DNA of 64,000 nucleotides from Eggerthella lenta DSM 2243 (GCF_000024265.1 NC_013204.1:978180-1042179); one strand, 5' to 3'. Counted from the first letter of the stretch, positions 1-64,000 are shown. A program made the numbers and translations. Notes: generated by a model from the sequence alone, not told the origin.

Positions 1-3
1 ACG

Positions 4-375
4 GTGCCGTTCACGGCAGCTTCGAAAAGAAAGGCCGTGAACATCATGTCCAACGGAACAAAGAAGAACATCGAGATCATCATCCCGTCCTCGCTCGACG
101 ACGAAGGCGCGCGCATGCTCGTCATCCCGCTGCTGCGCGAGCCGGTGCTCATGCAGGACGTGTACCAGCCCGATCAGGTGATGAAACTGCTGCGAATCAG
201 CAAGCCTCGTTTCTACGAGCTCACCGATCTTAAGCAGCGCAACCCGCTGCCTACGCACAACTACGGCCCGGGCAAGCGCGGCACGATCATCTTGCGCGAG
301 GAACTCGTCGAATGGATCGCGTCGCTGCCCAAGGGCATCGGCAACGGCAAGCCAGGCGAGCCGCATGAAGATTAG
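4..375 (+). CDS. Hypothetical protein with an excisionase/AlpA-like HTH segment; the ORF runs to the window start, so the 5' end may lie outside the window.
   Basis: ORF open to position 4. Motif VMKLLRISKPRFYELT..RGTIILREELVEWI resembles small phage/ICE DNA-binding proteins. Confidence 0.35.
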   Translation: MPFTAASKRKAVNIMSNGTKKNIEIIIPSSLDDEGARMLVIPLLREPVLMQDVYQPDQVMKLLRISKPRFYELTDLKQRNPLPTHNYGPGKRGTIILREELVEWIASLPKGIGNGKPGEPHED

Positions 376-517
376 CCTTCACCCACAAAACCCCAGAGAA
401 CCCGAACGACGGCTCGCCGCGCCATCACGGCATCCCTTGCTGTTTCAATGCGTCCCAGTGATATCGCCCGTTGGCCAAGCAGCTGCAACAGCGGTCAACC
501 AGAACGAAAGGAAAGCA

Positions 518-766
518 ATGGAAAGCAAGAACGCCGAACGGCTGCAGCAGGCAGGGCGTCCGGGCGCGGCGGAGCCCTCGGGCCCCATGCCGCCCCTGTA
601 CACCGTGACAGAGGTCGCGGACTACCTGCACGTGAGCCGCTCGACAGTGTACCGCCTCATCGAGGACGGGAGCCTGCGCGGCACCCGCATCGGGCAGGCG
701 CTGCGTTTCACTCCGGACAACATCCGCGAGCTCATCGCGCTCGGCTCCGTCGACCGGGGCGCCTAA
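518..766 (+). CDS. Excisionase-family helix-turn-helix DNA-binding protein.
   Basis: Internal Met at residue 52 of ORF 365..766. TVTEVADYLHVSRSTVYRLIEDGSLRGTRIGQALRFTPDNIREL is a classic excisionase-family HTH. High GC3. Confidence 0.6.
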   Translation: MESKNAERLQQAGRPGAAEPSGPMPPLYTVTEVADYLHVSRSTVYRLIEDGSLRGTRIGQALRFTPDNIRELIALGSVDRGA

Positions 767-769
767 CGC

Positions 770-1270
770 ATGGGTGCAGCCCGCGGCATCGAGGGCTCGT
801 TCGTCGTCGTCCATGAGTTCATGGCGAAAGGGCTCGGCCTGAAGGGCAACGACCTCATCGTCTACGCGAGGATCTTCGGCTTCGCCAACGCCGGAAAGCC
901 CTACTTCGAGAGCAAAGCCGGCTCGGCTGGCTTCTGCGGCATCAGCAAGCGAGCGGCGTTCTCCGTCGTCTCGCGGCTGAAGGCGCGCGGGCTCATCGAG
1001 GAGGTCGAGCCGTGCGACGAGGCGAAAAGAATAGGCAGCCGGTGCTATGTCCCGGCGAGAGAGCCCCTCTCCGCCCTCGGCATCATCTTCGCGACCGATG
1101 AAGAACCTGCATATGCGCAAGACGCCGCCGATGAAGAACCTGCACTACTGCCTTCTGCAACCAGTGAAGGTTCTTCATCCCAGAGAGCATCCCGCGATGA
1201 AGAACCTTCATCGGGATTCCTGCAGAAGCTGCACCCGATAGCAAAGACAGACAACAGCTATTACGAATAG
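770..1270 (+). CDS. Putative replication initiator / replisome organiser (wHTH, DnaD/phage-O-like N-domain); its 3' part carries iteron-like repeats.
   Basis: N-terminal LIVYARIFGFANAGKPYFESKAGSAGFCGISKRAAFSVVSRLKARGLIEEV is a winged-helix of Rep/DnaD-like proteins. It sits immediately upstream of a DnaC-like loader. The C-terminal half is acidic and low-complexity and encodes the repeats. Confidence 0.55.
   Translation: MGAARGIEGSFVVVHEFMAKGLGLKGNDLIVYARIFGFANAGKPYFESKAGSAGFCGISKRAAFSVVSRLKARGLIEEVEPCDEAKRIGSRCYVPAREPLSALGIIFATDEEPAYAQDAADEEPALLPSATSEGSSSQRASRDEEPSSGFLQKLHPIAKTDNSYYE
1097..1208. repeat. Iteron-like 12-bp repeats GATGAAGAACCT: direct copies at 1097, 1130 and 1197, and an inverted copy at 1168. 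Candidate replication origin inside the rep gene.
   Basis: Exact 12-mers read in the sequence. Direct copies are spaced 33 and 67 bp apart, which is about 3 and 6 helical turns. Confidence 0.6.
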
Positions 1271-1284
1271 AAAGAAGACACGAT

Positions 1285-2079
1285 ATGGACGAGGAGAGCA
1301 CTTTCAGGCTCTACACGAAGGAAGAGGCCGATGCGAGGGGCATAGGCTACGACTCCCAAGTTGAGATCCGCTGCCCGCACTGCGGCGAGCCGTACGAGCA
1401 GCAGGGCTTCATCGGGCGCGCGGGCCGAATCGCCTGGGTCACCCACAGGGAATGCCAATGCGAGGGCGCAGTCGCCGAGCGCGAGCAGGCCCGACAGGCC
1501 GAAGCGGAGGCGAAGCGGATGGAATCCCAGCGCCGACTCAAGCGCTGCGGGGTCCCGCGACGCTACATGTCCGCCCAGATCAGCGTGCCGGAGGCGGCAA
1601 GGTACGTCGTCGGGTTCGGCAGCGCCGGGGACAAGGGCCTCTACATCGTCGGCGGCGTGGGGACTGGAAAGACCTACGAGGCCTGCGCGCTCGCGAAGTC
1701 GTTCATCGAAGCGGGCTACACCGTGCGCGTGACGACGTCGCTCGCAATGCTGGACTCGGTGAGCCGAAGCTACGACGACCCGTCGATAGCCGGCATCTCA
1801 ATTTTCACCGGGGTCGACGTCCTCGTGATCGACGACCTCGGCAAGGAGAACGCCAACGCGTGGGCGCTCACGACCCTGTTCCAGATCATCAACTCACGCT
1901 ACGAGGACGGCAAGCCGACCATCTACACGTCGCAGTACGACCTGCAATCGCTCCAACGCCGCATGTCGCGCCAGCACGAATCCGAGAGCGCCGAGGCCAT
2001 CGTGTCCCGCATCTGCGAGACAAGCACGATCGTCCAGCTCGGCGGGAAGGACCGCCGCCGGAGCGCGAAGGCGAAATAA
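1285..2079 (+). CDS. DnaC/IstB-like AAA+ helicase-loader ATPase with an N-terminal Cys/His zinc-binding motif.
   Basis: Walker A YIVGGVGTGKTYEA. Walker B VLVIDDLGKE. IstB/DnaC-type ..TIYTSQYD. CPHCGEP..HRECQCEG at the N-terminus. Confidence 0.75.
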   Translation: MDEESTFRLYTKEEADARGIGYDSQVEIRCPHCGEPYEQQGFIGRAGRIAWVTHRECQCEGAVAEREQARQAEAEAKRMESQRRLKRCGVPRRYMSAQISVPEAARYVVGFGSAGDKGLYIVGGVGTGKTYEACALAKSFIEAGYTVRVTTSLAMLDSVSRSYDDPSIAGISIFTGVDVLVIDDLGKENANAWALTTLFQIINSRYEDGKPTIYTSQYDLQSLQRRMSRQHESESAEAIVSRICETSTIVQLGGKDRRRSAKAK

Positions 2080-2256
2080 GCCTTCACCCGCAATACCCGA
2101 GCGAACCCTAAAACGGCCTTCCCGCAGACAAAGCAAAAGCAATCAGTGTTATCTGGGCGAGCGGGCGGGGTTGGCTGGGCCAAACCAACCACCAGAAGAG
2201 CCGGGCCCGTGCCCCGCCCGCGCAACCGAGTCCCACCGCGAGAGAAAGGCAGGCAT

Positions 2257-2850
2257 ATGGGCGCCACGATTCAGGATTTCGAGCCAAGATCCAAGCCCCT
2301 CGACGAGGAGACGCGCGAGCAGCTCGTCTCCAAATGCCAGGAGAACGGCTGGCTCAAGGTCGGCGGCTACGACTGGCAGGACGACCCGTTTCTCGAGGAA
2401 TATCCCTACGAGTTCATGCGCATCGACGACATCGACGCGCTTCGCGAGCACTTCGGGCGCGGCAACTGGGCGATCCGCCAGGGCGTTGTGTTCGACGACC
2501 TGGCGTTCATCAACCAAGTGAACGGAGGCGACGAGTGGTGGACCCTCAAGCGCGACGGCGAAGAATGGGTGGATTTCGAGTCGACTAGCTTCGCCTACAT
2601 CATCGAGGCGAAGGGCCGCGCCGCGTTCGAGACGCTCGTGCGCTCGATGCAGCTCGCAACGCCGGCGCGATGCAAGACCCTCGACTACTACGACAAGGAC
2701 GCTTCGGCCAAATGGGCCGCGGAGCACAATCCGCGCATCCCCGAGCTCGAACGCCCCCTCGCACAGCGCGCCTCAGATGCCCGCGAAGCCGCATCCGCCC
2801 GAAATGGCCGCGGCCACGTACCGCGCCGCGAGGCCCAGGCCATCGACTAA
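2257..2850 (+). CDS. Hypothetical protein.
   Basis: Internal Met with GAGAGAAAGG RBS-like sequence upstream. High GC3. No recognisable domain. Confidence 0.45.
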   Translation: MGATIQDFEPRSKPLDEETREQLVSKCQENGWLKVGGYDWQDDPFLEEYPYEFMRIDDIDALREHFGRGNWAIRQGVVFDDLAFINQVNGGDEWWTLKRDGEEWVDFESTSFAYIIEAKGRAAFETLVRSMQLATPARCKTLDYYDKDASAKWAAEHNPRIPELERPLAQRASDAREAASARNGRGHVPRREAQAID

Positions 2851-2921
2851 CGAAAACAACCAACAAATCAATCGCTGGGACAGCTTGTCCCAGCGAGGAA
2901 TCCAGAGAAAGGAACCAACCC

Positions 2922-3452
2922 ATGGCAACGGATTTCGGAGACGAGAGCGGCGAGAAGCTGTTCGACTGGATGCTCAGGGTCGGCCAAGAGGCCGGCCAGG
3001 AAGCCCTCGCCAAAAGCGCCAAGGGCCTCGCCGAGGCCATCAGGAGCACGTGCGCCGGCATCGAGAAGAGCGAAGGATCGGGAGGCGCCGCCGCGAAGAC
3101 CACCGAATGGGCGAAGCTCAGCATGCGCGAGTTCGAAGACCTTCCCGAATACGAAACCCTGGCCGACATGATTTCCTCGCAGCTCAAGAAAGAGGGCGTC
3201 GAGCACGCCTTCGCGAACGAGGGCGGAAAGCGCTTCCTCGTGTTCAAGGCGAAAGAGACGCCGTCGGTGGCCCGGGCGTTCAGGCGAATCGAGGAATCCA
3301 TCCCAGAGGCGTGCGAGCGCGCGAAGGGCGTCTTGGCCAAAGGCGAGCCCCTTAAGGAGCGCGCCGCAAGGGCGCGCGCCGCCGCCGAGCAGATCGCCCA
3401 AAAGGCCGACAAGCCCCGCGAGATCGAGATCGCCCAAGCGAGGGCCAAATAA
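2922..3452 (+). CDS. Hypothetical conjugation-associated protein, located upstream of the coupling protein.
   Basis: Internal Met at residue 85 with AGGAACCAACC upstream. Lys/Glu-rich alpha-helical sequence. Its stop overlaps the VirD4 start by 1 nt. Confidence 0.45.
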   Translation: MATDFGDESGEKLFDWMLRVGQEAGQEALAKSAKGLAEAIRSTCAGIEKSEGSGGAAAKTTEWAKLSMREFEDLPEYETLADMISSQLKKEGVEHAFANEGGKRFLVFKAKETPSVARAFRRIEESIPEACERAKGVLAKGEPLKERAARARAAAEQIAQKADKPREIEIAQARAK

Positions 3453-5224
3453 TGGACGCCGCGCTCGTGGCTGCAATAGTGGCAACGCCTGCGGCAACTG
3501 CCACCGCGAACCTCTACGCCGCCAACCTCACGTCGCTTCCAGGAACGCCCATCGAGAACCTGGCGGAAGCGGCGGCGACCCTGCCCTCGTACTTTTTGGC
3601 CGGAGGTGGCTTCTCCGCAGACCCCATCGCCCTCTGCGCTGCGGCCTTGGGCGCCTGCGCGGTGTGGGTCGCCTATGCCAACCATCTCATGGGCAGCGCC
3701 GGCACGCGCAAGGGCGAGGAGCATGGAAGCTCGCGTTGGGCGACTAAAGCCGAGATGCGTGCGTTCGCTGACGCCAAGGACTCCGACAACAACATCATCC
3801 TGACGCAGAACTGTGCCCTCGCCCTCGTGCCGAGGAGGTTCGACCAGAAAACGGACCGCAACAAGAACGTCATGGTGGTCGGTGGATCGGGGTCTGGCAA
3901 GACCCGCTATTTTGTCAAGCCTAACCTCCTTCAGATGAACTGCAGCTACTTCGTCACCGACCCGAAGGCCACGCTCGCGGCCGAGCTGCGTGAGGCTTTG
4001 GAATCCGCGGGATACCGGGTCGTCGAGTTCAGCACCATCGACATGAATGGCTCGGCGCACTACAACCCGATCGCGTACGTGAAAAACGAGGCCGACGTGC
4101 TCACCTTTGTGGAATGCCTGATAAGGAACACCTCGGGCGACGGCGAGCACTCCGGCGACCCCTTCTGGGAAGAGGCCGAGCGGCTTCTGTACGTCGCACT
4201 CGTCTCCTACCTGGTGTTTCATTGCCCAGAGGCGGACCGCAACGTGCCGGGTCTGCTCACCCTTTTGGGCTTGGCCGAGGCGCGTGAGGAGGACGAGGAC
4301 TTCAAAAGCCCGCTCGACATCGTCTTCGAGGAGCTCGAACGTGGGGCGTGCTTCACCCAAGTCGGCGCTCGCAATGCGTTCGACGCGGAGAGCCGCGGCT
4401 TCGATGACGCCGCCGGCGCTTGGCGCTGGATCGGGGTCGCGAACCCCGTGAGCGCGCAAGAAGACTTCGCGCTGTCCAACTACAAGGCTTTCAAGACGGC
4501 CGCCGGCAAGACCCTCAAGAGCATCATCATCTCATGCAACGTGCGGCTGAAGCCGCTGTCGGTCAAGGAAGTTTCCGCGCTGCTGAGCCGCGACGAGATG
4601 AGCCTCGGATCAATGGGAGACGCCGGGCAGAAGACATGCGTCTTCGCATCCATGAGCGACACCAACCCGACCTTCAACTTCCTGTTCACGCTGCTCATGT
4701 GGCAGACGGTCGACGCCCTTTGCAATACGGCGCTTGAGCGCCACGGCGGAAGCCTGCCGACCCACGTGCACTTCGTCTTCGACGAGTTCGCGAACATCGG
4801 CGAGCTCCCGAACTTCGAGCAGACTATATCGACTGTGCGAAGCAGGAACATCTCCTGCTCGGTGATAGTTCAGTCGTTCGCGCAGCTTGAGAAGCGCTAC
4901 CGCGAGGGCGCCGAGATCATCAAGGACAACTGCGACACGACGCTGTTCCTTGGCGGCAAGGCGGTGAAGACGAACAAGGAGATCTCCGAGGCGATCGGCA
5001 AGGAGACCGTTTCGGCCATGACCGTGAACGACTCGCGCGGCCAAGGCTCGTCCACCACGCGCAACCGGCAGATCATCGAGCGCGACCTCATGCAGGCAAG
5101 CGAGGTTGGCCGCCTGCCAAGGGACGAGGCGATCGTGCTCATCGCGGGCGCCAACCCCATCCGCGACAAGAAGTACAGGCTCGAAGGGCACCCGCGCTAC
5201 GGGATGCTGGCGAAAGGCAGGTGA
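3452..5224 (+). CDS. Type IV secretion coupling protein (VirD4/TraG/TcpA family).
   Basis: N-terminal TM segments. Walker A VVGGSGSGKTRYFVKPN. HFVFDEFANIG (Walker B) ..SCSVIVQSFAQLEKRY, typical of the TraG/TraD family. Confidence 0.85.
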   Translation: MDAALVAAIVATPAATATANLYAANLTSLPGTPIENLAEAAATLPSYFLAGGGFSADPIALCAAALGACAVWVAYANHLMGSAGTRKGEEHGSSRWATKAEMRAFADAKDSDNNIILTQNCALALVPRRFDQKTDRNKNVMVVGGSGSGKTRYFVKPNLLQMNCSYFVTDPKATLAAELREALESAGYRVVEFSTIDMNGSAHYNPIAYVKNEADVLTFVECLIRNTSGDGEHSGDPFWEEAERLLYVALVSYLVFHCPEADRNVPGLLTLLGLAEAREEDEDFKSPLDIVFEELERGACFTQVGARNAFDAESRGFDDAAGAWRWIGVANPVSAQEDFALSNYKAFKTAAGKTLKSIIISCNVRLKPLSVKEVSALLSRDEMSLGSMGDAGQKTCVFASMSDTNPTFNFLFTLLMWQTVDALCNTALERHGGSLPTHVHFVFDEFANIGELPNFEQTISTVRSRNISCSVIVQSFAQLEKRYREGAEIIKDNCDTTLFLGGKAVKTNKEISEAIGKETVSAMTVNDSRGQGSSTTRNRQIIERDLMQASEVGRLPRDEAIVLIAGANPIRDKKYRLEGHPRYGMLAKGR

Positions 5225-5417
5225 CGATGCCCGGAGAAGGCAAAAGCAGCAGGGCCGGCCCCGAAAGCCGAACCGGGAACGCGAGCTTCCACCCTCGCGC
5301 TCCCAGACCCCACTGCCTCATGCAAAGGAGCGATCCCGCTCCGAACGAAGATTCTACCAGGCGCCGCCCGCCTTCCACAACTGGTGCGGCGCCCAACATG
5401 CAAAGGAGCAACAAACC

Positions 5418-5633
5418 ATGCTATCCCAGATCATCAGCCTGGTATCGGGCTGCGTAACGTTCCTCGGCGGCTTTCTGGTCGTATGGGGCGCGGTCTCGCT
5501 CGGCCTCGCCATCCGCGAGCAGCAGGGCGGCAGCCAGATCGCGAGCGCGATCTCCACCATCGCCGGCGGCGCCATCATCATCGCGGCAGCCGTCTACTTC
5601 GGCATGCTCGACACCAGCTGGCTCCCCGCCTAG
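5418..5633 (+). CDS. Small two-TM membrane protein (Maff2-like conjugation protein).
   Basis: 71 aa. AAAGGAG-like RBS (CAAAGGAGCA) 8 nt upstream. Two hydrophobic helices. Position between coupling protein and VirB4, as in Gram-positive ICEs. Confidence 0.45.
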   Translation: MLSQIISLVSGCVTFLGGFLVVWGAVSLGLAIREQQGGSQIASAISTIAGGAIIIAAAVYFGMLDTSWLPA

Positions 5634-5649
5634 GCCGGGGGCGAAGAGC

Positions 5650-6093
5650 ATGTCGCTTCAAATTCCCATCCAAAAAGACATCGGCGAGTACGACGAGAAG
5701 ATCGTCGGAAAGCTCACCCTAAGGACGCTTTGCTGCCTGGCGCTCGGCTTCTCCGCCGCGGTGGCGGTTGCCGCGGTCCTTCACTTGGGACTCAAGGTCG
5801 ATGTCTCGGCCATGACGCTCCCGATCATGGCGGCAGCCCTGCCGTTCTGGCTCGCGGGGTTCTGCAAGCCCTACGGCTTGCCCTTCGAGAGGTTCGTCCC
5901 GCTGCTGGCGTCCCATGCCCTGAACAATCAGTCACTCACGTATCGCAGCTGCGCGGCAATCGAAAAGGCCGCTCTCATGCCTGAGAGAAAGCCGCGCAAG
6001 AGGACGCGCCGCGAAAAACGCGCGTTCAGGAAGAAAGGAAGTGAAAACTATGAGCCGACAAAGCAAGCAGCGCAGCTCCAAGCGCGAGGATAG
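5650..6093 (+). CDS. PrgI/VirB3-like small membrane protein of the T4SS.
   Basis: Two TM helices (CCLALGFSAAVAVAAVLHL; LPIMAAALPFWLAGF) followed by a basic tail. Lies directly upstream of and overlapping VirB4. Confidence 0.5.
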   Translation: MSLQIPIQKDIGEYDEKIVGKLTLRTLCCLALGFSAAVAVAAVLHLGLKVDVSAMTLPIMAAALPFWLAGFCKPYGLPFERFVPLLASHALNNQSLTYRSCAAIEKAALMPERKPRKRTRREKRAFRKKGSENYEPTKQAAQLQARG

Positions 6094-8551
6094 CACCAAT
6101 AATGTGCGCGTACAGGGCGCGGCGTCGCGCCTGCTCGCCGCGCTGGCCAGCAGGAGGTCGAAGGAAAAGGACCCCGGCCGCGACGAGGCCCGCGCCCGCA
6201 GCAGCAAAAAGCGCTGCTCAAGCGCAGACGCGGCGAGCTTCATCGCCTACGACGCGCTGTACAAAGACGGCATCGCCGAGGTCGAGCCCGGCCTATTCAG
6301 CCAGACCGTCGAATTCTCCGACATCAGCTACCAATCCGCCCGAAAGGAAACCCAAGAGCAGATCTTCACCACGCTGAGCTCGCTCTACAACTACTTTCCG
6401 GCGGAATCGAGCGTGCAGCTGACCATCGTGAACACCCCGATCCCGCGAGAGCTCATCGGGAAGAAGGTGTTCTTCGAGCCGAACGACGAGCGTACCCTGG
6501 GCTACGTCGACGAGTACAACCGAATCCTCAACGACAAGATGTGCGAGGGCGTGTCGAATCTCGTCCGCAGGCGCTTCCTCACGTACTCGGTGCCTGCCGA
6601 GAGCGTGGAGGCTGCTGTGCCCAAGCTCTCGCACATCAGGTCGGACATCGCGTCGACCTTGGCACGCATCCGTTGCGATGCGGCGCCGCTTGGCGGTCAG
6701 GAAAGGCTTGAAGCAATCTCGACGCTCGTTCGCCCGGGGCACACGCCGTCGTGCGACTGGGACAAGCTGTCCCAGCACCCGCGGCTGCGAACGAAGGACC
6801 TTATCGCGCCGAACCTCATGGACTTCGCCCCCGCCGGGCGCGCCGACGCCGTCGAGATAGACGGCATGTACGCCAGCGTGCTCACGCTGCGCGATTTCGG
6901 AAGCGTGCTCGAAGACCACTACCTGGCTTCGATCATCGATCTGCCGATACCGCTAGCCGTGTCGGTGCACATCGCGCCGATCGTGCAGTCGGAGGCGATC
7001 GCGCTCGTCAAGCGCCAGATCGACTGGATGGACAAGGAGATAATCGACGAGCAGACGACGGCGGCGAAGAAGGGCTTCAGCCAATCGATCCTCACGCCAG
7101 AGATCCGCTACGCCAAGGAGGAGGCCGAAGAGCTCCTCGACTTCCTCCGCAACAAGAACGAGCACCTCTTCGAGTACACGGGGCTCATCTACACCTACGC
7201 CGACTCGCTTGAGGCCCTCGACCGCCAGGTCGCGCAGGTGAAGTCCATCGCACAGGGCAACTCCATCGCCGTGGCAAGCCTCGATTTCCGCCAGCGCCCC
7301 GCGCTCAACTCGGTCCTTCCGCTCGGACGAAACCACCTTGAGTTCACGCGCTACCTGACCACGGGACAGATAGCCATGCAGATGCCGTTCGCATCGCTCG
7401 AGCTGAACCAGGAAGGCGGCGGCTACTACGGGCAGTCGAAGCAGTCCGGCAACCTCGTGATCTGCAACAGGAAGCTCCTGGCATCCCCAATGGGGTTCGT
7501 CTGCGGCAAGCCGGGCTCGGGCAAATCGTTCAGCGTCAAGCGAGAGATAACCAACACCGTGCTCGCGCATCCCGAGGACCAGATCATCGTGTTCGACCCG
7601 GCCGGCGAGTACCCGACCCTCATCGAGGCGCTCGGCGGATCGAACATCGCGTTCTCCCCAGATTCGCCCACGCGCTTGAGCCCGTTCGACCGCTCGGACG
7701 TCGCCAACATGGCCACGACCAGCCAGATGGCGTTCAAGATCGACGCCTTCCTGGCCCTTTCGTCGGCGATGATGGCAGAGGGCGACGAGGGTTTGCCGGA
7801 GGCCGACAAGTCGATAATCACGCGCTGCGTCGAGGCGGCCTACGCTAAGCGCGGCGGCGACGGCACCCCGACGCTTTCCGACTTCTATGAAATCTTGAAA
7901 GCCCAGCCCGAGCGGGAGTCCCGCGACATCGCGCTTCGCTACGAGCGCTATGTGAGCGGGCCGCTCTCGTTCTTCAACTGCCAGAGCAACGTCACCTTCG
8001 ACGAGCGCATCGTCAACGTCGACCTCCACGAGCTGTCGAGCAGCATGCGCGTGTTCGGCATGCTCACCGCGCTGGAGGCCGTGCGAAACCGCATGTACGC
8101 GAACTACGAGCGCGGCGTGACTACGTGGCTCTACATCGACGAGGTGCAGTCCCTCTTCGGGCACCCAGCGATCATCGAGTACTTCACGAAGTTCTGGGCG
8201 GAGGGCCGCAAGTTCAACCTCATCGCAACCGGCATCACCCAGAACTCGACCTACATGCTGGCGCACGAGGACGCGCGCAACATGGTGCTGAACTCCGATT
8301 TCGTGCTGCTGCACAAGCAGTCGGCGCTCGACAGGAAGAGCTGGGTCGACCTGCTGTCGCTTTCCGCCACCGAGGCGGGCTACATCGACGACACCGTCAA
8401 GGCCGGCGAAGGGCTGCTCGTGGCCGGCGGGGTGCGGGTCCCCATCCGCGACGACTTCCCGAAGGGCGCGCTCTACGACCTGTTCAACACGAAAGCCACC
8501 GAGATCGCCGAGCTGAAGCGAAAGGCGCGCCGCGAGGGAGCCGGCCTATGA
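6050..8551 (+). CDS. VirB4-family conjugal transfer ATPase (TcpF/Orf16-like).
   Basis: Walker A FVCGKPGSGKSFSV. Walker B TWLYIDEVQSLF. About 830 aa, the typical VirB4 size. Start taken at ATG 6050, with GAAAGGAAG upstream. Confidence 0.85.
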   Translation: MSRQSKQRSSKREDSTNNVRVQGAASRLLAALASRRSKEKDPGRDEARARSSKKRCSSADAASFIAYDALYKDGIAEVEPGLFSQTVEFSDISYQSARKETQEQIFTTLSSLYNYFPAESSVQLTIVNTPIPRELIGKKVFFEPNDERTLGYVDEYNRILNDKMCEGVSNLVRRRFLTYSVPAESVEAAVPKLSHIRSDIASTLARIRCDAAPLGGQERLEAISTLVRPGHTPSCDWDKLSQHPRLRTKDLIAPNLMDFAPAGRADAVEIDGMYASVLTLRDFGSVLEDHYLASIIDLPIPLAVSVHIAPIVQSEAIALVKRQIDWMDKEIIDEQTTAAKKGFSQSILTPEIRYAKEEAEELLDFLRNKNEHLFEYTGLIYTYADSLEALDRQVAQVKSIAQGNSIAVASLDFRQRPALNSVLPLGRNHLEFTRYLTTGQIAMQMPFASLELNQEGGGYYGQSKQSGNLVICNRKLLASPMGFVCGKPGSGKSFSVKREITNTVLAHPEDQIIVFDPAGEYPTLIEALGGSNIAFSPDSPTRLSPFDRSDVANMATTSQMAFKIDAFLALSSAMMAEGDEGLPEADKSIITRCVEAAYAKRGGDGTPTLSDFYEILKAQPERESRDIALRYERYVSGPLSFFNCQSNVTFDERIVNVDLHELSSSMRVFGMLTALEAVRNRMYANYERGVTTWLYIDEVQSLFGHPAIIEYFTKFWAEGRKFNLIATGITQNSTYMLAHEDARNMVLNSDFVLLHKQSALDRKSWVDLLSLSATEAGYIDDTVKAGEGLLVAGGVRVPIRDDFPKGALYDLFNTKATEIAELKRKARREGAGL

Positions 8552-10155
8552 GCGCCGGCATCCGCGAGGTGGTCACGTCGGAAAAGGCCGACCTGCTGAA
8601 CACCGGCACGGTGAAGGACGCGGAAGGGCAATCCGCGTCGACCTTGGCGCAAAGGGAAAGCGCCGCCACGCAACGGCAGGCGGCGGCGCGGCCCGATCCA
8701 GGCTGCGCCAAGCCCGCGGAGGGCAAGCGCGGCAAGTCTAAATGCGGCAAGGATCCCATCGACGCAGATCGGCACGCCGCAGACGTCGCCCGAAAGCCCG
8801 CCAAGCTCGAACGGGCGAAGGTCGAGGCGAAATCGGCGGCCATGTCGGCGCTCGTCGGAGAATTGGACGATTCGGAGGAGCTTTCCGACACGCAGCGCGT
8901 ATACGACGCGGCTCGTGCGGGAAAGAGGATCGCGGCGCGCGCGAAAGCCCGAAAGAGCTTAGGGCAAGAGGGCGGCAAGTCGAACGGCGCCGCAGCCCGA
9001 AGCCGTGTGCCGGGCGTGGGCGCGAAGACGGGCAACGCCATATCCGCGGGAGCTTCGGCGCAGGGCGCGCCCGCCGCGATGGCGGCCCGGCCCGACGCCC
9101 AAATCCGGCTTGCCGCAGGAGCCGCGAAATCCTCGACCGCAGCCACCGGCGCTGCCGGCGCCACAACGGCCGCGCCCGCAGCGGGGATCGTCGCCGGAAT
9201 GCTCATGTTCGTCGTGACGATGCTCGCCGTCAGCCAGATCGCCGGCGCGCTCTTCGGGTTCTGGGACAACGAGTCGAAGAAGCAGAGCCTCGCCGGCCTG
9301 CCGCCCTACATCACCTACGAGATGGTCGAGGCGGCGCTTGAGGCGCAAGAGGACTACGGACATCCCGCCGGGTGCACGATAGCCCAGATCATCGTCGAAT
9401 CGGGGCAAGGCGACCACATGAGCAGGCTCGCCACGCGCGACCACAACCTGTTCGGGATGAAATGGGCCCCTTCGTTCGCCGCGGCGCCCGAAGTCGCCGG
9501 CAAGGCGAACTGGGTCACCGGCGAGGAGGTCGACGGTGCGCACGTGACCATAACCGACTCGTTCACGGTGTTCAAATCGGACGCGGACAGCATCAAGTTC
9601 AGGAGCCGCGTGTTCCTGGCTAGCTCGACCTATTCGGGAAACGCCCTGATCGGGGAAGCTGTTTCCGAGCGGTCCTCCGACAAGATGGCGGAAGGCCTGA
9701 AAGACGCTGGCTGGGCGACCGACTCGGCCTACGTCGAGAAGCTCAAGGCCGTGATGGACCAATACGGGCTGCGCGCTTTCGACGCCATGGCGCCCGGGGA
9801 TCTGGCCAACCCCTCCGCCGGAGGCGCCTCCGTCATCGCGGCTGCGTTCTCGCAGCTCGGCGTGCCCTACGTATGGGGCGGCACCACGCCGGGCGTGGGC
9901 CTCGACTGCTCGGGGCTCACGCAATGGTGCTATCGCCAGGCTGGCATATCGATACCCCGCAATTCCGAGGACCAGGCGGCCGCGGGAACAAAGATCCCGC
10001 TTTCGATGGCGGAGCCGGGCGACGTGCTCTGGCGGCCCGGGCACGTGGCAATCTATATAGGAGACGACTCCTACATCCACGAGCCCCAGACGGGCGACGT
10101 GTGCAAGGTGTCGCAAGGAATCAGCTACTTCACCTGCGCTCTCAGGTTCAAATAA
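8548..10155 (+). CDS. Bifunctional T4SS cell-wall hydrolase: TM anchor, lysozyme-like/glucosaminidase domain and a C-terminal NlpC/P60 peptidase.
   Basis: ATGA overlap with the virB4 stop. TM helix GMLMFVVTMLAVSQIAGALFGFW. NLFGMKW..GWATDSAYVEKL (FlgJ/glucosaminidase-like). VPYVWGG..GLDCSGL..H (NlpC/P60 Cys-His). Confidence 0.85.
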   Translation: MSAGIREVVTSEKADLLNTGTVKDAEGQSASTLAQRESAATQRQAAARPDPGCAKPAEGKRGKSKCGKDPIDADRHAADVARKPAKLERAKVEAKSAAMSALVGELDDSEELSDTQRVYDAARAGKRIAARAKARKSLGQEGGKSNGAAARSRVPGVGAKTGNAISAGASAQGAPAAMAARPDAQIRLAAGAAKSSTAATGAAGATTAAPAAGIVAGMLMFVVTMLAVSQIAGALFGFWDNESKKQSLAGLPPYITYEMVEAALEAQEDYGHPAGCTIAQIIVESGQGDHMSRLATRDHNLFGMKWAPSFAAAPEVAGKANWVTGEEVDGAHVTITDSFTVFKSDADSIKFRSRVFLASSTYSGNALIGEAVSERSSDKMAEGLKDAGWATDSAYVEKLKAVMDQYGLRAFDAMAPGDLANPSAGGASVIAAAFSQLGVPYVWGGTTPGVGLDCSGLTQWCYRQAGISIPRNSEDQAAAGTKIPLSMAEPGDVLWRPGHVAIYIGDDSYIHEPQTGDVCKVSQGISYFTCALRFK

Positions 10156-10168
10156 GGAGGATGGAGAC

Positions 10169-10921
10169 ATGAACGGAAAAACAAAGATCGTGGCCGCCGT
10201 GGCGGCGGGCGCCGTCGCCTTGACGATCGGGGCAGGCGCTGCCCGCTGCGCGATGGACGCGCCCGATGCTCAAAACGGGCAGCAGGCGCCGCAAGAGCAG
10301 GCGCAGGGAAAGCAAGACGACGCGAAGGCGAGCCAATCTTCGCAGCAGGCGCCCGATGAGCGGCTGCTAAGCGAAAGCGAGTTCTCGTCGCTGGCGAACA
10401 CCTCATGGACGAGCCGCGACGGAGCCTCGAAGCTCTCGATCGCCAAGGATGCGCTCATCGAGCGCACGGCCGACTCTACAAGCGTGGTCTACTACACGGT
10501 AAGCGACGAGAAGACCGACGCTGCGGGCCTGAGCGTAACCCTGAGCGCCTCCGAAGATATCGCCGCGCCGGGCGCTGATACGGTCGTGCGCATCGAGAAC
10601 GAGGGCGCATCGACGAGGCTGACGTGCGATTTGCTCAAAGCGACCTACATCCAAGACGGCAAGGCGCAGGCCGAGCTGTCGATCGCCGGCGACATACGGG
10701 ACCTCTGCGCGCTCACCGGCAAGAACGAGGCCGACTTCGAGTCGATCCTGGAATCTTTCGCGAAGGCGCATTCGCCTTACGCAACGTCGGCTGCGTGGGA
10801 CAAAGAGGTCTGGATCGACTACGGCGCGCACAGTACTTTGACCACGTTCACGCTCGACGACGCCGCTTCGACCATCGTGACGGTGAGCGTGTCCCAAGAC
10901 GGGGCCATGGAGGCGGTGTAG
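10169..10921 (+). CDS. Secreted protein or lipoprotein, conjugation-associated.
   Basis: AAGGAGGATGGAGAC RBS. Signal peptide KIVAAVAAGAVALTIGAGAARC. Gln/Ala-rich linker. Confidence 0.5.
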   Translation: MNGKTKIVAAVAAGAVALTIGAGAARCAMDAPDAQNGQQAPQEQAQGKQDDAKASQSSQQAPDERLLSESEFSSLANTSWTSRDGASKLSIAKDALIERTADSTSVVYYTVSDEKTDAAGLSVTLSASEDIAAPGADTVVRIENEGASTRLTCDLLKATYIQDGKAQAELSIAGDIRDLCALTGKNEADFESILESFAKAHSPYATSAAWDKEVWIDYGAHSTLTTFTLDDAASTIVTVSVSQDGAMEAV

Positions 10922-10923
10922 CC

Positions 10924-11928
10924 ATGGGCGCGCACGTCGAAAGGAAGGCCATCCGAAAAGCGGCCATCTTCGCCGCGCTCTCGTTCGCGGTCTGCTGCGC
11001 GGTGTTCGTGCCGACGCAGCCCGCATGGGCGGGCATCGCCGAGGACATCAACGGTTGGCTGTGCGACATGCTGCGGGGCGTGTGCAACTGGGTGTTCGCG
11101 GCACAAGTGGACGTCCTGAAATCCATCGGCTACGACGGTATCCTCGGGGCTGGCTTCCAGAGCATGCTCGGCACGTCCGGCGACGTGTCGGTGTACGACG
11201 TGGTACGCGGCATATGGTCGGTAGCCGTGCTGCCGATCGGCTGCGGGGTGCTCTCCCTCGTGTTCACCATCAAGCTCATCCAGATATCCCAGCGCATGGA
11301 CGGAAGCGCCAGCATGCCCGGCGTCAAGGAAGTGGTCTTCCTCCTCGTCTTCTTCGCGGTGTTCCTCTTCCTCATACAGAACAGCTTCGACCTCATGACA
11401 TCGCTCTACGAGGTGGTCGGGCTCGCGATACGCAGGGCGGCGGACCTCTTCGGCACCGGCAGCCCGATGGACCTGGCGAAGGTCTCGATCGTGACCACCG
11501 ACGATGACGTCGCCGCCCTCGTGGCGATGCTCGTGGTCTCCCTCGTTAGCTGGCTCGTGGTGCTCGTCGCCTACATAGTGAGCCTCGTCGTCTGCTGGGC
11601 ACGAGCCATACAGCTCTACGTGCTGGCGATGCTCGCGCCGATCCCGCTGTCGCTCATGGCGCTCGACGAGACGCGCCAGGTGGGCGTCGGATATATCAAG
11701 AACTTCGTCTCGGTGTGCCTTGCGGGCCTTGTGATACTCGTGCTGCTCATAGCGTTCCCCCTCGTCTTGGGAGGCCTGGTGGCGGCAAACCCCGGAACCG
11801 GCACGCCGATCGACGGGATGGCCAACGGGCTCACCTACGCGCTGCAGTACCTGGCCATGTGCGTCCTGCTGGTGCTCTCGCTCGTGAAGAGCGGCTCGTG
11901 GGCAAGGGATGCCATGAGCGGCTTCTAG
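10924..11928 (+). CDS. VirB6/TrbL-like polytopic membrane protein of the T4SS.
   Basis: At least 5 hydrophobic helices, about 334 aa. Synteny within the T4SS block. Confidence 0.65.
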   Translation: MGAHVERKAIRKAAIFAALSFAVCCAVFVPTQPAWAGIAEDINGWLCDMLRGVCNWVFAAQVDVLKSIGYDGILGAGFQSMLGTSGDVSVYDVVRGIWSVAVLPIGCGVLSLVFTIKLIQISQRMDGSASMPGVKEVVFLLVFFAVFLFLIQNSFDLMTSLYEVVGLAIRRAADLFGTGSPMDLAKVSIVTTDDDVAALVAMLVVSLVSWLVVLVAYIVSLVVCWARAIQLYVLAMLAPIPLSLMALDETRQVGVGYIKNFVSVCLAGLVILVLLIAFPLVLGGLVAANPGTGTPIDGMANGLTYALQYLAMCVLLVLSLVKSGSWARDAMSGF

Positions 11929-12072
11929 CGAAACCGGGCGGACCGAAAGGAGGTGGTCGCGATGGGATGACCTGCGCCGGGCGGCCGCGGCGCTAAAAGC
12001 GGCCGCGCAATGCAAGGCCCTTCCACACCCGGCCTTGAGCCAAAAATCCAAGAACATGCAAAGGAGACAGCA

Positions 12073-12567
12073 ATGAGCGAAGACAGGAAGAACGTCTACG
12101 TCACGCTCCACAAGGACTTCGTGCGCACCGACATCGAGTACGCCGACCGCGCCACGGGCGAGACGAGGACGTTCAACTCGGTGACGCTGCCCAAAGGGAC
12201 CGTCATCGACGGAACCGACGTGGGCTACTACCAGTTCAGCCCGCTTTTCGTGAACCCCTCGCGCTTCAAGGGGGAAGGCTACCGGGACATCCCGCTGCTC
12301 GCAAACCGCGAGGTGCGGCTTTCGAAAACGGTGCTCGATAACCAAGGGAAACCCGTGATGGGCGAAGATGGAAAGCCTATGCGCGACACCGTCTACGCGA
12401 TGCCGGCGCAGATCAAGGGCGCCCTCGACGAGGCGCGAAGCCGCTACCTGCAGGCGCAGGCCAAGACGCGCGACGAGCGCACCCTGGCGCAGCGCGCGAG
12501 CGACGCCCGAAGCGGAGCATCGGAGCTCGCCAACGAACATGCCCCTTTCGACTCCCGTAACCGTTAG
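12073..12567 (+). CDS. Hypothetical protein.
   Basis: CAAAGGAGACAGCA RBS. High GC3. No recognised domain. Confidence 0.45.
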   Translation: MSEDRKNVYVTLHKDFVRTDIEYADRATGETRTFNSVTLPKGTVIDGTDVGYYQFSPLFVNPSRFKGEGYRDIPLLANREVRLSKTVLDNQGKPVMGEDGKPMRDTVYAMPAQIKGALDEARSRYLQAQAKTRDERTLAQRASDARSGASELANEHAPFDSRNR

Positions 12568-12577
12568 GAGGTGCATC

Positions 12578-15500
12578 ATGGATGAAAGCAAGGAAACAGC
12601 CCGAGGGGCGAGCCTCGAAGATGTGCGCGGGAAGCTCGCTCGCTGCCTGCTCGCCCTCTTGCTCGCAGCGTCGAGCGTTGCTGGTGCGCTATCATCGCTC
12701 GGCGCGAAGGAGGCGCACGCGGCGGAAACCGCTTACCTGAGCGTGGGCGGCAACATCCCCTATGCGGGGTTCTTCACCACGTGGATGTGGGCAGACGACC
12801 AGATGGCCTACTGCGCCCAGCCCTCCAAGGCGACGCCTTCCGAGGGCGGCTACGAGAAGGCGCCTTTGAGCACCGCGTCCGGCCGCGACGCCGAAGCCGC
12901 CGCCGACCTGTGGTTCGGATGGGGCGGCCCGGGCTTCGACTACTCCATGTGGCCCGGCGCCTGGTACGACGGCACGCCGATGAACGACGCGCGCTACGCA
13001 GCGCTCACGCACATCATCCTGTCCGACACGTACAGCTCGAGCGGCGACCAGGCCATGCATGGGTGCACCCAGGCGTTTCGCTCGTGGTGCCAGCAGAACG
13101 TGCTCGGCTTCGACGACGGCGGCTCGGTGATCAACGGCGACGCCACGGGACGCCTCATGCACTCGCGCATGGGCGAGGTCAAGCAGTCCTTCAAGGCGTT
13201 CCAGCTCTACACGGGAAGCTTCTCGCAGATGATCGTCTCGTTCAGCTACACTCCCTACGGCAGCGTCGAGCTTGAGAAGCAGTCGGGCAACGATGCCATG
13301 AGCAACGGCAACGACGCGTACTCCCTTGCGGCCGAGTACACGCTCTATTCGGACGAGGCCTGCACGCAGGCGGTGTCCGTCATGGCTTTAGACGACTCCG
13401 GCCGCGGCAGGATCGACGAGGTTGAGCCCGGCGACTACTGGCTCAAGGAGTCTAAGGCCGCACCTGGGTTCGCCATCGACGAGGCCGCCTACGCGGTGAC
13501 GGTCGAGCCCGACAAAACCGCCACCGTTGCGGCCGGGCACGTTCAGGACACGCCGCAGTCGAACGCCGTCGACGTCGTCGTGGCCAAGGCAGACGCCACC
13601 ACTGAAAAGGCACAGCCCCAGGGCGATTCCGCTCTCAGCGGCGCCGAGTTCACCGTCGAGTACTACAAGGGGATCTACTCCTCGGCCGACGAGGCCCGCG
13701 CATCGGGCTCGCCTGAGCGCACCTGGGTCCTTGCGACCGACGACGAGGGCAAGGCCCACCTGAGCAGCGATTCCAAGGTGTCCGGCGATGCGTTCTACTA
13801 CGCATCCGACGGGGCGACGCCGGTCATCCCGCTCGGCACCGTCCTCGTGACCGAAACGAAGGTGCCCTGCGGCTACAACCTCGACGACGGCCGGGGCAAC
13901 GCGCCCGAAACGCATCTTGCGAAGGTTGAGTCGGACAACGATCGCATCGAAGCCGTTTCGACCTACAACTCGCCTGTGGCGAAGGACACCGTGAAACGCG
14001 GCGACTACCGCCTCGTCAAGGAGGTGCCGGTATCGATCTACTCCGAGGGCGCAGGCGACATGCCGCAAGACGCCAAGCGCGTGCTCGTCCCCGGCGTCGA
14101 GTTCCAGCTGATCAACGACTCGACCAACCCGGTCACATCCCCTGAAACCGGCGAGGAGGTCGCGCCCGGCGGCGTCGTGTGCACCATAACGACCGACGAG
14201 AACGGGCTAGCCACCACCAAGGACGAGAACGCCGCCGCCAACGGATGGTCGAAGCCCGAGGGCTGGAGCGCCGCGCTGGCGTACGGCACCTACACCGTGC
14301 ACGAGGTCATCCCTGCAGACGTCGCCGCGAAGTTCAAGACGGAATACGGCAAGGCCCTTCTTCCCGTCGAGGACTTCAAGATCACGATTTCCGACGAAGG
14401 ACAGTACGACCCGCCGGTTCTGGTGAGCAACAAGATCCCGCAAACGCCGCTCAAGGTGGTCAAGGCCGACGCCGAAACCGGCAAGCGGATCCCGCTTGCG
14501 GCGAGCTTCGAACTGTACGACGCCTACGGTGGTCTCGTCACCTATACCCTCCACTACCCGGACGAGGAGGTCGTGAGCACGTGGACCACCAACGAGCGCG
14601 GCGAGCTCACCTTGCCGATGGCTTTGGGGGAGGGGTGTTACTTTTTGAAGGAGGTCGCAGCGCCCGAGGGCTACGTCCTTGATTCCGAGCCGGCAGCCTT
14701 TGCGGTTTCCGCCGACTACCGCGGATGGGACGACCCGATCGTCCTGACTTTCGAGGACGCGCCCCAGAAAGGCACCGTAACCGTGTCGAAGACCAACTCC
14801 GAGACGGGGTCGCCCGTCGACGGCTCCACCTATATCGTGAAGGCCGAAGGCGATGTCTCCACCCCCGACGGGATCCTGCGCTACGCAGACGGGCAGATCG
14901 TAGCGACGCTCACCACCGACGCTGAGGGACACGCGACTAGCGAACCGCTCTACCTGGGCACCTACACCGTCTACGAGGCGAAGGCCAAAGACGGCTACGC
15001 CCTCGACGTGGCCGAGAATACCGTTGCCTTGACCTACCAGGGCCAGGAGGCCTCGGTGTTCGACGAGCGAATCGACGTGGCAGACGCCCCGACCGAGTTG
15101 CGCCTGGTCAAGGTGGATTCGCTCGACGGTGAAACGCCTATCGAGGGCGCCGTTTTCCGCATCTGGAACGACGCGGGCGATTTCGATGAGACCTTGACAA
15201 CCGACGAAAGCGGCGTCATCGACCTCAAGTACCTGAAGCACGGCAGCTACCACCTGCAGGAGGTAGCCGCGGCGGAGGGCTACGTGATCAGCGACGTCGA
15301 CGAAGACGGCAACGCCAAAACCCACGATTTCGAGGTGAACGACCAGGGCATGGCCACGCTCGACGGCGATTCCATGCAAGCCAAGCTCGCCATCGTGGTC
15401 GAGAACATGCCCAAGACCATGGGCACCACCGCGGCCGACGGCGACGGCGGCACCCATGAGGGCCAGGCGCGCAGCGACATGTCGATTATCGACAGCGTCG

Positions 15501-16348
15501 CCTACACGGGATGCATCCCCGGCGAAGCCTACAAAGTAACTGGCAAGCTCATGGACAAATCCACCGGCCAGCCCGCGCTCGACGCCGAGGGCAACGAGAT
15601 CACGGCCGAGAAGGATTTCGTAGCGGAGGGTTTCGAGGGGTCGATTGACATCGAGTTCAGATTCGACGGATCCGGCCTCGCAGGCGCCTCGCTCGTTGCG
15701 TTCGAGGCGATGTACGACGCCGAAGGCAGCATCTATATGAATCATGAGGATATCGACGATGAGGGCCAGACCGTCAACGTCGTCGACATCGCAACAAAGG
15801 CCCACGATGCGGAAACCGGCACAAACCAGGGCACCGTGAGCGAATCCGCGACGCTCGTGGACGTGGTGAGCTTCGAGGGGCTGACCCCCGGCAACCGCTA
15901 CAAGCTGTTCACCATGCTGGTGGACAAGGCGACCGGCGAGCCCGTTGAGGATGCCGCCGGCAACCCGATGGTGATCGAGACGGATTTCGCGCCCGAGGCG
16001 CCCGACGGCACCGTTGAAGTCGTGTTCGAGCTCGACACCGCTGACTTGGCCGGCAAGTCCCTCGTGTTCTTCGAGAAGCTCGCCGACGACGGCGACAACG
16101 TCATCGCGAAGCACGAGGACATCGGGGACGAGGGCCAGACCATCGAGCTTCCGGAGCCTGATGCTCCCCAAAACCCCGTAGGCAAGGGATACCCCAAGAC
16201 GGGCGCCGATGCGGCCAAGGCGGCCGTTGCGGCAAGCGCGGCGGTGATCGTGGGCTGCGGTGCGGCCGGCGCGGCCTATGCCGCGGCGAAGCGCCGCAAG
16301 AAGGCCGGCGAAGGGGTTGAGGAACCGACCGCCGAACCTGTCGAGTAG
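12578..16348 (+). CDS. Large sortase-anchored surface adhesin with a signal peptide, repeated Cna-B/prealbumin-like domains and a C-terminal YPKTG sorting signal with hydrophobic helix and KRRKK tail.
   Basis: TAGGAGGTGCATC RBS. Signal peptide LLALLLAASSVAGALSSLGA. Tandem homologous segments near residues 990-1080 and 1110-1200. PKTG plus A/V/G-rich TM plus basic tail at the C-terminus. Confidence 0.8.
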   Translation: MDESKETARGASLEDVRGKLARCLLALLLAASSVAGALSSLGAKEAHAAETAYLSVGGNIPYAGFFTTWMWADDQMAYCAQPSKATPSEGGYEKAPLSTASGRDAEAAADLWFGWGGPGFDYSMWPGAWYDGTPMNDARYAALTHIILSDTYSSSGDQAMHGCTQAFRSWCQQNVLGFDDGGSVINGDATGRLMHSRMGEVKQSFKAFQLYTGSFSQMIVSFSYTPYGSVELEKQSGNDAMSNGNDAYSLAAEYTLYSDEACTQAVSVMALDDSGRGRIDEVEPGDYWLKESKAAPGFAIDEAAYAVTVEPDKTATVAAGHVQDTPQSNAVDVVVAKADATTEKAQPQGDSALSGAEFTVEYYKGIYSSADEARASGSPERTWVLATDDEGKAHLSSDSKVSGDAFYYASDGATPVIPLGTVLVTETKVPCGYNLDDGRGNAPETHLAKVESDNDRIEAVSTYNSPVAKDTVKRGDYRLVKEVPVSIYSEGAGDMPQDAKRVLVPGVEFQLINDSTNPVTSPETGEEVAPGGVVCTITTDENGLATTKDENAAANGWSKPEGWSAALAYGTYTVHEVIPADVAAKFKTEYGKALLPVEDFKITISDEGQYDPPVLVSNKIPQTPLKVVKADAETGKRIPLAASFELYDAYGGLVTYTLHYPDEEVVSTWTTNERGELTLPMALGEGCYFLKEVAAPEGYVLDSEPAAFAVSADYRGWDDPIVLTFEDAPQKGTVTVSKTNSETGSPVDGSTYIVKAEGDVSTPDGILRYADGQIVATLTTDAEGHATSEPLYLGTYTVYEAKAKDGYALDVAENTVALTYQGQEASVFDERIDVADAPTELRLVKVDSLDGETPIEGAVFRIWNDAGDFDETLTTDESGVIDLKYLKHGSYHLQEVAAAEGYVISDVDEDGNAKTHDFEVNDQGMATLDGDSMQAKLAIVVENMPKTMGTTAADGDGGTHEGQARSDMSIIDSVAYTGCIPGEAYKVTGKLMDKSTGQPALDAEGNEITAEKDFVAEGFEGSIDIEFRFDGSGLAGASLVAFEAMYDAEGSIYMNHEDIDDEGQTVNVVDIATKAHDAETGTNQGTVSESATLVDVVSFEGLTPGNRYKLFTMLVDKATGEPVEDAAGNPMVIETDFAPEAPDGTVEVVFELDTADLAGKSLVFFEKLADDGDNVIAKHEDIGDEGQTIELPEPDAPQNPVGKGYPKTGADAAKAAVAASAAVIVGCGAAGAAYAAAKRRKKAGEGVEEPTAEPVE

Positions 16349-16371
16349 TAACAGCAAATCGCTGCAAGTTC

Positions 16372-16405
16372 AGGCGGGCTTCGATCGAGGCCCGCCTTCT
16401 TTATT
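16372..16405 (+). terminator. Hairpin plus T-tract after the adhesin gene (attenuator or terminator).
   Basis: AGGCGGGC-N10-GCCCGCCT followed by TCTTTATT. Confidence 0.45.
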
Positions 16406-16418
16406 GGAAAGAGCGAGA

Positions 16419-17111
16419 ATGAAGAAACTGAAGATAGTTGCCGAAGGCCTCGGCCTGGTGCTCGCCGCAGTCGCCGTCGCCGCGCTATGCACCTGGATCG
16501 CCGCGGACGACAACGACAAGGCCGGTATCGCACAGTCGCTCGAAGGCGCCGTATCAGAGGAAAGCGAGCATGAGGAGCCCCTGGGAATCGACTGGGACAG
16601 CTTGTCCCAGGAAATCGTCGCCTGGGTGGAGGCGCCCAACACGAGCATAAGCCAGCCTGTAGCCAAGGCCGACAAGCAGAACCCGAACGCTTATCTCTTT
16701 CTCGATGCGCTCGACCAAGGCGGCTACGGCACCCCATACATCGACGCCGACTGCACGGGAGGGTCGCTCCTCGTCCCGATCTACGGGCACAACATGTCGG
16801 ACGGCGGCGTGTTCTCGGATTTTGCGAAGTACAGCGACGAATCGTTTGCCAGGGGTCATTCGAGAATCGACCTGTACACACGTGATGGCCGCTCGTACAA
16901 TCTTTCGGTCATCGCCGTCGACGTGGTGGATGCGAGATACGAAACCATGTGCCCGAGTTTCGGCGATGCGGAAGCGGTTGCGAAACAGGTCGCGAAGAGC
17001 GACGTTGTCCTGCGCAAATACGACGGCGAAAGCAAGGTATTCGCGTTCACGACCTGCTCCTATCAGGCGGCCAATTCCCGAGCCATCGTGTATGCGGTGC
17101 CGAATCGATGA
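16419..17111 (+). CDS. Sortase (class B-like transpeptidase), probably for the PKTG adhesin.
   Basis: N-terminal TM anchor. Catalytic His in IYGHNM. Cys in FAFTTCSY (TLxTC-like). Conserved Arg downstream. Confidence 0.8.
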   Translation: MKKLKIVAEGLGLVLAAVAVAALCTWIAADDNDKAGIAQSLEGAVSEESEHEEPLGIDWDSLSQEIVAWVEAPNTSISQPVAKADKQNPNAYLFLDALDQGGYGTPYIDADCTGGSLLVPIYGHNMSDGGVFSDFAKYSDESFARGHSRIDLYTRDGRSYNLSVIAVDVVDARYETMCPSFGDAEAVAKQVAKSDVVLRKYDGESKVFAFTTCSYQAANSRAIVYAVPNR

Positions 17112-17134
17112 GATAGCGGAACGCTCATCTGCGA

Positions 17135-17230
17135 ATACTCGCCCTTGAATGCTTCTTCCGGCAATTTTTATGATATCGGGCGGTATAATACTCAGAAACG
17201 CATTTGTATTGCATTTTGAGCGATAGGGGC
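17135..17230 (+). promoter_or_regulatory. AT-rich promoter region for the defence operon.
   Basis: TTGAAT-N17/18-TATGAT, and a second TATAAT in GGCGGTATAATACTC, within a low-GC intergenic stretch. Confidence 0.35.
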
Positions 17231-17234
17231 ACAG

Positions 17235-17447
17235 ATGCCGACGACGTACAAGCAACTCATAGACGCTAATCCAAGCCAAACCGAAATTCGCAGTTACCTT
17301 GTGGATGGTGACCAGGTGTCCGTTACTCTGCGCATCCCCGATACCCTGCGCGACGCGGCGAAAGAGGAGGCGGCCCTGCGGGGCATGAGCTTCTCCGCCT
17401 TCGTGCGCACCTGTATGATCGAAGAGCTTGCGAAGAAGGGGGCATAG
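17235..17447 (+). CDS. Ribbon-helix-helix (CopG/Arc-like) protein; probably an operon regulator or antitoxin-like.
   Basis: 70 aa. ..VSVTLRIPDTLRDAAKEEAALRGMSFSAFVRTCMIEEL is an RHH signature. Ends 5 nt before the helicase GTG start. Confidence 0.6.
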   Translation: MPTTYKQLIDANPSQTEIRSYLVDGDQVSVTLRIPDTLRDAAKEEAALRGMSFSAFVRTCMIEELAKKGA

Positions 17448-17451
17448 AGGC

Positions 17452-20400
17452 GTGCAACCCGACTTCTTCGACAACAGGGCGCGCATCGTCAAGGACGACC
17501 TTGTCGCCAATATAGCCGACGGCGATCGCGTGGCGATAGCCGCGTCGGTGTTCTCCATGTACGCCTATCAGGAACTCGCAACCCAGCTTGAAGGCATCGA
17601 CGAGCTGCGCTTCGTCTTCACGTCGCAGGCGTTCACCAAGCAGCGCCCCCCGCGCGAGAAGCGCGAATTCTACATCCCGCGGCTTTCCCGAGAGCAGGGC
17701 CTTTGCGGCACCGACTTCGAGATCAAGCTGCGCAACGAGCTCACGCAGAAGGCCGTCGCGACCGAGTGCGCCGACTGGATCCGCCGCAAGGCGCGTTTCC
17801 GTTCCTTCGAGGGCGAGGGGCGTATGAGCGGCTTTCTGAACGTGGAAAAGACCGACGACAACGTGGCCTACATGCCCTTCGACGGCTTCACCACGCGCAA
17901 GCTCGGCTGCGACAACTCCGCGGAAGCTCCCGATGTGACCATGCGCCTGGACGCCTCCCAGTCGCGCGCCCTGCTCAAGCAGTTCGACGACGCCTGGGAC
18001 TCGGGCGAGCTCCACGACGTCACCGACGCCGTCATCGACGGCATCACGGCAATGTATCAAGAAAACGCGCCAGAGCTCATCTACTACATGGCGCTCTACC
18101 GCATATTCAGCGAGTTCCTGGACGACGTCTCCGAGGACGTGCTGCCCAACGAGGGGCTGGGCTTCCGCGACAGCCTCATCTGGAACAAGCTCTACGACTT
18201 CCAGAAGGACGCGGCGCTCGCCATCATCAACAAGCTCGAGACCTACAACGGCTGCATCCTGGCAGACTCCGTGGGCCTTGGCAAGACGTTCACCGCGCTC
18301 GCCGTGATCAAGTACTACGAGAGCCGCAACAAGGACGTGCTCGTGCTGTGCCCCAAGAAGCTGCGCGACAACTGGATAACCTACAACTCGAACGTCGTGA
18401 ACAACCCCATCGCGGGCGACCGCCTGCAGTACGACGTGCTCTACCACACCGACCTCTCGCGCACGCGAGGCACGTCGGAGACTGGGCTGCCCCTCGACCG
18501 CCTGAACTGGGGCGCGTACGGGCTTGTCGTCATCGACGAGAGCCACAACTTCCGAAACGGCGGCGACTCGGCGTCGGAAGACAAGATGAACCGCTACCAG
18601 CTGCTTATGGAGAAGGTCATCAAGCAGGGCGTGAAGACCAAGGTGCTGATGCTCTCGGCCACGCCCGTGAACAACCGCTTCCGCGACCTGCGCAACCAGC
18701 TCGCCCTGGCATACTGGGGCGACCCCACGGGCTGGTCGGAGAAGCTGCGCCTGGAGAACGACATCGAGACGGTGTTCCGCAACGCGCAGACCGTTTACGC
18801 CCGCTGGTCGAAGCTGCCCGGCGAGCAGCGGACGACCCGCGCCCTCACCGACATGCTCGACTACGACTTCTTCGAGGTGCTCGACCAGGTGACCGTGGCG
18901 CGCAGCCGCAAGCACATCCAGCGCTACTACGACATGAGCGCCATCGGGCCCTTCCCGAAGCGCCTGCCGCCGATATCGAAGCGGCCCAAGCTCTCGACGC
19001 TGGCGAACGCGATCAACTACCGCGAGATATACGAGGAGCTGGACTCCCTCGCGCTCGCCGTGTACATGCCTAGCTCGTACGTGCACCCCAGCAAGATGGA
19101 GAAGTACGCGAAGATGGGCGGCGGCGGAAACCTCACGCTGGGCGGTCGCGAGACGGGCGTGCGCCGCCTCATGACGACGAACCTGCTCAAGCGCCTGGAG
19201 AGCTCGGTGTGCTCGTTCCGCCTGACGCTCGAACGCGTACTGGCGGCGATGAGCGCCGCCCTCGAGACCATAGACGACTACCGCAGGGGCCTCGCCTCGG
19301 GCGCCAGCGTGGCCGACGGCGACCTGCCGGGCGGGTTCGACTTCGACCCCGACGACGAGAGCGGCTTCGAGGTGGGCGGCGCCACGAAGATCCTCGTCGA
19401 GGACATGGACTGGATGAGCTGGGAGCGCGACATCGAGGCGGACGTCGCCGTCATCGAGGTCCTGATCTCGATGGTGCGCGACATCGACCCCGCCCACGAC
19501 GCCAAGCTCATCGAGCTGTGCGAGCAGATCCGCGAGAAGTCGCAAGGCCCCATCAACCCGGGCAACCGCAAGGTGCTCGTGTTCACCGCGTTCTCAGACA
19601 CGGCGGACTACCTCTACGAGAACGTCTCGGCCTTCGCGAAGCGCGAGCTCGGCCTCGAGTGCGCCAAGGTCACGGGCGACGGCTGCGCCTGCACGATAAA
19701 GGCAGTGCCCCCGCACATGCAGGAGGTGCTCGCCTGCTTCTCGCCCGCGTCGAAGGAGCGCGACGTGGTGGCGCCTCAGCTTTCCGGCTGCGACGTGAAC
19801 ATCGTTATCGCCACCGATTGCATCTCGGAGGGCCAGAACCTCCAGGACTGCGACTACCTGGTGAACTACGACATCCACTGGAACCCCGTGCGCATCGTGC
19901 AGCGCTTCGGCCGCGTTGACCGCATCGGCTCTAAGAATGACCGCATCCAGCTGGTGAACTACTGGCCGGACGTCGAGCTTGACGAGTACATCAAGCTCAA
20001 GGCGCGCGTCGAGGAGCGCATGCGCATCACCGTGATGACGTCCACCGGCGACGACGACTACATCAACGCCGACGAGACGGGGGACCTGGAGTACCGCCGC
20101 CAGCAGCTCGAGCAGATGCGCGACGAGGTCGTGGACCTGGAGGACGTCTCGGGCGGCGTGTCCATCACCGACCTGGGGCTCAACGAGTTCCGCATGGACC
20201 TGGTAGGCTATTACCGCGACAACCCCGACATCGACCGCCTTCCGAGCGGCATCAACGCCGTGGTGGAGGGCGACGAGCCAGGCGTCATCTTCGTGCTGCG
20301 CAACGTCAACAGCAGGATCGACCGCGACGGCGCGAACCACCTGCACCCGTTCTACGTGGTTCGCATGGGGTCCGACGGCTCCGTAATTCACGGGCACCTG

Positions 20401-20685
20401 GAGCCCAAGGCGGTGCTCGACGACATGCGCCTTTTGTGCCGCGGCAATTCCGAGCCCGACATGGCGCTGTGCCGTGCCTACAACCGCGAGACCAAGAACG
20501 GCCGTGACATGCGCCGCGAGGCGGGGCTCTTGCGCGACGCGGTGGCTTCGATCGTAGACTCCAAGGAGGCGTCCGACATCGACAGCTTCTTCGGCGGCGG
20601 CACGACGAGCTTCTTGGAGAACGACATCGAGGGGCTCGACGACTTCGAGCTGGTGTGCTTCCTGGTGGTGAAGCCCAGATGCTAG
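17452..20685 (+). CDS. SNF2/Rad54-family DExH helicase, about 1077 aa.
   Basis: GTG start with AAGGGGG RBS. Motif I ILADSVGLGKTFTAL. Motif II VVIDESHNFRN. C-lobe QNLQDCDYLVNYDIHWNPVRIVQRFGRVDRIGS (motifs V/VI). N-terminal 250 aa and C-terminal 350 aa have no clear nuclease motif. Confidence 0.85.
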   Translation: MQPDFFDNRARIVKDDLVANIADGDRVAIAASVFSMYAYQELATQLEGIDELRFVFTSQAFTKQRPPREKREFYIPRLSREQGLCGTDFEIKLRNELTQKAVATECADWIRRKARFRSFEGEGRMSGFLNVEKTDDNVAYMPFDGFTTRKLGCDNSAEAPDVTMRLDASQSRALLKQFDDAWDSGELHDVTDAVIDGITAMYQENAPELIYYMALYRIFSEFLDDVSEDVLPNEGLGFRDSLIWNKLYDFQKDAALAIINKLETYNGCILADSVGLGKTFTALAVIKYYESRNKDVLVLCPKKLRDNWITYNSNVVNNPIAGDRLQYDVLYHTDLSRTRGTSETGLPLDRLNWGAYGLVVIDESHNFRNGGDSASEDKMNRYQLLMEKVIKQGVKTKVLMLSATPVNNRFRDLRNQLALAYWGDPTGWSEKLRLENDIETVFRNAQTVYARWSKLPGEQRTTRALTDMLDYDFFEVLDQVTVARSRKHIQRYYDMSAIGPFPKRLPPISKRPKLSTLANAINYREIYEELDSLALAVYMPSSYVHPSKMEKYAKMGGGGNLTLGGRETGVRRLMTTNLLKRLESSVCSFRLTLERVLAAMSAALETIDDYRRGLASGASVADGDLPGGFDFDPDDESGFEVGGATKILVEDMDWMSWERDIEADVAVIEVLISMVRDIDPAHDAKLIELCEQIREKSQGPINPGNRKVLVFTAFSDTADYLYENVSAFAKRELGLECAKVTGDGCACTIKAVPPHMQEVLACFSPASKERDVVAPQLSGCDVNIVIATDCISEGQNLQDCDYLVNYDIHWNPVRIVQRFGRVDRIGSKNDRIQLVNYWPDVELDEYIKLKARVEERMRITVMTSTGDDDYINADETGDLEYRRQQLEQMRDEVVDLEDVSGGVSITDLGLNEFRMDLVGYYRDNPDIDRLPSGINAVVEGDEPGVIFVLRNVNSRIDRDGANHLHPFYVVRMGSDGSVIHGHLEPKAVLDDMRLLCRGNSEPDMALCRAYNRETKNGRDMRREAGLLRDAVASIVDSKEASDIDSFFGGGTTSFLENDIEGLDDFELVCFLVVKPRC

Positions 20686-21308
20686 GGCTTCCGAGCACGA
20701 CCGAGGTGGGCCGCCGCATACCCAAGGAGGCCTTCTACGGCCGCCTGAAGGTGAGCGCCGCGCTGCGCCAGTCCTTCATCGACGACGTCGAGCGCTTCGT
20801 GATCGCGAACTCGATAAAGACCTCCACGACCGGTATCCCCGACGGCGAGCGCGTGCACGAGGTGCTCGTGGTGGAAGTGGCGCTCAAGAGCCGCTGTGTC
20901 CCCAAAGAAGTGCTGGCGCTTGTGGCTCAGGCGAACCCCCATAAGCTGCTGTTCGCGTGTACCTTCAACGATGAGGTTCGCCTCGCGGTGATGCTCAAGA
21001 GACTCGTCGTGGGACCCTGGCGCCCGTTTGACTGCCTCACGCTCGACATGAATGTAAGCGACGTTGACGCGGTGTGGGATTCGCTTGCATCTCAAGTGGT
21101 CTACAACGACGCAGGCGGCGGTCCTGAAACCATAGAGGAGCGCTTCGAAGCAGACGCGAGGATTAAAACGCTGCACGAAGAACTTGCGCGCGTGGAGGCG
21201 CGCGGACGTAAGGAACGACAGGTTGCGCGAAAGAACGCGCTGTTCGATAAGGCGAAGGAACTCAAACGGCAGATTGCTGATACCGAGAGTGACAGGCGTG
21301 GACAATGA
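20679..21308 (+). CDS. Small conserved protein, possibly of the DUF4391 type found with helicase/methylase pairs; translationally coupled on both sides.
   Basis: ATGCTAG overlap with the helicase stop. ATGA overlap with the next gene. The family name is recalled from memory, not computed. Confidence 0.5.
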   Translation: MLGLPSTTEVGRRIPKEAFYGRLKVSAALRQSFIDDVERFVIANSIKTSTTGIPDGERVHEVLVVEVALKSRCVPKEVLALVAQANPHKLLFACTFNDEVRLAVMLKRLVVGPWRPFDCLTLDMNVSDVDAVWDSLASQVVYNDAGGGPETIEERFEADARIKTLHEELARVEARGRKERQVARKNALFDKAKELKRQIADTESDRRGQ

Positions 21309-22999
21309 AGATAGATAAACTGACAATTAAAAACTATAGGAGCGTCCGTGATTTGGAACTCAGCCTGTCGCCGCGCATCAATGTCTTCATTGGGGCAAAT
21401 AACGTTGGCAAGAGCAATATCCTCTCTGCAATGGAATATCTGCTGGGTCCGTCCTATCCAACAGCCAATCGGCTTGAGCGGTGGGACTTCTACCAGGGCG
21501 ATGAGGAGCTTCCCCTCAAAATAGCCCTTGATTTCGATGACGGGGCTCACCTTTCATTCGATTCAACCTGGCACGATGGTTATGGAAGAGAAAAACACGG
21601 CTTAAATTACAACGGTAGCTACATTTCGGATGAAGTGCGTAGTCGCTATATTTCAGCTTCGATTGGGCCCGACAGGCGCGTTCTCGACAATCCGGCGTCC
21701 AGCCAATGGAGCCTGTTGGGCAGGATGCTCAAGGAATTCAACGAACGTCTTAGCGAGGAGACGATCTCGTCTGCCGATGGGCATACGGTCACCAAAGCCG
21801 AAGCGTTTAAACAGAGCATGCAGGAGATTCGTGATCAAATACTCTTCTCCATTACCGACCAAGACGGTACGAACCTTATGGGCGAGCTTAGCCGCATTAT
21901 GCAGCAGGAAACTGCGAATCAGCTCAATTGCTCGCCTAACGATTTGACTGTCGACTTGAATGCCTACGACCCGTGGAACCTGTACAAAACACTGCAGATT
22001 TTCGTGACCGAGCAGGAGACCGGTGTTCAGATGCGGGCATCTGACATGGGCATGGGGGTGCAGGCAAGCCTCACTATAGCTATCCTCCGTGCCTATTCGA
22101 AGCTCAAGTTGAAGAACCAAACGCCGCTGTTTATCGACGAGCCAGAACTGTATTTACATCCTCAGGCAAGGCGAAAGTTTTATCGCGTGATTGAAGAGCT
22201 CGCAGATTCGGGAACCCAGATATTCCTTACGACTCATTCCACTGAGTTCATTGATCTGGGCAACTTTGATCAGATATACCTTGTGCGCAAGAACGCCGAG
22301 CGAGGGACCTATGTTAGAAAAGCAGATCCCCAGAGTTTTGTAGATGACCTACAAAACAGGCTCAATATAAGAACGGACGCAAACAGATTGATGCTCGAAT
22401 ACCGCAATGCTTTCGAGAACACGGGCGACTCTCAAAAAGCTGCCGAAGGCCTTTTCGCTTCGAAGGTGTTACTAGTCGAGGGAGAGAGTGAGTCGCTTAT
22501 CCTGCCGTTTTGCTTCGATAGGATAGGCTTCGACTACGATGGAAAAGGCATCTCCATAGTACGCTGCGGCGGCAAAAATGAGCTTGACCGTTTCTATCGC
22601 TTATACAGCGAATTCGGCATCCCTTGCTTCATCCTTTTCGACGGGGACTTTCAGAATTTCCAAACCGAAGATCAAGCACACACCATTAAAGCCAATAAGA
22701 GCATCCTTTCGCTCTTCGGTTGCTTGGACGATTTCCCTGACGGAAATGTGCATGAGTCATATTTTGGTTTCCGGACGCTACTCGAGGATAATCTGGGGCT
22801 CAACGGTATTGGCTCAAAAACGAAAGGCCTTCGGCTGTTCGTTAGGTTCAAGAATGCCGTTTCCCGCGAGGAAGCAGCTGTTCCGTTCTGGGTTAAAGAG
22901 ATTGCCGACAAGCTTGACGGTTTGCCTAACGAGGCGCGCTCCGTCCTAACTTGCAAATGTGAACCCCTTGCATGGGATGATGACTACATCCCTTTTTAG
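21305..22999 (+). CDS. OLD-family nuclease: N-terminal ABC-type ATPase plus C-terminal TOPRIM domain.
   Basis: Walker A GANNVGKSNIL. ABC signature-like SDMGMGVQ. Walker B LFIDEPELYLH. H-loop TTHS. TOPRIM VLLVEGESE and FDGDF. Low GC compared with the flanks. Confidence 0.85.
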   Translation: MKIDKLTIKNYRSVRDLELSLSPRINVFIGANNVGKSNILSAMEYLLGPSYPTANRLERWDFYQGDEELPLKIALDFDDGAHLSFDSTWHDGYGREKHGLNYNGSYISDEVRSRYISASIGPDRRVLDNPASSQWSLLGRMLKEFNERLSEETISSADGHTVTKAEAFKQSMQEIRDQILFSITDQDGTNLMGELSRIMQQETANQLNCSPNDLTVDLNAYDPWNLYKTLQIFVTEQETGVQMRASDMGMGVQASLTIAILRAYSKLKLKNQTPLFIDEPELYLHPQARRKFYRVIEELADSGTQIFLTTHSTEFIDLGNFDQIYLVRKNAERGTYVRKADPQSFVDDLQNRLNIRTDANRLMLEYRNAFENTGDSQKAAEGLFASKVLLVEGESESLILPFCFDRIGFDYDGKGISIVRCGGKNELDRFYRLYSEFGIPCFILFDGDFQNFQTEDQAHTIKANKSILSLFGCLDDFPDGNVHESYFGFRTLLEDNLGLNGIGSKTKGLRLFVRFKNAVSREEAAVPFWVKEIADKLDGLPNEARSVLTCKCEPLAWDDDYIPF

Positions 23000-23012
23000 A
23001 GAGGAAATAATA

Positions 23013-24773
23013 ATGAAAAAGATCAAGCTGGGAACCAGCGACGGAGCCACCGAAAATGCAAAGAGAATCACTGAACTGTTCCCACAGGTTGTTACTGAGA
23101 TAAAAAGCGCCGACGGTGAAATCGAACGTACTATTGACTTTGACGCCCTACGAGACCTTCTTGGTGATGTGGTCGAAGGTCAGCGTGAGCGTTATCAGTT
23201 CACTTGGCCTGGTAAGCGTGAAGCTAAAGCAGAGGCGCGTCGCCCCATCTATAAGACGATGATTCCCGAGCCCGGCAAGTCTAAGGATTGGGACACCACC
23301 GAGAACCTCTATATCGAGGGCGACAACCTTGACGCGCTAAAGATCCTTAAGGAGACCTACGCCGGCAAGGTGAAACTCATTTTTATTGACCCACCCTATA
23401 ATACTGGTCACGATTTTGTTTATAAAGACGACTACTCTTTAAGCGGGGCAGAATACAAGAATATCGACGCTGATGTGTCGGAAATGGGCATGTTGGTTGC
23501 AAACCATGATACGGAAGGCAGATTCCACTCTAATTGGTGCACTATGCTCTATCCCAGGCTGCTACTTGCTAGAGACCTGCTTGCCGCTGATGGAGTTTTA
23601 TTCGTTTGCATCGACGACAACGAGTTTGCAAATCTCGAGAAGATGCTAGATGAGATCTTTGGAAGCTCGAATCGTGTTGCAAACGTAATTTGGCAACATA
23701 GCGTTCAGCCAAAAGGATATTTAAGTGGCTTTTCGATTCATCACAATGAGGTTCTTATATATCAAAAATCAAGCGAATTTGAACTTGCGCCTTTGCCGAG
23801 AACGGCGGAAGACAATAAGGCGTATTCAAACCCGGACGACGATCCTAATGGCCCATGGCGTTCTGGCGATGTTAGGAATGCTCTCTATCGACCTAATCTT
23901 ATCTACGATATTGTTTCTCCGTCAGGGAAAGTCATCAAACCTTGCCCTAATGGTTGGCGTTGGAGTAAGGAGACTGTTCAGGAGAAAATAGCTTCTGGCG
24001 AGATTATATTTTCCGAAGATGAAACCCGTATCATTCGAAAAATTTACTTAAAGAATCTCGAAGGAAGAGCTCCAGAAACTATTTGGTTCGGTAAAGATGT
24101 CGGGACAACTCGCGACGCTGCATCCGAGATTAAATCACTTTTTGAAACTTCGGTTTTCGATACCCCAAAGCCTGTCGGTGTTGTAGAGCGTGCTTTGAGC
24201 CTTGTTAAGGGGAACAACTATCTTGTCTTTGATTTTTTTGCGGGCTCCTCAACAACTGCAGAAGCCGTTATGCGAAAAAACGCAAAAGATGGCGGCAGTA
24301 GAATGTGCATTTCTGTTCAGCTTGATGCCGAATGCGAGTTGAATTCGGTAGCTTCCCGATCCGGTTTTAAAACCATCTGCAATCTTGGCGAAGAACGTAT
24401 CCGCCGCGCGGGCGACAAGATCGCCGCAGACATCGACAAGGAAAACATGCAGCTCGAGCTCGGTGCTGAACCAAAGCCTTATCCCGATCTGGGCTTCCGC
24501 GTGTTGCGCATCGACTACTCGAACTTCAAGGACTTCTACCTTACGCCTGGCGAGACCGCCCAGGAGAGCCTCTTCGATTTCGCCGACAACGTGAAGGAGG
24601 GGCGCTCCGACCTGGATTTGCTCTTCGAGGTGCTGCCCAAACTTGGCATCCCGTACTCCGCGAAGATCGAGGAGCGCATGCTCGCCGGCAGGAGTTTCCT
24701 GCTGTTCGATGGCTGCAATTATCGCTCCCTCCTATTTACAAACCCCCTGTTCAGGGGGTTTTTTCATTTCTAG
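23013..24773 (+). CDS. Beta-class N6-adenine/N4-cytosine DNA methyltransferase (Type III Mod-like / DrmMI-like).
   Basis: GAGAGGAAATAATA RBS. Motif IV FIDPPYN precedes motif I FDFFAGSSTTAEAV (permuted beta order). 586 aa. The 5' two-thirds is low GC and the 3' third is high GC. Confidence 0.85.
   Translation: MKKIKLGTSDGATENAKRITELFPQVVTEIKSADGEIERTIDFDALRDLLGDVVEGQRERYQFTWPGKREAKAEARRPIYKTMIPEPGKSKDWDTTENLYIEGDNLDALKILKETYAGKVKLIFIDPPYNTGHDFVYKDDYSLSGAEYKNIDADVSEMGMLVANHDTEGRFHSNWCTMLYPRLLLARDLLAADGVLFVCIDDNEFANLEKMLDEIFGSSNRVANVIWQHSVQPKGYLSGFSIHHNEVLIYQKSSEFELAPLPRTAEDNKAYSNPDDDPNGPWRSGDVRNALYRPNLIYDIVSPSGKVIKPCPNGWRWSKETVQEKIASGEIIFSEDETRIIRKIYLKNLEGRAPETIWFGKDVGTTRDAASEIKSLFETSVFDTPKPVGVVERALSLVKGNNYLVFDFFAGSSTTAEAVMRKNAKDGGSRMCISVQLDAECELNSVASRSGFKTICNLGEERIRRAGDKIAADIDKENMQLELGAEPKPYPDLGFRVLRIDYSNFKDFYLTPGETAQESLFDFADNVKEGRSDLDLLFEVLPKLGIPYSAKIEERMLAGRSFLLFDGCNYRSLLFTNPLFRGFFHF
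24741..24768 (+). terminator. Rho-independent terminator overlapping the 3' end of the methyltransferase gene.
   Basis: AACCCCCTG-TTCA-GGGGGTTTTTT. Confidence 0.5.
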
Positions 24774-25007
24774 GGTGTGGAAACCTCCCGGCACCATGGC
24801 TCAAGATTCGACCCAAAGCCGACTATTCCCATGGGCGATTGCCGAAAATGCCCCCAATCGAGTTGTGTTTTTCTCTCCATATGGACCGTTTATGGAGAAA
24901 AGCGCCTTCGTTTGCCGTTAATCGCGCAACCCGCGCGTTGAAACTCCCCCTCAGTGGGCATAAAGACCCCCAGGCCGCCGCTGCCGGCGGCTTACCCTCC
25001 GAGACGG

Positions 25008-25370
25008 ATGGCTTGGAAAGGAAGGAGCCGGGGTTTGGAAACGGTCAACAGGGTCGTGGTATCGGGGCTCGTGTTCGGGCCCGTGGAGTTCACGGAGCCG
25101 GACAGGGGGCCCGCGCATGCGCGCTTCTGCCTGTCCCAGGAGAAGCCGGCGGGCTCGCGCCGCGTGGAGCATAGGTTCCACTGCGTCGCGTTCGGCCCGG
25201 TGGCGATGGCTGTGGCAGCTTCCCTTGCACCTGGCGTCGCCGTGGTGCTCGAGGGGGAGCTTGCCGAGGCGAGGGCGGCGTCCTTTCTCGACGGCCGGCC
25301 GCGCAGGGCCGAGACCGGCGGGAAGAGCGAGATCAAGGTATCGACTTTCCTCAAGGTCGACGCGCGCTGA
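25008..25370 (+). CDS. Short OB-fold SSB-like protein.
   Basis: RVVVSGLVFGPVEF..HARFCLSQE..HRFHCVAFGPVA..VVLEGELAEA has the pattern of short SSB/PriB-like OB folds. High GC3. Confidence 0.4.
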   Translation: MAWKGRSRGLETVNRVVVSGLVFGPVEFTEPDRGPAHARFCLSQEKPAGSRRVEHRFHCVAFGPVAMAVAASLAPGVAVVLEGELAEARAASFLDGRPRRAETGGKSEIKVSTFLKVDAR

Positions 25371-25491
25371 TTCCGGTACGGGCCCCATGGCCCGTACCTT
25401 TTTCATCCCGCGCATCTGCATAAATACGCATGCACGCATATGCGCATATGCGCATATGCGTAACCGCACATTTCCGTTTTTACGTGTTTGC

Positions 25492-25526
25492 GCGTTTACG
25501 CATCTGCACATCTGGGTAGATACAGC
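25492..25526 (+). promoter_or_regulatory. Copy 1 of the conserved promoter-like motif GCGTTTACGCATCTGCACATCTGGGTAGATACAGC; CATATGCG repeats lie upstream.
   Basis: TTTACG (-35-like), 16-17 nt spacer, TGGGTAGATAC (extended -10-like). Sits about 30-50 bp upstream of the next + gene. Confidence 0.5.
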
Positions 25527-25575
25527 ACAGGATGCGGGCGCGGGCCCGCGATGGATGACCATGGAGGGATGGCAT

Positions 25576-25944
25576 ATGGGAAGGAAAGAGTCCGCCGGGA
25601 ATCAGGCCGGCACGGCGAGGATGACGGTCGGCGATAGGTTCTGGGCGCGGCGCATCCGCCCGATCTTCGACGACGGCGACCTCACGCTCGAGCAGAAGTC
25701 GGTCTTCTGCTGCATCGTGGCGCGCGACCCCATGTCGGTGGCGATCGAGTGCCCGGCGCGCGACATCGCGGCGGCCGAGGCCGGCCTGCCGCGCCGCGAC
25801 TACGACGAGGCCCTGGACGCGCTCGAGCGCGGCGGCTACATCGTCGACATCGTGACGCCCTACGGCGAGGATCGGGACGGGGAACTCTGCATGGTCCCGA
25901 TCCCCGCCGATATCGTGAAGGAGGGGGTGCAGTGCCGTGGGTAG
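25576..25944 (+). CDS. Hypothetical protein, first gene of the second replication module; alternative starts at 25555 and 25561.
   Basis: GGAGGG RBS 7 nt before ATG 25576. High GC3. Overlaps the start of the following rep gene. Confidence 0.45.
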   Translation: MGRKESAGNQAGTARMTVGDRFWARRIRPIFDDGDLTLEQKSVFCCIVARDPMSVAIECPARDIAAAEAGLPRRDYDEALDALERGGYIVDIVTPYGEDRDGELCMVPIPADIVKEGVQCRG

Positions 25945-27349
25945 CGCCAAGAGACACGACGCATCGGTGCAGTCCGCCGACCCCACCCGCGACGAGCTCG
26001 ACGAGACCTTCGAGATCCTGGACCGCGACGGCGCGGTCGTCGTCTTCGGCGGCGACCTCATGGAGTGCGGCTTCGGCATCGTCTCGGCCAAGGCGACCGA
26101 GGACACCCGCCTGTCGTCGTCGGCCAAGGGCGTATACGCCTACTTCTGCGCCCATGCCGGCGCGGGCACCCATTCGCTGTTCCCGTCCGTGGACACGATC
26201 TGCACCCACCTCGCGATGTCGCGCAACACCTACTACCGCCACCGCCGCACCCTGGTCGAGTGCGGCTACATCAGCGTGCACCAGGGTCGCGCTCAGGGCC
26301 GCGGGCGCTATCTCTCGAACCGCTACGTCGTCAATGCCGAGATCCCCGAGGAGCGCCGTTTCGTGCCTGTCGATAACTCGAAATCGGCCGATGCCGCCGC
26401 TGTTGAAAACTCGCTTGGGGAAGACGCCGAAAACGAAGTTATCAACAACCCGCAGGATTCGCCGTGTACCAAAAATTGGTACACGGGCGACCAAACTAAC
26501 GTTAGTTTGCAACTAGATTCACCGTGTACCAATTTTTGGTACACGGGCCCAACTGGGAAAACGATTTCACCGTGTACCAATTTTTGCGACACTAACAAGG
26601 ATGTTGTTATTGATGTTAGTGAGAGAGGGCGCGCGGGCGCGCTGCCGTCTGTCGAAAACTCGGCGGTGTCGAAGGCCGCGGGCGACTCGGTCACGGTCGT
26701 GAAGGTCGCGTCGGAGGCCGGCCTTGGGCTCGAGACGGAGGTCTCGGTCTCCAACGCCGAGGTGCTTGCCCTCATGCGCATGTCCATCGGCAAGGCGGAG
26801 GTCTTCGCCGACGTCGCCGAGGCTTATGCCCGTGTGCTGGCGGACGGCTGGACGCTTCCGCGCATCGGCCGCGCCTACGACACATACCGCCGCGAGTACG
26901 CGGCATCGCACACCGACGGCCGCTACATCATGTCGCTGCCCAAGTTCCTCGCCGCCGGAAACGGCCTGAGGTTCTACGACCTGAGGGCCGATCTTGTCGA
27001 TTCCGGCGCCGTGGCCGCGGCCGAGGGGAAGGCCGCCCCGTCGAAGGCGCCGACCCGCGAGCAGGTCCGAAATTACGTGCACGAGAAGGGCTATGACGCC
27101 CCCGACCCGGACAATCCCGCCTACCGCGTGATCGACCCCGATGAGTTCTTCGACTACTACGAGGCGACCGGCTGGGTCCGGGCGGGCGGCGTGCCGATCG
27201 TCCGATGGAAGAACGTCGTGAACACCTGGCGCCGCAAGCCCGCGCCGCGCTCCGCCCGTAAGTTCGGCCCGTCCGGGCCGAAGAGGGCCATGAGCGTCGC
27301 CGAGCGCGTGGCCGCCGATAGCGATTTCAGCGAATTCAACGACGACTAG
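25937..27349 (+). CDS. Replication initiator-like protein (wHTH paralog of the 770..1270 product) with an internal iteron/palindrome tract.
   Basis: SSAKGVYAYFCAHAGAGTHSLFPSVDTICTHLAMSRNTYYRHRRTLVECGYISV parallels the first Rep wHTH. It is followed by a DnaC-like gene. A low-complexity linker is encoded by the repeats. Confidence 0.6.
   Translation: MGSAKRHDASVQSADPTRDELDETFEILDRDGAVVVFGGDLMECGFGIVSAKATEDTRLSSSAKGVYAYFCAHAGAGTHSLFPSVDTICTHLAMSRNTYYRHRRTLVECGYISVHQGRAQGRGRYLSNRYVVNAEIPEERRFVPVDNSKSADAAAVENSLGEDAENEVINNPQDSPCTKNWYTGDQTNVSLQLDSPCTNFWYTGPTGKTISPCTNFCDTNKDVVIDVSERGRAGALPSVENSAVSKAAGDSVTVVKVASEAGLGLETEVSVSNAEVLALMRMSIGKAEVFADVAEAYARVLADGWTLPRIGRAYDTYRREYAASHTDGRYIMSLPKFLAAGNGLRFYDLRADLVDSGAVAAAEGKAAPSKAPTREQVRNYVHEKGYDAPDPDNPAYRVIDPDEFFDYYEATGWVRAGGVPIVRWKNVVNTWRRKPAPRSARKFGPSGPKRAMSVAERVAADSDFSEFNDD
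26456..26592. repeat. Three direct repeats, each containing the palindrome GTGTACCAAAAATTGGTACAC, plus CACTAACA..TGTTAGTG inverted repeats; an AT-rich island inside the rep gene and a candidate origin.
   Basis: Copies GATTCGCCGTGTACCAAAAATTGGTACACGGGCG (26456), GATTCACCGTGTACCAATTTTTGGTACACGGGCC (26516), and partial GATTTCACCGTGTACCAATTTTTGCGACAC (26563). Confidence 0.65.
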
Positions 27350-27371
27350 CTCAGACGGAGGGAGAACCGAG

Positions 27372-28403
27372 ATGAACGACACGCAAGCGCAGGCGAGGCC
27401 GGTGAGGCCCACGCTCGAGGAAGTCGAGGCCTACGTCCATGGGAAGGGCTACGACGTGCCCGGCGCCGCCAACGCCTTCTACGGCAACTTCTTCTACGCC
27501 TACCACGACGCCCGCGTCTGGCGGCGCGCGGACGGCACGCCGGTGGCCGACTGGAGGGCGGAGGCGGACACGTGGCATGAGAGGGGGCCGCACTACCTCG
27601 AACCGGAGCCACGCGCCGCTGCCCCGGCACCCGCGGCGTCCGCTCCGGTCTCGGCGCCGGCACCCGAGGCCCCGGTCGCCTCGCCCGAGGCGCTTTCCGT
27701 CGGCGGTGCCCTGCCGCCGCTCGAGGTCGCCGACGTCGCGACCTTGGCCGCGACCGACCGCGCGTTCCATGAGGCGGTGGTCCGCAAGACCGGCATCCCG
27801 CCGCGCTTCGCACGCCGCATCGCCGAGGGCGAGGCCGCCCCGGAGCATGCCTATGACGCGCGACTCGCGCGCGGCGGCGGGCTGTACATCTACGGCCCGC
27901 GCGGCGTGGGCAAGACCGAGCTGGCGTGCCGTATCGCCTACGACTACGCCGGCGCGCGGCTCGATCCCCGCTTCGGCAACTGGGCGTACCGTCCCGTCCC
28001 GAAGGGCAGGCCCAAGCACGGCGTCAGGTTCGTCGTCTCGGCCGACCTCATGACCGAGCTCCGCTCGACCTTCGACAAGGGAGGGGACAGCGAGGCCGAC
28101 GTCATCCGCAGGTACGTGAACGTCCCGGTCCTGATCATCGACGACCTGGGCAAGGACTCCTCGACCCAGTGGGTGCTCGCGAAGCTGTTCCAGATCGTCA
28201 ACGGCCGCTACGAGGCCGAGCGCGCCACGATCGTGACCAGCCAGTACACCCAGGCCGGCCTCGCCGCGGTGCTGTCGGAGTACGGCCGCAAGGAGGACGC
28301 CCTGGCGATCGTCTCGCGCCTGGCCGAGATGACCGAGCGCGTCAAGGTCGACGGCCCGGACCGCCGCATGGCGCCCTGCGACGCCGAGGGGGCCGGGCGA
28401 TGA
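27372..28403 (+). CDS. DnaC/IstB-like AAA+ helicase-loader ATPase (second copy).
   Basis: Walker A LYIYGPRGVGKTELA. Walker B VLIIDDLGKD. ..TIVTSQYT. Ala/Pro-rich N-terminal linker. Confidence 0.75.
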   Translation: MNDTQAQARPVRPTLEEVEAYVHGKGYDVPGAANAFYGNFFYAYHDARVWRRADGTPVADWRAEADTWHERGPHYLEPEPRAAAPAPAASAPVSAPAPEAPVASPEALSVGGALPPLEVADVATLAATDRAFHEAVVRKTGIPPRFARRIAEGEAAPEHAYDARLARGGGLYIYGPRGVGKTELACRIAYDYAGARLDPRFGNWAYRPVPKGRPKHGVRFVVSADLMTELRSTFDKGGDSEADVIRRYVNVPVLIIDDLGKDSSTQWVLAKLFQIVNGRYEAERATIVTSQYTQAGLAAVLSEYGRKEDALAIVSRLAEMTERVKVDGPDRRMAPCDAEGAGR

Positions 28404-28600
28404 GCCGCCGGGCCCCGCAGGAGGGGCGCAGCTATGAGCAGGCCCTCTACTCCGTCGTCCTGCTGGTTCCGCGCCTCCCGAGGCCCGAGCGCACCCGGAC
28501 GGTGAGGGTCCTGCTCGACTTCATCGCCGGCCTCTGGGAGCTGGACCGCTCGCGCGTCGATGCGGATTTCGCATCGCTCGTGCGCGGGCTTCCCCGCTGA
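28400..28600 (+). CDS. Small hypothetical protein, translationally coupled (ATGA) to the DnaC-like gene.
   Basis: ATG overlaps the upstream stop. 66 aa. No recognised domain. Confidence 0.35.
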   Translation: MSRRAPQEGRSYEQALYSVVLLVPRLPRPERTRTVRVLLDFIAGLWELDRSRVDADFASLVRGLPR

Positions 28601-28723
28601 TGTCCGCATAGGTATGTGCATGAGCGTCCGCATATCTGCGCGTTTGCGCATGCACATACCCGCACAGAAGCACAGATGCGAGGGCGCGTATCCGCGCGCC
28701 CTTCTTGATGGATTGAGGTTTCC

Positions 28724-29077
28724 CATGGAGAGGATCGAGGAGATGTCCGCCGAGCGGGCGGAGGGCATATCGCCGGGCTCTACGGCGACGAGCTGTACGG
28801 CCTCGAGCTCGACGGCGAGGTTTCGGGCGAGGGGGCCATGCGGTGCCGGTACGCACCGGTCCATGATGAGGTGAGGGGCATCTGCGATGCGCTGGGGCTG
28901 GACTACGACCGCATCGCGACCGATCGTGCCGGGATGCTCTGGGCGGGCGAGGGGATGCCTCACCGCTTCGACGCATGCTGCGAGATCAGCGACATCGCGA
29001 GGCGCCTGCGCGCCCAGTGCCGCGATGTCGCTTCCCGTTCGGAAAGCCCCGGGCCGCGGCGCCGGCCCCATCGCTAG
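28724..29077 (+). pseudogene. Small gene whose coding signal switches frame near 28770-28780 (frameshift, sequencing error or recoding).
   Basis: High-GC3 reading starts at ATG 28724 (MERIEEMSAERAEGI..) and continues in another frame (..LYGDELYGLELDGEVSGEGAMRCRYAPVHDEV..) ending at 29077. Confidence 0.25.
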
Positions 29078-29147
29078 CAGGCGCTAGCATCTTGCGGAAG
29101 GACACGCATGGGCCGAATGTGCCCGGACAACGGAATGGAGCTTCAAG

Positions 29148-30182
29148 ATGGACAGACGAGAGCTCGAGATCATGTTGAACGATGCCTTCGACCGCGGCAT
29201 CGTCACGGCAAGGGCGGTAGAGGGAATCTATCCCCCCGCCGTCACGGTGGGAATCCTCGACGACCTCGGGCGCGAGATCGACTTCGGGCATGAAGGTAGC
29301 GGGTTGACGGTGTTTCTCCCTGGCATCGAGGACGATGCCCGTTTTGCCGGCTCGTGCAAGGCCCTCGGCGGCAAGGTGCCGCAGAACACCTATCGCATGG
29401 AACTTGTCTCGGCGATCGCCGGCGAGCTCATGGGCGCCGAGTCCGCCACCGCGCTCAGCGCCCTGGAATCCGCCCTGGACCGCGCGAGGCGAAGGGGCTA
29501 CTGCGTGTTCGACCGCGGCATCCATGACGACGTCCCGGATCCCGGGCTGGTCTACCTGTGCTCGACCTACCCGGCGGCCGTCCGCCTGAAGGACTCCCTG
29601 GACTTCGTCCGGGCTCAGGGCAACGAGCCGGACCGTCACGCGCTCGGCACATACCGCATGGTGGACGGGTACTGCATCATGGGAGGGTTGGACGAGGTGC
29701 CGCTGGCGGACGCATACGCCGTGGATGCGGCCCTTATCGAGGACTGGGGTGTCGGCGATGCCGTCTTCCGCATCACCGACCTCAAGGCGAAGACGTTTTC
29801 GTATGCCGTCGACGCCGACGGCGGGCAGAAGGCGTCGACGCTCGTCTACTACACCGATGAGGGCTCCGACCCGGTCCTCTTCCAGCAGACCGGCGGCGGC
29901 TGGCGCCTGGCGAGCGACAACTTCCTCGCCGAGAACTCGATCGTCGAAGACTTGGAGCGCGTCTATACCGGCGAAGTCTCGCCGGTATACCTCGATTCGC
30001 GAATCGTCGACATGGAGGAGATGGCCGAGGCCTACGGCTGGGTGAGGCCGGGGAGGACCCCGGCCTCCATCGCCGCCGGCGCCCGGAAGGCCGCCGCGTC
30101 CTCGGCGGCCGAGGAATCCTCCCCCGGCAAGGTCGCCGCCGCGGCCCGCGAGGCCTCGAAGGACTCGGCTCCCCGACACTGA
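29148..30182 (+). CDS. Hypothetical protein, 344 aa.
   Basis: GGAG RBS 7 nt upstream. Consistent high GC3. No recognised domain. Confidence 0.5.
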   Translation: MDRRELEIMLNDAFDRGIVTARAVEGIYPPAVTVGILDDLGREIDFGHEGSGLTVFLPGIEDDARFAGSCKALGGKVPQNTYRMELVSAIAGELMGAESATALSALESALDRARRRGYCVFDRGIHDDVPDPGLVYLCSTYPAAVRLKDSLDFVRAQGNEPDRHALGTYRMVDGYCIMGGLDEVPLADAYAVDAALIEDWGVGDAVFRITDLKAKTFSYAVDADGGQKASTLVYYTDEGSDPVLFQQTGGGWRLASDNFLAENSIVEDLERVYTGEVSPVYLDSRIVDMEEMAEAYGWVRPGRTPASIAAGARKAAASSAAEESSPGKVAAAAREASKDSAPRH

Positions 30183-30302
30183 TACCATGGTGGGTGCGGA
30201 TGCGCCCGCAGGCGCTTTGGCATACACACACAAACGCTCAACCGCGCATCCGCACATATCCACACATCCGCATCCGCATATATGCGTAAAAGGGGACGTG
30301 CC

Positions 30303-30452
30303 ATGATTGGAAACGTCTTGAAGCCCGACGGCACGGTGCATATCGAGCAGCAGGTCGGCAACATGCGGTACGACCTCACGACGGGACAGGTGGAGACGGT
30401 GGTCCCCGCGGCGGGCGCCACGAACCTCGTCTTCGGTGCCGACGGCCACTAG
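30303..30452 (+). CDS. Possible small protein of 49 aa (MIGNVLKPDGTVHIEQQVGNMRY..).
   Basis: AAGGGGA RBS just after a CA/TG-rich promoter-like tract. Below the ORF-track length cutoff. Confidence 0.3.
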   Translation: MIGNVLKPDGTVHIEQQVGNMRYDLTTGQVETVVPAAGATNLVFGADGH

Positions 30453-30787
30453 CGCATCGAGCTCACGGCCGGCAACATTCGTCAGAATCTCGGTAGGCCG
30501 GGTTTCGATACGCTCCTGTAGGTTCCGCAATCGCACATACGCATACACGTACACATACGCAGTTGCGCATACGTACACTCGCACAATGGAACACATGCAC
30601 GTCGGCATATCTACGCACATGCACATAGCCGCACACGCGCCCATCGGGCTCTAGCCCCGGTGGACGCCTTGTTTCCGGCCGTTTTCCGTATCCGGTGTTT
30701 AAGCCGCCGGATACAGGGGATAACCACCTGAGGGGAAACGGACAGCGCCGAGGGAGGGCGCGCCCCGAAAAGGAATGGAGAACGGAA

Positions 30788-31180
30788 ATGAGGATACCCG
30801 CAAGGGCGGCAGGGCCGCTCGTCGCCATGGCCATAGCCGCAGCATCGTTCGGCTGCATCGCGCCCGCGGCTTACGCCGAGAACGCGACCGCCGCCGTGAT
30901 CTCCGACGACGGTGATCATGTCGTCGTCGACGTCGACCTGAACGGAAGTGCGCCTGTCGGCGACGCGACCGAACAAGCCGATATGAAAAGCAGTCAGGGC
31001 GAATCGGTTTCCGATGCGGAACCAGACGAGGCCTTGAAAGCATTCGAGGCTCTGATGACGGCCAACGGCATCATTATAAGATCAGCGTTTTACTACATCT
31101 TACTGCCGTCTCTCTTCGCGATGGCCTTGCCTCTCCTCTTATACGAATTGCTGGAGCTACATGATCGCCGCCGCCTTTGA
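30788..31180 (+). CDS. Secreted/membrane hypothetical protein.
   Basis: Signal peptide AAGPLVAMAIAAASFGCIAPAAYA. C-terminal TM helix LLPSLFAMALPLLLY. Confidence 0.45.
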   Translation: MRIPARAAGPLVAMAIAAASFGCIAPAAYAENATAAVISDDGDHVVVDVDLNGSAPVGDATEQADMKSSQGESVSDAEPDEALKAFEALMTANGIIIRSAFYYILLPSLFAMALPLLLYELLELHDRRRL

Positions 31181-31297
31181 GTCCCGACGGTTGGACTGAA
31201 CCGGTGTCGTGCCGATCGTGAGCCCGGTCCGCCCCCGACGAAGTTATCTATAACCGGGCGGCTCTGCCCGAGCCGTCCTTGAAGGGAAGGAAACCCT

Positions 31298-32704
31298 ATG
31301 ATGCTTTTCGAATCTTTGATCTTCAACCTGCTCCCCGCAGCCGTCGGCATCATGGCCGTCGTGCTGGTGTTCGAGAGCTGCTGGCGCAAATGCCCGCCGG
31401 ATAAGCTCATGATCGTCTCCGGCGCCGGCAAGATGCGCTCCGTCTCCGGCAAGGGAACCTTCGTAATCCCGCTCCTCCAGCGCGTGGACACCCTCTCGCT
31501 CGGTGCCGTGCAGGTGCAGCTGACCACCGAGAACGATATCCCGACGCAGGACGCAATCCTCATCCACGCCTGCGCCGTGGCGAACTTCCAGATCGGCCAG
31601 ACCCCCGAGCTGATCGAGACCGCGTCCAAGAACTACCTGAATTTGGACAAAGAGGAGATGACCCGCCAGGTCACCGAGGTCATGCTGGGCAAGATGCGCG
31701 AGGTCATCGGCCAGATGGACCTCAAGGAGCTCATGCGCGACCGTGAGAGCTTCAACGCGAAGGTCTTCGGCGGCTCCAAGGATGACCTCGCCAACCTCGG
31801 CCTCGAGCTGCGCACCTTCAATGTGCAGGACTTCTCCGACTCCCAGGGCATCATCCGCTCCATGGGCGCCGATCAAGCGGCCGAGATTAAAAAGGAAGCC
31901 GAGCTGGCGCAGATCAAGGCGGCCGAGGAGGTCGCCATCCGCCAGAACCAGCTCGACTTGAAGCAGGCCGACCTCAAGAAGCAGGCCGACAAGGCGAAGG
32001 CCGAGGCCGATATGGTGAAGGCCACCGTGACGGCCGAGAAGCAGCGCGAGCTCTACATCGCCCAGCAGGAGGCCGAGATCGCTGCGGAGACCAAGAAGGT
32101 CGAGCTCGCCGAGCGCCAGGCGGACGTGAGGGAGCGCGAGCTGAACGCGACCGTGAAGAAGCAGGCAGAGGCCGACCGCTACGCCGCAGAGCAGGCGGCC
32201 GAAGCCGACCTCTACAAGCGCACGAAGCAGGCCGAGGCCGCCCGCATCGAGCGTCAGAACCAATCCGACGCCGAGCTGTATTCCGTCCAGAAGGACGCCG
32301 AGGGCATCCAGGCCCGCGCGAAGGCCGAGGCCGAGGCCACGCGCTTGAAGGGCGAGTCCGAGGGTGTGGCCGAGAAGGCCCACGGCGAGGGCGTCGCGGC
32401 GGGAATCAAGGCCCAGGCCGAGGCGTACAACGGCATGGACAACCCCTACCTGCTCGCCAACCGCTACATCGACATCATGCCCAAGGTAGCCGAGCAGGTT
32501 GCGAAGCCCCTCACTGCCGTCGATTCCATCAAGATGTACGGATCGGGCAACGCGCAAAAACTCGTAAAGGAGACCACATCGATTGTCGACCAGGTCGCAT
32601 CCGGCCTGAAGGACAGCACGGGAATCGACCTGCCGTCCCTGCTGAACGGTCTGATCTCGAACCCCGATATCGATGCCGACTCCGCCGAGAACTCGGTGGA
32701 GTGA
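31298..32704 (+). CDS. Flotillin / SPFH (band-7) family protein.
   Basis: N-terminal TM. SPFH core (..VQLTTENDIPTQDAILIHACAVANFQIG..). Long Ala/Glu/Lys coiled coil, then the flotillin C-terminal region. Confidence 0.85.
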   Translation: MMLFESLIFNLLPAAVGIMAVVLVFESCWRKCPPDKLMIVSGAGKMRSVSGKGTFVIPLLQRVDTLSLGAVQVQLTTENDIPTQDAILIHACAVANFQIGQTPELIETASKNYLNLDKEEMTRQVTEVMLGKMREVIGQMDLKELMRDRESFNAKVFGGSKDDLANLGLELRTFNVQDFSDSQGIIRSMGADQAAEIKKEAELAQIKAAEEVAIRQNQLDLKQADLKKQADKAKAEADMVKATVTAEKQRELYIAQQEAEIAAETKKVELAERQADVRERELNATVKKQAEADRYAAEQAAEADLYKRTKQAEAARIERQNQSDAELYSVQKDAEGIQARAKAEAEATRLKGESEGVAEKAHGEGVAAGIKAQAEAYNGMDNPYLLANRYIDIMPKVAEQVAKPLTAVDSIKMYGSGNAQKLVKETTSIVDQVASGLKDSTGIDLPSLLNGLISNPDIDADSAENSVE

Positions 32705-33078
32705 TGGTCGTCCAGCTGATCGCCTCGGCCTTGCTGCTCGATTTCTTCGGCTGCATGATGCCCCTGGCATTGGTCGAGGACACCAAGGCATTTAAGGTCG
32801 GCGTGTTCCTGATTTGGGCGGCGCTGGTGGCGGATTCCGTCCTGATGGGCTTGTTCTATCCGAGGGAGCTGGCGGGGGTGAATCCCCTGTTGGCGGCAGG
32901 TCTCGAATCGATATGCCTCATCTGTGCCATGTATCCCCTGCATGGGTTCGCATCGAACTTGGCCCCCTGTGGCATCCGGGTCGATACTGCCGCGGCCCTC
33001 GCCTTCATAGACTTCCTCGTGACCGCTGTGGGATATGTCTCCCTGCTCTTGGGTACGATCTGGCTTATATTCTTCTAG
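32701..33078 (+). CDS. Polytopic membrane protein coupled to the flotillin gene (possible NfeD-like partner).
   Basis: GTGATG overlap with the flotillin stop. 4 hydrophobic helices. Confidence 0.55.
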   Translation: MMVVQLIASALLLDFFGCMMPLALVEDTKAFKVGVFLIWAALVADSVLMGLFYPRELAGVNPLLAAGLESICLICAMYPLHGFASNLAPCGIRVDTAAALAFIDFLVTAVGYVSLLLGTIWLIFF

Positions 33079-33203
33079 GCTCGCAGGCATATGGACCTGT
33101 CGACCATCAAGCCGGAGGGTTCCGAGGAGTAGTACCGGCGCGGGCCGCCCGCACGTCGCGCAGACCGTCGGGCGGCCTTTTACATCGAAGGGGAGTGTGT
33201 CCC

Positions 33204-33704
33204 ATGGAGGGGAAACGAAACCGCGGCGAGGTGACCGCCGAGCTTTCCGAGAAGGTATGGGCGAGGCTGTGCCGCGAGAACGCCCTGGTCGCGAGCGAGG
33301 TCTGGGTCGATGACGCCAGCCGGGTCGATTTCGTGGCCTACAGGCCGCATCGTCCGCGCGACCGATCGTCGAACCATGCGACCGCCGCCGAGCTCGAGTC
33401 CGGCACCTTCACGTTCGTCGAGGTCAAGTCGTGTATGGACGATTTCACGAGCGGCCACGGCAGGACGTTCGAGGGCGATGAGAACTGGCTGGTGTGCCCT
33501 CTCGAGCTCGCCGACTCGCTGGCTTCCAAAGGGATGCTGCCCAAGGGGGCGGCCGTGTACTCGCCCGACGCCCGCGGCGCCCTGCGGAAGCGCTACGACA
33601 CTTCCGAGTTCCGGCAGGTGCGCGTCGCCCCGGCAATCGAGCTGATATGGGCGATGCTGAGGCGGAAGAGCTCATGCGAGACCGGCGCCGGTTTTCCCGT
33701 ATAG
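33204..33704 (+). CDS. PD-(D/E)xK-fold protein (MmcB-like restriction-endonuclease-like).
   Basis: ..VWVDDASRVDFVAY.. and FTFVEVKSCMDD fit a D..(E)VK nuclease core. High GC3. Confidence 0.45.
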   Translation: MEGKRNRGEVTAELSEKVWARLCRENALVASEVWVDDASRVDFVAYRPHRPRDRSSNHATAAELESGTFTFVEVKSCMDDFTSGHGRTFEGDENWLVCPLELADSLASKGMLPKGAAVYSPDARGALRKRYDTSEFRQVRVAPAIELIWAMLRRKSSCETGAGFPV

Positions 33705-33967
33705 ATCGCCGGCACATCTGTCCGGATGCATATCCGCACATCGGCATACATACGCCGAGGCACATACGCGCACATACATATATACACACCGGCGCTATCG
33801 TACCCGTTTGCGCATCGGGGTATACGGGCGCGCGGGGAAATGCGCGGAAGCATATCCGCCCCGCCTTCCAAAACTTCCTATAGTTTCTGCGAAACCCCCG
33901 TTCAGCGTATATTTTTTCGCTTGCGCGGGTATCAATTCCCCGTTACTGGTCGAACGGATGACGGGAT

Positions 33968-35812
33968 ATGGAAATGGCAGACGGTGACCGCCTTACACCG
34001 GAACAGGCCGAGGCGCTGAGCGCGCTGAGGGACGGGAGGAACGTGTTTCTCTCGGGCAACGCCGGCACGGGTAAGAGCTACGTGCTCAACGCCTTCATAT
34101 CGGACCTGAAGGCGCGCAATGTCGATTTCCTCGCCCTGGCGCCCACCGGCATCGCCGCGCTGAACCTCACGGACGGCTCGACGATCCACCGCACGCTGAA
34201 AATCGCGCCGGGGGTCTGCGCCCCCGATGGCCCCAAGGGGTCCCGCAAGGTGCTCGACGCCGCGAAGGTAATCATCATCGACGAGATCTCGATGTGCCGC
34301 ATCGACCTGTTCGACCACGTGATGGGGATGATCTCCCAGTCCATGACGCGCAACGGCGCGAAGCAGGTGGTCCTCGTCGGCGATTTCTTCCAGCTGCCGC
34401 CGGTCGTGACCGAACGCGACTCCGCGCTGCTGATGAAGTTCTATCCCGGAAACCTCCAGGGCTGGTGCTTCAAGTCGAGGTACTGGACCGGCTTCGATTT
34501 CGAGCCGCACGTCCTCAAGACGGTCGTGCGCCAATCCGCCCCCGATTTCATCGACAACCTGAACCGCGCCCGCGTCGGCGACGCGTCGTGCCTCGATTAC
34601 TTCAACGCGCACTCCAGGAGTTCCCGCGCCTACCTGCCGAAGGACACGCTCGTGCTGTGCGCCAACAACCGCATCGCCGACTCGATCAACCGCGAGAACG
34701 TCGACGCGCTCGACGCCCCGAAAGTCGAGTTCACCGCGGCGGTCACGGGTATGGTCAACAGCGGCGATAAGATGGCGCCGGAGAGGATCGTCCTGTGCCG
34801 CGGCGCCCGCGTGATGTCGCTCGTGAACAGCCCTCAGGAGGGTTACGTCAACGGCACGCAGGGCACCGTCACCGACGCGTCCGCCGACGCCGTGACGGTC
34901 AAGTTCGACGGGGCGGACGAGAAGGTCCGCATCGAGCGGCACAGATGGGAGATCAACAAGTCCGAGGCCATCGTCGAGATGGACGAGGAGGGCAGGCCTG
35001 TCAACAGGGTCAAGACTGCCGTCGTGGGTGCCTATACCCAGATCCCGCTCAAGCTCGCCTACGCCATCACCATCCACAAGTCGCAGGGCCTGACGTTCGA
35101 TGCCTGCTGCGTCCACACGAAAGTCTTCGCCGAGGGCCAGCTGTACGTCGGCCTGTCCCGCGTGCGCTCCGCCGCCGGCCTCACCGTGTTCCCCAAGATT
35201 GAGCCGAACCGCCTGATCGCCAGCCGCGAGGTCGTGGAGTTCTACGATTCCCTCGAGCACAGGATGGAGGAGCCGGTCCAAATCGAGTGCCCGCGCCGCT
35301 ACGAGTCGCGGGTCCGCGCCTACATCCGAGACCTCATGGACGGCAGGGACCCCGACGCCCCCACGCCTCCCGCCCTGGAAGGCGCCCTGGAGAACAGCAA
35401 GGGAGGTACCCCGGAACCGGGGACCGAAAGACCGGCTCGAACCCTCGAAGAGAAGATTGGGGCGGATATAGTTGCCCGTGCCACCTTCGCCCTCAAATTT
35501 GCAGTTTCGAGTGCCATGTCCAAGGACCATCTTGAGGCCAAGATGCTCCTAGCCGGGTACGTACTTGATTGGGGACGCGCTCCGCATGAGCTCTATGTCG
35601 TCTGCAAGGAGGGCGGTTATCGCGTCAGCGCATCGGAACTGGGCATCCGGCGCTCCGAGATTGAGGCGAGGATTGCGAAAAACTCCGGCTTCGACTTGGG
35701 CTCCGCTCGTCGTCAGCCGAGCCCGTCCGACTCTCGTCCTGGGAGGCGGAAGGGCTCGGCGAAAGAGTCCGCCGGTCGCACCCGAAATACACGCAAGGCG
35801 AATAAGCGGTAG
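33968..35812 (+). CDS. Pif1/RecD-family (AAA_30) DNA helicase.
   Basis: Walker A FLSGNAGTGKSYVL. Walker B IIIDEISM. VVLVGDFFQLPPV. C-terminal YAITIHKSQGLTFD and VGLSRVRS motifs. Confidence 0.8.
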   Translation: MEMADGDRLTPEQAEALSALRDGRNVFLSGNAGTGKSYVLNAFISDLKARNVDFLALAPTGIAALNLTDGSTIHRTLKIAPGVCAPDGPKGSRKVLDAAKVIIIDEISMCRIDLFDHVMGMISQSMTRNGAKQVVLVGDFFQLPPVVTERDSALLMKFYPGNLQGWCFKSRYWTGFDFEPHVLKTVVRQSAPDFIDNLNRARVGDASCLDYFNAHSRSSRAYLPKDTLVLCANNRIADSINRENVDALDAPKVEFTAAVTGMVNSGDKMAPERIVLCRGARVMSLVNSPQEGYVNGTQGTVTDASADAVTVKFDGADEKVRIERHRWEINKSEAIVEMDEEGRPVNRVKTAVVGAYTQIPLKLAYAITIHKSQGLTFDACCVHTKVFAEGQLYVGLSRVRSAAGLTVFPKIEPNRLIASREVVEFYDSLEHRMEEPVQIECPRRYESRVRAYIRDLMDGRDPDAPTPPALEGALENSKGGTPEPGTERPARTLEEKIGADIVARATFALKFAVSSAMSKDHLEAKMLLAGYVLDWGRAPHELYVVCKEGGYRVSASELGIRRSEIEARIAKNSGFDLGSARRQPSPSDSRPGRRKGSAKESAGRTRNTRKANKR

Positions 35813-35820
35813 CGACAACG

Positions 35821-35862
35821 GAAATGGGAAGGCCGAATCTCCCGGCCTCCCCATTTCATTTT
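35821..35862. terminator. Bidirectional hairpin terminator between the convergent helicase gene and the PIWI operon.
   Basis: GAAATGGGAAGGCCG-AATCTC-CGGCCTCCCCATTTC followed by ATTTTCG. Confidence 0.45.
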
Positions 35863-35875
35863 CGCGGGCGGATCG

Positions 35876-38401
35876 CTACCGTCTGCCGGTGAGCTCCCAG
35901 TCCCAGATATACTCCTCGACCTGCTCGGCGAGATGGAGCGGGGCGGGAAGGTTCACCCTCATATCGTTCTTGTAGAGCTGCACCATGCAGCCGCGCAGGG
36001 CCTCGGCGTATTTGACGCTGGCAAGCGCCTCGGCCTCGCCACCGGGCGACAGAAGGCAGTACTCGTTGATCGTCTTCTCGCAGAACGCCGCGGTGGGCGA
36101 ATCGTACTTCGATCCGCGTGCGGACCATTTGTACTGGGCGTCGCCCGGTCGCGGGGCCAACGCGAGGAAGTAGCCGTCCATCTTGAAGAGTCCCTGCTTG
36201 TCGCGCCTGTTCGGCACGGTGCCGTCGTCTGCGCCGCCCGCGGCCACCTCATCCGTGAACCAGTCGGGGATCTCGCCGTTGAGACCGGAGCGTATACGCA
36301 GGATGCGCAGCTTGCTGCCCGCGAGGCCAAGCGGCTCCTCATAACCGGTCGGTCCGTAGCTCAAGGGTCCCGACTCGAGGCCGGAGTCGCTGATGCCGGG
36401 CCACCAGTCTCTCTGCCGGATGCGGCCGTAGGAGTTGATGAGGAGGAGTTCCGGCCTGTCGCCGGTGGCGCGGACTATGCCGTGGAGCATCCTCTTCAGG
36501 GCCATTCCGTTCGCCCGCTTGCAGGAGTCCGGAAAGCCCTCGGAACCGCTCAGCCGGGCGAACTCGATGAGGGCGCGCCAGTACGGTAGGCTTCCGTCAG
36601 GTAGGAGGGGGCAGTACACGGTGACGGCACCGCTTCTCATGTCCTGTCGGACGCAATAGGGGAAGCTCGCCCGCGCCTTGCCGTTGCCGGAGTTGTAGAC
36701 CTTCAACCCTATCGCCGGGATCGAGGTGTCGATGCCGCGCGAATTGCGTGCCGGTTCGGGTACGAAACCGAGCTGGCGCATGAGGTCGCGGACGGCGACG
36801 CGCGCGCGGATCTCGGGACTGTCCTTCGAGTCCTCGGGTTCGATGAATTGGGTCAGGCGCCCGGTTTTCGCGAACGCGATGCGCAGGGCGCGCTTGGGGT
36901 CTCCGCCGTCGTCTTTGCCCTTGGGCTTGTAGCTCTCGGCGCCCGGCAGGACCACTATGCACGCGGTCGGGTCGGTCGCCTCGGGAAGCGCGGCGGCGAC
37001 TTTGCGCCAGCGGATCTTCGCCTGGCTGTCGCCGGTATTCTCCATGCGGTTCAGGAGGTCGTTTGCCGGGATGTTATCGATCTCGACCTCGAAGTCGTCG
37101 ACGGCCCCCTCCCCGCCGAGAAAGCGGGAGATCTCGGCCCTTGCCATATCGAGGAGCCGGGCATCGTCCTGGTTGCCGATCAGCTGGAATACGGCCCTGT
37201 CCCTGCCGGTGCAGCGGGCGAGTCTGGCGCGGTTGGCCCGGCCCCAGGCCTCCTGTCTCGCCCGTGCGCTGACGGGGTCCTTGTCCCAATCCGCCTGCCT
37301 GGGTTCCTCTATGGACGCCTTGAGATGGGTCAGTTGAAGCGAGTCGAGCGCACCGACGGGCTCCGCGATATCTTTGAGCCGAGCCGCGACGGCCTCGAAG
37401 AACATGGCCTTGTCGATGACGGATGCCCCGCTTGCGACCGAGGGCTTCGATGCCCAGGAGGCGGTCATCGCGTAGGGGGATAGGATCTGCGGCTGCGAGC
37501 CGTCGCGGGCGTACCTGCCCATGTCCTCAAGATACTCGCGGACTGCGGGCAATCCGGTCCCGCTGGCGAACTCGTAGTTCGCCAGGGCCGCGGGGTCCCA
37601 GGCCAAGTCGCGCTTCTGTTTGTCGTAGCCGTAGGGGACGACGCGGAGCGTGCCGCCTTCCGTGCGGACGTAGGCGTTGACATCGTGTTTGAGGAACGGG
37701 TCGTCCTGCCATGGCTTGCCGATGAAGCGGCGGACGGCGACATCCATGTTGAGCCTTGCCTTGCGGCCGACCGGCAGCGTCTCGACGTGGAATCTGAGGG
37801 CGAACGCCCACGGGTCCTCCTTGTGCCAGTGGATATCGGAAATCAGCTCGTAGACGTTTCCGTTTCCGCGTGAGACTCTGCTGAAGTTCTCGACCATGCC
37901 GTTGGCGAGTTCGAGGGGGATGCCGGCGATGACGTCGGCGACTTGCGCGGAGAATGCGGGGAAGGTGAGCCCGCCCGCGGGACGGCCGTCGCCGCTGAAC
38001 AGGCAGATCTCTTCGCCACGCACGGCCTCTTCGAACGTCTCGGGGTGCAGCATCCCCATCACCTTGCGGTAGGCGGGGGATTGGGTATCGATGTCCTTGC
38101 GGGAGGAGATCCAGACCGCGATGACGTTGCATAGCTTCGCGAGATCAATGGGGGCGAGGGCGATAAGCCAGCTGTCGGTATGCACGTTGGGGCGTACGGG
38201 GTTCAGCTCGACGGCCCGGTCGAGCCAGCAGCGCAGGTCGTCCTTGAGGACTTTGGTGTTGAGGTAGCCGCCCTCTTTCCTCGGGGGCATGAGCGTGAAG
38301 AGGGCGTCGCGCAGGCTGTCGGGCAAGCCGACGACGTGCACGGTCGTCTTGGTGTCGGGGACGGGTGCGAATGACATGAGGTGCAGCTTAGAGTCCGACA
38401 T
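35876..38401 (-). CDS. PIWI-domain (Argonaute-like) protein, about 841 aa; third gene of the PIWI-RE-type operon.
   Basis: Internal Met at residue 67 with GGAAAGGAATCGGAA RBS. PIWI signatures GIDTS (G-x-D-V/T-S-H-like) and C-terminal VNLPAPLHLAEQVEEY (PAP-x-YYA-like Ago tail). No P-loop. 14-nt overlap with the upstream helicase gene. Confidence 0.65.
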   Translation of the reverse strand: MSDSKLHLMSFAPVPDTKTTVHVVGLPDSLRDALFTLMPPRKEGGYLNTKVLKDDLRCWLDRAVELNPVRPNVHTDSWLIALAPIDLAKLCNVIAVWISSRKDIDTQSPAYRKVMGMLHPETFEEAVRGEEICLFSGDGRPAGGLTFPAFSAQVADVIAGIPLELANGMVENFSRVSRGNGNVYELISDIHWHKEDPWAFALRFHVETLPVGRKARLNMDVAVRRFIGKPWQDDPFLKHDVNAYVRTEGGTLRVVPYGYDKQKRDLAWDPAALANYEFASGTGLPAVREYLEDMGRYARDGSQPQILSPYAMTASWASKPSVASGASVIDKAMFFEAVAARLKDIAEPVGALDSLQLTHLKASIEEPRQADWDKDPVSARARQEAWGRANRARLARCTGRDRAVFQLIGNQDDARLLDMARAEISRFLGGEGAVDDFEVEIDNIPANDLLNRMENTGDSQAKIRWRKVAAALPEATDPTACIVVLPGAESYKPKGKDDGGDPKRALRIAFAKTGRLTQFIEPEDSKDSPEIRARVAVRDLMRQLGFVPEPARNSRGIDTSIPAIGLKVYNSGNGKARASFPYCVRQDMRSGAVTVYCPLLPDGSLPYWRALIEFARLSGSEGFPDSCKRANGMALKRMLHGIVRATGDRPELLLINSYGRIRQRDWWPGISDSGLESGPLSYGPTGYEEPLGLAGSKLRILRIRSGLNGEIPDWFTDEVAAGGADDGTVPNRRDKQGLFKMDGYFLALAPRPGDAQYKWSARGSKYDSPTAAFCEKTINEYCLLSPGGEAEALASVKYAEALRGCMVQLYKNDMRVNLPAPLHLAEQVEEYIWDWELTGRR

Positions 38402-41400
38402 TTCCGATTCCTTTCCTGAACGACTCGTAGAACGGCCCGTAGAGGGCTTTGGCGACCTCCGGCTGGTCGCTATCGTGCATGAGGCGTTCCATGTAGGCGC
38501 CGAGCTCTTCCAGGGTCCTGAACGAGAGCTTCCCGTCGCCGCCGCGGAAGGCCGCATCGGCGAAATAGACATGCGGCGCGGGCCTCTCCTTATCGGCAAG
38601 CCTCGCCAGACGCCCGAATATCTGGATGATCGTGACCATGAGCGTGGAGATCGCGTCGTCTACGAGGAATTGCCTGCCCATGGTCCTCCATGCGCCCATG
38701 GGAAGGTTCTCGTCCCGCTCCATGGTCTTCCATGTGCGCCAGGCGGAGGCCCTGACCTCGGTCGCGAACTCCCCGGGATTGGCCGGGTAGTCGCCGACCT
38801 CCCTTTCGATGAGGCCGTTGAGCTTGCGGTATCGCCCGCCGAGGTCGTGCGGTGTGCCCATCGGGCGCACCGAGAAGATGAGGCTCGTGAAAACGGCATG
38901 GCCGCCGCGGTCGACGATATTGAAGCCGCGCTCGATGGCCATGGCCGGCGCCACGAGCACTTTGGCCGGATGGTCGCAGAACTTGTAGACTTCGCTCCGG
39001 GGCACGAAGTGCTCCCTGTGGTCGTGGTTGTTGCGCACCAGGGCCGCGACCTTGATTGCCTGGCCCTTGCGTCGGAACTCTTGCTCGATGCGGTCGCGTG
39101 CGTCCTCGGCCTCCCGGTAGCTGTTCACGATGACCAGGGCCTTTCCCGCGCCCTCCGCGTCGAGTTCGTCCCTCAACGTGGCCATGGTCTGCGATAGGAC
39201 GATGCCGAGGTTGCCGGAACGCATCTCGGCGGCGCTGCCGGACACGTTCTGCTCGATGCCGAGGTCCCTCACGGTCGAGGTGGAGAGCTTGGCCGCCTTC
39301 CACGGCTCCGCCTCGAGGAGGTAGTCGACCGGCCTGTTCACGTGGTATTGCAGGCAGCCGGGCTCCCAGCTCGAACCGGAGAGCAGGAGCACGTGCGGCC
39401 CCAGCGCCGCCCCGGCGGGGTCGGTATCGAGCCAGGGCAGCGAGCACATGAAGGCCCGCCCGAAGGCGAACTGCCGGAAAAGCCTGAGGTCGTTGCCGTC
39501 GAGCTTCATCCCGAAGATGTTGCCGATCAGCGAGTTGGGGAGATAGTGCTGCTGGCGCGTGTAGCTGAACTTGAGGAAGTTGTACAGCTCGTCGACGGAA
39601 TCGTCCTTGAAGCTGAGGAGGTCCTGCGCGGAGGCGAGTTCGCGCAGATACGAGTCGAACCGGATGACCTTGAGGGCGAAGGAGAACCTGGTCCGCAGCT
39701 CGTCGGGAAGCTCCGAGCATCCGCATGCAGCGAGGTATTCGTTCAGCGAGTAGCTGTGGGTGTCGTCGTCGATGCCCTCGCAGGAGGTCGCGACCGCCTG
39801 CGAGAGCTTGTTGAGGGCCGCGCCGCCGCCATCGAGGCTCTTCTTGGCAATCTCGAATCTATAGGGGTTGATGAGTTTGTCGGCATCCTCGTAAACCTGT
39901 TTGGGAAGGCCCTGCTCCAGGAGGTCGTTCAGAAGCGAGAGCGACGTGAACGCCTCGTCCTTGACGATGCGCCATTTCGCCACGCGGTCGTCCCTGACGG
40001 ATTTGAGCAGCGCCTTCGCGACGGGCTCGGATTTCTGGCGCAGGTCGTAGAAAAGCTCCTCGTTGAAGTCCCTCATCTTGTCGTCCGGGCGCCGCTTCAC
40101 GGCCACGGCTGTCGGGTCGGCGGCGTTGCGGATGAGCTCCTGGAAGCTCATGCTCGGGGCGAAGCAGCCGTCGAGCTGCGCCTGCACGCGGTCCGCCTCA
40201 TCGAACAGGACGACGTCGAACTGCTGAAGGGCCTCCTCGAAGAATGCCTTGCGCTCCCTTCCGACGATCATGGTGGCGAAGCCGGTGGGAGTCGTGACCA
40301 CGACGTCGGATGTCAGGGACTCGCGGGCCATGGCCTGCGATGGGCACACGTCCCAGTACGGGCATGAGTTCGCGCCGCCCTTCTTGGACCGGAGGCCGCG
40401 GCATGGCGTGTTGCCGTATCCGCAGGCCTCGGGATCGGAAGAGGAGAGCCCGTCCATGATGCAGGCGGTCTCCAGGTATTTGGATGCGGAATGGTCGAGG
40501 AGCATGGAGTCATCGTGGTCGAAGAACTCGTCGAGCCGTTCGATGCGCCTGCCGCGCGACACCAGGGGCGAGGCGCTGATTCCCGCCTCGCGAAGCAGGA
40601 CGACGCTTTCCATCACGTCCGATACCGAGTTGAGCAGGGATACCGCGCGCAGGCCGCGCTTCGCGAGGCAGACGATGAGCATGTTGGCGAGGACGGACTT
40701 GCCGGCGCCGACGAGGCCGACGAGGCTCACGACCTCATCGAGGCGCAGGCCGTCGGCGACGGATGTGCTGCCGCCGCGTGCCCGCTTGAGGAGCCCCTGG
40801 TCCTTGACCCTTCTGAGCACGGCGGCGTAGTGGGTCTTCCCGGTCTTCTCCCCGACTTCGTCCGCGGTCGAGATGAGCTCGTCGAGGGTGATATCGATGG
40901 GCGGGCGCCTGCTCTTGCGGGGGATATCGTCAATCTTGCCCGTTTGGGGCGGCACGGCATCGGGTATGGTCACCCAACGGATCGATCCGGTTACCGTGGT
41001 ATCGCCGGTCGCCTCGGGCTTGCATGTGTAGGAATACCGTCCTTTGGGTCTCGCGACCACGTTTTTATGGGAGAGTTTGACATCGCCGAGGAGGCGGTCT
41101 ATATAGATCGGCATGCGGTCGATCCCGGTAAGGGGGTGCTCGCGCAGGGCCATTCCGCCGTTGGCGATATCGAAGAACCGGTACCGCTCATATTCCGCGC
41201 GCTCGTAGAGGCCCAGCAGTCGCCGCCAGGCCGTGGATGAAGCCAGCGAGAACAGGTGTCGGCGCGCCATCTGCATGAGGTGGCCGTCCGCGCCGATGGT
41301 CTCGGGCCTGATGAGCTGGTAGTTCGATAGGAGCCTGTCGGCCTTTCGGGGATCGGCGCCGGGACCGCATACGCGTACCGCGAGCGCGAGCAGCGACTCC

Positions 41401-41510
41401 ACATTCAGGAACTCGTCGAGGGATAGGTCGCTGTCCTCGGGATAGCGCACCTCGAGATTGCGCTTCAGCTGGTCGAAGCCTTCCTGGGCTGTATCATTCG
41501 GCTCGCTCAT
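38388..41510 (-). CDS. DinG-like SF2 helicase with an Fe-S (4-Cys) insertion between Walker A and Walker B, about 1040 aa.
   Basis: GGGAGG RBS. Walker A LVGLVGAGKSVL. Cys cluster ACGYGNTPCRGLRSKKGGANSCPYWDVCP. DEAD-type VVLFDEADRV. Motif VI QIFGRLARL. ATGA overlap with the upstream gene. Confidence 0.75.
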   Translation of the reverse strand: MSEPNDTAQEGFDQLKRNLEVRYPEDSDLSLDEFLNVESLLALAVRVCGPGADPRKADRLLSNYQLIRPETIGADGHLMQMARRHLFSLASSTAWRRLLGLYERAEYERYRFFDIANGGMALREHPLTGIDRMPIYIDRLLGDVKLSHKNVVARPKGRYSYTCKPEATGDTTVTGSIRWVTIPDAVPPQTGKIDDIPRKSRRPPIDITLDELISTADEVGEKTGKTHYAAVLRRVKDQGLLKRARGGSTSVADGLRLDEVVSLVGLVGAGKSVLANMLIVCLAKRGLRAVSLLNSVSDVMESVVLLREAGISASPLVSRGRRIERLDEFFDHDDSMLLDHSASKYLETACIMDGLSSSDPEACGYGNTPCRGLRSKKGGANSCPYWDVCPSQAMARESLTSDVVVTTPTGFATMIVGRERKAFFEEALQQFDVVLFDEADRVQAQLDGCFAPSMSFQELIRNAADPTAVAVKRRPDDKMRDFNEELFYDLRQKSEPVAKALLKSVRDDRVAKWRIVKDEAFTSLSLLNDLLEQGLPKQVYEDADKLINPYRFEIAKKSLDGGGAALNKLSQAVATSCEGIDDDTHSYSLNEYLAACGCSELPDELRTRFSFALKVIRFDSYLRELASAQDLLSFKDDSVDELYNFLKFSYTRQQHYLPNSLIGNIFGMKLDGNDLRLFRQFAFGRAFMCSLPWLDTDPAGAALGPHVLLLSGSSWEPGCLQYHVNRPVDYLLEAEPWKAAKLSTSTVRDLGIEQNVSGSAAEMRSGNLGIVLSQTMATLRDELDAEGAGKALVIVNSYREAEDARDRIEQEFRRKGQAIKVAALVRNNHDHREHFVPRSEVYKFCDHPAKVLVAPAMAIERGFNIVDRGGHAVFTSLIFSVRPMGTPHDLGGRYRKLNGLIEREVGDYPANPGEFATEVRASAWRTWKTMERDENLPMGAWRTMGRQFLVDDAISTLMVTIIQIFGRLARLADKERPAPHVYFADAAFRGGDGKLSFRTLEELGAYMERLMHDSDQPEVAKALYGPFYESFRKGIGNVGL

Positions 41511-42709
41511 CGCGTGCCTCCCTTCGCGGCGGCATCGAGTCGTTTCGAGAAGTTGCGCAGCGTTTCGCATGAATAGCCGGTCTTGCCGCGCAGGACGGCA
41601 TTGCATAGCGCGCGATATCCGGGATGGTCCCGTTCGACTTGGTCCGGCACGACATAGGCCACCTCGTCCGCGCACATCTGGGCGATGCCGGTGTCGTCCT
41701 CTATCTCGCGGGCAAGCCGCTCGGCGCGGCCGTATGCCTTGGCGTCGACGGCAAGCTGCCGGCCGTCCGGCAGATGGATCAGGATGTCGCAGGTGTCCTT
41801 GAGGGGCCACATTTCGTATTTCAGACCGAGGCCCGCTGCGGCCTCGGCGATCGCCAGCTCGAGCTTTCCGGGGGAAGAGATGTAGTGCATGACGCCGCGG
41901 GATAGGCGGAAGGCGTCGTGCGCGACGCTGTCCAGCTTGTCGAAATCGCCTGTGACGGCCTTGGCGCACGTCGCCGATGAGCAGTGGGGCTGCTTGCCTC
42001 GCATGGTCATCGTCCAGCCGCAATTCGGGCATACTTTTGCGGCGCCCGGGACGGGTTCGTAGGCCATGGAGACGAATTCCTGCAACCACACCGGGTCGAT
42101 GGTGTCGGCTTCGCCCTGGTCGAGGGGGTCGGGGTCGCCCAGGGCGAGCCCCGTCTTGATCCTGACGTATTCGTTCCAGGTGAGCAGCGGGTGGCGGATG
42201 AGCATCCTGCGTCCGTACACGTATTGCTCCTGGGTGCCGGCTCGGAGGAATTCATACACCCTGCGTTCCTGATGGCCGCCCAAGAGGTCGTTTTCCGCAA
42301 AGCGCAGTACCTCGTAGCATTCCGACGTCGCGGCGAAGTAGTCGCCGTCTACTGACGCCAGGGGCCCGATCTCGATGGACCGGCACCCTTCGACGGCTTC
42401 CCTGCACTCGTCGCGCCACCGGGCCGTCCACTCGCGCACGTCTGACGCTGCGCTGTTCCTGATGAAATCGGACTCATTGAACGTCGGCAGCAGCTCTTCC
42501 GCATCGTCGGAGCACTCAGCGCACAGCGCGGCGAGGATATTCATGCCGTGTCTGAATGCCTGGCTGTAGGGATACCTATGCGGGTCGGCCTCGTAGAGGC
42601 CGTCCTTCTCGGCGATGCCGTATGCGATGAGGAATACGGCGGTCTCGAAGCGGTTGGCGATATCGCGGGCTTTGCCGGCGGCTTCGGCCGCGGCGATCGG
42701 GTCGGACAT
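41507..42709 (-). CDS. Zn-ribbon plus PD-(D/E)xK (restriction-endonuclease-fold) nuclease-like protein, about 400 aa; first gene of the operon.
   Basis: AGAGGTGG RBS. CPNCGWTMTMRGKQPHCSSATC (4-Cys ribbon). HLPDGRQLAVDAKAY fits PD..(D/E)xK. Confidence 0.6.
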   Translation of the reverse strand: MSDPIAAAEAAGKARDIANRFETAVFLIAYGIAEKDGLYEADPHRYPYSQAFRHGMNILAALCAECSDDAEELLPTFNESDFIRNSAASDVREWTARWRDECREAVEGCRSIEIGPLASVDGDYFAATSECYEVLRFAENDLLGGHQERRVYEFLRAGTQEQYVYGRRMLIRHPLLTWNEYVRIKTGLALGDPDPLDQGEADTIDPVWLQEFVSMAYEPVPGAAKVCPNCGWTMTMRGKQPHCSSATCAKAVTGDFDKLDSVAHDAFRLSRGVMHYISSPGKLELAIAEAAAGLGLKYEMWPLKDTCDILIHLPDGRQLAVDAKAYGRAERLAREIEDDTGIAQMCADEVAYVVPDQVERDHPGYRALCNAVLRGKTGYSCETLRNFSKRLDAAAKGGTR

Positions 42710-42895
42710 GGACCACCTCTTTATTGGAATTGGCATACACAGCAGCTTTGATACCCGCCCCCGCCGCGCTTTACACGCCCCTACCGAAACTCGACGGATA
42801 AAAATGCCCCCGCACCGGCTCGAATCGAGTGAAAGACTTCCCGCGCACGGGGTAGAAACAGCTGGGACGGTACACATCCGCGCGAAAGGTCGGAC

Positions 42896-43720
42896 ATGTC
42901 TAGGGTGGCCTATGGGCAAAAGGGATACAGCGGCGCCTCCATGAGCGTGAACGCGCGGGCGGCCTACGAGGCGGGGGAGATGCTCCGCTCGAAATGGACC
43001 AAGACGGCGATCCTCGGCGCCTTGAGGGGCTACTGCGATGAGATGGACCTGCTCTACGACCCTGCGGTCGAGTCCGAGACCAAGGCCGCGCTCTTCGACC
43101 GGTTCATCGCCTCCTCGTCCTGGCACCACACCGGCGCCTACGCCCGCGAGACGGAGTTCTTCGCCCTGGACGAGGCCGCCGTGGTCGGGGCGTTCCGCGA
43201 GCTCGGGCCCGAGGAGACGGCCGAGCGCGACCGGATCCGGGCGCAGGCTGCGGCCCGGGTGCGGGAGGCGGAACGGCATCGGAGGGAAGCGGAATGCCTA
43301 TTCGAGTACCGCTTCTCCTGCTCCCCATATAGCGCCATGGCGTACGAGGCGTTCCATCCCGAGCTGTGCGAGCGCCGTGTGAGCAAACACAGGAAGCAGG
43401 AGCTCGTCGTGTACCGGCTGCCGGACGGCAGCGAGCCGTCGGGCTATGCGGAGATGTCCGTCCCGGCGGACTATGCGGACAGCAGCCATGTGGTGCCGTC
43501 GGTTTTCATATCCGGCACGGGCGGGGATCGCGCGTGGCGCGATATCGACTTCGACGAGGCCGAGCGGAAATTCGCAGCGGCGGCGAGAAGGGCCGCGGCC
43601 TTTCGCGAGGGGAGACCGAAGCTCATGCAGGACGAGGCCAGGCGCGCTGCGATACGTGAGACTCGGCACCGCGTCTGCACCGCCCCCATTTTGAAGAGCA
43701 TAAAGGAGATTCACAGGTGA
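42896..43720 (+). CDS. Hypothetical protein, divergent from the PIWI operon.
   Basis: High GC3 ORF. A lower-GC divergent promoter region (42710-42895) separates it from the operon. Confidence 0.45.
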   Translation: MSRVAYGQKGYSGASMSVNARAAYEAGEMLRSKWTKTAILGALRGYCDEMDLLYDPAVESETKAALFDRFIASSSWHHTGAYARETEFFALDEAAVVGAFRELGPEETAERDRIRAQAAARVREAERHRREAECLFEYRFSCSPYSAMAYEAFHPELCERRVSKHRKQELVVYRLPDGSEPSGYAEMSVPADYADSSHVVPSVFISGTGGDRAWRDIDFDEAERKFAAAARRAAAFREGRPKLMQDEARRAAIRETRHRVCTAPILKSIKEIHR

Positions 43721-44274
43721 CGGGGAAGAATGTCTATACGATGACGGCGATGACGAGGCGAGCGTTCGTGGGCCTCGCGGTCATGGCGGCGCAGGCCGGA
43801 CTCGCGGGCTGCGTGAGGAACGGGGCGCCGGACGCCGGCTCCTCCGACGGCGGCGCCGGGAAGTCGGGCGATGCCGGCACCTCGTCGCCGTTCGCGCCGC
43901 AGCAGTCCGCCCAGGCGTCCGTGGACGGCATCTCGATCGACCGCGTGACGATCGAGGAAGGCACGGGGCCGGACGGCAAGCCGTTCCGCTACATCCGGGT
44001 TGCCTATACCTTCGAGAACGTCACGGACTCGGACGCTGTCGCACCCTATACCGACATCAACGCATACCAGGACGGGATCAAGCTCGACAGGTCCTACAAG
44101 GTGCAGGACCAGCGGGCGCAGAAGCAGATCGAGCCGGGCGGGAAATTGAAGTCGTTCACGGCGTTCGCCCCCGATTCTGAGACGGTTCCGGTCACGGTCA
44201 AGGTGATGGCGCCCGGCGAGAAGGAGCCGAGGTCGGAGCGATGCTACTGCATCGTGAACCCGGGCCTGCAATAG
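43717..44274 (+). CDS. Tat-signal lipoprotein.
   Basis: AAGGAG RBS 8 nt before GTG. RRAFVGLAVMAAQAGLAGC (twin-Arg plus lipobox). Confidence 0.6.
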   Translation: MTGKNVYTMTAMTRRAFVGLAVMAAQAGLAGCVRNGAPDAGSSDGGAGKSGDAGTSSPFAPQQSAQASVDGISIDRVTIEEGTGPDGKPFRYIRVAYTFENVTDSDAVAPYTDINAYQDGIKLDRSYKVQDQRAQKQIEPGGKLKSFTAFAPDSETVPVTVKVMAPGEKEPRSERCYCIVNPGLQ

Positions 44275-44320
44275 GCCGCCCCGCTCGCACGTCCACACAT
44301 ATATGTATATGCGCGTCTAT

Positions 44321-44355
44321 GCGTTTACGTACATGCGCATATGGGTAGACTCACA
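44321..44355 (+). promoter_or_regulatory. Copy 2 of the conserved promoter-like motif (GCGTTTACGTACATGCGCATATGGGTAGACTCACATC).
   Basis: Same TTTACG..TGGGTAGA architecture as copy 1; upstream of gene 44390. Confidence 0.45.
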
Positions 44356-44389
44356 TCGAGTAGAGACGAAACGGGAGGGGATGGTCCGC

Positions 44390-44812
44390 ATGGCGCCGTT
44401 CATCAGTGAAAATATCGACCTGGTTCCTTGCATGGCCATGGCATTCAACGCGGCGATTGCGACCATGGGTTTTCTGAAAATGGTTGCATGGACCGAGCAC
44501 GGCATGTCGTCGAGGATGTCCAGATACATCGACAGGTTCGGCAAGATGGGCATCGACCGCGAGATTTTGGAGGTCTATGCGCGATCGTATCTCGACGAGT
44601 CGCGCAACGCGCTCATCTGCTGGATCGTTGGCCTCGCCATCACTATGGCTGTGGGGATTGTCATCTGGGCCCACGACGTCGGCGCGGTAGTCCTCCTGAC
44701 ATCCGTGGTCGCGGCGGCGGTATCGATCAGGTGCATCGTCATGGCAGTGAGGGATGTGGCGGATATCCGCGACGTCCTGGCCGAAATCGACCTAGGCACC
44801 CCGACCGCGTGA
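44390..44812 (+). CDS. Membrane protein, hypothetical; alternative start at 44381.
   Basis: GGGAGGGG 9 nt upstream of ATG 44390. Several hydrophobic helices. Confidence 0.45.
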   Translation: MAPFISENIDLVPCMAMAFNAAIATMGFLKMVAWTEHGMSSRMSRYIDRFGKMGIDREILEVYARSYLDESRNALICWIVGLAITMAVGIVIWAHDVGAVVLLTSVVAAAVSIRCIVMAVRDVADIRDVLAEIDLGTPTA

Positions 44813-45582
44813 TTTGCCCTGGCATCCAATCAATAGGGACAAGCAGATATTCAGAAGGGACTCGATATGGGTATGCAAAGCTATATGGCGACGGTATTTG
44901 TCGGCGAGCGTGAGATTGGCGGGCCTTTTGTAAACGGTGATTTTCGTTCAAGCCTGAACTTCGCGAGGCGAGAGCTTCGCGGATACCTGCGCCTGGCTGA
45001 GAGTATCTGACGGCAGGAAGTCATGGGTGGTCGCCGTCATGGCCTTCGTTGCGTAACCGCCCCGGCGCTTGATTTTGGCATCCTTACCGAGACGAAGGAT
45101 AGCGAGACCGCCACCGTGGAGTCCAGCTTTACCGTGACGTCGGCCTACACGGCCGAGGATTTCGTATCGGATACGCGAAGCGAGTTTCTTGCCTGCGTCA
45201 CGGAAGATTTCGGCGAGCAGGTCGCATCGGAGGCTGCAAGTCTCGTCGATGGTCAAATCGCGTCGATGTCGTGGTATAGGCGCTTCGAGATATGGAACGA
45301 CCTCGCATCCTACGACATATGCGGCGTTGCGAACGCCGATCATCTCATCGACGGGCTCGAGGAGCTTTCCGTCGCGCTCGCCGATGGCCGCGCGTTCGAC
45401 GCAAACGGTGGAAACCCCGTCTTCCATGCTTTTCACCGGGCCGAGCGGCAAAGTGGCGACAGAGAGTTACCTGTGCCTGCCAGACGTACTCATCGACATC
45501 ATTGAGACAGGGGCTTCGGGCAACCGGAGCTCTTTTCTAATATGAGCCGGCACCTCCACGGTACCGGCCCAATAACGACTGC

Positions 45583-46011
45583 CTACATATCCCAGATCTC
45601 GCTCAGCCGCTCATCGTCCGCGGCCTCCTCCTCGAAGCGGAACTCGTAGGGGATGGCCAACCTGGTGAGCTCAAAGGCCACCTTTCTGGTCATGGCGTTC
45701 GAGATTCGCGCCGCGCGCGCATCCTCCGCGGCTAAGTCCTGCTCGCGGAAGTAGGGGAGCGGGTAGGGGTTGCCATCCGTCTCATCGACAATCTTCTCCA
45801 CCAGGCACCCGACCTCGCGCTCTTGGATTTCCGCCAGATTCTCGAGGTACTTCCATGCCACGGCAGTGGCGCGGGCTCGCGGCAGGCGCGGTCTTTCCCA
45901 GTTCTTGACGGTCTTCACGTCGACGCCCGCTGCCTCCGCGACATCGGACTGGTAGAGCCCCAGGCTCTCGCGCAGCACCTTGAAGCCCGCCTTGGTGTGG
46001 ATGGTCTGCAT
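45583..46011 (-). CDS. XRE-family helix-turn-helix transcriptional regulator.
   Basis: LRESLGLYQSDVAEAAGVDVKTVKNWE is a canonical Cro/CI-type HTH. Confidence 0.65.
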   Translation of the reverse strand: MQTIHTKAGFKVLRESLGLYQSDVAEAAGVDVKTVKNWERPRLPRARATAVAWKYLENLAEIQEREVGCLVEKIVDETDGNPYPLPYFREQDLAAEDARAARISNAMTRKVAFELTRLAIPYEFRFEEEAADDERLSEIWDM

Positions 46012-46026
46012 ATCCGTTCCTTTCAT

Positions 46027-46653
46027 CTAGATTCTCTTCTCGAAGAGCCCGTGATAGACCTCATCGATCTCGTCCTGGTATTCGCACAGGAATTCGCAGC
46101 GTCCGACCACGAGTGCGACGAAAAGCTCGTCGACGGTGGCAATGCCGTAATCGTGGAACCCCGCGGGAAGGTAGAGCGTCCCGTTGTAGGGCGCATGTCC
46201 GACCCGGTAGCAAGAGAAGTCCCCGAAGGCCGATCCCTCCACGCGGTACAGGCTGTAGTAGTCCCCGGCACGCTTCGCAGTGTCGATCGCCTCCGTGTGG
46301 CCGGCGATATGGCGGATGATCTTCCCGTCCGCACGGTTCGCGGCCGCCTCGCGCGCGAGCGTGCGCAGCTCGGGCATGCGGTCGAGCGGGTCGACGGTGT
46401 GGACCGTATCCATGTGTTCCGTGAACCCCTCGCCGTTGCGCGTGATTTCGCTCACTGTGGCGACGAACCGGGCGAAACCGCGCTGGCAGACCCCGACCCT
46501 GGAGGCCGCCGAGACCTTATGCGCCGCACGCAGTGCCTCCTCCCGGCTGTCCCCCTCGTAATGCAGCTCCGACGAATGGAGCGGCCGCACGTCGATATCC
46601 TCGGTTCCCGTGAACAGCATCTCGCGCGATTCCGTCACGAAGATCGTTTCCAT
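46027..46653 (-). CDS. Hypothetical protein, co-oriented with and immediately upstream of the XRE gene.
   Basis: GGGAGGA RBS. High GC3. 208 aa. Confidence 0.5.
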   Translation of the reverse strand: METIFVTESREMLFTGTEDIDVRPLHSSELHYEGDSREEALRAAHKVSAASRVGVCQRGFARFVATVSEITRNGEGFTEHMDTVHTVDPLDRMPELRTLAREAAANRADGKIIRHIAGHTEAIDTAKRAGDYYSLYRVEGSAFGDFSCYRVGHAPYNGTLYLPAGFHDYGIATVDELFVALVVGRCEFLCEYQDEIDEVYHGLFEKRI

Positions 46654-46924
46654 ATAGTCCTCCCATATGCGCACCGGGCGGCCCCATACCGCCTGCTCTA
46701 CCTCTCTTGTACCCCCTGAGGGGAAACGTAAACGCACGCCGCGGAAAAATCGCCGGACCGGGTTCGGGAAAAGGACGGGGCCGAAAACGGCCCCTGTCTT
46801 GAAATCTGGATATGGAATCAATCAATCATCGCCATGTCGAACGCTTATATGCGAACTCGGAATCGATCATCGCTGCGCAGTCCTTCCGAGGGCGGGGCCG
46901 TCGTGCTATCTGGCGGAACTAGCC

Positions 46925-47677
46925 TTATTTACCCGCCGTCGGGCGTAGCGCCAACAGGTCATTCCTGATCTCATCGAGCAGCTTCCTGCACTTGAGCTCC
47001 GCGGCCTCCATCGGGCTGACGTATCCATCCTCATGCGGGTCGAAAATCATATCCGGGTCTGGCAGCCATTTGCCGTCGTCCTCGCCGAAGGCGGTCTCGG
47101 TCATGATGTCGCAGAGGCCCAGGAGCCTGACGAAGATATCGCTCTCCCCGACATATGGGGTCGCGCGTCGGCACGCGCGGAGGTACACGTCGAGCGTCTG
47201 GAGGAACAGGTCCTCGGTGCCGATCTCCCAGGGAGGACGGGACTTATCGTCTTCCGGGTTCACCTTGATGTCGTGCAGAATCGAGTCCGGCACGCAGCGC
47301 AGGTCTGTAGTCGGCCAGACGAAATGATCGGTCTCCTCGCACAGGTCGAGGAAGTCGTAGGCCTGGTTCCATAGCACGCAGAGCACATCCAGCTGGTTTT
47401 CGGTGAGTTTTTCGTCCATGGTCCTATCTCCTGATTCTATGAGGAGGTCGGCGACGTCGATGTGCGCCCAGCAGGCGATATCCTCGACCTTCTCGAAGTC
47501 GCTCGGAGCGTGCGTCCCGCGCCGCCAGTCCTTAATCGATGAGATCGAGACGTGCATCGCGCCCGCGAGCTCCCGCATCCTGGCGGCGCCTTTGGCGCCG
47601 TGTCCTAGCAACGAATCGAACACGGCGGGGGAGAACGCGAACGTCCCGTCGCCAATCCTGTAGGTGTCTTTCCGCAT
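46925..47677 (-). CDS. HTH-domain protein with an acidic C-terminal domain.
   Basis: N-terminal ..ARMRELAGAMHVSISSIKDWRRG is HTH-like. High GC3. Confidence 0.5.
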   Translation of the reverse strand: MRKDTYRIGDGTFAFSPAVFDSLLGHGAKGAARMRELAGAMHVSISSIKDWRRGTHAPSDFEKVEDIACWAHIDVADLLIESGDRTMDEKLTENQLDVLCVLWNQAYDFLDLCEETDHFVWPTTDLRCVPDSILHDIKVNPEDDKSRPPWEIGTEDLFLQTLDVYLRACRRATPYVGESDIFVRLLGLCDIMTETAFGEDDGKWLPDPDMIFDPHEDGYVSPMEAAELKCRKLLDEIRNDLLALRPTAGK

Positions 47678-47758
47678 TGCGGCATCTCTCTTTCTCAATC
47701 CTTGCCGACAATGTTATCTGTGGCGCGGCCGTCTACGGAGACGAACCTGGACGGACCT

Positions 47759-48028
47759 CTACCCGTCCGGCTTCACGGAGAACCACAGACCGTCGTCGCA
47801 GATCAGCCCGCGCGCGACACATCGACCGCCGACGTCCACTAGGACGCCGGTCACGGTGGCGTCCGCCTTGCCGAACATGCTGGGGCAGGGCAGCGTCGCG
47901 CCGACCCTGGCGATCTCGAAGCGCCGCCCGTCGCACACGATTGCCCTCGGGGTGTTGAGCCCGCACTTTCGGTCGGTCTCGACCGCTATGGGGACGACCT
48001 TGGCGTCGAACCTGCTGCATCCGCCCAC
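47759..48028 (-). CDS. Small hypothetical protein, 89 aa.
   Basis: Very high GC3 and co-orientation with neighbours. No recognised domain. Confidence 0.4.
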   Translation of the reverse strand: MGGCSRFDAKVVPIAVETDRKCGLNTPRAIVCDGRRFEIARVGATLPCPSMFGKADATVTGVLVDVGGRCVARGLICDDGLWFSVKPDG

Positions 48029-48188
48029 GTGCCGGACCTCCCTCCCGCTCGGTATCGCGCGCCACGCGCGCGATACCCCCGCCGTCTCCCACCCTGGATA
48101 CCGCCCTGCGATCCCAACGGGAAGGGCATCCGGGGCGGTACCGCCCGCGCTGCGGTCTCACCGCGCAGCAGGCGGCCTATGGCCATGC

Positions 48189-48899
48189 CTATTCGGCCGA
48201 CCCGATGCGGTTGCCGTTCGTGTAGTCGGAATAGGCCCGCTCCCAAGCGTCCTGCACGCGGCGGGAGTCGCATATCTTGCAGAAGATACCCGTCTTGGGC
48301 GAGCCGTCGCGCAGCATGAACGTGATGAAGCAGAAGTCTCCGATATCGGGATCCTCGTTCATCATCATGGCGCCGCAGGTGTCCAGCACCTCGCGGTTGT
48401 CCTCCTGCGACCCGCCGAGGATATCGATCGTGCAGGTGGCCGTATCCGACGGTCCGACGAGGCCATCCGGCACCGCCGGCAGTGCATCCGGGTCGGTTCC
48501 GTCGATCTCCCCAAGGATGCGCGTCTCGAACGTCGAGTTTGCTGCGCGCAGGCGTCCGAGTGCGTCCGCGTATGCGATCGACGAGACGAGGCGTTCGAGC
48601 TCCCTGGCGGCAGCCTCGGCGCTGTCCGCATATCCCCGCGGGTCCTTTTCCATGAGCGCGTCGGCGAGCATGGCGACGGCCGCCTCGGCAACCCTGCCGG
48701 ACTTGCCCATGTCGTCGGCGCACTCGCCGGCGAGTGCCGACAGCGCGCTCGAGTAGAAGGGGATGTCGCTGCGGCGTCCGAACCTCTCGGCCACGCGCCC
48801 GCAGGACTCCCTCCATCGTTCCATCAGCGCGAGCCTCAGGTTCGCCGTCTCATCGTGCTCGATGGGCGACACCGTGTCGTGATCCGTAGCCATGTCCAT
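48189..48899 (-). CDS. Hypothetical protein.
   Basis: High GC3. No recognised domain. Confidence 0.45.
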   Translation of the reverse strand: MDMATDHDTVSPIEHDETANLRLALMERWRESCGRVAERFGRRSDIPFYSSALSALAGECADDMGKSGRVAEAAVAMLADALMEKDPRGYADSAEAAARELERLVSSIAYADALGRLRAANSTFETRILGEIDGTDPDALPAVPDGLVGPSDTATCTIDILGGSQEDNREVLDTCGAMMMNEDPDIGDFCFITFMLRDGSPKTGIFCKICDSRRVQDAWERAYSDYTNGNRIGSAE

Positions 48900-49110
48900 A
48901 TCCTTCCGTTTCCGTTCCATCCCGCTCCCACGGCTTCCCTAGAGAGCCGTTTACCCCGAATCGCCCCCGCTCATGCCCGCTAAATTGAGATCGGGGAGGA
49001 AGGCCGCCTGTCCGTATCTTCCCGTCCGCATCGGAATCGGCTGTTTCCGATGCGCCCGAACGGGGTATCAACTGGTAATACCGAATGAACGACTTGGGCA
49101 AGGAGCAGCC

Positions 49111-49542
49111 ATGTATACGGACGATGACGAGATCGGGCGCGCCGTCGCTGCCGATCTGGAGGAATGCTGGCAGGGCGAGGGCTGGTACCGAATCTGCTTC
49201 ACCGACGGGATGGGATCGTATCCGGCCACATGGTATGGAACCGAAGCGGACCTTGCCGACGACCTTCGCGGTGCCTACGGGGATGCCGGCGAGATCCATC
49301 TGCCCTACGCCGAAATCTCTGTGATCGATCAGGCGGTCGAGAAGGTCTGGCAGGGCGAGGGATGGTATCGGGTGACGGGCGGCGACGGCGAGAAATGGGA
49401 GCCGGACTTCTACGTTACACGCGAATGCCTAGTCGCCGCACTGCGCGACGCCTACGACGAGGCATCCTTCAGCGGCGCCATATGCGTCCCACGTGTAGAG
49501 CCGGCCCCGGACCCTAACCGGCGCCGAACGCACGCCTTCTGA
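49111..49542 (+). CDS. Hypothetical protein with two tandem WQGEGWYR-containing repeats.
   Basis: AAGGAGCAGCC RBS. Internal duplication ..CWQGEGWYRICFTDG.. and ..VWQGEGWYRVTGGDG.. Confidence 0.5.
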   Translation: MYTDDDEIGRAVAADLEECWQGEGWYRICFTDGMGSYPATWYGTEADLADDLRGAYGDAGEIHLPYAEISVIDQAVEKVWQGEGWYRVTGGDGEKWEPDFYVTRECLVAALRDAYDEASFSGAICVPRVEPAPDPNRRRTHAF

Positions 49543-49708
49543 ACCGCCCCGTGATTCAAACTGGGCGAGAACCGAACCGGAGGAATCGCTACGCGTTTCC
49601 CACAACCGGCTGCCTACGGGACGTATGGGGTCCCTCCGGTCATCCGGCCATGGAAAACGCCGGGCTCCGGTGCCAGCCCAATACATAGCCGCACAAACGC
49701 ACATCTAT

Positions 49709-49742
49709 GCGCTTACGCATCTGAGCATCTGGGTACATACAT
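49709..49742 (+). promoter_or_regulatory. Copy 3 of the conserved promoter-like motif (GCGCTTACGCATCTGAGCATCTGGGTACATACATGG), upstream of ssb.
   Basis: Same architecture, 55 bp upstream of the ssb start. Confidence 0.5.
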
Positions 49743-49796
49743 GGCGACGAAGGCGGGGGGATCGGCCCCTCGTCGGAACCGAAAGGATAGAAGCCA

Positions 49797-50222
49797 ATGA
49801 GCATCAACCGAGTCAACATCACCGGAAACCTCACCCGCGATCCCGAGCTCCGCGCCACCGCGGCCGGCACCCAGGTGCTCTCGTTCGGCATCGCCGTCAA
49901 CGATCGCCGAAAGAACCCGCAGACCGGCGAGTGGGAGGACTATCCCAATTACATCGACTGTACCATGTTCGGCACCCGCGCCGAGGCTGTCGGCCGCTAT
50001 ATCTCCAAGGGGAGCAAGGTCGCGATCGAGGGCAAGCTGCGCTATAGCTCCTGGGAGCGCGACGGCCAGAAGCGCAGCAAGCTCGAGGTCATCGTCGACG
50101 AGATCGAGTTCATGAACTCCCGCCCTGCCGCGTCTCCTGCTGCCGCGGTTGATGGTGGACAGCAGTATGCGGTCCCCGAGGCTCCCGCCGTCGAGGTTGC
50201 GGACGAGGACATCCCGTTCTAG
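49797..50222 (+). CDS. ssb: Single-stranded DNA-binding protein.
   Basis: MSINRVNITGNLTRDPELR..VLSFGIAVNDRRK..WEDYPNYIDCTMFG..KVAIEGKLRYSSWE and the acidic tail DEDIPF are canonical SSB. Confidence 0.85.
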   Translation: MSINRVNITGNLTRDPELRATAAGTQVLSFGIAVNDRRKNPQTGEWEDYPNYIDCTMFGTRAEAVGRYISKGSKVAIEGKLRYSSWERDGQKRSKLEVIVDEIEFMNSRPAASPAAAVDGGQQYAVPEAPAVEVADEDIPF

Positions 50223-50458
50223 CCGACCCGTACAACCCCATACTCAAGTGATCGCCCCACCGGAGACGGCGGGGCTTTTTCATGCCGTAGCCCGTCTCCA
50301 CACGTTTCCCACACCCGGCTGCCTATGGGACGGATGGGGTCCCGCCGGTCATCCGGCCATGGAAATCGCAGGCCAGGGGCCTGCCGACCGGTGTCCGGGC
50401 GGCCCGCTGGGCAAATTATCGAATTACGCAGACGCATACGTGCGCATTTACGTGTTTG

Positions 50459-50495
50459 TGCGTTTACGCATGTGCGCAGCTGGGTACATACATAC
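50459..50495 (+). promoter_or_regulatory. Copy 4 of the conserved promoter-like motif (GTGCGTTTACGCATGTGCGCAGCTGGGTACATACATACC).
   Basis: Same architecture, upstream of gene 50559. Confidence 0.5.
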
Positions 50496-50558
50496 CAGCG
50501 GCAAGGGAGGCCGCGACCGCGTCGGCGCGGGATCGCCGAATATCGGAAGGAGGCCGTC

Positions 50559-50831
50559 ATGGCCGGTTGCAAGAGGGAAGTAATGGAGCCGAGCGGAAGG
50601 GAGAAGGTCGCCGCCGCCGCCGCGCTGGTCGCGGGGCTCGTCGGGATGTGGTTCATGCTCGCATACAGCTATGTCTACATCAACTGCGCCGTGTTCCCGG
50701 TGGCGGGCGCGCTCATCGCGTACGCCTACGACGTGGCGGAGAGGACGGTGGCGGCACGGAAGGAGTGCTGCCGCAAGGTCGAAACGCGCCGCGCGTATCG
50801 CGCCGCGAGGGCGTCGGAATACGGCGCATAG
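50559..50831 (+). CDS. Small membrane protein, 90 aa.
   Basis: GGAAGGAGG RBS. Two hydrophobic helices. Confidence 0.45.
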   Translation: MAGCKREVMEPSGREKVAAAAALVAGLVGMWFMLAYSYVYINCAVFPVAGALIAYAYDVAERTVAARKECCRKVETRRAYRAARASEYGA

Positions 50832-50885
50832 CGGCGCCGGCGGGCAAGAATAAGTAAACGCGCATCCGCACAAGTATGCAGATGT

Positions 50886-50920
50886 GCGTTTACGCATCCG
50901 CATAACTGGGTACATATATG
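50886..50920 (+). promoter_or_regulatory. Copy 5 of the conserved promoter-like motif (GCGTTTACGCATCCGCATAACTGGGTACATATATGG), upstream of parA.
   Basis: Same architecture. An inverted partial copy (GCGCATCCGCACAAGTATGCAGATGTGCG) lies immediately upstream. Confidence 0.5.
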
Positions 50921-51061
50921 GCAGCGGCAGGGCCCTAGCGCCCTGCCGTCGGCGGATGCGGGACCGGTAGCGACTCGCCGGCCCCGTGCCCGCCGCCGGC
51001 AGGCGGCAGATATCCGAGAAGGCCGCCCGGAAATCGGGCGGCACCCGTAGAAGGGAAACAC

Positions 51062-51610
51062 ATGAAGACAATCGTTTTGGTCAACCAAAAGGGCGGCGTC
51101 GGCAAGACGACGTTCGCCGACGAGATCGCCTGGGGCCTCGAGCGCCGCGGGCGTGAGGTCGGCTTCATCAACCTCGACCCGCAGGGCGGCGCGAGTCACG
51201 AGCAGAAGACCGTCGAGGGCGAGAAGGCCGTCACCGTCGTCGACACCCCGGGCTATCTGAACGACAAGCTCGGCGGCTGCGTGGAGGTCGCCGACATCGC
51301 GATCGTCCCCGTCGAGCCCAGCCAGCGCGGCCTTCGCGCGATGAAGCGCACGATCCAGCTCATCACGGGCGTCAACCCCGAGCTCGAGATCGGCCTGATC
51401 GTGAACCGCTATTCCGACAAGCGAATCATCGACCGCAGCTTTACCGACTTCCTCACCGCCGACGACCTGCCCATCCTGGGCTGCGTGCCGACCGCCGAGG
51501 CGTTCAAGCGCGGCGCGTCGTTCAACCGACCGGTGTCCGAGGTGCAGCCGGGCGGCCGCGCGGCGGACGCGATCGAGGGGATTCTGGACAAGGTGGAGGC
51601 GATGCTGTAA
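51062..51610 (+). CDS. ParA-family partition ATPase (short form).
   Basis: Deviant Walker A VNQKGGVGKTT. 182 aa. Confidence 0.8.
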   Translation: MKTIVLVNQKGGVGKTTFADEIAWGLERRGREVGFINLDPQGGASHEQKTVEGEKAVTVVDTPGYLNDKLGGCVEVADIAIVPVEPSQRGLRAMKRTIQLITGVNPELEIGLIVNRYSDKRIIDRSFTDFLTADDLPILGCVPTAEAFKRGASFNRPVSEVQPGGRAADAIEGILDKVEAML

Positions 51611-51909
51611 TGGCGAGGACTAAGAAGGCGGACTCCGCCATCAACAGCTTTTTCACTGACACCTCCAAGGAGATGGTCGAGCGCCAGGAGACGATCGTCG
51701 AGAAGGTCGTGAACCCCGACTCCGAGCCGGCAGCTGAGAAAAAGGCGGCGGCCTCTGAGGGTCCGACGCACCGCCTGAGCGTGATCGTCCCCGACGACCT
51801 CTACTGGCAGCTCAAGGAGTACCTGGTGGAGCACCGCCGCGAGGGCTACCGCAGTGCGAGCGACCTCATGCGCTCGCTGCTCGAGGAGCATCTGCGCAAG
51901 GACCGCTAG
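51610..51909 (+). CDS. Small partition-partner protein (ParG/RHH-like).
   Basis: Start overlaps the parA stop. 99 aa. C-terminal ..RLSVIVPDDLYWQLKEYLVEHRREGYRSASDLMRSLLEEHL is RHH-like. Confidence 0.5.
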   Translation: MARTKKADSAINSFFTDTSKEMVERQETIVEKVVNPDSEPAAEKKAAASEGPTHRLSVIVPDDLYWQLKEYLVEHRREGYRSASDLMRSLLEEHLRKDR

Positions 51910-52025
51910 GCCGGTCGGAACGTCATCGAATAGAAGGGAAAACGGAAATGACAGCATTCGAGTACAGCGCCCAGGGCTACCGCGTCGCGCCCTATATCGC
52001 GGATCTCGGCAAGAAGGAGGCCTAG

Positions 52026-52592
52026 ATGGATGCCGATGCCGGGCGCGTCCGCACCGCCCTGCGACTCCAGGCCGTCGCGGCCCGCGTCCACCACATGGAC
52101 TGTGCGGGTTTCGCCGAGGAGGTGTGCGATGCCGTGGACGTCGCCGGACGTCTGGGCTATCTGGGTTGCTTGCACGCGGTTGTGAGGCTCGCGGCGGCCC
52201 GCGAGGCGATGCCGGACGCCGACGGGATGACGTGCGGCGAGCTAGGCTGTCTCGCCGGCCTCCGCCGCCAGGCGCGCGCCACCGACACGCTGGATGCCGA
52301 CAGCTTCACCGCCCGCATCCTCGCTGCCCTGGATATCAAGGGGTGGTCGGATCGATCTTCCTACCAAATCGCGGCGATGCGCCTGGCCGACCTGATTGCC
52401 CCGGTCTCGCTGATGGCGTCCCCGGAGCGCACGGAGCGCGGAGACCGCGCCCTGTATTCCTACACCTGCGGGCGATGCGGCGCACGCGTGACCGTATCGG
52501 TGTGCACGCGTTGCCCGTCCTGCGGCGCCCCCATGGTCGCCGCAGGACATGGCGCTCCGGTGATGAAAGGGGCGATCCATGTCGACTCGTAA
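52026..52592 (+). CDS. Hypothetical protein with a C-terminal zinc ribbon.
   Basis: CGRCGARVTVSVCTRCPSCGAPM. Moderate GC3. Confidence 0.4.
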   Translation: MDADAGRVRTALRLQAVAARVHHMDCAGFAEEVCDAVDVAGRLGYLGCLHAVVRLAAAREAMPDADGMTCGELGCLAGLRRQARATDTLDADSFTARILAALDIKGWSDRSSYQIAAMRLADLIAPVSLMASPERTERGDRALYSYTCGRCGARVTVSVCTRCPSCGAPMVAAGHGAPVMKGAIHVDS

Positions 52593-53208
52593 GCTGATAA
52601 AGGGCGACCGCTACCGCGCCGGGCTGTGGAAGCTGGAGGAGCGCTGCTATGAGGCGCACGTCCGCATGCCGAACGCCAAGTTCATGATCAGAACGTACCG
52701 CTGTACGCAAGGCGAGGCGGTCGCGAAGTTCGATTCGTGGGTGGAGGCGGAAGGCCTCGACCTCGCTGAGGATGGGGCCAGGGAAGCCTGCGAGGGCAGC
52801 ATCGACGACGGTATGGGGACTGCGAGGCGCCCGTTAAACCGCGAGGAGCGCCGTGCGATGGAACGCCGCGACCGAAAGATAAAGAAGCGCCAGGCGCGAA
52901 AGGCGGCATCGGAGGCCGATGCCGCGCGACAGTCACAGGATATGGGGAAGGAAGAGACGGAAATGCAGAAGGTATCGAAAACGGACGGGCAGAAGACGGC
53001 GGCCGCGGGGACAAAGGCTCCGGAGACGGAGCCGGCCAGGTGCTACACGCTCATGTGCACGGGCGATCTGGGGACGGCCCCGGTGATGGTATTCCGCAAC
53101 GAGGGCGACGCGAACGACATGATGCGCGCCCTGGAGCAGGTCGCGAAGGTGACGTCGCCCGATACCGTCTACGACGTTATGGAGGCCCCGTTCAAGGAGG
53201 CCATTTGA
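52579..53208 (+). CDS. Hypothetical protein.
   Basis: High GC3. Basic coiled middle region. Confidence 0.45.
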   Translation: MSTRKLIKGDRYRAGLWKLEERCYEAHVRMPNAKFMIRTYRCTQGEAVAKFDSWVEAEGLDLAEDGAREACEGSIDDGMGTARRPLNREERRAMERRDRKIKKRQARKAASEADAARQSQDMGKEETEMQKVSKTDGQKTAAAGTKAPETEPARCYTLMCTGDLGTAPVMVFRNEGDANDMMRALEQVAKVTSPDTVYDVMEAPFKEAI

Positions 53209-53211
53209 AGG

Positions 53212-55032
53212 GTGCTGAGGGGCCGGGGAGTGCAGGCCACACAGCTGCCCGAACCTGCCGCCGTCCCAGTCCAGCGCCCCGCGTCTCCCGCCCTGGCTCC
53301 CGCACTGAGGACCATATCGGGAGAGACACCGCACTACCGCGCGCGCTTCGAGGTCGCAGCGGCCGACGGCGCGGACGCGGCCGAGGCCGTGAAGGAGATC
53401 GTCATGGGCTGGCTGCACGCCAAGGGCCTGGACGTACCGGAGGGCGCCGCGGACATCGCGGTGCCCGCGGGCTGGACGGCCGCCGACGAGCCCGACGCCG
53501 CCAAGGCCGTCCGCTTTCTCGGCCTATCCGGCGCGCAAGGCGCGGCATGGGCGGTCGAGGCCGATGAGCTCGACGGCGAGTTCTCGCGCCGCCGCTGGCA
53601 CACGAGGATCGGCCTCGCACCCGCCGGAGACGGCGGGTGCATCCTCAACGTGCAGGTATCGCACTACGCCGTCAACGGCTTTTTCGGATACCAGCGCAAC
53701 CCGCTGCCGTCCGTGCCGCGCGTCGTGCGCGATATCCTTGCGAACGGAAAGCTAGACGTGAGGATCGGCGCGTCGCGTGTGAGCGTCGAGGAGATATACC
53801 TTGACGCGGACACGCTAAAGCGCGATTTCATGTCGAGCCTGACCGATCGCGCGCGCTGCCTGCCGATCGTCCTCATGACGACCGACGACGACGGCAAGAC
53901 CCCCGTATGGGATGCGACCGAGCTCGCATCGAAGCTCGTGGGCATGGCCACCGTGTACGTCATCGACATGCGCGACGGCGCGTTGGTGCAGGCGTTCCGC
54001 GACCTGCTGCCCGACCGGACACCGGCCGGGCGCTACAGGATCGGGCGCAGCGCGGTCATGGTATACCGTCCGGGTATCGACCTGTCGGGCGAGGAATCTC
54101 TATCGGCCTGCACGCTCTTCACGCGCCACAGGATCGAGCGCTATGCCGCGGGCGGGCGCGACGGTTTCATCAACGTGCTCATGCAGGGCCTCGGCCGCGG
54201 CATCGACGCCCGACCGGGCGACGTCGCCGGAATCGGCGACGTGCTGTGGCTGCGCAGCCGAGTCGAGAGCGAGCGGCAGGGCGAGCGCATCGAGCGCCTG
54301 CGCTCGCGCGCGAAGGCGGCAGCCGAGCCGGTCGCCGATATCGACGGGCTGCGCGCGGAGAACGCGCGCCTGCGTGCCGATGCCGAGGCCTGGGAGGAGA
54401 TCGCGACGGACCAGGAGCGGAGCTATTCCGACGCCACGGCAAAGGTGGACGAGCTCACGAGGACCGTCCAGCGCCTCGAAGGCGAGAAGCGCGCGCTCGA
54501 ACGCAAGGCGGCGCAGTGCGCGGCACCGTCGGACGACGGCGGTGCCGCGAGGGTGGCCGAATGCCTCCAGTCGATCCCGCGCGACCTGACGGACCTCCTG
54601 AAGCTCGCGCGATCCATCTGGCCCGAACGTATCGTCGTCCTGCCCGAGGCAATGGACTCCGCGAAGTCCTACGACGGCAACCTCGCCGAGGAATGGGATA
54701 TCGTCCGCAGCACCGCGACGGCGCTCTACGGCCTCCTGTTCGAGGACGACGGTTGCGAGGGGCAGGTCGCAGACGAGTTCCAGCGCCGTACGGGCTACGA
54801 GCTCACCTTCAGCGAGAGCAGCGCCACCAGGGCGCGCGCCGATCTGATGAAGATGCGCGAGAGGAGCTACGGCGGCCGAACCGTCGACATCTCCGCCCAC
54901 ATCAAGGGGAGGAGCCAGAAGAACACCTTCCGCCTTCACTTCTACATCGATCGGGAAAACGAGCTGATAGTCATAGGGCATGCCGGATGCCACATGAAGA
55001 CCGCCGGCTCGCACCGTCGCGGTTTCAAGTAG
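53212..55032 (+). CDS. Large hypothetical protein, about 606 aa; the true start may be internal.
   Basis: Long high-GC3 ORF with a coiled-coil segment (..AENARLRADAEAWEE..LEGEKRALERK..). No recognised catalytic motif. Confidence 0.5.
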   Translation: MLRGRGVQATQLPEPAAVPVQRPASPALAPALRTISGETPHYRARFEVAAADGADAAEAVKEIVMGWLHAKGLDVPEGAADIAVPAGWTAADEPDAAKAVRFLGLSGAQGAAWAVEADELDGEFSRRRWHTRIGLAPAGDGGCILNVQVSHYAVNGFFGYQRNPLPSVPRVVRDILANGKLDVRIGASRVSVEEIYLDADTLKRDFMSSLTDRARCLPIVLMTTDDDGKTPVWDATELASKLVGMATVYVIDMRDGALVQAFRDLLPDRTPAGRYRIGRSAVMVYRPGIDLSGEESLSACTLFTRHRIERYAAGGRDGFINVLMQGLGRGIDARPGDVAGIGDVLWLRSRVESERQGERIERLRSRAKAAAEPVADIDGLRAENARLRADAEAWEEIATDQERSYSDATAKVDELTRTVQRLEGEKRALERKAAQCAAPSDDGGAARVAECLQSIPRDLTDLLKLARSIWPERIVVLPEAMDSAKSYDGNLAEEWDIVRSTATALYGLLFEDDGCEGQVADEFQRRTGYELTFSESSATRARADLMKMRERSYGGRTVDISAHIKGRSQKNTFRLHFYIDRENELIVIGHAGCHMKTAGSHRRGFK

Positions 55033-55213
55033 CACAGATCCCCGCCATCGGAACCGATGGCGGGGATCCTTTTTGAGCAACGCGCGAAACAGGCGGCGGA
55101 AACGGCCCGCGCAATTGCAGGACTGCGGATACGGCGGCCGGCGTTTGGGACCGGGCGCTTTTGGGTAGCATCGAATGGTAATGCCGGCGACGTGACCAGA
55201 GGGGAGGGAGAAT

Positions 55214-55579
55214 ATGTTCGATACCGATAGCGATGTCCCGTACGACATCGAGCCGACCGCGACCGAGAAGCCGAAGGCCTCGACTGCGGACAGCGCAGCC
55301 GAGGCTGCCAAGAAGACGGCCGAGGCCGAGAAGCGCGAGAAGCGCCGCGCCCGCCAGAAGCGCCAAGCGTTCACCGAGCAGATGCAGAACTTGACGATGG
55401 ACGACATCAGACGCCTGATGGAGTCCAGCGTCGACCTCGGCGGCGTCAGCGACCCGCAGGCCGAGATTGAGCGCCGCATCGAGCGCAACGGCATGGCGTA
55501 CCTGATGAAGGGCGGCGCCGTGTATGCCGTGGTGCTCTCGAGCGACGACTACGAACGTCTCGCGGACAAGAAGGCGTAG
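55214..55579 (+). CDS. Hypothetical protein with a Phd/YefM-like C-terminal segment.
   Basis: GGGGAGGGAGAAT RBS. C-terminal NGMAYLMKGGAVYAVVLSSDDYERL resembles Phd/YefM antitoxins. Confidence 0.45.
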   Translation: MFDTDSDVPYDIEPTATEKPKASTADSAAEAAKKTAEAEKREKRRARQKRQAFTEQMQNLTMDDIRRLMESSVDLGGVSDPQAEIERRIERNGMAYLMKGGAVYAVVLSSDDYERLADKKA

Positions 55580-55610
55580 ACCTCGCATTGGCGAGGGTCG
55601 CCGGGCGAGA

Positions 55611-55643
55611 GGCCGCCACCGGAACACGGTGGCGGCCTTTTTC
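55611..55643 (+). terminator. Rho-independent terminator.
   Basis: GGCCGCCACC-GGAACAC-GGTGGCGGCC-TTTTT. Confidence 0.5.
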
Positions 55644-56163
55644 ATGTCGCGACGCAACGCCCGGAACACTGACCGGACAACGATGGAAAGCGAGCGGAAA
55701 CGCTCGCGGCGGACACAGACGGCCAGGCCCCGCCCCGCCTCGATGCGCGCCCGCCGGAGCCGGGAGGTATCGGATCGGCGCGCACCGAGACGTTGGACAC
55801 GCGCCCGCGCGCAAGACTCCTGCCGCGATCGGGCACGCAGGCTACCGCACCCCGTCATAACTTCGAGTGCCACGCGGACATGCCGACATCTCTCCGCAAG
55901 CAGCTCGTAGATCGGCGCCGGGTCGTCCACGGCATCGCCATCGGCCGCGAGCAGATCGAGCACGGCGGCCACCCCCTCGATGATACGGGCGCAATCGTCA
56001 GCATCCATATGACCCTCCTTCTCATCGCTGAAAACAACTTATACGGCCGTGACGGTATCCGAGCCGTATCGGACTTGCAACAGATGAGCAGCGTCCCGTT
56101 CGTCGCGAAAGAGACGAGGGACAGCCGAAACGCGGACGGTATAACGGCATCGGATGACCGGTG

Positions 56164-56318
56164 TAAACCGGTTTAAACCCAGGCAAATAGGGGTAGGATA
56201 CTGAAAACTTCGCAAGAGACGCATACTTGTACCTCCATCGTAGATGTATGTACAAGTATGCCACCGAAGTCGGTCAGATTTCCGCCACCGGGCACAGCCC
56301 GCCGACGGAAATCTGACC
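56164..56318. other. Candidate oriT / relaxosome binding region upstream of mobC.
   Basis: Palindrome AAACCGGTTTAAACC. Inverted repeats GCATACTTGTAC..GTACAAGTATGC and GGTCAGATTTCCG..CGGAAATCTGACC. Confidence 0.4.
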
Positions 56319-56420
56319 GCCTCCGGCGCTTGCCAGGGCTCCGCCCTTGGACCGGGGTCGCGCACAGGTGCGCGAAGAATTGGAGGAAGCGTGGCAGAAA
56401 AAGCCACCTCGCAGACAAGA

Positions 56421-57002
56421 ATGGTCAGCATCAGGTTGACCGAGGAGGAAATCAGCACCCTCAAGGCTAAAGCGAGTCTTGCGGGCACGACCGTCACAGA
56501 CTTCGTCCGCGAGACGGCGATCTACGGCAAGCAGGAGTTCACGCTGGCGAAGCTGCCCGGCGGCGAGCGCGTGGACGTGAAGGAGGCGCTGGAAGGGTTA
56601 CTCGACACCGAGCACCGCACGGTGCAGAAGCATTTCAACGTGACGCCTTACGAGGACACCTTCATCCGTGACGCCGCGAGGAAGGCCGGCATGACGCAAT
56701 CGCGCTTCATGGTCGACCGCATCCTCCACACGCCCATGTACTACATCGGCGACCCCGACTTCTTCCAGAAGTTCTTCTACGAGCTCAACAAGCAGGGCGT
56801 GAACCTGAACCAGCTGGCCGCCGCGGCGAACACGCTGATCCTCCTCCAGGACATGCCCGACATGGCCAGGGAGCGCCGCTGCGAGCTCGCGGCGCAGATC
56901 GAGCACTTCGTAGCGACCCTGAAAGACCCATACTGCAAGGCGCTCGCGGAGACGCGCGGCCTCATGATGCAGCTCAGGCGGCAGTCCGAGGTGGAGCGAT
57001 AG
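56421..57002 (+). CDS. MobC-family relaxosome accessory protein (RHH); alternative GTG start at 56391.
   Basis: MVSIRLTEEEISTLKAKASLAGTTVTDFVRE, and NLNQLAAAAN matching the MobC NLNQ motif. Confidence 0.7.
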   Translation: MVSIRLTEEEISTLKAKASLAGTTVTDFVRETAIYGKQEFTLAKLPGGERVDVKEALEGLLDTEHRTVQKHFNVTPYEDTFIRDAARKAGMTQSRFMVDRILHTPMYYIGDPDFFQKFFYELNKQGVNLNQLAAAANTLILLQDMPDMARERRCELAAQIEHFVATLKDPYCKALAETRGLMMQLRRQSEVER

Positions 57003-57003
57003 C

Positions 57004-59064
57004 ATGGCCATGCTCAAGACGCTCGCCCGGAAGTTCGGCGGCTGCAAGCAGATAAAGGACTACCTCGCGCGCAACGGCCGCGCCGTGACGTTCCGCTCAA
57101 GCTCAATCGATCTCGATAGCGCCGGCTGGGACGGGCAGATGGACGCGACGCGCCAGGTGTTCGGCAAGGACACCGGGCGAAAGTACTACCATTTCGTAAT
57201 CTCACCCGATCCCGAGGACGGCCTGGATGCCAAGGCGGTAGACGCATTGGCATGCGATTGGGTGCGCGAGCGCTACAGCGGATACCAGTGGGTGATCGAG
57301 ACTCATATAGATAACGGCATTCCGCATGCACATATCGTCGTCAACTCCGTCAACCCCGTTGACGGGAGGAAGATACACCTCGACGACGATGACGTGCAGG
57401 CCGACGCGATGGAGTTGCAGAGAATCTGCCGCGACTACGGCTACACCGCCTTCGACAACTTCAAGTTCACGAGGGACGAGGACGGTTCCTGGTACGCACG
57501 CACGCCGCGCCCCGACCGCCGGCGCGAGGTCGTCTTGCAGGAGGCGCGCCCGGCGCGCCGTCATGTGACGGACGCCCAGCGCCGCGCCAGGTACAGCGGC
57601 AAGAAACTCTGGACCGATGCGATGCACGACGATATCGAGTCGGCTTTGCAGGGGTGCCGGACATGGCCCGCGCTCGAGAGGCGTTTGGCGGAGAAGGGCT
57701 ACCGCATCAATATCAACCGCCGCGGAGTGCTGACCTTCTACCCGCCCGAGGGCAAGGGCCATCCCGTGAAGGGTTACAAGCTGGACGACTCCTATACGGT
57801 CGAGGGATTGCGCGAGCGCCTTGCCGTGCGACTCGAGGGACAGCGCCCGAACGTCAGGATGTGCACCGAGGACCTTGTCCCGGACGTCGTCCTGCCGCCC
57901 ATGACTTTCGAGGCGGTCGCATCCAACAATCTCGAGCGGTCTAAGAGGATCGAGCGCTCCGCCGCCCGCCTTGCCGCCGCGGCCGACGCCGTGAACATTA
58001 TCCGCGAGCGCGGCTACCGCTGCTATGCGGACATGGCGGCCGATGCCAGGCGCCTCGCCGCCGAGGTCGACGCGCTCGACGCGAGGGTCGACGCGCTCAA
58101 GCTGGAGGCCGAGCAGACCGCCGAGGCCATCCGCCAGGTCGAGGTCTACACGTCTTGCGTCGCGCAGTTGACCGCGCGCCCGGAAGGAGCCGAAGCGCTC
58201 GCGGCATGGCGCGAGGACAATGCAGACGAGCTTCGCGAGATGGAATCGATCCGCAAGTGGATGGCCGAGCGCGGAATCGTGCTCACCGATATGACATACA
58301 CGGACCTCCTCGCACGCCGCGACGGCGTCAGGGCCGACGTGGCGAACCTCGCTTCCATGGCAGTCGATATCCGCAACCGCTCGCGCCGACTTTCCGCCGC
58401 TGTCGATGTCCTGGACTCATCGCAGATGCCGATTGGCCCCACAGATGTACGGGGCCGCGGCGAGAGGCAGAAGGGCGCCGGTCACGGCCTGCGCGACGCC
58501 AAGGTCATCACCGCGAACCAGACCGCCGAGCTGACGCGCGAGTACACGCGCTATCGCAAGGCCTATTCGGGGGCCATCGCGGCGGGCGCCCTCACGCCGG
58601 ATAAGATCAAGCAGATTGAGCGCGACCACGAGCGGGCCAAGGCGAAGATCATCGGCGAGCAGCGCGAGGAGGACCTGCGCGCGGAACGCTCGGCGTACGG
58701 GATGGCCGGAAGCGAATGGGCGCAGGATGCTCCCGTGACGGTCGCCGCACCCGGCGGGACGGACAAGAGGTCGAAGCCCGGATGGAAGCCGTACCTCCAA
58801 CGCCCCGCGACCGAGAAGCAGATGAAATATCTCGAAGACCTCGTAGAGTCCGGCATCATCGCGCAGGCCGACATCGACAGCCTCGGCGGCGAGCCGACCA
58901 TCGCGGACGTCAACGCGCTCCTGAACTCGCATCCCAAGGTCAAGAACCTGGAGCTTGAGAAGATGGACGGCGACGGCGCGGACGGCACACGGACGTACAC
59001 GCAGACCCGAGACGATATCGAGGACGACGGCTATACGCCGGCGAACTACACGAGGAGGAGATAG
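57004..59064 (+). CDS. MOB-family relaxase (MobA/VirD2-like nickase) with a long coiled C-terminal region.
   Basis: Relaxase N-domain with the 3-His motif HIDNGIPHAHIVVNSV and catalytic Tyr region YYHFVISP. Coupled to mobC. Confidence 0.85.
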   Translation: MAMLKTLARKFGGCKQIKDYLARNGRAVTFRSSSIDLDSAGWDGQMDATRQVFGKDTGRKYYHFVISPDPEDGLDAKAVDALACDWVRERYSGYQWVIETHIDNGIPHAHIVVNSVNPVDGRKIHLDDDDVQADAMELQRICRDYGYTAFDNFKFTRDEDGSWYARTPRPDRRREVVLQEARPARRHVTDAQRRARYSGKKLWTDAMHDDIESALQGCRTWPALERRLAEKGYRININRRGVLTFYPPEGKGHPVKGYKLDDSYTVEGLRERLAVRLEGQRPNVRMCTEDLVPDVVLPPMTFEAVASNNLERSKRIERSAARLAAAADAVNIIRERGYRCYADMAADARRLAAEVDALDARVDALKLEAEQTAEAIRQVEVYTSCVAQLTARPEGAEALAAWREDNADELREMESIRKWMAERGIVLTDMTYTDLLARRDGVRADVANLASMAVDIRNRSRRLSAAVDVLDSSQMPIGPTDVRGRGERQKGAGHGLRDAKVITANQTAELTREYTRYRKAYSGAIAAGALTPDKIKQIERDHERAKAKIIGEQREEDLRAERSAYGMAGSEWAQDAPVTVAAPGGTDKRSKPGWKPYLQRPATEKQMKYLEDLVESGIIAQADIDSLGGEPTIADVNALLNSHPKVKNLELEKMDGDGADGTRTYTQTRDDIEDDGYTPANYTRRR

Positions 59065-59067
59065 ACG

Positions 59068-59967
59068 GTGAATATCATCGTGAAGATGCACGACAGGGCC
59101 CGCGTGATCGAGACGACGCGCATGGACCTGCACAGCGGCATCATGCTCGAGGACGACTTCCTCGACATTTCCGATTACCTGAACCAGGGCGTGCTTCTTG
59201 AACGCAGCGTGTTCATCACCACGAGCGACGACATGCAGCTCCTCAAGCGCGCCGTGACACTCATCGAGCCGGACGAGCTGGATGCCATCGACGGCGTCTA
59301 TGCCGACGGCAAGCCGATTCTCGTGAGGACCGAGGACGGTTCGCGTTTGGCCCCGGCGGTGTTCGAGGTGCTGTTCGACGACAGCGGCAACTACATGGGC
59401 GACCACGGGCAGGGCCTCTGCATCTACTATGAGTCCGGGAGCTACGAGACGATCGTGCCGACTGTGCTCTCGTTCGGCGACGGCATGCTTATGGCCGACG
59501 ACCTGATCGATTGGAGCGACCTGGACTCGGGTATCACCTGGACCCGCGGAGCCTGGACGCGCGGCGACCGCAACCTCATGGAGCTCCGCCCCGAGCCCAC
59601 GGTCGTGGTCGATCCGGAGCAGTATGCGCACATGGAGCTCATGACCTTCGGCGGCGCGCTCGTCGCCATGAAGACCGCGGGCGGCATGGTGAGCGGCGGC
59701 GGAACCGTCTCGGACGATCCCGATGCCGACGATACCGCGACCGAAAGCGAACCGCGGCCGTCCCAGGATGCGGAAGCAGACGACGCGGAGACCGAGAGCG
59801 GTCCAGAACCCGGCGGCTCGGAAACCGAATCCGCCGAGGCCGATGACGGCTCGGGTTCCGATGGGGGCCCGGACGGAGATGACGGGGATCCCGACGAGGA
59901 CCCCGGCGAAGATGACGACAGTGACGACTACGAGGAGGACGATTCGATGTTCGCCGATCTCTTCTAA
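59068..59967 (+). CDS. Hypothetical protein with a highly acidic (D/E/G-rich) C-terminal tail.
   Basis: GTG start 1 nt after the relaxase stop. High GC3. Confidence 0.5.
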   Translation: MNIIVKMHDRARVIETTRMDLHSGIMLEDDFLDISDYLNQGVLLERSVFITTSDDMQLLKRAVTLIEPDELDAIDGVYADGKPILVRTEDGSRLAPAVFEVLFDDSGNYMGDHGQGLCIYYESGSYETIVPTVLSFGDGMLMADDLIDWSDLDSGITWTRGAWTRGDRNLMELRPEPTVVVDPEQYAHMELMTFGGALVAMKTAGGMVSGGGTVSDDPDADDTATESEPRPSQDAEADDAETESGPEPGGSETESAEADDGSGSDGGPDGDDGDPDEDPGEDDDSDDYEEDDSMFADLF

Positions 59968-60398
59968 AAATGACCGCGACGATATCCGCGGCGGCAATGT
60001 GCCCGCCGCGGGCGTTTCGCCTGCCCGTTTGCGGCGATGTCTCGTGTATATTGCTTAAAGTGTAAAAACGGACGACAGGACGGCGAGAGAGCGGCATGGA
60101 CGCCGCGACCCGCCGACACGCTATGGAGATACCGGACGGCGCGAAGCCGACGACGAAAGGACAAATGTCCGGAGGGAGGGCATGGAGGTTCCAAGGTCAT
60201 GGCCCCGGCCTCGCGCTTCGGCGCCAGGGCCGCGGCGCGCGACGACAAGCGCCATCGCGTGACCGACTGCCTGAGCGACTACTACCGGAAGTCACGCAGT
60301 CTCACCGCCCACTATCCCATCTTGGAAGACGATCTGTAACCCGCCCAGTCATCCAAGGCCCCGCCGGACCCCGGCGGGGCTCGCAACGCCCATGCGAA

Positions 60399-60425
60399 GG
60401 CACCCGGACAACGGGTGCCTTTTTC
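60399..60425 (+). terminator. Rho-independent terminator.
   Basis: GGCACCCG-GACAA-CGGGTGCC-TTTTT. Confidence 0.5.
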
Positions 60426-60513
60426 GCTATTTGCCCTGTTCAATGAATAGATTTTTTCATCAGGGGTAAAAGTCTCGCGATACTGGAAAGCAGAACCGAG
60501 AAGGGACACTCTT

Positions 60514-60744
60514 ATGACCGTTATTGAGTATTGCCGAAACGAGACCGACGTCCGCGAGCTCGTCATCATCCGCGCAGGGGGCTACACGTCCTGCGCTGCC
60601 TACATCGACTATGAGGACCTGTTTCGCCTTCCGCCCAATATCGCCCATGCGGACGTTATCGAATCCTCCTACGACCACATCAAGGTTTTGGACCACCAGG
60701 GCACTTACGTGAGCGTCCCGTGCACCTACCTGGACATCGATTAG
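60514..60744 (+). CDS. Small hypothetical protein, 76 aa.
   Basis: GAGAAGGGAC RBS. Lower-GC region. Stop overlaps the glycosyltransferase start region. Confidence 0.4.
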   Translation: MTVIEYCRNETDVRELVIIRAGGYTSCAAYIDYEDLFRLPPNIAHADVIESSYDHIKVLDHQGTYVSVPCTYLDID

Positions 60745-60755
60745 AGAAGTCGAAG

Positions 60756-61700
60756 ATGCCGCAACCCGAAACCCGTCATGAAATCGCCGTGATCATCCCG
60801 TGCTACAACGAGGCGCCGACGATAGCCAAGGTCGTCGATGACTTCCGCCGCGAACTTCCCGACGCGGCCATCTACGTCTACGACAACAACTCGACCGATG
60901 GCACCGCCGAGATCGCACGCGCCCGCGGCGCTATCGTCAGGCACGAGCCGCGTCAGGGCAAGGGAAACGTCTGCCGGCAGATGTTCCGCGACATCGACGC
61001 CGACTGCTACCTCATGGTCGACGGCGACGATACCTACCCCGCGGAATCGGCGCGATCCCTCTGCGCTCCCGTCCTCGCGGGCGAGGCAGATATGGTAGTG
61101 GGCGACCGCCTTTCCAACGGCGCCTACGCCGAGGAGAACAAGCGCACCTTCCACGGATTCGGCAACGACCTCGTGCGCGCCATGATCAGGTGGATATACG
61201 GCTACGGTTTCGAGGACGTCATGACCGGCTACCGGGCGATGTCCAGGCCGTTCGTGAAGACCTTTCCGGTCCTATCCGAGGGCTTCCAGATCGAGACGGA
61301 GCTGTCGATTCACGCCGTCGATCGCCGCTGGCGGATCGCCGATGTCCCCGTGGAATACCGGGACCGCCCCGAGGGCTCGGTCTCGAAATTGAACACCGTG
61401 AGGGACGGGCTGAAGGTGATCGCCATGATCGGCACCCTGTTCAAGGACTACCGCCCGTTGAAGTTCTTTTCGCTGGTCGCCCTGCTGCTCTGCATCGGCG
61501 GCCTGTGTGCCGGCATGCCGGTGGTGACCGAATACCTCGCTACCGGCCTCGTGCCCCGGTTCCCGACCGCCATCCTTGCCGCGGCGCTCATGTTCATGGC
61601 AGCGCTCTCGCTTACCACAGGCTTCATCCTGGACGCCGTTGCGAAAGTCGAGCGCAAGCAGTGGGAGCTCCGAGTATACCGCCAGACCGAGAAGGACTGA
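60756..61700 (+). CDS. GtrB-like family-2 glycosyltransferase (polyprenyl-phosphate sugar transferase) with two C-terminal TM helices.
   Basis: IAVIIPCYNE..YVYDNNSTDGT..MVDGDDTYP (GT2 DXD). C-terminal TM pair. Confidence 0.8.
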   Translation: MPQPETRHEIAVIIPCYNEAPTIAKVVDDFRRELPDAAIYVYDNNSTDGTAEIARARGAIVRHEPRQGKGNVCRQMFRDIDADCYLMVDGDDTYPAESARSLCAPVLAGEADMVVGDRLSNGAYAEENKRTFHGFGNDLVRAMIRWIYGYGFEDVMTGYRAMSRPFVKTFPVLSEGFQIETELSIHAVDRRWRIADVPVEYRDRPEGSVSKLNTVRDGLKVIAMIGTLFKDYRPLKFFSLVALLLCIGGLCAGMPVVTEYLATGLVPRFPTAILAAALMFMAALSLTTGFILDAVAKVERKQWELRVYRQTEKD

Positions 61701-61824
61701 CGCCACCCGATGATCACGCGTCCCCCGCCGGAAACCGGCGGGAGCCAGATCGGCCCCCAGCAGGCGCCCGGGCACCGGGCGCAATCCGCGAATACCCACC
61801 GCCAAAAAGAAAGAGGAAACCCAA

Positions 61825-62208
61825 ATGGACGCAATGGTGGAAGCCCTAAAGCCTATTATAATTTTCGCTATGGTTCTCTGGGGCATTGAAACTGTCGTTA
61901 CGATGCTTATTAAAGATCACAAGCAGGCGAAACGAAAGCGGGCACGTGAGAAGCGGCGTTTGGAGTATCAGGACCGCCGCATGGCAAACGACGCCGAGCA
62001 CGCAAAGGTCACAAGGGCAATGCGCTACAACGTACTTCGCCGCGATGATTTCCATTGCGTCCGCTGTGGACGAGGCCGCGAGGACGGCGTGAAGCTCCAC
62101 GTCGATCATATCGTCCCCGTATCGCGCGGCGGCAAGTCGGTGATGTCCAACCTCCAGACCCTATGCGAGGACTGCAATTGCGGCAAGGGAAACCGCTATC
62201 TGGAATAG
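61825..62208 (+). CDS. Membrane-anchored HNH endonuclease-domain protein, 127 aa.
   Basis: N-terminal TM IIIFAMVLWGIETVV. HNH core HCVRCG..LHVDHIVPVSRGG..NLQTLCEDCNCGKG. Low GC. Confidence 0.7.
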   Translation: MDAMVEALKPIIIFAMVLWGIETVVTMLIKDHKQAKRKRAREKRRLEYQDRRMANDAEHAKVTRAMRYNVLRRDDFHCVRCGRGREDGVKLHVDHIVPVSRGGKSVMSNLQTLCEDCNCGKGNRYLE

Positions 62209-62240
62209 CAACGATGTAAGCATCACAAATAAAGGAACCG

Positions 62241-62969
62241 ATGGCAATGTATACAGCTATCTACATATCGTTAATACTGCTGCCTATTGTAGTAATCGTA
62301 ATTACAGCCTGGTGGAATGTAAATCCATTCCAATATCCCTACTATCGCAAGCAGTTCAATGTGACTGGAAAGAGACTACCGAAGATCGAGGACTATATCG
62401 ACCTGTATATATGCAGCTATGGAAACGATTTCGAGAACCTGATCGACAACCATGCCCTAGTCGTTCAAAAATGGAAGGCCGCTTCAAAAGGCAAGGTCCG
62501 GCAATCGTTTTTTAGGAAACATCGGGAGAAACAGTTCCGGGTCGCTATAGACGACGAACATGAATTTCAGTTTGAATTGTATCGCGATAGCACTAGATAC
62601 ACTCAAAAGAATTACGTCAGGACGTCTTATCAAGTCAGCATGACCGAAAGGGCAATTGGGGTAGATGTGGACTGGTTGCTGGAAAGATATCGGCAGCTTC
62701 GGGCAATAGGTTTTGAAACCGACTTGAATAGCTACCACAGCAAGAATCAACGCAAGCAGATGACGAAAAAACTTAGGCTGAAGATCATGGAAAGGGACAA
62801 CTGCACTTGCCAGAACTGTGGTAAATACATGCCTGATAGGGTAGGCCTGCAAATCGACCATATAGTTCCCGTAGCTAGGGGCGGAAAGACGGTTGAGTCA
62901 AATTTGCAAGTGCTATGTTCGCGATGCAATGGATCAAAGGGCGCAAAAGAACCGGATGCCTTCTACTGA
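62241..62969 (+). CDS. Second membrane-anchored HNH endonuclease-domain protein, 242 aa, with a middle domain of unknown function.
   Basis: N-terminal TM IYISLILLPIVVIVITAWW. HNH core CTCQNCG..LQIDHIVPVARGG..NLQVLCSRCNGSKG. Lowest GC in the window. Confidence 0.7.
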   Translation: MAMYTAIYISLILLPIVVIVITAWWNVNPFQYPYYRKQFNVTGKRLPKIEDYIDLYICSYGNDFENLIDNHALVVQKWKAASKGKVRQSFFRKHREKQFRVAIDDEHEFQFELYRDSTRYTQKNYVRTSYQVSMTERAIGVDVDWLLERYRQLRAIGFETDLNSYHSKNQRKQMTKKLRLKIMERDNCTCQNCGKYMPDRVGLQIDHIVPVARGGKTVESNLQVLCSRCNGSKGAKEPDAFY

Positions 62970-63082
62970 GGGCGATTGAATCGGTAACCATAGGATGAGC
63001 CCTGAAACATCCGACCGATAACCCGCTGCCCCGCAATTGAGCGCCCCCTGATCAAGGTATAGACTGGTTTTGATTACCCAAT

Positions 63083-64000
63083 TTAAGAAAGGTCTAAAGT
63101 CCTTTTCGGTAGGGCGGCGGCCGAAATCGATCCCGAAGATATCTCGATTGCGAGTTTGCGTCTGGAATGCTCGACCTCATCTGAGATGCCGAGGGAGGCG
63201 GCGACGCGGTCGAAGCACTTTTCGACGATTGTATTGAGGGCATCGCAGTGATTATCGAAATCGTGCGTGCGGTTCAAGACAGCGGGAGATAGGAAACGCT
63301 GCATCTGTCCGGTAAATGACCCGTCGACATAGCAGACGCGTGCACGTTGCGTCCCGGTGGCGATCATGCTGGCAAGGGAGGCGGGACAGCGGTAGTCATC
63401 GTGCTTTGCCGCGACAAATGCGGCTACGGCAGGGAAATCGATCTCCTGTGCACGGACGATCCAGGGAATGTCCCAGAGGTCGCGATGCCTGATATGCGAA
63501 TCGGTGGCGGAGAACGAGATGAGCTTGTCGGCCAAGATTTCCTCGAGTGTCTGGCACCGGATCGTGAGGTCGTCATACATTCCGGCAAGTTCGGGATAAT
63601 TGACCGCGACACGTCGAATCGTGGATGTATGTGCTGGCACAGACGCGATCTCGAGCTTGATTCGCTGTTTCGGCAAATCGGGGCGCGCGATGTTGGTATT
63701 TACGGAAACCGTCCATCTACGCATCCCGACGCCATCGAAATCATTGACGACCTTGGGTTCCCTGACGCTAACCTCGGTATCGTAGGATTTCAGCAAATCG
63801 GAGCGCAAAGTCTTGGAAAAATCATCCAAGGGGAGCGAATCGAAGCTGTCGCCGGCGACAAAATCGAGGTCTTCGCTATATCGTTGCGATCCATAGCAGA
63901 GACGCAGCGAGGTCCCGCCTTGAAAGGTGATATCTCGAAGCAGGCCGTTCCTCCCGAGTGACCGGATAATCTCGTAATGGATGATTTCCTTTTCAATGAC
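63083..64000 (-). CDS. AbiEii/AbiGii-family nucleotidyltransferase toxin, partial (N-terminus beyond the window end).
   Basis: Reading frame open to the window edge (..RDITFQGGTSLRLCYGSQRYSEDLDFVAGD..). Downstream ADKLISFSATDSHIRHRDLWDIPWIV is typical of DUF1814/AbiEii. Confidence 0.75.
   Translation of the reverse strand, partial: VIEKEIIHYEIIRSLGRNGLLRDITFQGGTSLRLCYGSQRYSEDLDFVAGDSFDSLPLDDFSKTLRSDLLKSYDTEVSVREPKVVNDFDGVGMRRWTVSVNTNIARPDLPKQRIKLEIASVPAHTSTIRRVAVNYPELAGMYDDLTIRCQTLEEILADKLISFSATDSHIRHRDLWDIPWIVRAQEIDFPAVAAFVAAKHDDYRCPASLASMIATGTQRARVCYVDGSFTGQMQRFLSPAVLNRTHDFDNHCDALNTIVEKCFDRVAASLGISDEVEHSRRKLAIEISSGSISAAALPKRTLDLS

Follow-up and report, generated by a model that had tools for sequence, protein, structure and literature searches.

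Repeats upstream of replication, ssb, partition and relaxase genes

The window, i.e., the whole stretch of 64,000 nt from Eggerthella lenta DSM 2243 that was analysed, belongs to a conjugative element of ~65 kb that is common to gut Coriobacteriia. Five repeats are found on its plus strand at 25488-25527, 44317-44356, 49705-49744, 50456-50495 and 50882-50921. Each occupies the intergenic gap 5' of the gene to which an earlier note on this DNA had assigned it, namely a 122-aa gene with a replication module, the gene of a 143-aa membrane protein, ssb, the gene of a 90-aa membrane protein, and parA. These core copies (n = 5) have ~35 nt in common, the one at 44321 being the most diverged. A position weight matrix derived from the five copies scored them at 51–60 bits and the best unrelated site at 17 bits, while its matches of 21–34 bits represented repeat tracts or the reverse strand at the same five promoters. 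GCGTTTACGCAT, allowing up to two mismatches, has 15 matches vs. 4.8 expected, a number reached in 0 of 100 shuffles.

All five members of the previously described family are present, but the family is larger: nine sites with the core GTTT-N16-GGGTA were recognised, one of them on the minus strand and the last ending at 56196 (Table 1). The four sites added by the core search precede a 143-aa gene, a 121-aa gene, the nikA-relaxase genes and, on the minus strand, a regulator operon. Exact matches to GTTT-N(15-19)-GGGTA number nine in the window (0.43 expected), and eight of these nine lie between genes and face the one that follows, in a window that is 12.3% intergenic (binomial P ~2e-9). Spacer length is strongly biased, as GTTT/GGGTA matches were separated by N14 in eight cases, by N13, N17 and N18 once each, and never by other lengths; among the nine called promoters, eight have N14 and one has N13.

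The possible tenth member at 33907..33932 carries one mismatch to the core and is hence weaker, and its GTAT is a -35 variant found at orthologous promoters of other lineages. No promoter of this type occurs at 1-17 kb, the T4SS half of the element, so that the regulon does not span the whole element. Each site is followed, 33–195 nt further on, by a Shine-Dalgarno sequence and a start codon. Intrinsic terminators lie immediately 5' of P25494 and P55143, the first of which is predicted to isolate the P25494 unit from upstream transcription. The five repeats are very probably promoters, and the earlier proposal that they serve a co-regulated set of element genes gained support as very probable from their position and orientation, the two upstream terminators, the ribosome-binding sites downstream and the conservation footprint.

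Table 1 Candidate promoters and associated sequence features in the window.
Feature	Position	Strand	Sequence or form	Context
P25494	25494..25519	+	GTTTAC-N14-GGGTAG	ATG 25576, 122-aa gene, then HTH_36 Rep 25937-27349 and IstB-like ATPase 27372-28403
P44323	44323..44348	+	GTTTAC-N14-GGGTAG	ATG 44381, 143-aa membrane protein
P46733	46709..46733	-	GTTTAC-N13-GGGTAC	ATG 46653, 208-aa gene, then XRE HTH gene 45583-46026
P49043	49043..49068	+	GTTTCC-N14-GGGTAT	ATG 49111, 143-aa protein with internal WQGEGWYR duplication
P49711	49711..49736	+	GCTTAC-N14-GGGTAC	ATG 49797, ssb; GTTTAC in lineages L047 and L022
P50462	50462..50487	+	GTTTAC-N14-GGGTAC	ATG 50559, 90-aa membrane protein; GTATAC in diverged lineages
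P50888	50888..50913	+	GTTTAC-N14-GGGTAC	149-nt structured leader, then parA 51062-51610 and 99-aa RHH gene 51610-51909
P55143	55143..55168	+	GTTTGG-N14-GGGTAG	ATG 55214, 121-aa gene; directly after terminator 55037-55068
P56171	56171..56196	+	GTTTAA-N14-GGGTAG	195-nt leader, then nikA (GTG 56391) and relaxase 57004-59064
Possible tenth member	33907..33932	+	GTATAT-N14-GGGTAT	36 nt 5' of PIF1-like helicase gene (33968)
Intrinsic terminator	25375..25398	+	10-bp stem then TTTTT	after SSB-like gene
Operator-like 12-bp palindrome	50459..50470		TGCGTTTACGCA	overlaps -35
Same box, up to one mismatch	25491-25502, 44320-44331, 49708-49719, 50885-50896			extra upstream box 25457-25468
Inverted repeat	50854..50893		17-nt arms	right arm holds -35 of P50888
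Alternating purine-pyrimidine tract	25424..25462		39 nt	upstream of P25494; holds three overlapping CGCATATGCG palindromes

Promoter class, conservation and distribution

The -35 core is GTTT at eight of the nine sites and GCTT at the ninth, and the -10 core GGGTA occurs at all nine, followed by C (four sites), G (four) or T (one). Judged from their sequence, the sites match the pattern GTTTAC-N14-GGGTAC of SigB/SigF-type (group 3) sigma factors and not that of standard sigma-70: they display a -35 of GTTTWW/GNNT, a -10 of GGGTAY or GGGWAW, and a short, rigid spacer (~14 bp, 12–16). Both blocks and the ~14-bp spacer are shared with promoters of sigma-B in Bacillus subtilis and Staphylococcus aureus, of Mycobacterium SigF and of the nine SigB homologues of Streptomyces coelicolor. 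Pctc of B. subtilis reads GTTTAA-N14-GGGTAT, and the SigB-family promoters of Streptomyces, in which the -35 is relaxed to GNNT, include GTTTGC-N14-GGGTAC (SCO3557p) (PMC8346170). SigF of M. smegmatis recognises GTTT-N(14-19)-GGGTA (PMC4694148), and sigma-B of S. aureus recognises GTTTWW and GGGWAW separated by ~14 bp, compared with ~17 bp for sigma-A (PMC11156646). The G that follows GGGTA at four of our nine sites corresponds to T or W in the Firmicute consensus, and GGGTAG is also encountered among the Streptomyces promoters (PMC8346170).

This promoter class is already known, and these sites are probably further members of it. Unlike the described SigB/SigF promoters, they reside on a mobile element, where they would drive replication, ssb, partition and relaxase genes instead of stress genes, and one subfamily has an extra palindrome over the -35. 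The hosts here are Coriobacteriia, for which we infer the cognate sigma from the motif; our literature search found no description of a SigB/SigF sigma class in Coriobacteriia.

The repeats had previously been described in sigma-70 terms, i.e., a TTTACG -35, a spacer of 16-17 nt and a TGGGTAcATA extended -10. This description is not supported, as the T at -7 is missing from four of the five copies, the TG is out of register and the sigma-70 scan is blank (0 sites in 24800-34200, one irrelevant site in 44000-57000, none at any copy). We rejected a TAnnnT hexamer, whose sixth-position T occurs in only three of nine sites and one of five core copies, and likewise an extended -10, since the TG of TGGGTA is placed two bases 5' of TA (-16/-15, not -15/-14) and is absent altogether from the four non-core sites. 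Tests built on a sigma-70 -35 and an extended -10 would mutate the wrong bases.

Conservation was assessed for seven promoters, each with 6–39 unique variants from diverged lineages at 85–95% nucleotide identity; because the related lineages form one element family, these variant counts do not represent independent events. Mismatching cells amounted to 0.2% (1/580) in GGGTA, 4.7% in GTTT, 3.4% in the spacer, 11.5% in the upstream flanks and 4.7% downstream. The footprint mostly rests on the -10, as the -35 core is no better kept than the spacer, and the lineage variants of the -35 (GTAT, GCTT, GATT) all fall within GNNT.

The earlier note had raised the possibility that the motif is a generic promoter consensus of the host; pattern scans of genomes, other locus DNA and plasmids instead supported element specificity of the strict motif. 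Across 185,579 species genomes, the strict 29-nt pattern was confined to this element (in Collinsella, Gordonibacter and Eggerthella) plus one chance match in Lysobacter. Among 335 kb of locus DNA with no alignment to the window, only one unbiased match to the core motif occurred, and two Collinsella plasmids (50 kb in total) had none, even with one mismatch at N14. A distant element (L062) carries GTTTAT-N14-GGGTAC in an intergenic position ~50 nt before a gene.

A palindromic box over the -35

Palindromes of the type CATATGCG had been reported at many of the copies. Copies with one mismatch do occur in the spacers at 44336 and 50467, but "many" was an overstatement: a single one of the five promoters has the perfect CGCATATGCG, exclusively as three overlapping copies at 25435-25460. 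Nor is CATATGCG the shared operator candidate it was taken for, since the recurrent palindrome is TGCGTWWACGCA, which overlaps the -35. This 12-bp palindrome has 18 matches with up to two mismatches vs. 5.9 expected, and almost all matches with at most one mismatch are at the -35 of core copies. The inverted repeat at P50888 has an analogue at 49690-49719 (P49711), which in lineage L047 is a perfect 13-bp repeat via changes on both arms.

On these grounds TGCGTWWACGCA appears to be a better operator candidate than CATATGCG. In the five-copy subfamily the -35 lies inside the box, in many cases with another copy, direct or inverted, further upstream, and the box presumably serves as operator for a dimeric regulator of the element that occludes the -35. 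A repressor encoded by the element and acting on the palindromic box is a possible candidate for this role.

Sigma factor, alternative explanations and comparison with known systems

Pfam and PHROGs searches of the ORFs detected no sigma factor on the element, and phmmer searches with SigB and SigF, queries validated as sigma factors, likewise detected none among the ORFs from all six frames of the window and of ~1 Mb of related loci. As the element encodes no sigma factor, a host sigma is favoured, and the promoters are presumably read by an alternative sigma of the host.

Overall, the repeats could best be explained as core promoters of a regulon on the conjugative element, with at least nine members of the form G(T/C)TTnn-N14(13)-GGGTAn that are read via a SigB/SigF-type sigma and with the palindrome as operator, an explanation that we consider probable. 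RNA polymerase with a SigB/SigF-type (group 3) sigma would recognise GTTT (loosely GNNT) as the -35 and GGGTA, 14 bp downstream, as the -10; transcription would start a few bases after the -10 and run through a leader of 25–195 nt into each gene. The genes driven in this way would be the second replication module, the two 143-aa genes (one encoding a membrane protein), the 90-aa membrane protein gene, ssb, parA with the RHH gene, the 121-aa gene and nikA with the relaxase, and on the other strand the 208-aa gene with the XRE regulator. A host sigma would tie expression of maintenance and relaxosome functions to the alternative-sigma state of the host, e.g., stress or stationary phase.

The sites could instead be ordinary housekeeping (sigma-A) promoters of Coriobacteriia that have an extended -10 rich in G, with TTTACG serving as the -35 and TAsAyw as the -10. 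In the core copies TTTACG does agree with TTGACA at four of six positions and is followed, after 16 nt, by TAGATA or TACATA; TAnnnT is found in three of the nine -10 regions (TAGACT, TAGCAT, TAGGAT), and a G a short distance 5' of the -10 is common in sigma-A promoters of actinobacteria. We nevertheless regard this as unlikely, because six of nine sites have no T at -7, the TG is one base out of register, and non-core members (e.g., GTTTGG) have almost no TTGACA-like -35. Moreover, the GGG before TA, which sigma-A does not require, is invariant at all nine sites and across lineages, the sigma-70 scan misses every site, and the motif is absent from the Collinsella plasmids and essentially from the 335 kb of other DNA. 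A further possibility is that a specificity factor encoded by the element and unlike known sigma factors directs transcription, which would make the regulon host-independent like some phage promoter sets. If the hosts have no SigB/SigF-type sigma, such an unrecognised element protein, bearing no detectable similarity to the sigma-70 family, would redirect RNA polymerase to GNNT-N14-GGGTA and render this widely shared element transcriptionally autonomous. The near identity of the element in two orders of Coriobacteriia favours such self-sufficiency, more than 12 of its ORFs match no family, and the ~35 nt shared by the core copies exceed what a sigma usually needs. However, no ORF has sigma regions 2 or 4 or an RNA-polymerase-like domain, the two blocks and the 14-bp spacer fit an existing sigma class exactly, and the same pattern in L062, a distant element with different genes, points to a shared host factor, which leaves an element-encoded specificity factor with little probability.

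A role mainly in protein binding or recombination, i.e., as centromere or operator arrays for the RHH protein, as Rep iterons or as module-shuffling junctions, seems to us similarly remote. It is consistent with the homology of the RHH gene after parA to a CopG-family gene of Collinsella plasmids, with the clustering of TGCGTWWACGCA palindromes and TTACGYR boxes at the sites, with the long alternating purine-pyrimidine tracts flanking the repeats, and with cores that stay unchanged while their flanks diverge sharply, as at recombination junctions. Yet palindromes are missing from the four non-core members, which have nothing but GTTT and GGGTA in common, every site points the same way as the gene after it and lies at a distance typical of leaders, and the best-kept block, GGGTA, falls outside the palindromes; a binding function would in any case supplement the promoter role, not replace it.

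If a stress-type sigma of the host reads the promoters, as we favour, replication, SSB, partition and relaxosome functions would switch on with the stress or stationary-phase programme. Gut conditions could then control gene transfer in Coriobacteriia (Collinsella, Gordonibacter, Eggerthella) by a route that is open to testing, and the sites would supply nine defined promoters, together with a candidate operator, for a class of bacteria in which genetic tools are scarce.

Several known systems resemble parts of this arrangement. The leading regions of F-like and IncI plasmids carry Frpo/ssi promoters, whose -35 and -10 are both paired within a long hairpin stem that the transferred strand forms. 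As in these plasmids, ssb and small genes close to oriT are preceded by repeated promoter units, all of which face oriT. An Frpo/ssi-type mechanism was rejected, as DNA folds of seven promoter regions leave the -10 outside hairpins, save for short 4-bp helices in three of the seven. Fold z-scores were unexceptional, between -0.04 and -1.9, in six regions and -4.5 at P25494, where the hairpin contains the -35 only. Activation of ICEclc of Pseudomonas is reported to depend on the host stationary-phase sigma RpoS (PMC3395598). Both are conjugative elements whose key promoters depend, in our case by inference, on a host alternative sigma, which would link transfer to host physiology. RpoS differs in being a group 2 sigma that reads another promoter type in another host phylum, and the dependence is experimental for ICEclc and deduced from sequence here. 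The small RHH protein omega of pSM19035, whose gene neighbours that of a ParA-type ATPase, binds short repeats, direct or inverted, over several promoters and thereby co-regulates genes for copy number, partition and stability; its targets are contiguous 7-bp heptads at sigma-A promoters. The element has an RHH homologue beside parA and repeated boxes, as candidate operators, at several promoters, although these boxes are 12-bp palindromes, present one to three per promoter, and not contiguous heptads.

Element content and distribution

Almost all of the window, which has a GC content of ~64%, is made up by a conjugative element. Besides the transfer and defence modules tabulated below, the element carries two replication-like modules (each with an HTH_36 protein and an IstB-like ATPase), two SSB genes, parA with a small RHH gene, and nikA with a MOB relaxase. 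The 64 kb revealed neither an integrase nor a recombinase, the window has no tRNA gene, and it gave no match to Rfam families or phage collections; the sole match in plasmid collections was the parA of two Collinsella aerofaciens plasmids, the nearest annotated DNA. Contigs bearing the element reach 372 kb. Given parA plus RHH, two Rep-like modules and no integrase seen, the element may be either an ICE or a plasmid. The element is shared at ~98–99% identity by Collinsella, of the order Coriobacteriales, and by two genera of Eggerthellales, Gordonibacter and Eggerthella (related loci L001–L033), which indicates recent spread across orders. Carriers include Gordonibacter pamelaeae CCUG 55131, Gordonibacter sp. 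28C, Eggerthella sp. AM16-19 and Collinsella isolates. We found no literature on this element or on sigma factors and promoters of Coriobacteriia.

Proposed promoters (P, with window coordinate) and other features of the window
Feature	Position	Strand	Description
Transfer half	1-17 kb		T4SS coupling protein, PrgI-like protein, VirB4-like ATPase, NlpC/P60 hydrolase, TrbL/VirB6, thioester adhesin, sortase
Defence cargo	17428-24773		SNF2 helicase and DUF4391, OLD-family nuclease, DNA methylase; low-GC patch (48-59% GC)
Defence cargo	35876-42089	-	pPIWI_RE module: X/MID/RNaseH protein and 1233-aa Z-domain protein
AbiEii toxin	63083-63829	-	Defence cargo, right end of window
P25494	25494		Core copy, precedes rep2-module gene
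P44323	44323		Core copy, precedes membrane-protein gene
P49711	49711		Core copy, precedes ssb
P50462	50462		Core copy, precedes small membrane-protein gene
P50888	50888		Core copy, precedes parA
P46733	46733	-	New site, precedes 208-aa gene and XRE regulator
P49043	49043	+	New site, precedes 143-aa gene
P55143	55143	+	New site directly after intrinsic terminator, precedes 121-aa gene
P56171	56171	+	New site, precedes nikA and relaxase
143-aa gene	49111-49542		Adjoins ssb
Inverted repeat at P49711	49690-49719		-35 box is right arm
Inverted repeat at P50888	50854-50893		-35 box is right arm
78-nt direct repeat	49586-49663, 50295-50372		Intergenic, ~45-90 nt upstream of P49711 and P50462
Alternating purine-pyrimidine runs	25424-25462, 30532-30561, 33760-33789		39, 30 and 30 nt; intergenic, adjoining promoters
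Further alternating runs	44294-44316, 44326-44343		23 and 18 nt; intergenic, adjoining promoters
11-bp inverted repeat	56222-56260		Perfect; leader between P56171 and nikA

Size, placement and conservation of the motif family

The five shared copies that an earlier note had placed upstream of named genes are all intergenic and lie on the same strand as the following gene. Aligned, these core copies read GTTTAC, 14 nt, GGGTA(C/G), and a PWM built from them scores its own members at 51–60 bits, the best unrelated site in the window reaching 17; scores of 21–34 bits come from repeat tracts or from the reverse strand at the same promoters. The 12-mer GCGTTTACGCAT, allowing two mismatches, has 15 matches vs. 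4.8 expected. All five copies are thus real, but the family was undercounted, as four further sites share the GTTT/GGGTA core. With a loose gap, GTTT and GGGTA match nine times in the window (0.43 expected), and the spacer tally comprises eight cases of N14 and one each of N13, N17 and N18, with no other length. Of the nine exact core matches, eight lie between genes in the orientation of the following gene (binomial P ~2e-9, with 12.3% of the window intergenic); the exact match at 40942, antisense inside a pPIWI_RE gene, was rejected as a promoter and treated as chance. P49711 has GCTT in the window and GTTT in another lineage, and in the nine-site consensus GTTT and GGGTA are the only invariant blocks. 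Judged from these patterns, the repeats very probably constitute a promoter family that is bigger than first reported. The region upstream of the T4SS operon, in a related locus (L026), is without any member of the class.

Scanning genomes with a strict 29-nt pattern recovered nothing but near-identical copies of this element, which could not inform footprinting; therefore, distant relaxase representatives were taken and aligned, and metagenome contigs were scanned. In a lineage with NikA at 88–91%, the promoters were identical and gave no information, while the metagenome scan yielded element lineages at 85–95% nucleotide identity and one distant element. Footprinting covered seven promoters, all unique variants, and scored cells differing from the window; as the lineages are related, the counts are not independent events. 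The share of mismatching cells fell from 11.5% (50 nt upstream) through 6.5% (10 nt preceding the -35), 4.7% (GTTT) and 3.4% (spacer) to 0.2% (1/580) in GGGTA, and then rose to 3.2% (following 10 nt) and 4.7% (further downstream). The -35 variants across lineages (GTAT, GCTT, GATT) all remain within GNNT, and where lineages have diverged most, promoters such as P49043, P49711 and P46733 stand as conserved islands amid rewritten flanks.

The proposal that the strict motif is specific to the element and not a generic host consensus is borne out: bar one chance match, in Lysobacter, it is confined to copies of this element, and the core is nearly absent from the other locus and plasmid DNA scanned. 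The search of 185,579 species gave 25 stretches with the strict pattern, contributed by about a dozen genomes; mis-binned contigs and Lysobacter aside, the carriers belong to Collinsella, Gordonibacter, Eggerthella or unnamed Coriobacteriaceae, and the 751- and 426-nt spacings are kept. Apparent carriage across phyla (L012 and L015, in a Bacillota and a Porphyromonadaceae MAG) involves short contigs 99.6–99.8% identical to 42821–47804, which are probably mis-binned. In 641 kb of DNA alignable to the window the loose core has 163 matches, compared with two in 335 kb of high-GC locus DNA without such alignment; one of the two is the Lysobacter site that the pattern itself had found. Two native Collinsella plasmids (50 kb in total) contain no motif, even with one mismatch at N14. 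The sole independent core match is located in a distant conjugative element (L062) whose alignment to the window is limited to ~2 kb (70% identity); there, GTTTAT-N14-GGGTAC (5349–5374), with an alternating purine-pyrimidine spacer, occupies an intergenic gap ~50 nt before a multi-HTH gene, whose protein has four HTH-like repeats. The presence of the motif in so distant an element argues for a promoter-reading factor shared by the hosts rather than by one element.

Operator-like repeats and neighbouring features

Two further sequences are common to the five core copies: TGCGTWWACGCA, a 12-bp palindrome with the -35 at its centre, and CTGGGTACATAYA. With up to two mismatches the palindrome has 18 matches vs. 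5.9 expected; with up to one, almost all fall at the core -35 boxes, and a further copy is located 34 bp upstream of P25494. The window contains 15 TTACGYR boxes, nine of them within the five core promoter regions. In lineage L047, changes on both arms make the P49711 repeat a perfect 13-bp inverted repeat. The palindromic box looks like an operator for a dimeric regulator, and candidate regulators of the box TGCGTTTACGCA are two minus-strand XRE-type proteins (45583–46026 and 46925–47698) and the 99-aa RHH protein whose gene follows parA and which shares 32% identity with a CopG-family protein from a Collinsella plasmid. The suggestion that CATATGCG is a shared operator did not hold, as perfect copies occur only at 25435–25460, where they belong to the 39-nt alternating purine-pyrimidine tract.

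Such alternating tracts are Z-DNA-prone or highly flexible; in first-order Markov simulations the longest run was 21 nt and the mean maximum 16. In one lineage, a T-to-A change in the P50462 -35 extends an alternating run to 22 nt. The two copies of the 78-nt direct repeat, the only ones in the window, are 88% identical and fold into a long, imperfect hairpin, the minus strand giving the clearly better fold (copy 1: -47 kcal/mol, z -3.9); lineages L047 and L022 do not conserve the right arm. An ssi/sso-like site, a terminator and a small inserted repeat are possible identities for it. The inverted repeat before nikA (CATACTTGTAC ... GTACAAGTATG) shows a compensatory double change in other lineages, C to G in one arm and G to C in the other, and is likely an oriT/NikA-binding repeat or a leader hairpin. 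The 143-aa protein contains an internal duplication (WQGEGWYR twice) and weakly matches the AcrF2 anti-CRISPR Pfam family (E 0.04, below threshold); its gene would lie in the leading region if transfer runs away from the relaxase gene.

Promoter class and cognate sigma factor

By sequence, the nine sites belong to the SigB/SigF promoter class. The earlier note had read the core copies as a -35-like box with an extended -10-like box, and this sigma-70 reading is contradicted at several points: T at -7 is absent in six of the nine sites, the TG is out of register for an extended -10, none of the non-core sites has a TTGACA-like -35, and a sigma-70 consensus scan found no site at any motif copy (none in 24800–34200 and one, unrelated, in 44000–57000). 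A Frpo-like single-strand promoter is unsupported because the -10 lies outside hairpins, bar short 4-bp helices in three of seven folds. Nor is a purely structural or recombinational role of the repeats supported, since it leaves the non-core members and the orientation of the sites unexplained and the best-conserved block falls outside the palindromes.

An element-encoded sigma factor was sought and, after negative searches, rejected. Using SigB and SigF queries that were confirmed to carry sigma regions 2, 3 and 4, phmmer searches of six-frame ORFs found no SigB/SigF-like ORF in the window (best E-value 1) or in ~1 Mb of related loci. Pfam, PHROGs and NCBIfam gave no sigma match among unannotated ORFs, and inspection of the unannotated protein sequences by eye revealed no region 4-like helix-turn-helix. 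Since neither the window nor the related loci hold a sigma-like ORF, we infer that the cognate sigma is encoded by the host. The interest of the family hinges on whether a host stress sigma truly gates maintenance and transfer functions of the element.

The closest parallels are published SigB/SigF-type promoters. Pctc of B. subtilis reads GTTTAA-N14-GGGTAT, and Streptomyces SigB-family promoters include GTTTGC-N14-GGGTAC with a -35 relaxed to GNNT (PMC8346170). M. smegmatis SigF recognizes GTTT-N(14-19)-GGGTA (PMC4694148), and S. aureus sigma-B GTTTWW, ~14 bp, GGGWAW, compared with a spacer of ~17 bp for sigma-A (PMC11156646). The sites of the element agree with these SigB/SigF-type promoters in both blocks and in spacing.

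Follow-up and report, generated by a model that had tools for sequence, protein, structure and literature searches.

A canonical three-gene pPIWI-RE operon on a conjugative element of Eggerthella lenta: a candidate for guided defence

Introduction

What is the three-gene operon found at positions 35876..42709 of a 64,000-nucleotide stretch of the Eggerthella lenta DSM 2243 genome (hereafter the window), and what might it do for the conjugative element that carries it? A sequence-only reading had singled it out as the best candidate in the window for an undescribed system. This turned out not to be the case: the three-gene pPIWI-RE system was predicted in 2013 by Burroughs, Iyer and Aravind (PMC3702460), and it is covered by six dedicated Pfam families (PF18154, PF18155, PF18156, PF13111, PF18157 and PF13032) and by the PADLOC models PprRE, PprDinG and PprPIWI.

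The same reading was not aware of any established biochemistry or phenotype. This needs correction for the PIWI protein, since a single one was assayed in 2022 (PMC10991935), and stands for the system as a whole, as the literature searched yielded no experimental work on a complete three-gene pPIWI-RE system. On its own, PsPIWI-RE from Pseudomonas stutzeri (Huang et al. 2022) catalyses RNA-guided cleavage of ssDNA and DNA-guided cleavage of RNA. It binds 21-nt oligonucleotides, with a Kd of 20-90 nM for most of them and of 152 nM for a 5'-C RNA, and its target cleavage varies with the type of guide. When it is knocked out, the sensitivity of P. stutzeri to ciprofloxacin rises about 15-fold and the cells become filamentous (PMC10991935).

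Results

Organisation and identity of the operon

The operon comprises three minus-strand genes, with the coordinates and sizes that had been proposed for them:

41507..42709, minus strand: gene A, a 400-aa pPIWI-RE-associated nuclease, helical in its N-terminal region, with a weak Y domain, a Zn ribbon and a PD-(D/E)xK REase domain
38388..41510, minus strand: gene B, a 1040-aa XPD/DinG-type SF2 helicase with an N-terminal Z domain
35876..38401, minus strand: gene C, an 841-aa pPIWI-RE Argonaute-like protein with X, MID and PIWI domains

The couplings were also as described, with a 4-nt ATGA start/stop overlap between A and B and a 14-nt overlap between B and C. A purine-rich stretch precedes each chosen start, and the GC3 of the three genes is 0.81-0.84. 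The genes are thus arranged in the order REase-DinG-PIWI with overlapping termini. The operon contains no methylase, the nearest MTase being 11 kb away, inside a separate low-GC island.

Dedicated Pfam and PADLOC models matched all three proteins, and their order is the one given in PMC3702460, which bears out the assignment to the PIWI-RE system made from the sequence. Because of these matches, of the gene order and overlaps, and of the presence of the family-defining residues R702/R704 and E780 in gene C, it is virtually certain that the operon is a canonical three-gene pPIWI-RE system, carried as ICE cargo in gut Coriobacteriia.

The nuclease and the helicase

The product of gene A matched Pfam pPIWI_RE_REase (E 9.7e-28, aa 281-398) and PADLOC PprRE (6.9e-25). 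Its Y domain scored 17.8 bits with Pfam pPIWI_RE_Y, against a cut-off of 26.7, and comparison with PDB profiles gave marginal matches only, all of them to Zn-ribbon proteins. Two features were located:

41966..42031, minus strand: Zn ribbon of gene A (C227-x2-C230...C243-x4-C248), with conserved Cys
41516..41869, minus strand: REase PD-(D/E)xK domain of gene A (Pfam span aa 281-398)

The four cysteines of the ribbon (C227, C230, C243 and C248) showed no variation among 10 homologues, the most distant being 28% identical. The REase core reads E284...D308...D322-A-K324, and all five residues (E284, D308, D322, A323 and K324) were invariant.

The product of gene B matched PADLOC PprDinG (6.3e-94) and, with lower scores, typeIV_DinG (9.4e-09) and NCBIfam YoaA (1.1e-05, far under its cut-off). 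Its features were the following:

40950..41432, minus strand: Z domain, aa 27-187 (Pfam pPIWI_RE_Z PF18155, 1.1e-34, positions 2-164 of 167)
40695..40718, minus strand: Walker A motif GLVGAGKS, aa 265-272 (G265, G268, G270 and K271 invariant)
40344..40463, minus strand: Cys-rich insertion (C350, C370, C383 and C389, conserved), presumed 4Fe-4S domain
40191..40202, minus strand: motif II DEAD, aa 437-440 (D437, E438 and D440 invariant; DEAD or DECD in homologues)

A helical block extends over approximately aa 456-654. As in XPD and DinG, Walker A and motif II are separated by the Cys-rich insertion; C350, C370, C383 and C389 were invariant in 21 homologues (alignments A4 and A5), while C363 was not conserved. 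The AF2 model had an overall pLDDT of 82.7, with values of 58-79 in this insertion, as expected for a model built without cofactor. Searched with Foldseek, it found XPD, DinG, CasDinG and DdmD as best matches (E 4e-12 to 3e-9). Thus, the four-Cys insertion that had been taken as the hallmark of DinG and XPD was confirmed by alignment, and the fold by structure search. We conclude that the helicase has an XPD/DinG fold, with a putative Fe-S cluster that is presumed from the conserved cysteines.

The PIWI protein

The product of gene C matched PADLOC PprPIWI (3.7e-143), and its three Pfam domains (PF13111, PF18157 and PF13032) all exceeded the curated cut-offs:

37205..38374, minus strand: N-terminal X domain, aa 10-399 (Pfam pPIWI_RE_X PF13111, 1.2e-67, positions 1-396 of 396)
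36752..37018, minus strand: MID domain, aa 462-550 (Pfam MID_pPIWI_RE PF18157, 1.7e-18)
35900..36712, minus strand: PIWI/RNase H domain, aa 564-834 (Pfam RNaseH_pPIWI_RE PF13032, 2.6e-43)

The model of the protein was of high confidence and bilobed like Argonaute, and its top PDB matches were Ago/PIWI proteins only, so that the proposed PIWI/RNase-H-like fold was found by both profile and structure searches. In the AF2 model, three strands (563-570, 579-586 and 593-596) are followed by three helices (607-618, 623-629 and 632-646) and a further strand (651-656). Hence the RNase H fold has, past its first three-stranded beta-meander, the additional helices (607-646) that are a trait of pPIWI-RE proteins. 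Among 84 homologues, D501 and R542 of the MID domain were invariant, and D501-P502-K503, R507, R515, Q518 and D539 nearly so. The R and E that define the family were also there: E780, in strand 778-783, was found in 84/84 sequences, and R702 and R704, in strand 698-705, in 80/84 and 83/84, respectively.

Two motifs had been put forward as PIWI signatures. The C-terminal tail, LPAPLHLA, is real and nearly invariant (LPAPLH at 818-823, with P819, P821, L822 and H823 almost always conserved), whereas GIDTS is neither a family signature nor a catalytic motif: its D558 precedes strand 1 of the RNase H fold and is an Asp in 10 of the 84 homologues.

The state of the RNase H catalytic tetrad, which the earlier reading had left to be checked, could be assessed by combining the alignment with the register of secondary structures. 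The columns taken as catalytic, which hold Asp in rare putatively active members (P0113, P0115 and P0119), are occupied by K567 and Y658 in the window PIWI. As judged from this assignment, the protein is without the catalytic aspartates, its DEDX tetrad is not intact, and it belongs to the inactive majority of the family. With K567 and Y658 in the Asp columns, it should therefore bind rather than slice, and we infer that it is a guide binder, not a slicer.

Distribution and selection

Of 23 genome loci, 20 had the complete triad in synteny, at PIWI identities between 99% and 25%, which establishes the co-occurrence of the three genes. They come from Coriobacteriia, Lachnospiraceae and Faecalibacterium, and from one Sphaerochaetaceae and one Bacteroidales bin. 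In 10 distant loci the A-B junctions ranged from -61 to +6 nt, several being -4 or -1 (with longest-ORF starts). The flanks of distant triads were unrelated and variable, as is the case for mobile defence modules. Copies 98-99% identical were found in Eggerthella, Gordonibacter and Collinsella; the conjugative element has recently spread between genera of Coriobacteriia.

All three genes are under purifying selection. Their dN/dS was 0.04-0.13 when compared with a copy 64-74% identical, for which dS approaches saturation (gene A: 0.04 against locus L016), and 0-0.47 inside the 99% clade, the latter values resting on just 2-32 substitutions per gene. Across the assembly collection, the exact PIWI protein was indexed in 378 blocks; the cluster to which it belongs at 90% counted 4671 member sequences. 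Damaged copies also occur, with a stop within the REase gene at locus L020 and partial PIWI matches only at L028 and L029. They are the argument for regarding the operon as decaying or non-functional passenger genes, which is highly improbable for the window copy, with its nuclease and helicase catalytic and structural motifs all intact, its dN/dS well under 1 and so widely recovered a PIWI.

The surroundings of the operon

The following features flank the operon:

33968-35812, plus strand: convergent PIF1 gene, neighbour of the PIWI gene
35821..35857, both strands: hairpin in the gap between the PIF1 and PIWI genes, which converge; likely terminator
42710..42895: 186 nt separating gene A from the divergent gene upstream, presumed promoter region

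The convergent PIF1 gene and a hairpin stable on both strands (-25.2 kcal/mol on the plus strand and -30.6 on the minus strand; z -2.0 and -3.2) were as described. The terminator scan matched on the minus strand, and a good U-tract was present on the plus strand only. The divergent arrangement with the next gene (42896-43720, plus strand) was confirmed as well. A sigma-70 consensus was looked for in 42710..42895 and not found, and it is from the gene arrangement that a promoter is presumed there. The PIF1 neighbour is not kept with distant triads; it is not part of the pPIWI-RE system.

That the operon is cargo of a conjugative element was confirmed by the finding of T4CP, VirB4, relaxase, NikA and ParA genes, which the element carries along with other defence-like cargo. 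Near the operon lie replication-type genes of the element: HTH_36 and IstB-like ones (25.9-28.4 kb) and PIF1 (34-35.8 kb). The window contained no repeat array and no cas genes, and gave no Rfam hits.

Discussion

A guided mechanism and its alternatives

The best overall explanation of the locus, and probably the right one, joins the pPIWI-RE identity to a mechanism in which a guided, catalytically dead PIWI works with the helicase and the nuclease. Taken by itself, the mechanism, in which the guide-loaded PIWI would recruit the two enzymes against foreign DNA, is a proposal to which we give slightly better than an even chance.

The conserved MID pocket would hold a short nucleic-acid guide via its 5' end. 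Because it is predicted to have lost the RNase H catalytic aspartates, the PIWI would act only as a sensor, specific for strands complementary to the guide. Such strands might be met where foreign DNA is being transcribed or replicated, as RNA-DNA hybrids or R-loops, or in unwound plasmid DNA. Binding to the target would recruit or license the Fe-S XPD/DinG-type helicase, which would load on the displaced strand and translocate, and the Zn-ribbon PD-(D/E)xK nuclease would cut the DNA after this translocation. Incoming plasmids, rival conjugative elements or phages would be eliminated as a result, to the benefit of both the host and the carrier element.

The conserved MID residues, the intact Walker A and DEAD motifs, the invariant nuclease residues and the element context speak for guided defence. 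On the other side, PsPIWI-RE, the sole PIWI-RE protein studied, is an active slicer whose knockout phenotype is not a loss of defence, and no small-RNA gene, CRISPR-like array or repeat was found alongside the operon.

The pairing of a catalytically dead PIWI with a separate PD-(D/E)xK nuclease would also suit abortive infection, in which guide-directed recognition of an invader unleashes the helicase and the nuclease indiscriminately on all cellular DNA and kills or arrests the cell, with no selective clearance of the invader. A processive XPD/DinG-type translocase typifies targeted degradation, not collateral killers; DdmDE, Cas3 and type IV-A CRISPR all employ one for targeted degradation. 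Suicide of the host would moreover be costly to a conjugative element. We consider abortive infection unlikely, even though characterised inactive long-B and short pAgo systems act in this manner, according to PMC11333966.

Less likely still is a housekeeping or DNA maintenance role, in which the triad would serve the host chromosome or the element by helping to end replication, decatenate or repair DNA or remove R-loops, and would not be directed at foreign DNA. Such a role would account for the effects of the PsPIWI-RE deletion on ciprofloxacin sensitivity and cell shape, which led the authors to suggest that the three proteins take part in replication and division (PMC10991935); it would agree with the action of DinG-family helicases on R-loops (PMC3702460) and with the closeness of the operon to the replication-type genes of the element. 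It is difficult to reconcile with a patchy, horizontally transferred distribution with variable flanks, with a methylase-less REase as first gene, with a PIF1 gene that does not accompany distant triads, and with a window PIWI that, unlike PsPIWI-RE, is predicted to be unable to cleave.

We find it more doubtful again that PIWI-RE is a guide-independent structure sensor, responding to any RNA-DNA hybrid or to modified DNA in a type IV (Mcr-like) or helicase-coupled restriction system. An REase lacking a cognate methylase in its operon would fit this idea, and Burroughs et al. made the comparison with Mcr and proposed R-loops as the initiating signal (PMC3702460). However, few residues of the family are as well conserved as those of the MID domain that bind the 5' end, and PsPIWI-RE binds 21-nt oligonucleotides and cleaves complementary targets in a way that depends on the guide type (PMC10991935).

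Comparison with known systems

Compared with the pPIWI-RE system as predicted, the window copy shares the domain families, the REase-DinG-PIWI order, the overlapping termini, the Zn ribbon and REase, the Cys-rich DinG helicase with its large helical insertion, the conserved R and E, the extra helices past the first beta-meander and the absence of a methylase. Nothing essential differs; the Y domain falls below the Pfam threshold, and the proteins exceed the PADLOC profiles in length by about 100 aa. Within the family, it is placed by its predicted residues in the catalytically inactive majority, and it resides on a conjugative element.

PsPIWI-RE and the window PIWI are members of one protein family, and the gene of PsPIWI-RE is likewise accompanied by those of a DinG helicase and a nuclease. 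Short oligonucleotides of both RNA and DNA are bound by PsPIWI-RE, whose conserved R and E are dispensable for catalysis (PMC10991935). Its catalytic residues are D525 and D610 in its own numbering; the window PIWI has K567 and Y658 in the columns presumed to be catalytic.

The long-B pAgo-nuclease (BPAN) and short pAgo SPARDA systems likewise combine an inactive Argonaute with a PD-(D/E)xK-type DNase effector. They are without helicase, cause collateral DNA degradation or abortive infection, and have Argonautes of other clades. [quoted passage not shown] In the window, the sensor is an Argonaute-fold protein and there is a dedicated nuclease. Assignment of the operon to type IV CRISPR-Cas was rejected, as the window holds neither array nor cas genes and the neighbours are unrelated.

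The DdmDE system of Vibrio cholerae (Loeff et al. 2024) uses a catalytically dead pAgo with 5'-P DNA guides, which loads a DinG-like helicase and PD-(D/E)xK nuclease onto plasmid DNA (bioRxiv 10.1101/2024.05.10.593530 and PMC11795196). The two systems have a three-module logic in common (dead pAgo, DinG-like helicase and PD-(D/E)xK nuclease) and no relationship at the sequence level, no Ddm model appearing among the PADLOC hits of the window. DdmD unites nuclease and helicase in one chain and has an INS domain with no Fe-S cluster, while in the window the nuclease is a separate Zn-ribbon protein and the helicase has four invariant Cys; the N-terminal X domain of the window PIWI is family-specific. 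The operon was rejected as DdmDE itself, since it has no pAgo of the DdmE clade (long-C) and no single fused DdmD polypeptide. It is conceivable, with a likelihood that we put a little short of even, that the triad is a DdmDE-like weapon in three parts against plasmids and other mobile elements, by which the carrier element would clear rival plasmids, ICEs or phages from each new host. If this were shown, the pPIWI-RE family as a whole would for the first time have a function grounded in experiment, and the triad would represent a second, independently evolved interference machine made of Argonaute, DinG and PD-(D/E)xK components.

Gene content and identity of the operon

Three long open reading frames lie head to tail on the minus strand of the window, with the sizes that the sequence-only reading had claimed for them. 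The stop and start codons of A and B overlap in an ATGA, and the overlap between B and C is 14 nt long:

41507-42709, minus strand: A, pPIWI-RE-associated nuclease, 400 aa
38388-41510, minus strand: B, XPD/DinG-type SF2 helicase, 1040 aa
35876-38401, minus strand: C, pPIWI-RE Argonaute-like protein, 841 aa

The third-position GC content was 0.81-0.84 in all three ORFs (about 64% GC for the window), and they therefore count as real genes. Pfam identified A as pPIWI_RE_REase (E 9.7e-28, with a sub-threshold match to pPIWI_RE_Y), B as pPIWI_RE_Z (E 1.1e-34), and C as pPIWI_RE_X (1.2e-67), MID_pPIWI_RE (1.7e-18) and RNaseH_pPIWI_RE (2.6e-43). PADLOC called the same proteins PprRE, PprDinG (6.3e-94) and PprPIWI (3.7e-143), and NCBIfam added only a weak YoaA/DinG-type match for B. 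The naming of the operon as a PIWI-RE system is thus upheld by dedicated models for each of its proteins.

The three-gene island described in 2013 by Burroughs, Iyer and Aravind has a strict REase-DinG-PIWI order with overlapping termini, a Zn ribbon in the nuclease, a Cys-rich region and a helical insertion in the DinG helicase, and a conserved Arg and Glu in the PIWI family (PMC3702460). The triad is real, was correctly interpreted and is of an already known kind. The claim that it represents an undescribed system had to be abandoned, since systems of this kind were described in 2013 and are recognised by standard models; because of this recognition, little is gained from the locus as a discovery.

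Conserved motifs and fold of the helicase and nuclease

In alignments of B with 10 and with 21 homologues, the Walker A motif (G265...K271) and the DE(A/C)D box (437-440) were invariant. So were the four cysteines of the proposed insertion (C350, C370, C383 and C389); C363 was not conserved. A model of B built with database homologues (pLDDT 82.7, pTM 0.85) had XPD, DinG, CRISPR-associated DinG and the DdmD helicase-nuclease as its top structural matches (E 4e-12 to 3e-9), and its resemblance to XPD and DinG structures bears out the DinG/XPD-type assignment. In A, four cysteines (C227, C230, C243 and C248) and the catalytic-core residues (E284, D308 and D322-A-K324) were all invariant, in agreement with the predicted Zn ribbon and PD..(D/E)xK nuclease. 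Sequence and profile searches for PDB relatives of A, B and C returned nothing beyond P-loop and Zn-ribbon noise, and there appears to be no solved structure for any member of a pPIWI-RE system in the PDB copy searched.

Metagenome gene calls from several assemblies (P0202-P0205) contained a single 1440-aa protein in which Pfam recognised the REase as well as the Z/DinG domains; 1440 aa is exactly 400 + 1040 aa. The fusion may be genuine, arising from a frameshift or read-through where the two genes overlap in the ATGA, or it may be an artefact of assembly or gene calling.

The PIWI protein is predicted to be catalytically inactive

Relatives of C fell into 297 representative clusters in an exhaustive HMMER search, and 84 full-length ones were aligned (alignment A1). 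E780 was invariant, R702 and R704 were present in 80/84 and 83/84 sequences, respectively, and the MID segment D501-P-K503...R507...R515...Q518 was nearly invariant. The proposed C-terminal PIWI tail also held up, LPxPLH(823)LA being nearly invariant across the 84 homologues. The GIDTS motif, put forward as a PIWI signature, did not: considered as the catalytic beta-1 motif, it was rejected, as its D558 is positioned before strand 1 and is Asp in just 10 of the 84 sequences.

Two alignment columns, 567 in the middle of strand 1 and 658 where strand 4 ends, both hold Asp in the homologues P0113, P0115 and P0119, which we take to be the putative active subset mentioned in the 2013 paper (PMC3702460). 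Most relatives of C have W, H or Y at 567 and a gap or a non-acidic residue at 658. In C itself the two columns are occupied by K567 and Y658; this replacement of both aspartates argues that the protein is very probably not a nuclease but a catalytically inactive PIWI.

The AlphaFold2 model of C (mean pLDDT 94.1, pTM 0.93) confirmed the PIWI/Argonaute fold proposed for the 841-aa protein: the best 50 Foldseek matches in the PDB were all full-length Argonaute or PIWI proteins (E about 1e-13, about 10% identity). In the model, the first beta-meander is followed by extra helices (607-646), as Burroughs et al. had predicted for the family (PMC3702460).

Co-occurrence of the three genes and selection

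We scanned one genome per species with a narrower alignment of C homologues (A3) as query, and the resulting sample is therefore biased towards relatives of the window clade. The scan yielded 23 PIWI loci; in 20 of them, tblastn placed A and B homologues immediately upstream of the PIWI gene, in the same order. The exceptions were a 2-kb contig and two partial PIWI matches. PIWI identity across the 20 intact loci ranged from 99% down to 25%, and their hosts include Coriobacteriia, Lachnospiraceae, Roseburia, Faecalibacterium, a Sphaerochaetaceae bin and a Bacteroidales bin. At distant loci, the A-B junctions overlap or sit a few nucleotides apart.

Compared with a copy of 64-74% identity, the genes had dN/dS ratios of 0.04-0.13, dS being close to saturation; inside the 99% clade, where there are just 2-32 substitutions per gene, the ratios were 0-0.47. 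The window triad is complete and under purifying selection.

Some other copies may be damaged. A stop splits the REase gene in a Roseburia MAG (L020:2737-3906); the best match to the helicase in Gordonibacter pamelaeae CCUG 55131 begins only at residue 183 (L009:3892-4438), with gene A displaced by 1 nt; and the helicase ORF of Clostridium sp. AF27-2AA stops after 574 aa (L027:3983-7000). Partial PIWI-RE matches in Lachnospiraceae and Eubacteriales MAGs (L028:7001-8134, residues 453-834; L029:7001-7240, residues 691-780) had no REase or DinG gene upstream, and these may be stand-alone or degraded PIWI-RE versions.

The triad is carried by a mobile element

The view of the triad as cargo of a conjugative element was supported by the coupling protein, VirB4-like ATPase, NikA-like protein and relaxase genes found in the window. 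A cell-wall hydrolase and a thioester/SpaA adhesin with sortase are counted with the conjugation genes. The element encodes:

1285-2079, plus strand: IstB/DnaC-like ATPase, first copy
3452-5224: type IV coupling protein
6041-8551: VirB4-like ATPase
25937-27349: HTH_36 protein, replication-type gene
27372-28403, plus strand: IstB/DnaC-like ATPase, second copy, replication-type gene
51062-51610: ParA
56244-57002: NikA-like protein
57004-59064: MobA/VirD2 relaxase

The HTH_36 gene and the second IstB/DnaC-like gene, with which it pairs (25937-28403), look like a replication-initiation module. Neither an integrase nor the element ends were found within the 64-kb window. PLSDB gave no nucleotide or protein match, and the exact PIWI protein occurs on contigs of more than 1 Mb and in the NCBI assembly GCA_003339975.1. 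These two observations disfavour a plasmid and make an integrated element likelier, and we read the carrier as an integrative conjugative element.

In the assembly collection, 378 indexed blocks contain the exact PIWI protein, and its cluster at 90% comprises 4671 sequences. At loci L007-L014 and L019, in genomes that bear the labels Collinsella, Gordonibacter and Eggerthella, the triads have 98-99% protein identity to that of the window and the same flanks, which indicates that the whole element moved between these genera very recently. The assignment of a 2-kb contig (L015) to 'Porphyromonadaceae' is probably a binning error.

The flanks of distant triads (GatA/GatB, a thioredoxin-reductase-like gene, UvrD, a PLD nuclease, an AAA_21 ATPase) are mutually unrelated. 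The neighbouring PIF1 helicase was considered as a fourth component and rejected, being restricted to 93-100% identical copies of the element and missing beside every distant triad. We conclude from both points that the triad is a self-contained mobile module. At the bidirectional terminator proposed between PIF1 and the convergent PIWI gene, the hairpin is stable on both strands, and a proper U-tract follows on the plus strand only. A scan for sigma-70 types found no promoter upstream of A. Every near-identical copy of the element retains an SPFH/Band 7 flotillin-like protein (468 aa; 31298-32704, plus strand), encoded 3 kb from the triad.

Other defence-like cargo

GC drops to 48-51% in an island at 21000-25000, compared with 63-65% over the remainder of the element. 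The island has two genes, with no Res subunit evident, and looks like a separately acquired defence insert. The right end of the window (61800-64000), where GC falls to 51-55%, may be the element edge or another insert.

21305-22999: OLD-family nuclease (AAA_15 + OLD TOPRIM; PADLOC Old, 6.5e-59)
22959-24773: Type III-like N6/N4 DNA methyltransferase (MTase_III, 3.9e-181)
62241-62969, plus strand: HNH endonuclease, in the right-end low-GC stretch
63083-63829, minus strand: AbiEii-type nucleotidyltransferase toxin, in the same stretch

An SNF2-family helicase (1085 aa; 17428-20685, plus strand), with 'C3a139 HKD+Snf2' as best PADLOC match (9.6e-107) and DrmD and BrxH weaker, may be further defence or anti-defence cargo. 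No Pfam family matched a 606-aa protein (53212-55032, plus strand), which aligned along almost its entire length with HEC-07, a candidate family in PADLOC (1.7e-31).

Proposed function and comparison with known systems

Full-text literature searches found no study of the three-gene pPIWI-RE system, and the earlier statement that its biochemistry and phenotype are not established stands for the complete system. It does not stand for the Pseudomonas stutzeri protein PsPIWI-RE, the subject, by itself, of the sole experimental paper (PMC10991935). PsPIWI-RE binds 21-nt RNA and DNA; given RNA guides it cleaves ssDNA, and given DNA guides it cleaves RNA. Cleavage requires D525 and D610, the conserved R and E being dispensable (PMC10991935). 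The spacing of D525, D610, R639 and E718 is no more than roughly compatible with our alignment columns.

In the model from 2013 (PMC3702460), the PIWI-RE protein would act as a guide-loaded sensor marking complementary foreign nucleic acid, which would then pass to the DinG-type translocase and the REase to be degraded. The analysis itself showed which domains the proteins contain, that the helicase and nuclease motifs are intact and the PIWI catalytic aspartates lost, that the MID pocket is conserved, and that the triad is strictly syntenic, under purifying selection and carried by a mobile element. An abortive-infection outcome is one alternative. Another is a role in replication or repair, as suggested for PsPIWI-RE, the knockout of which is ciprofloxacin-sensitive and filamentous (PMC10991935). 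The triad could also carry out guide-independent restriction, against which the near-invariance of the MID segment speaks. Decay of the triad genes is the last alternative, and their low dN/dS speaks against it. No ncRNA, tRNA or repeat array was found with the operon as a guide source.

Among prokaryotic Argonaute systems, pPIWI-RE is the one branch for which the searches made found no full-system phenotype or structure. The window triad is a practical test case, being complete, under purifying selection, extremely common in public assemblies and borne by a conjugative element that recently moved between Eggerthella, Gordonibacter and Collinsella; with the PIWI protein predicted to be dead, sensing would be cleanly separated from cutting. 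What the analysis adds is this predicted inactivity, the XPD/DinG and Argonaute folds confirmed in the models, the fold-level link to DdmD and the recent inter-genus spread on a conjugative element, which together make the locus convenient for an overdue functional test of pPIWI-RE.

The guided-sensor proposal is supported by a parallel with DdmDE, the plasmid-defence system of Vibrio cholerae. There, a pAgo that is itself catalytically dead carries short DNA guides with a 5' phosphate and loads onto the non-target plasmid strand a DinG/XPD-like helicase to which a PD-(D/E)xK nuclease is fused (bioRxiv 10.1101/2024.05.10.593530; PMC11795196). The model of the window helicase directly matches DdmD structures. 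PADLOC detected no sequence-level relationship between the triad and DdmDE. The two systems also differ: the nuclease of DdmD is fused to the helicase, while that of the window is a separate Zn-ribbon protein; the window helicase keeps four predicted Fe-S cysteines, which DdmD lacks; and the window Argonaute belongs to another clade. The parallel at the level of the fold provides a concrete and falsifiable hypothesis.
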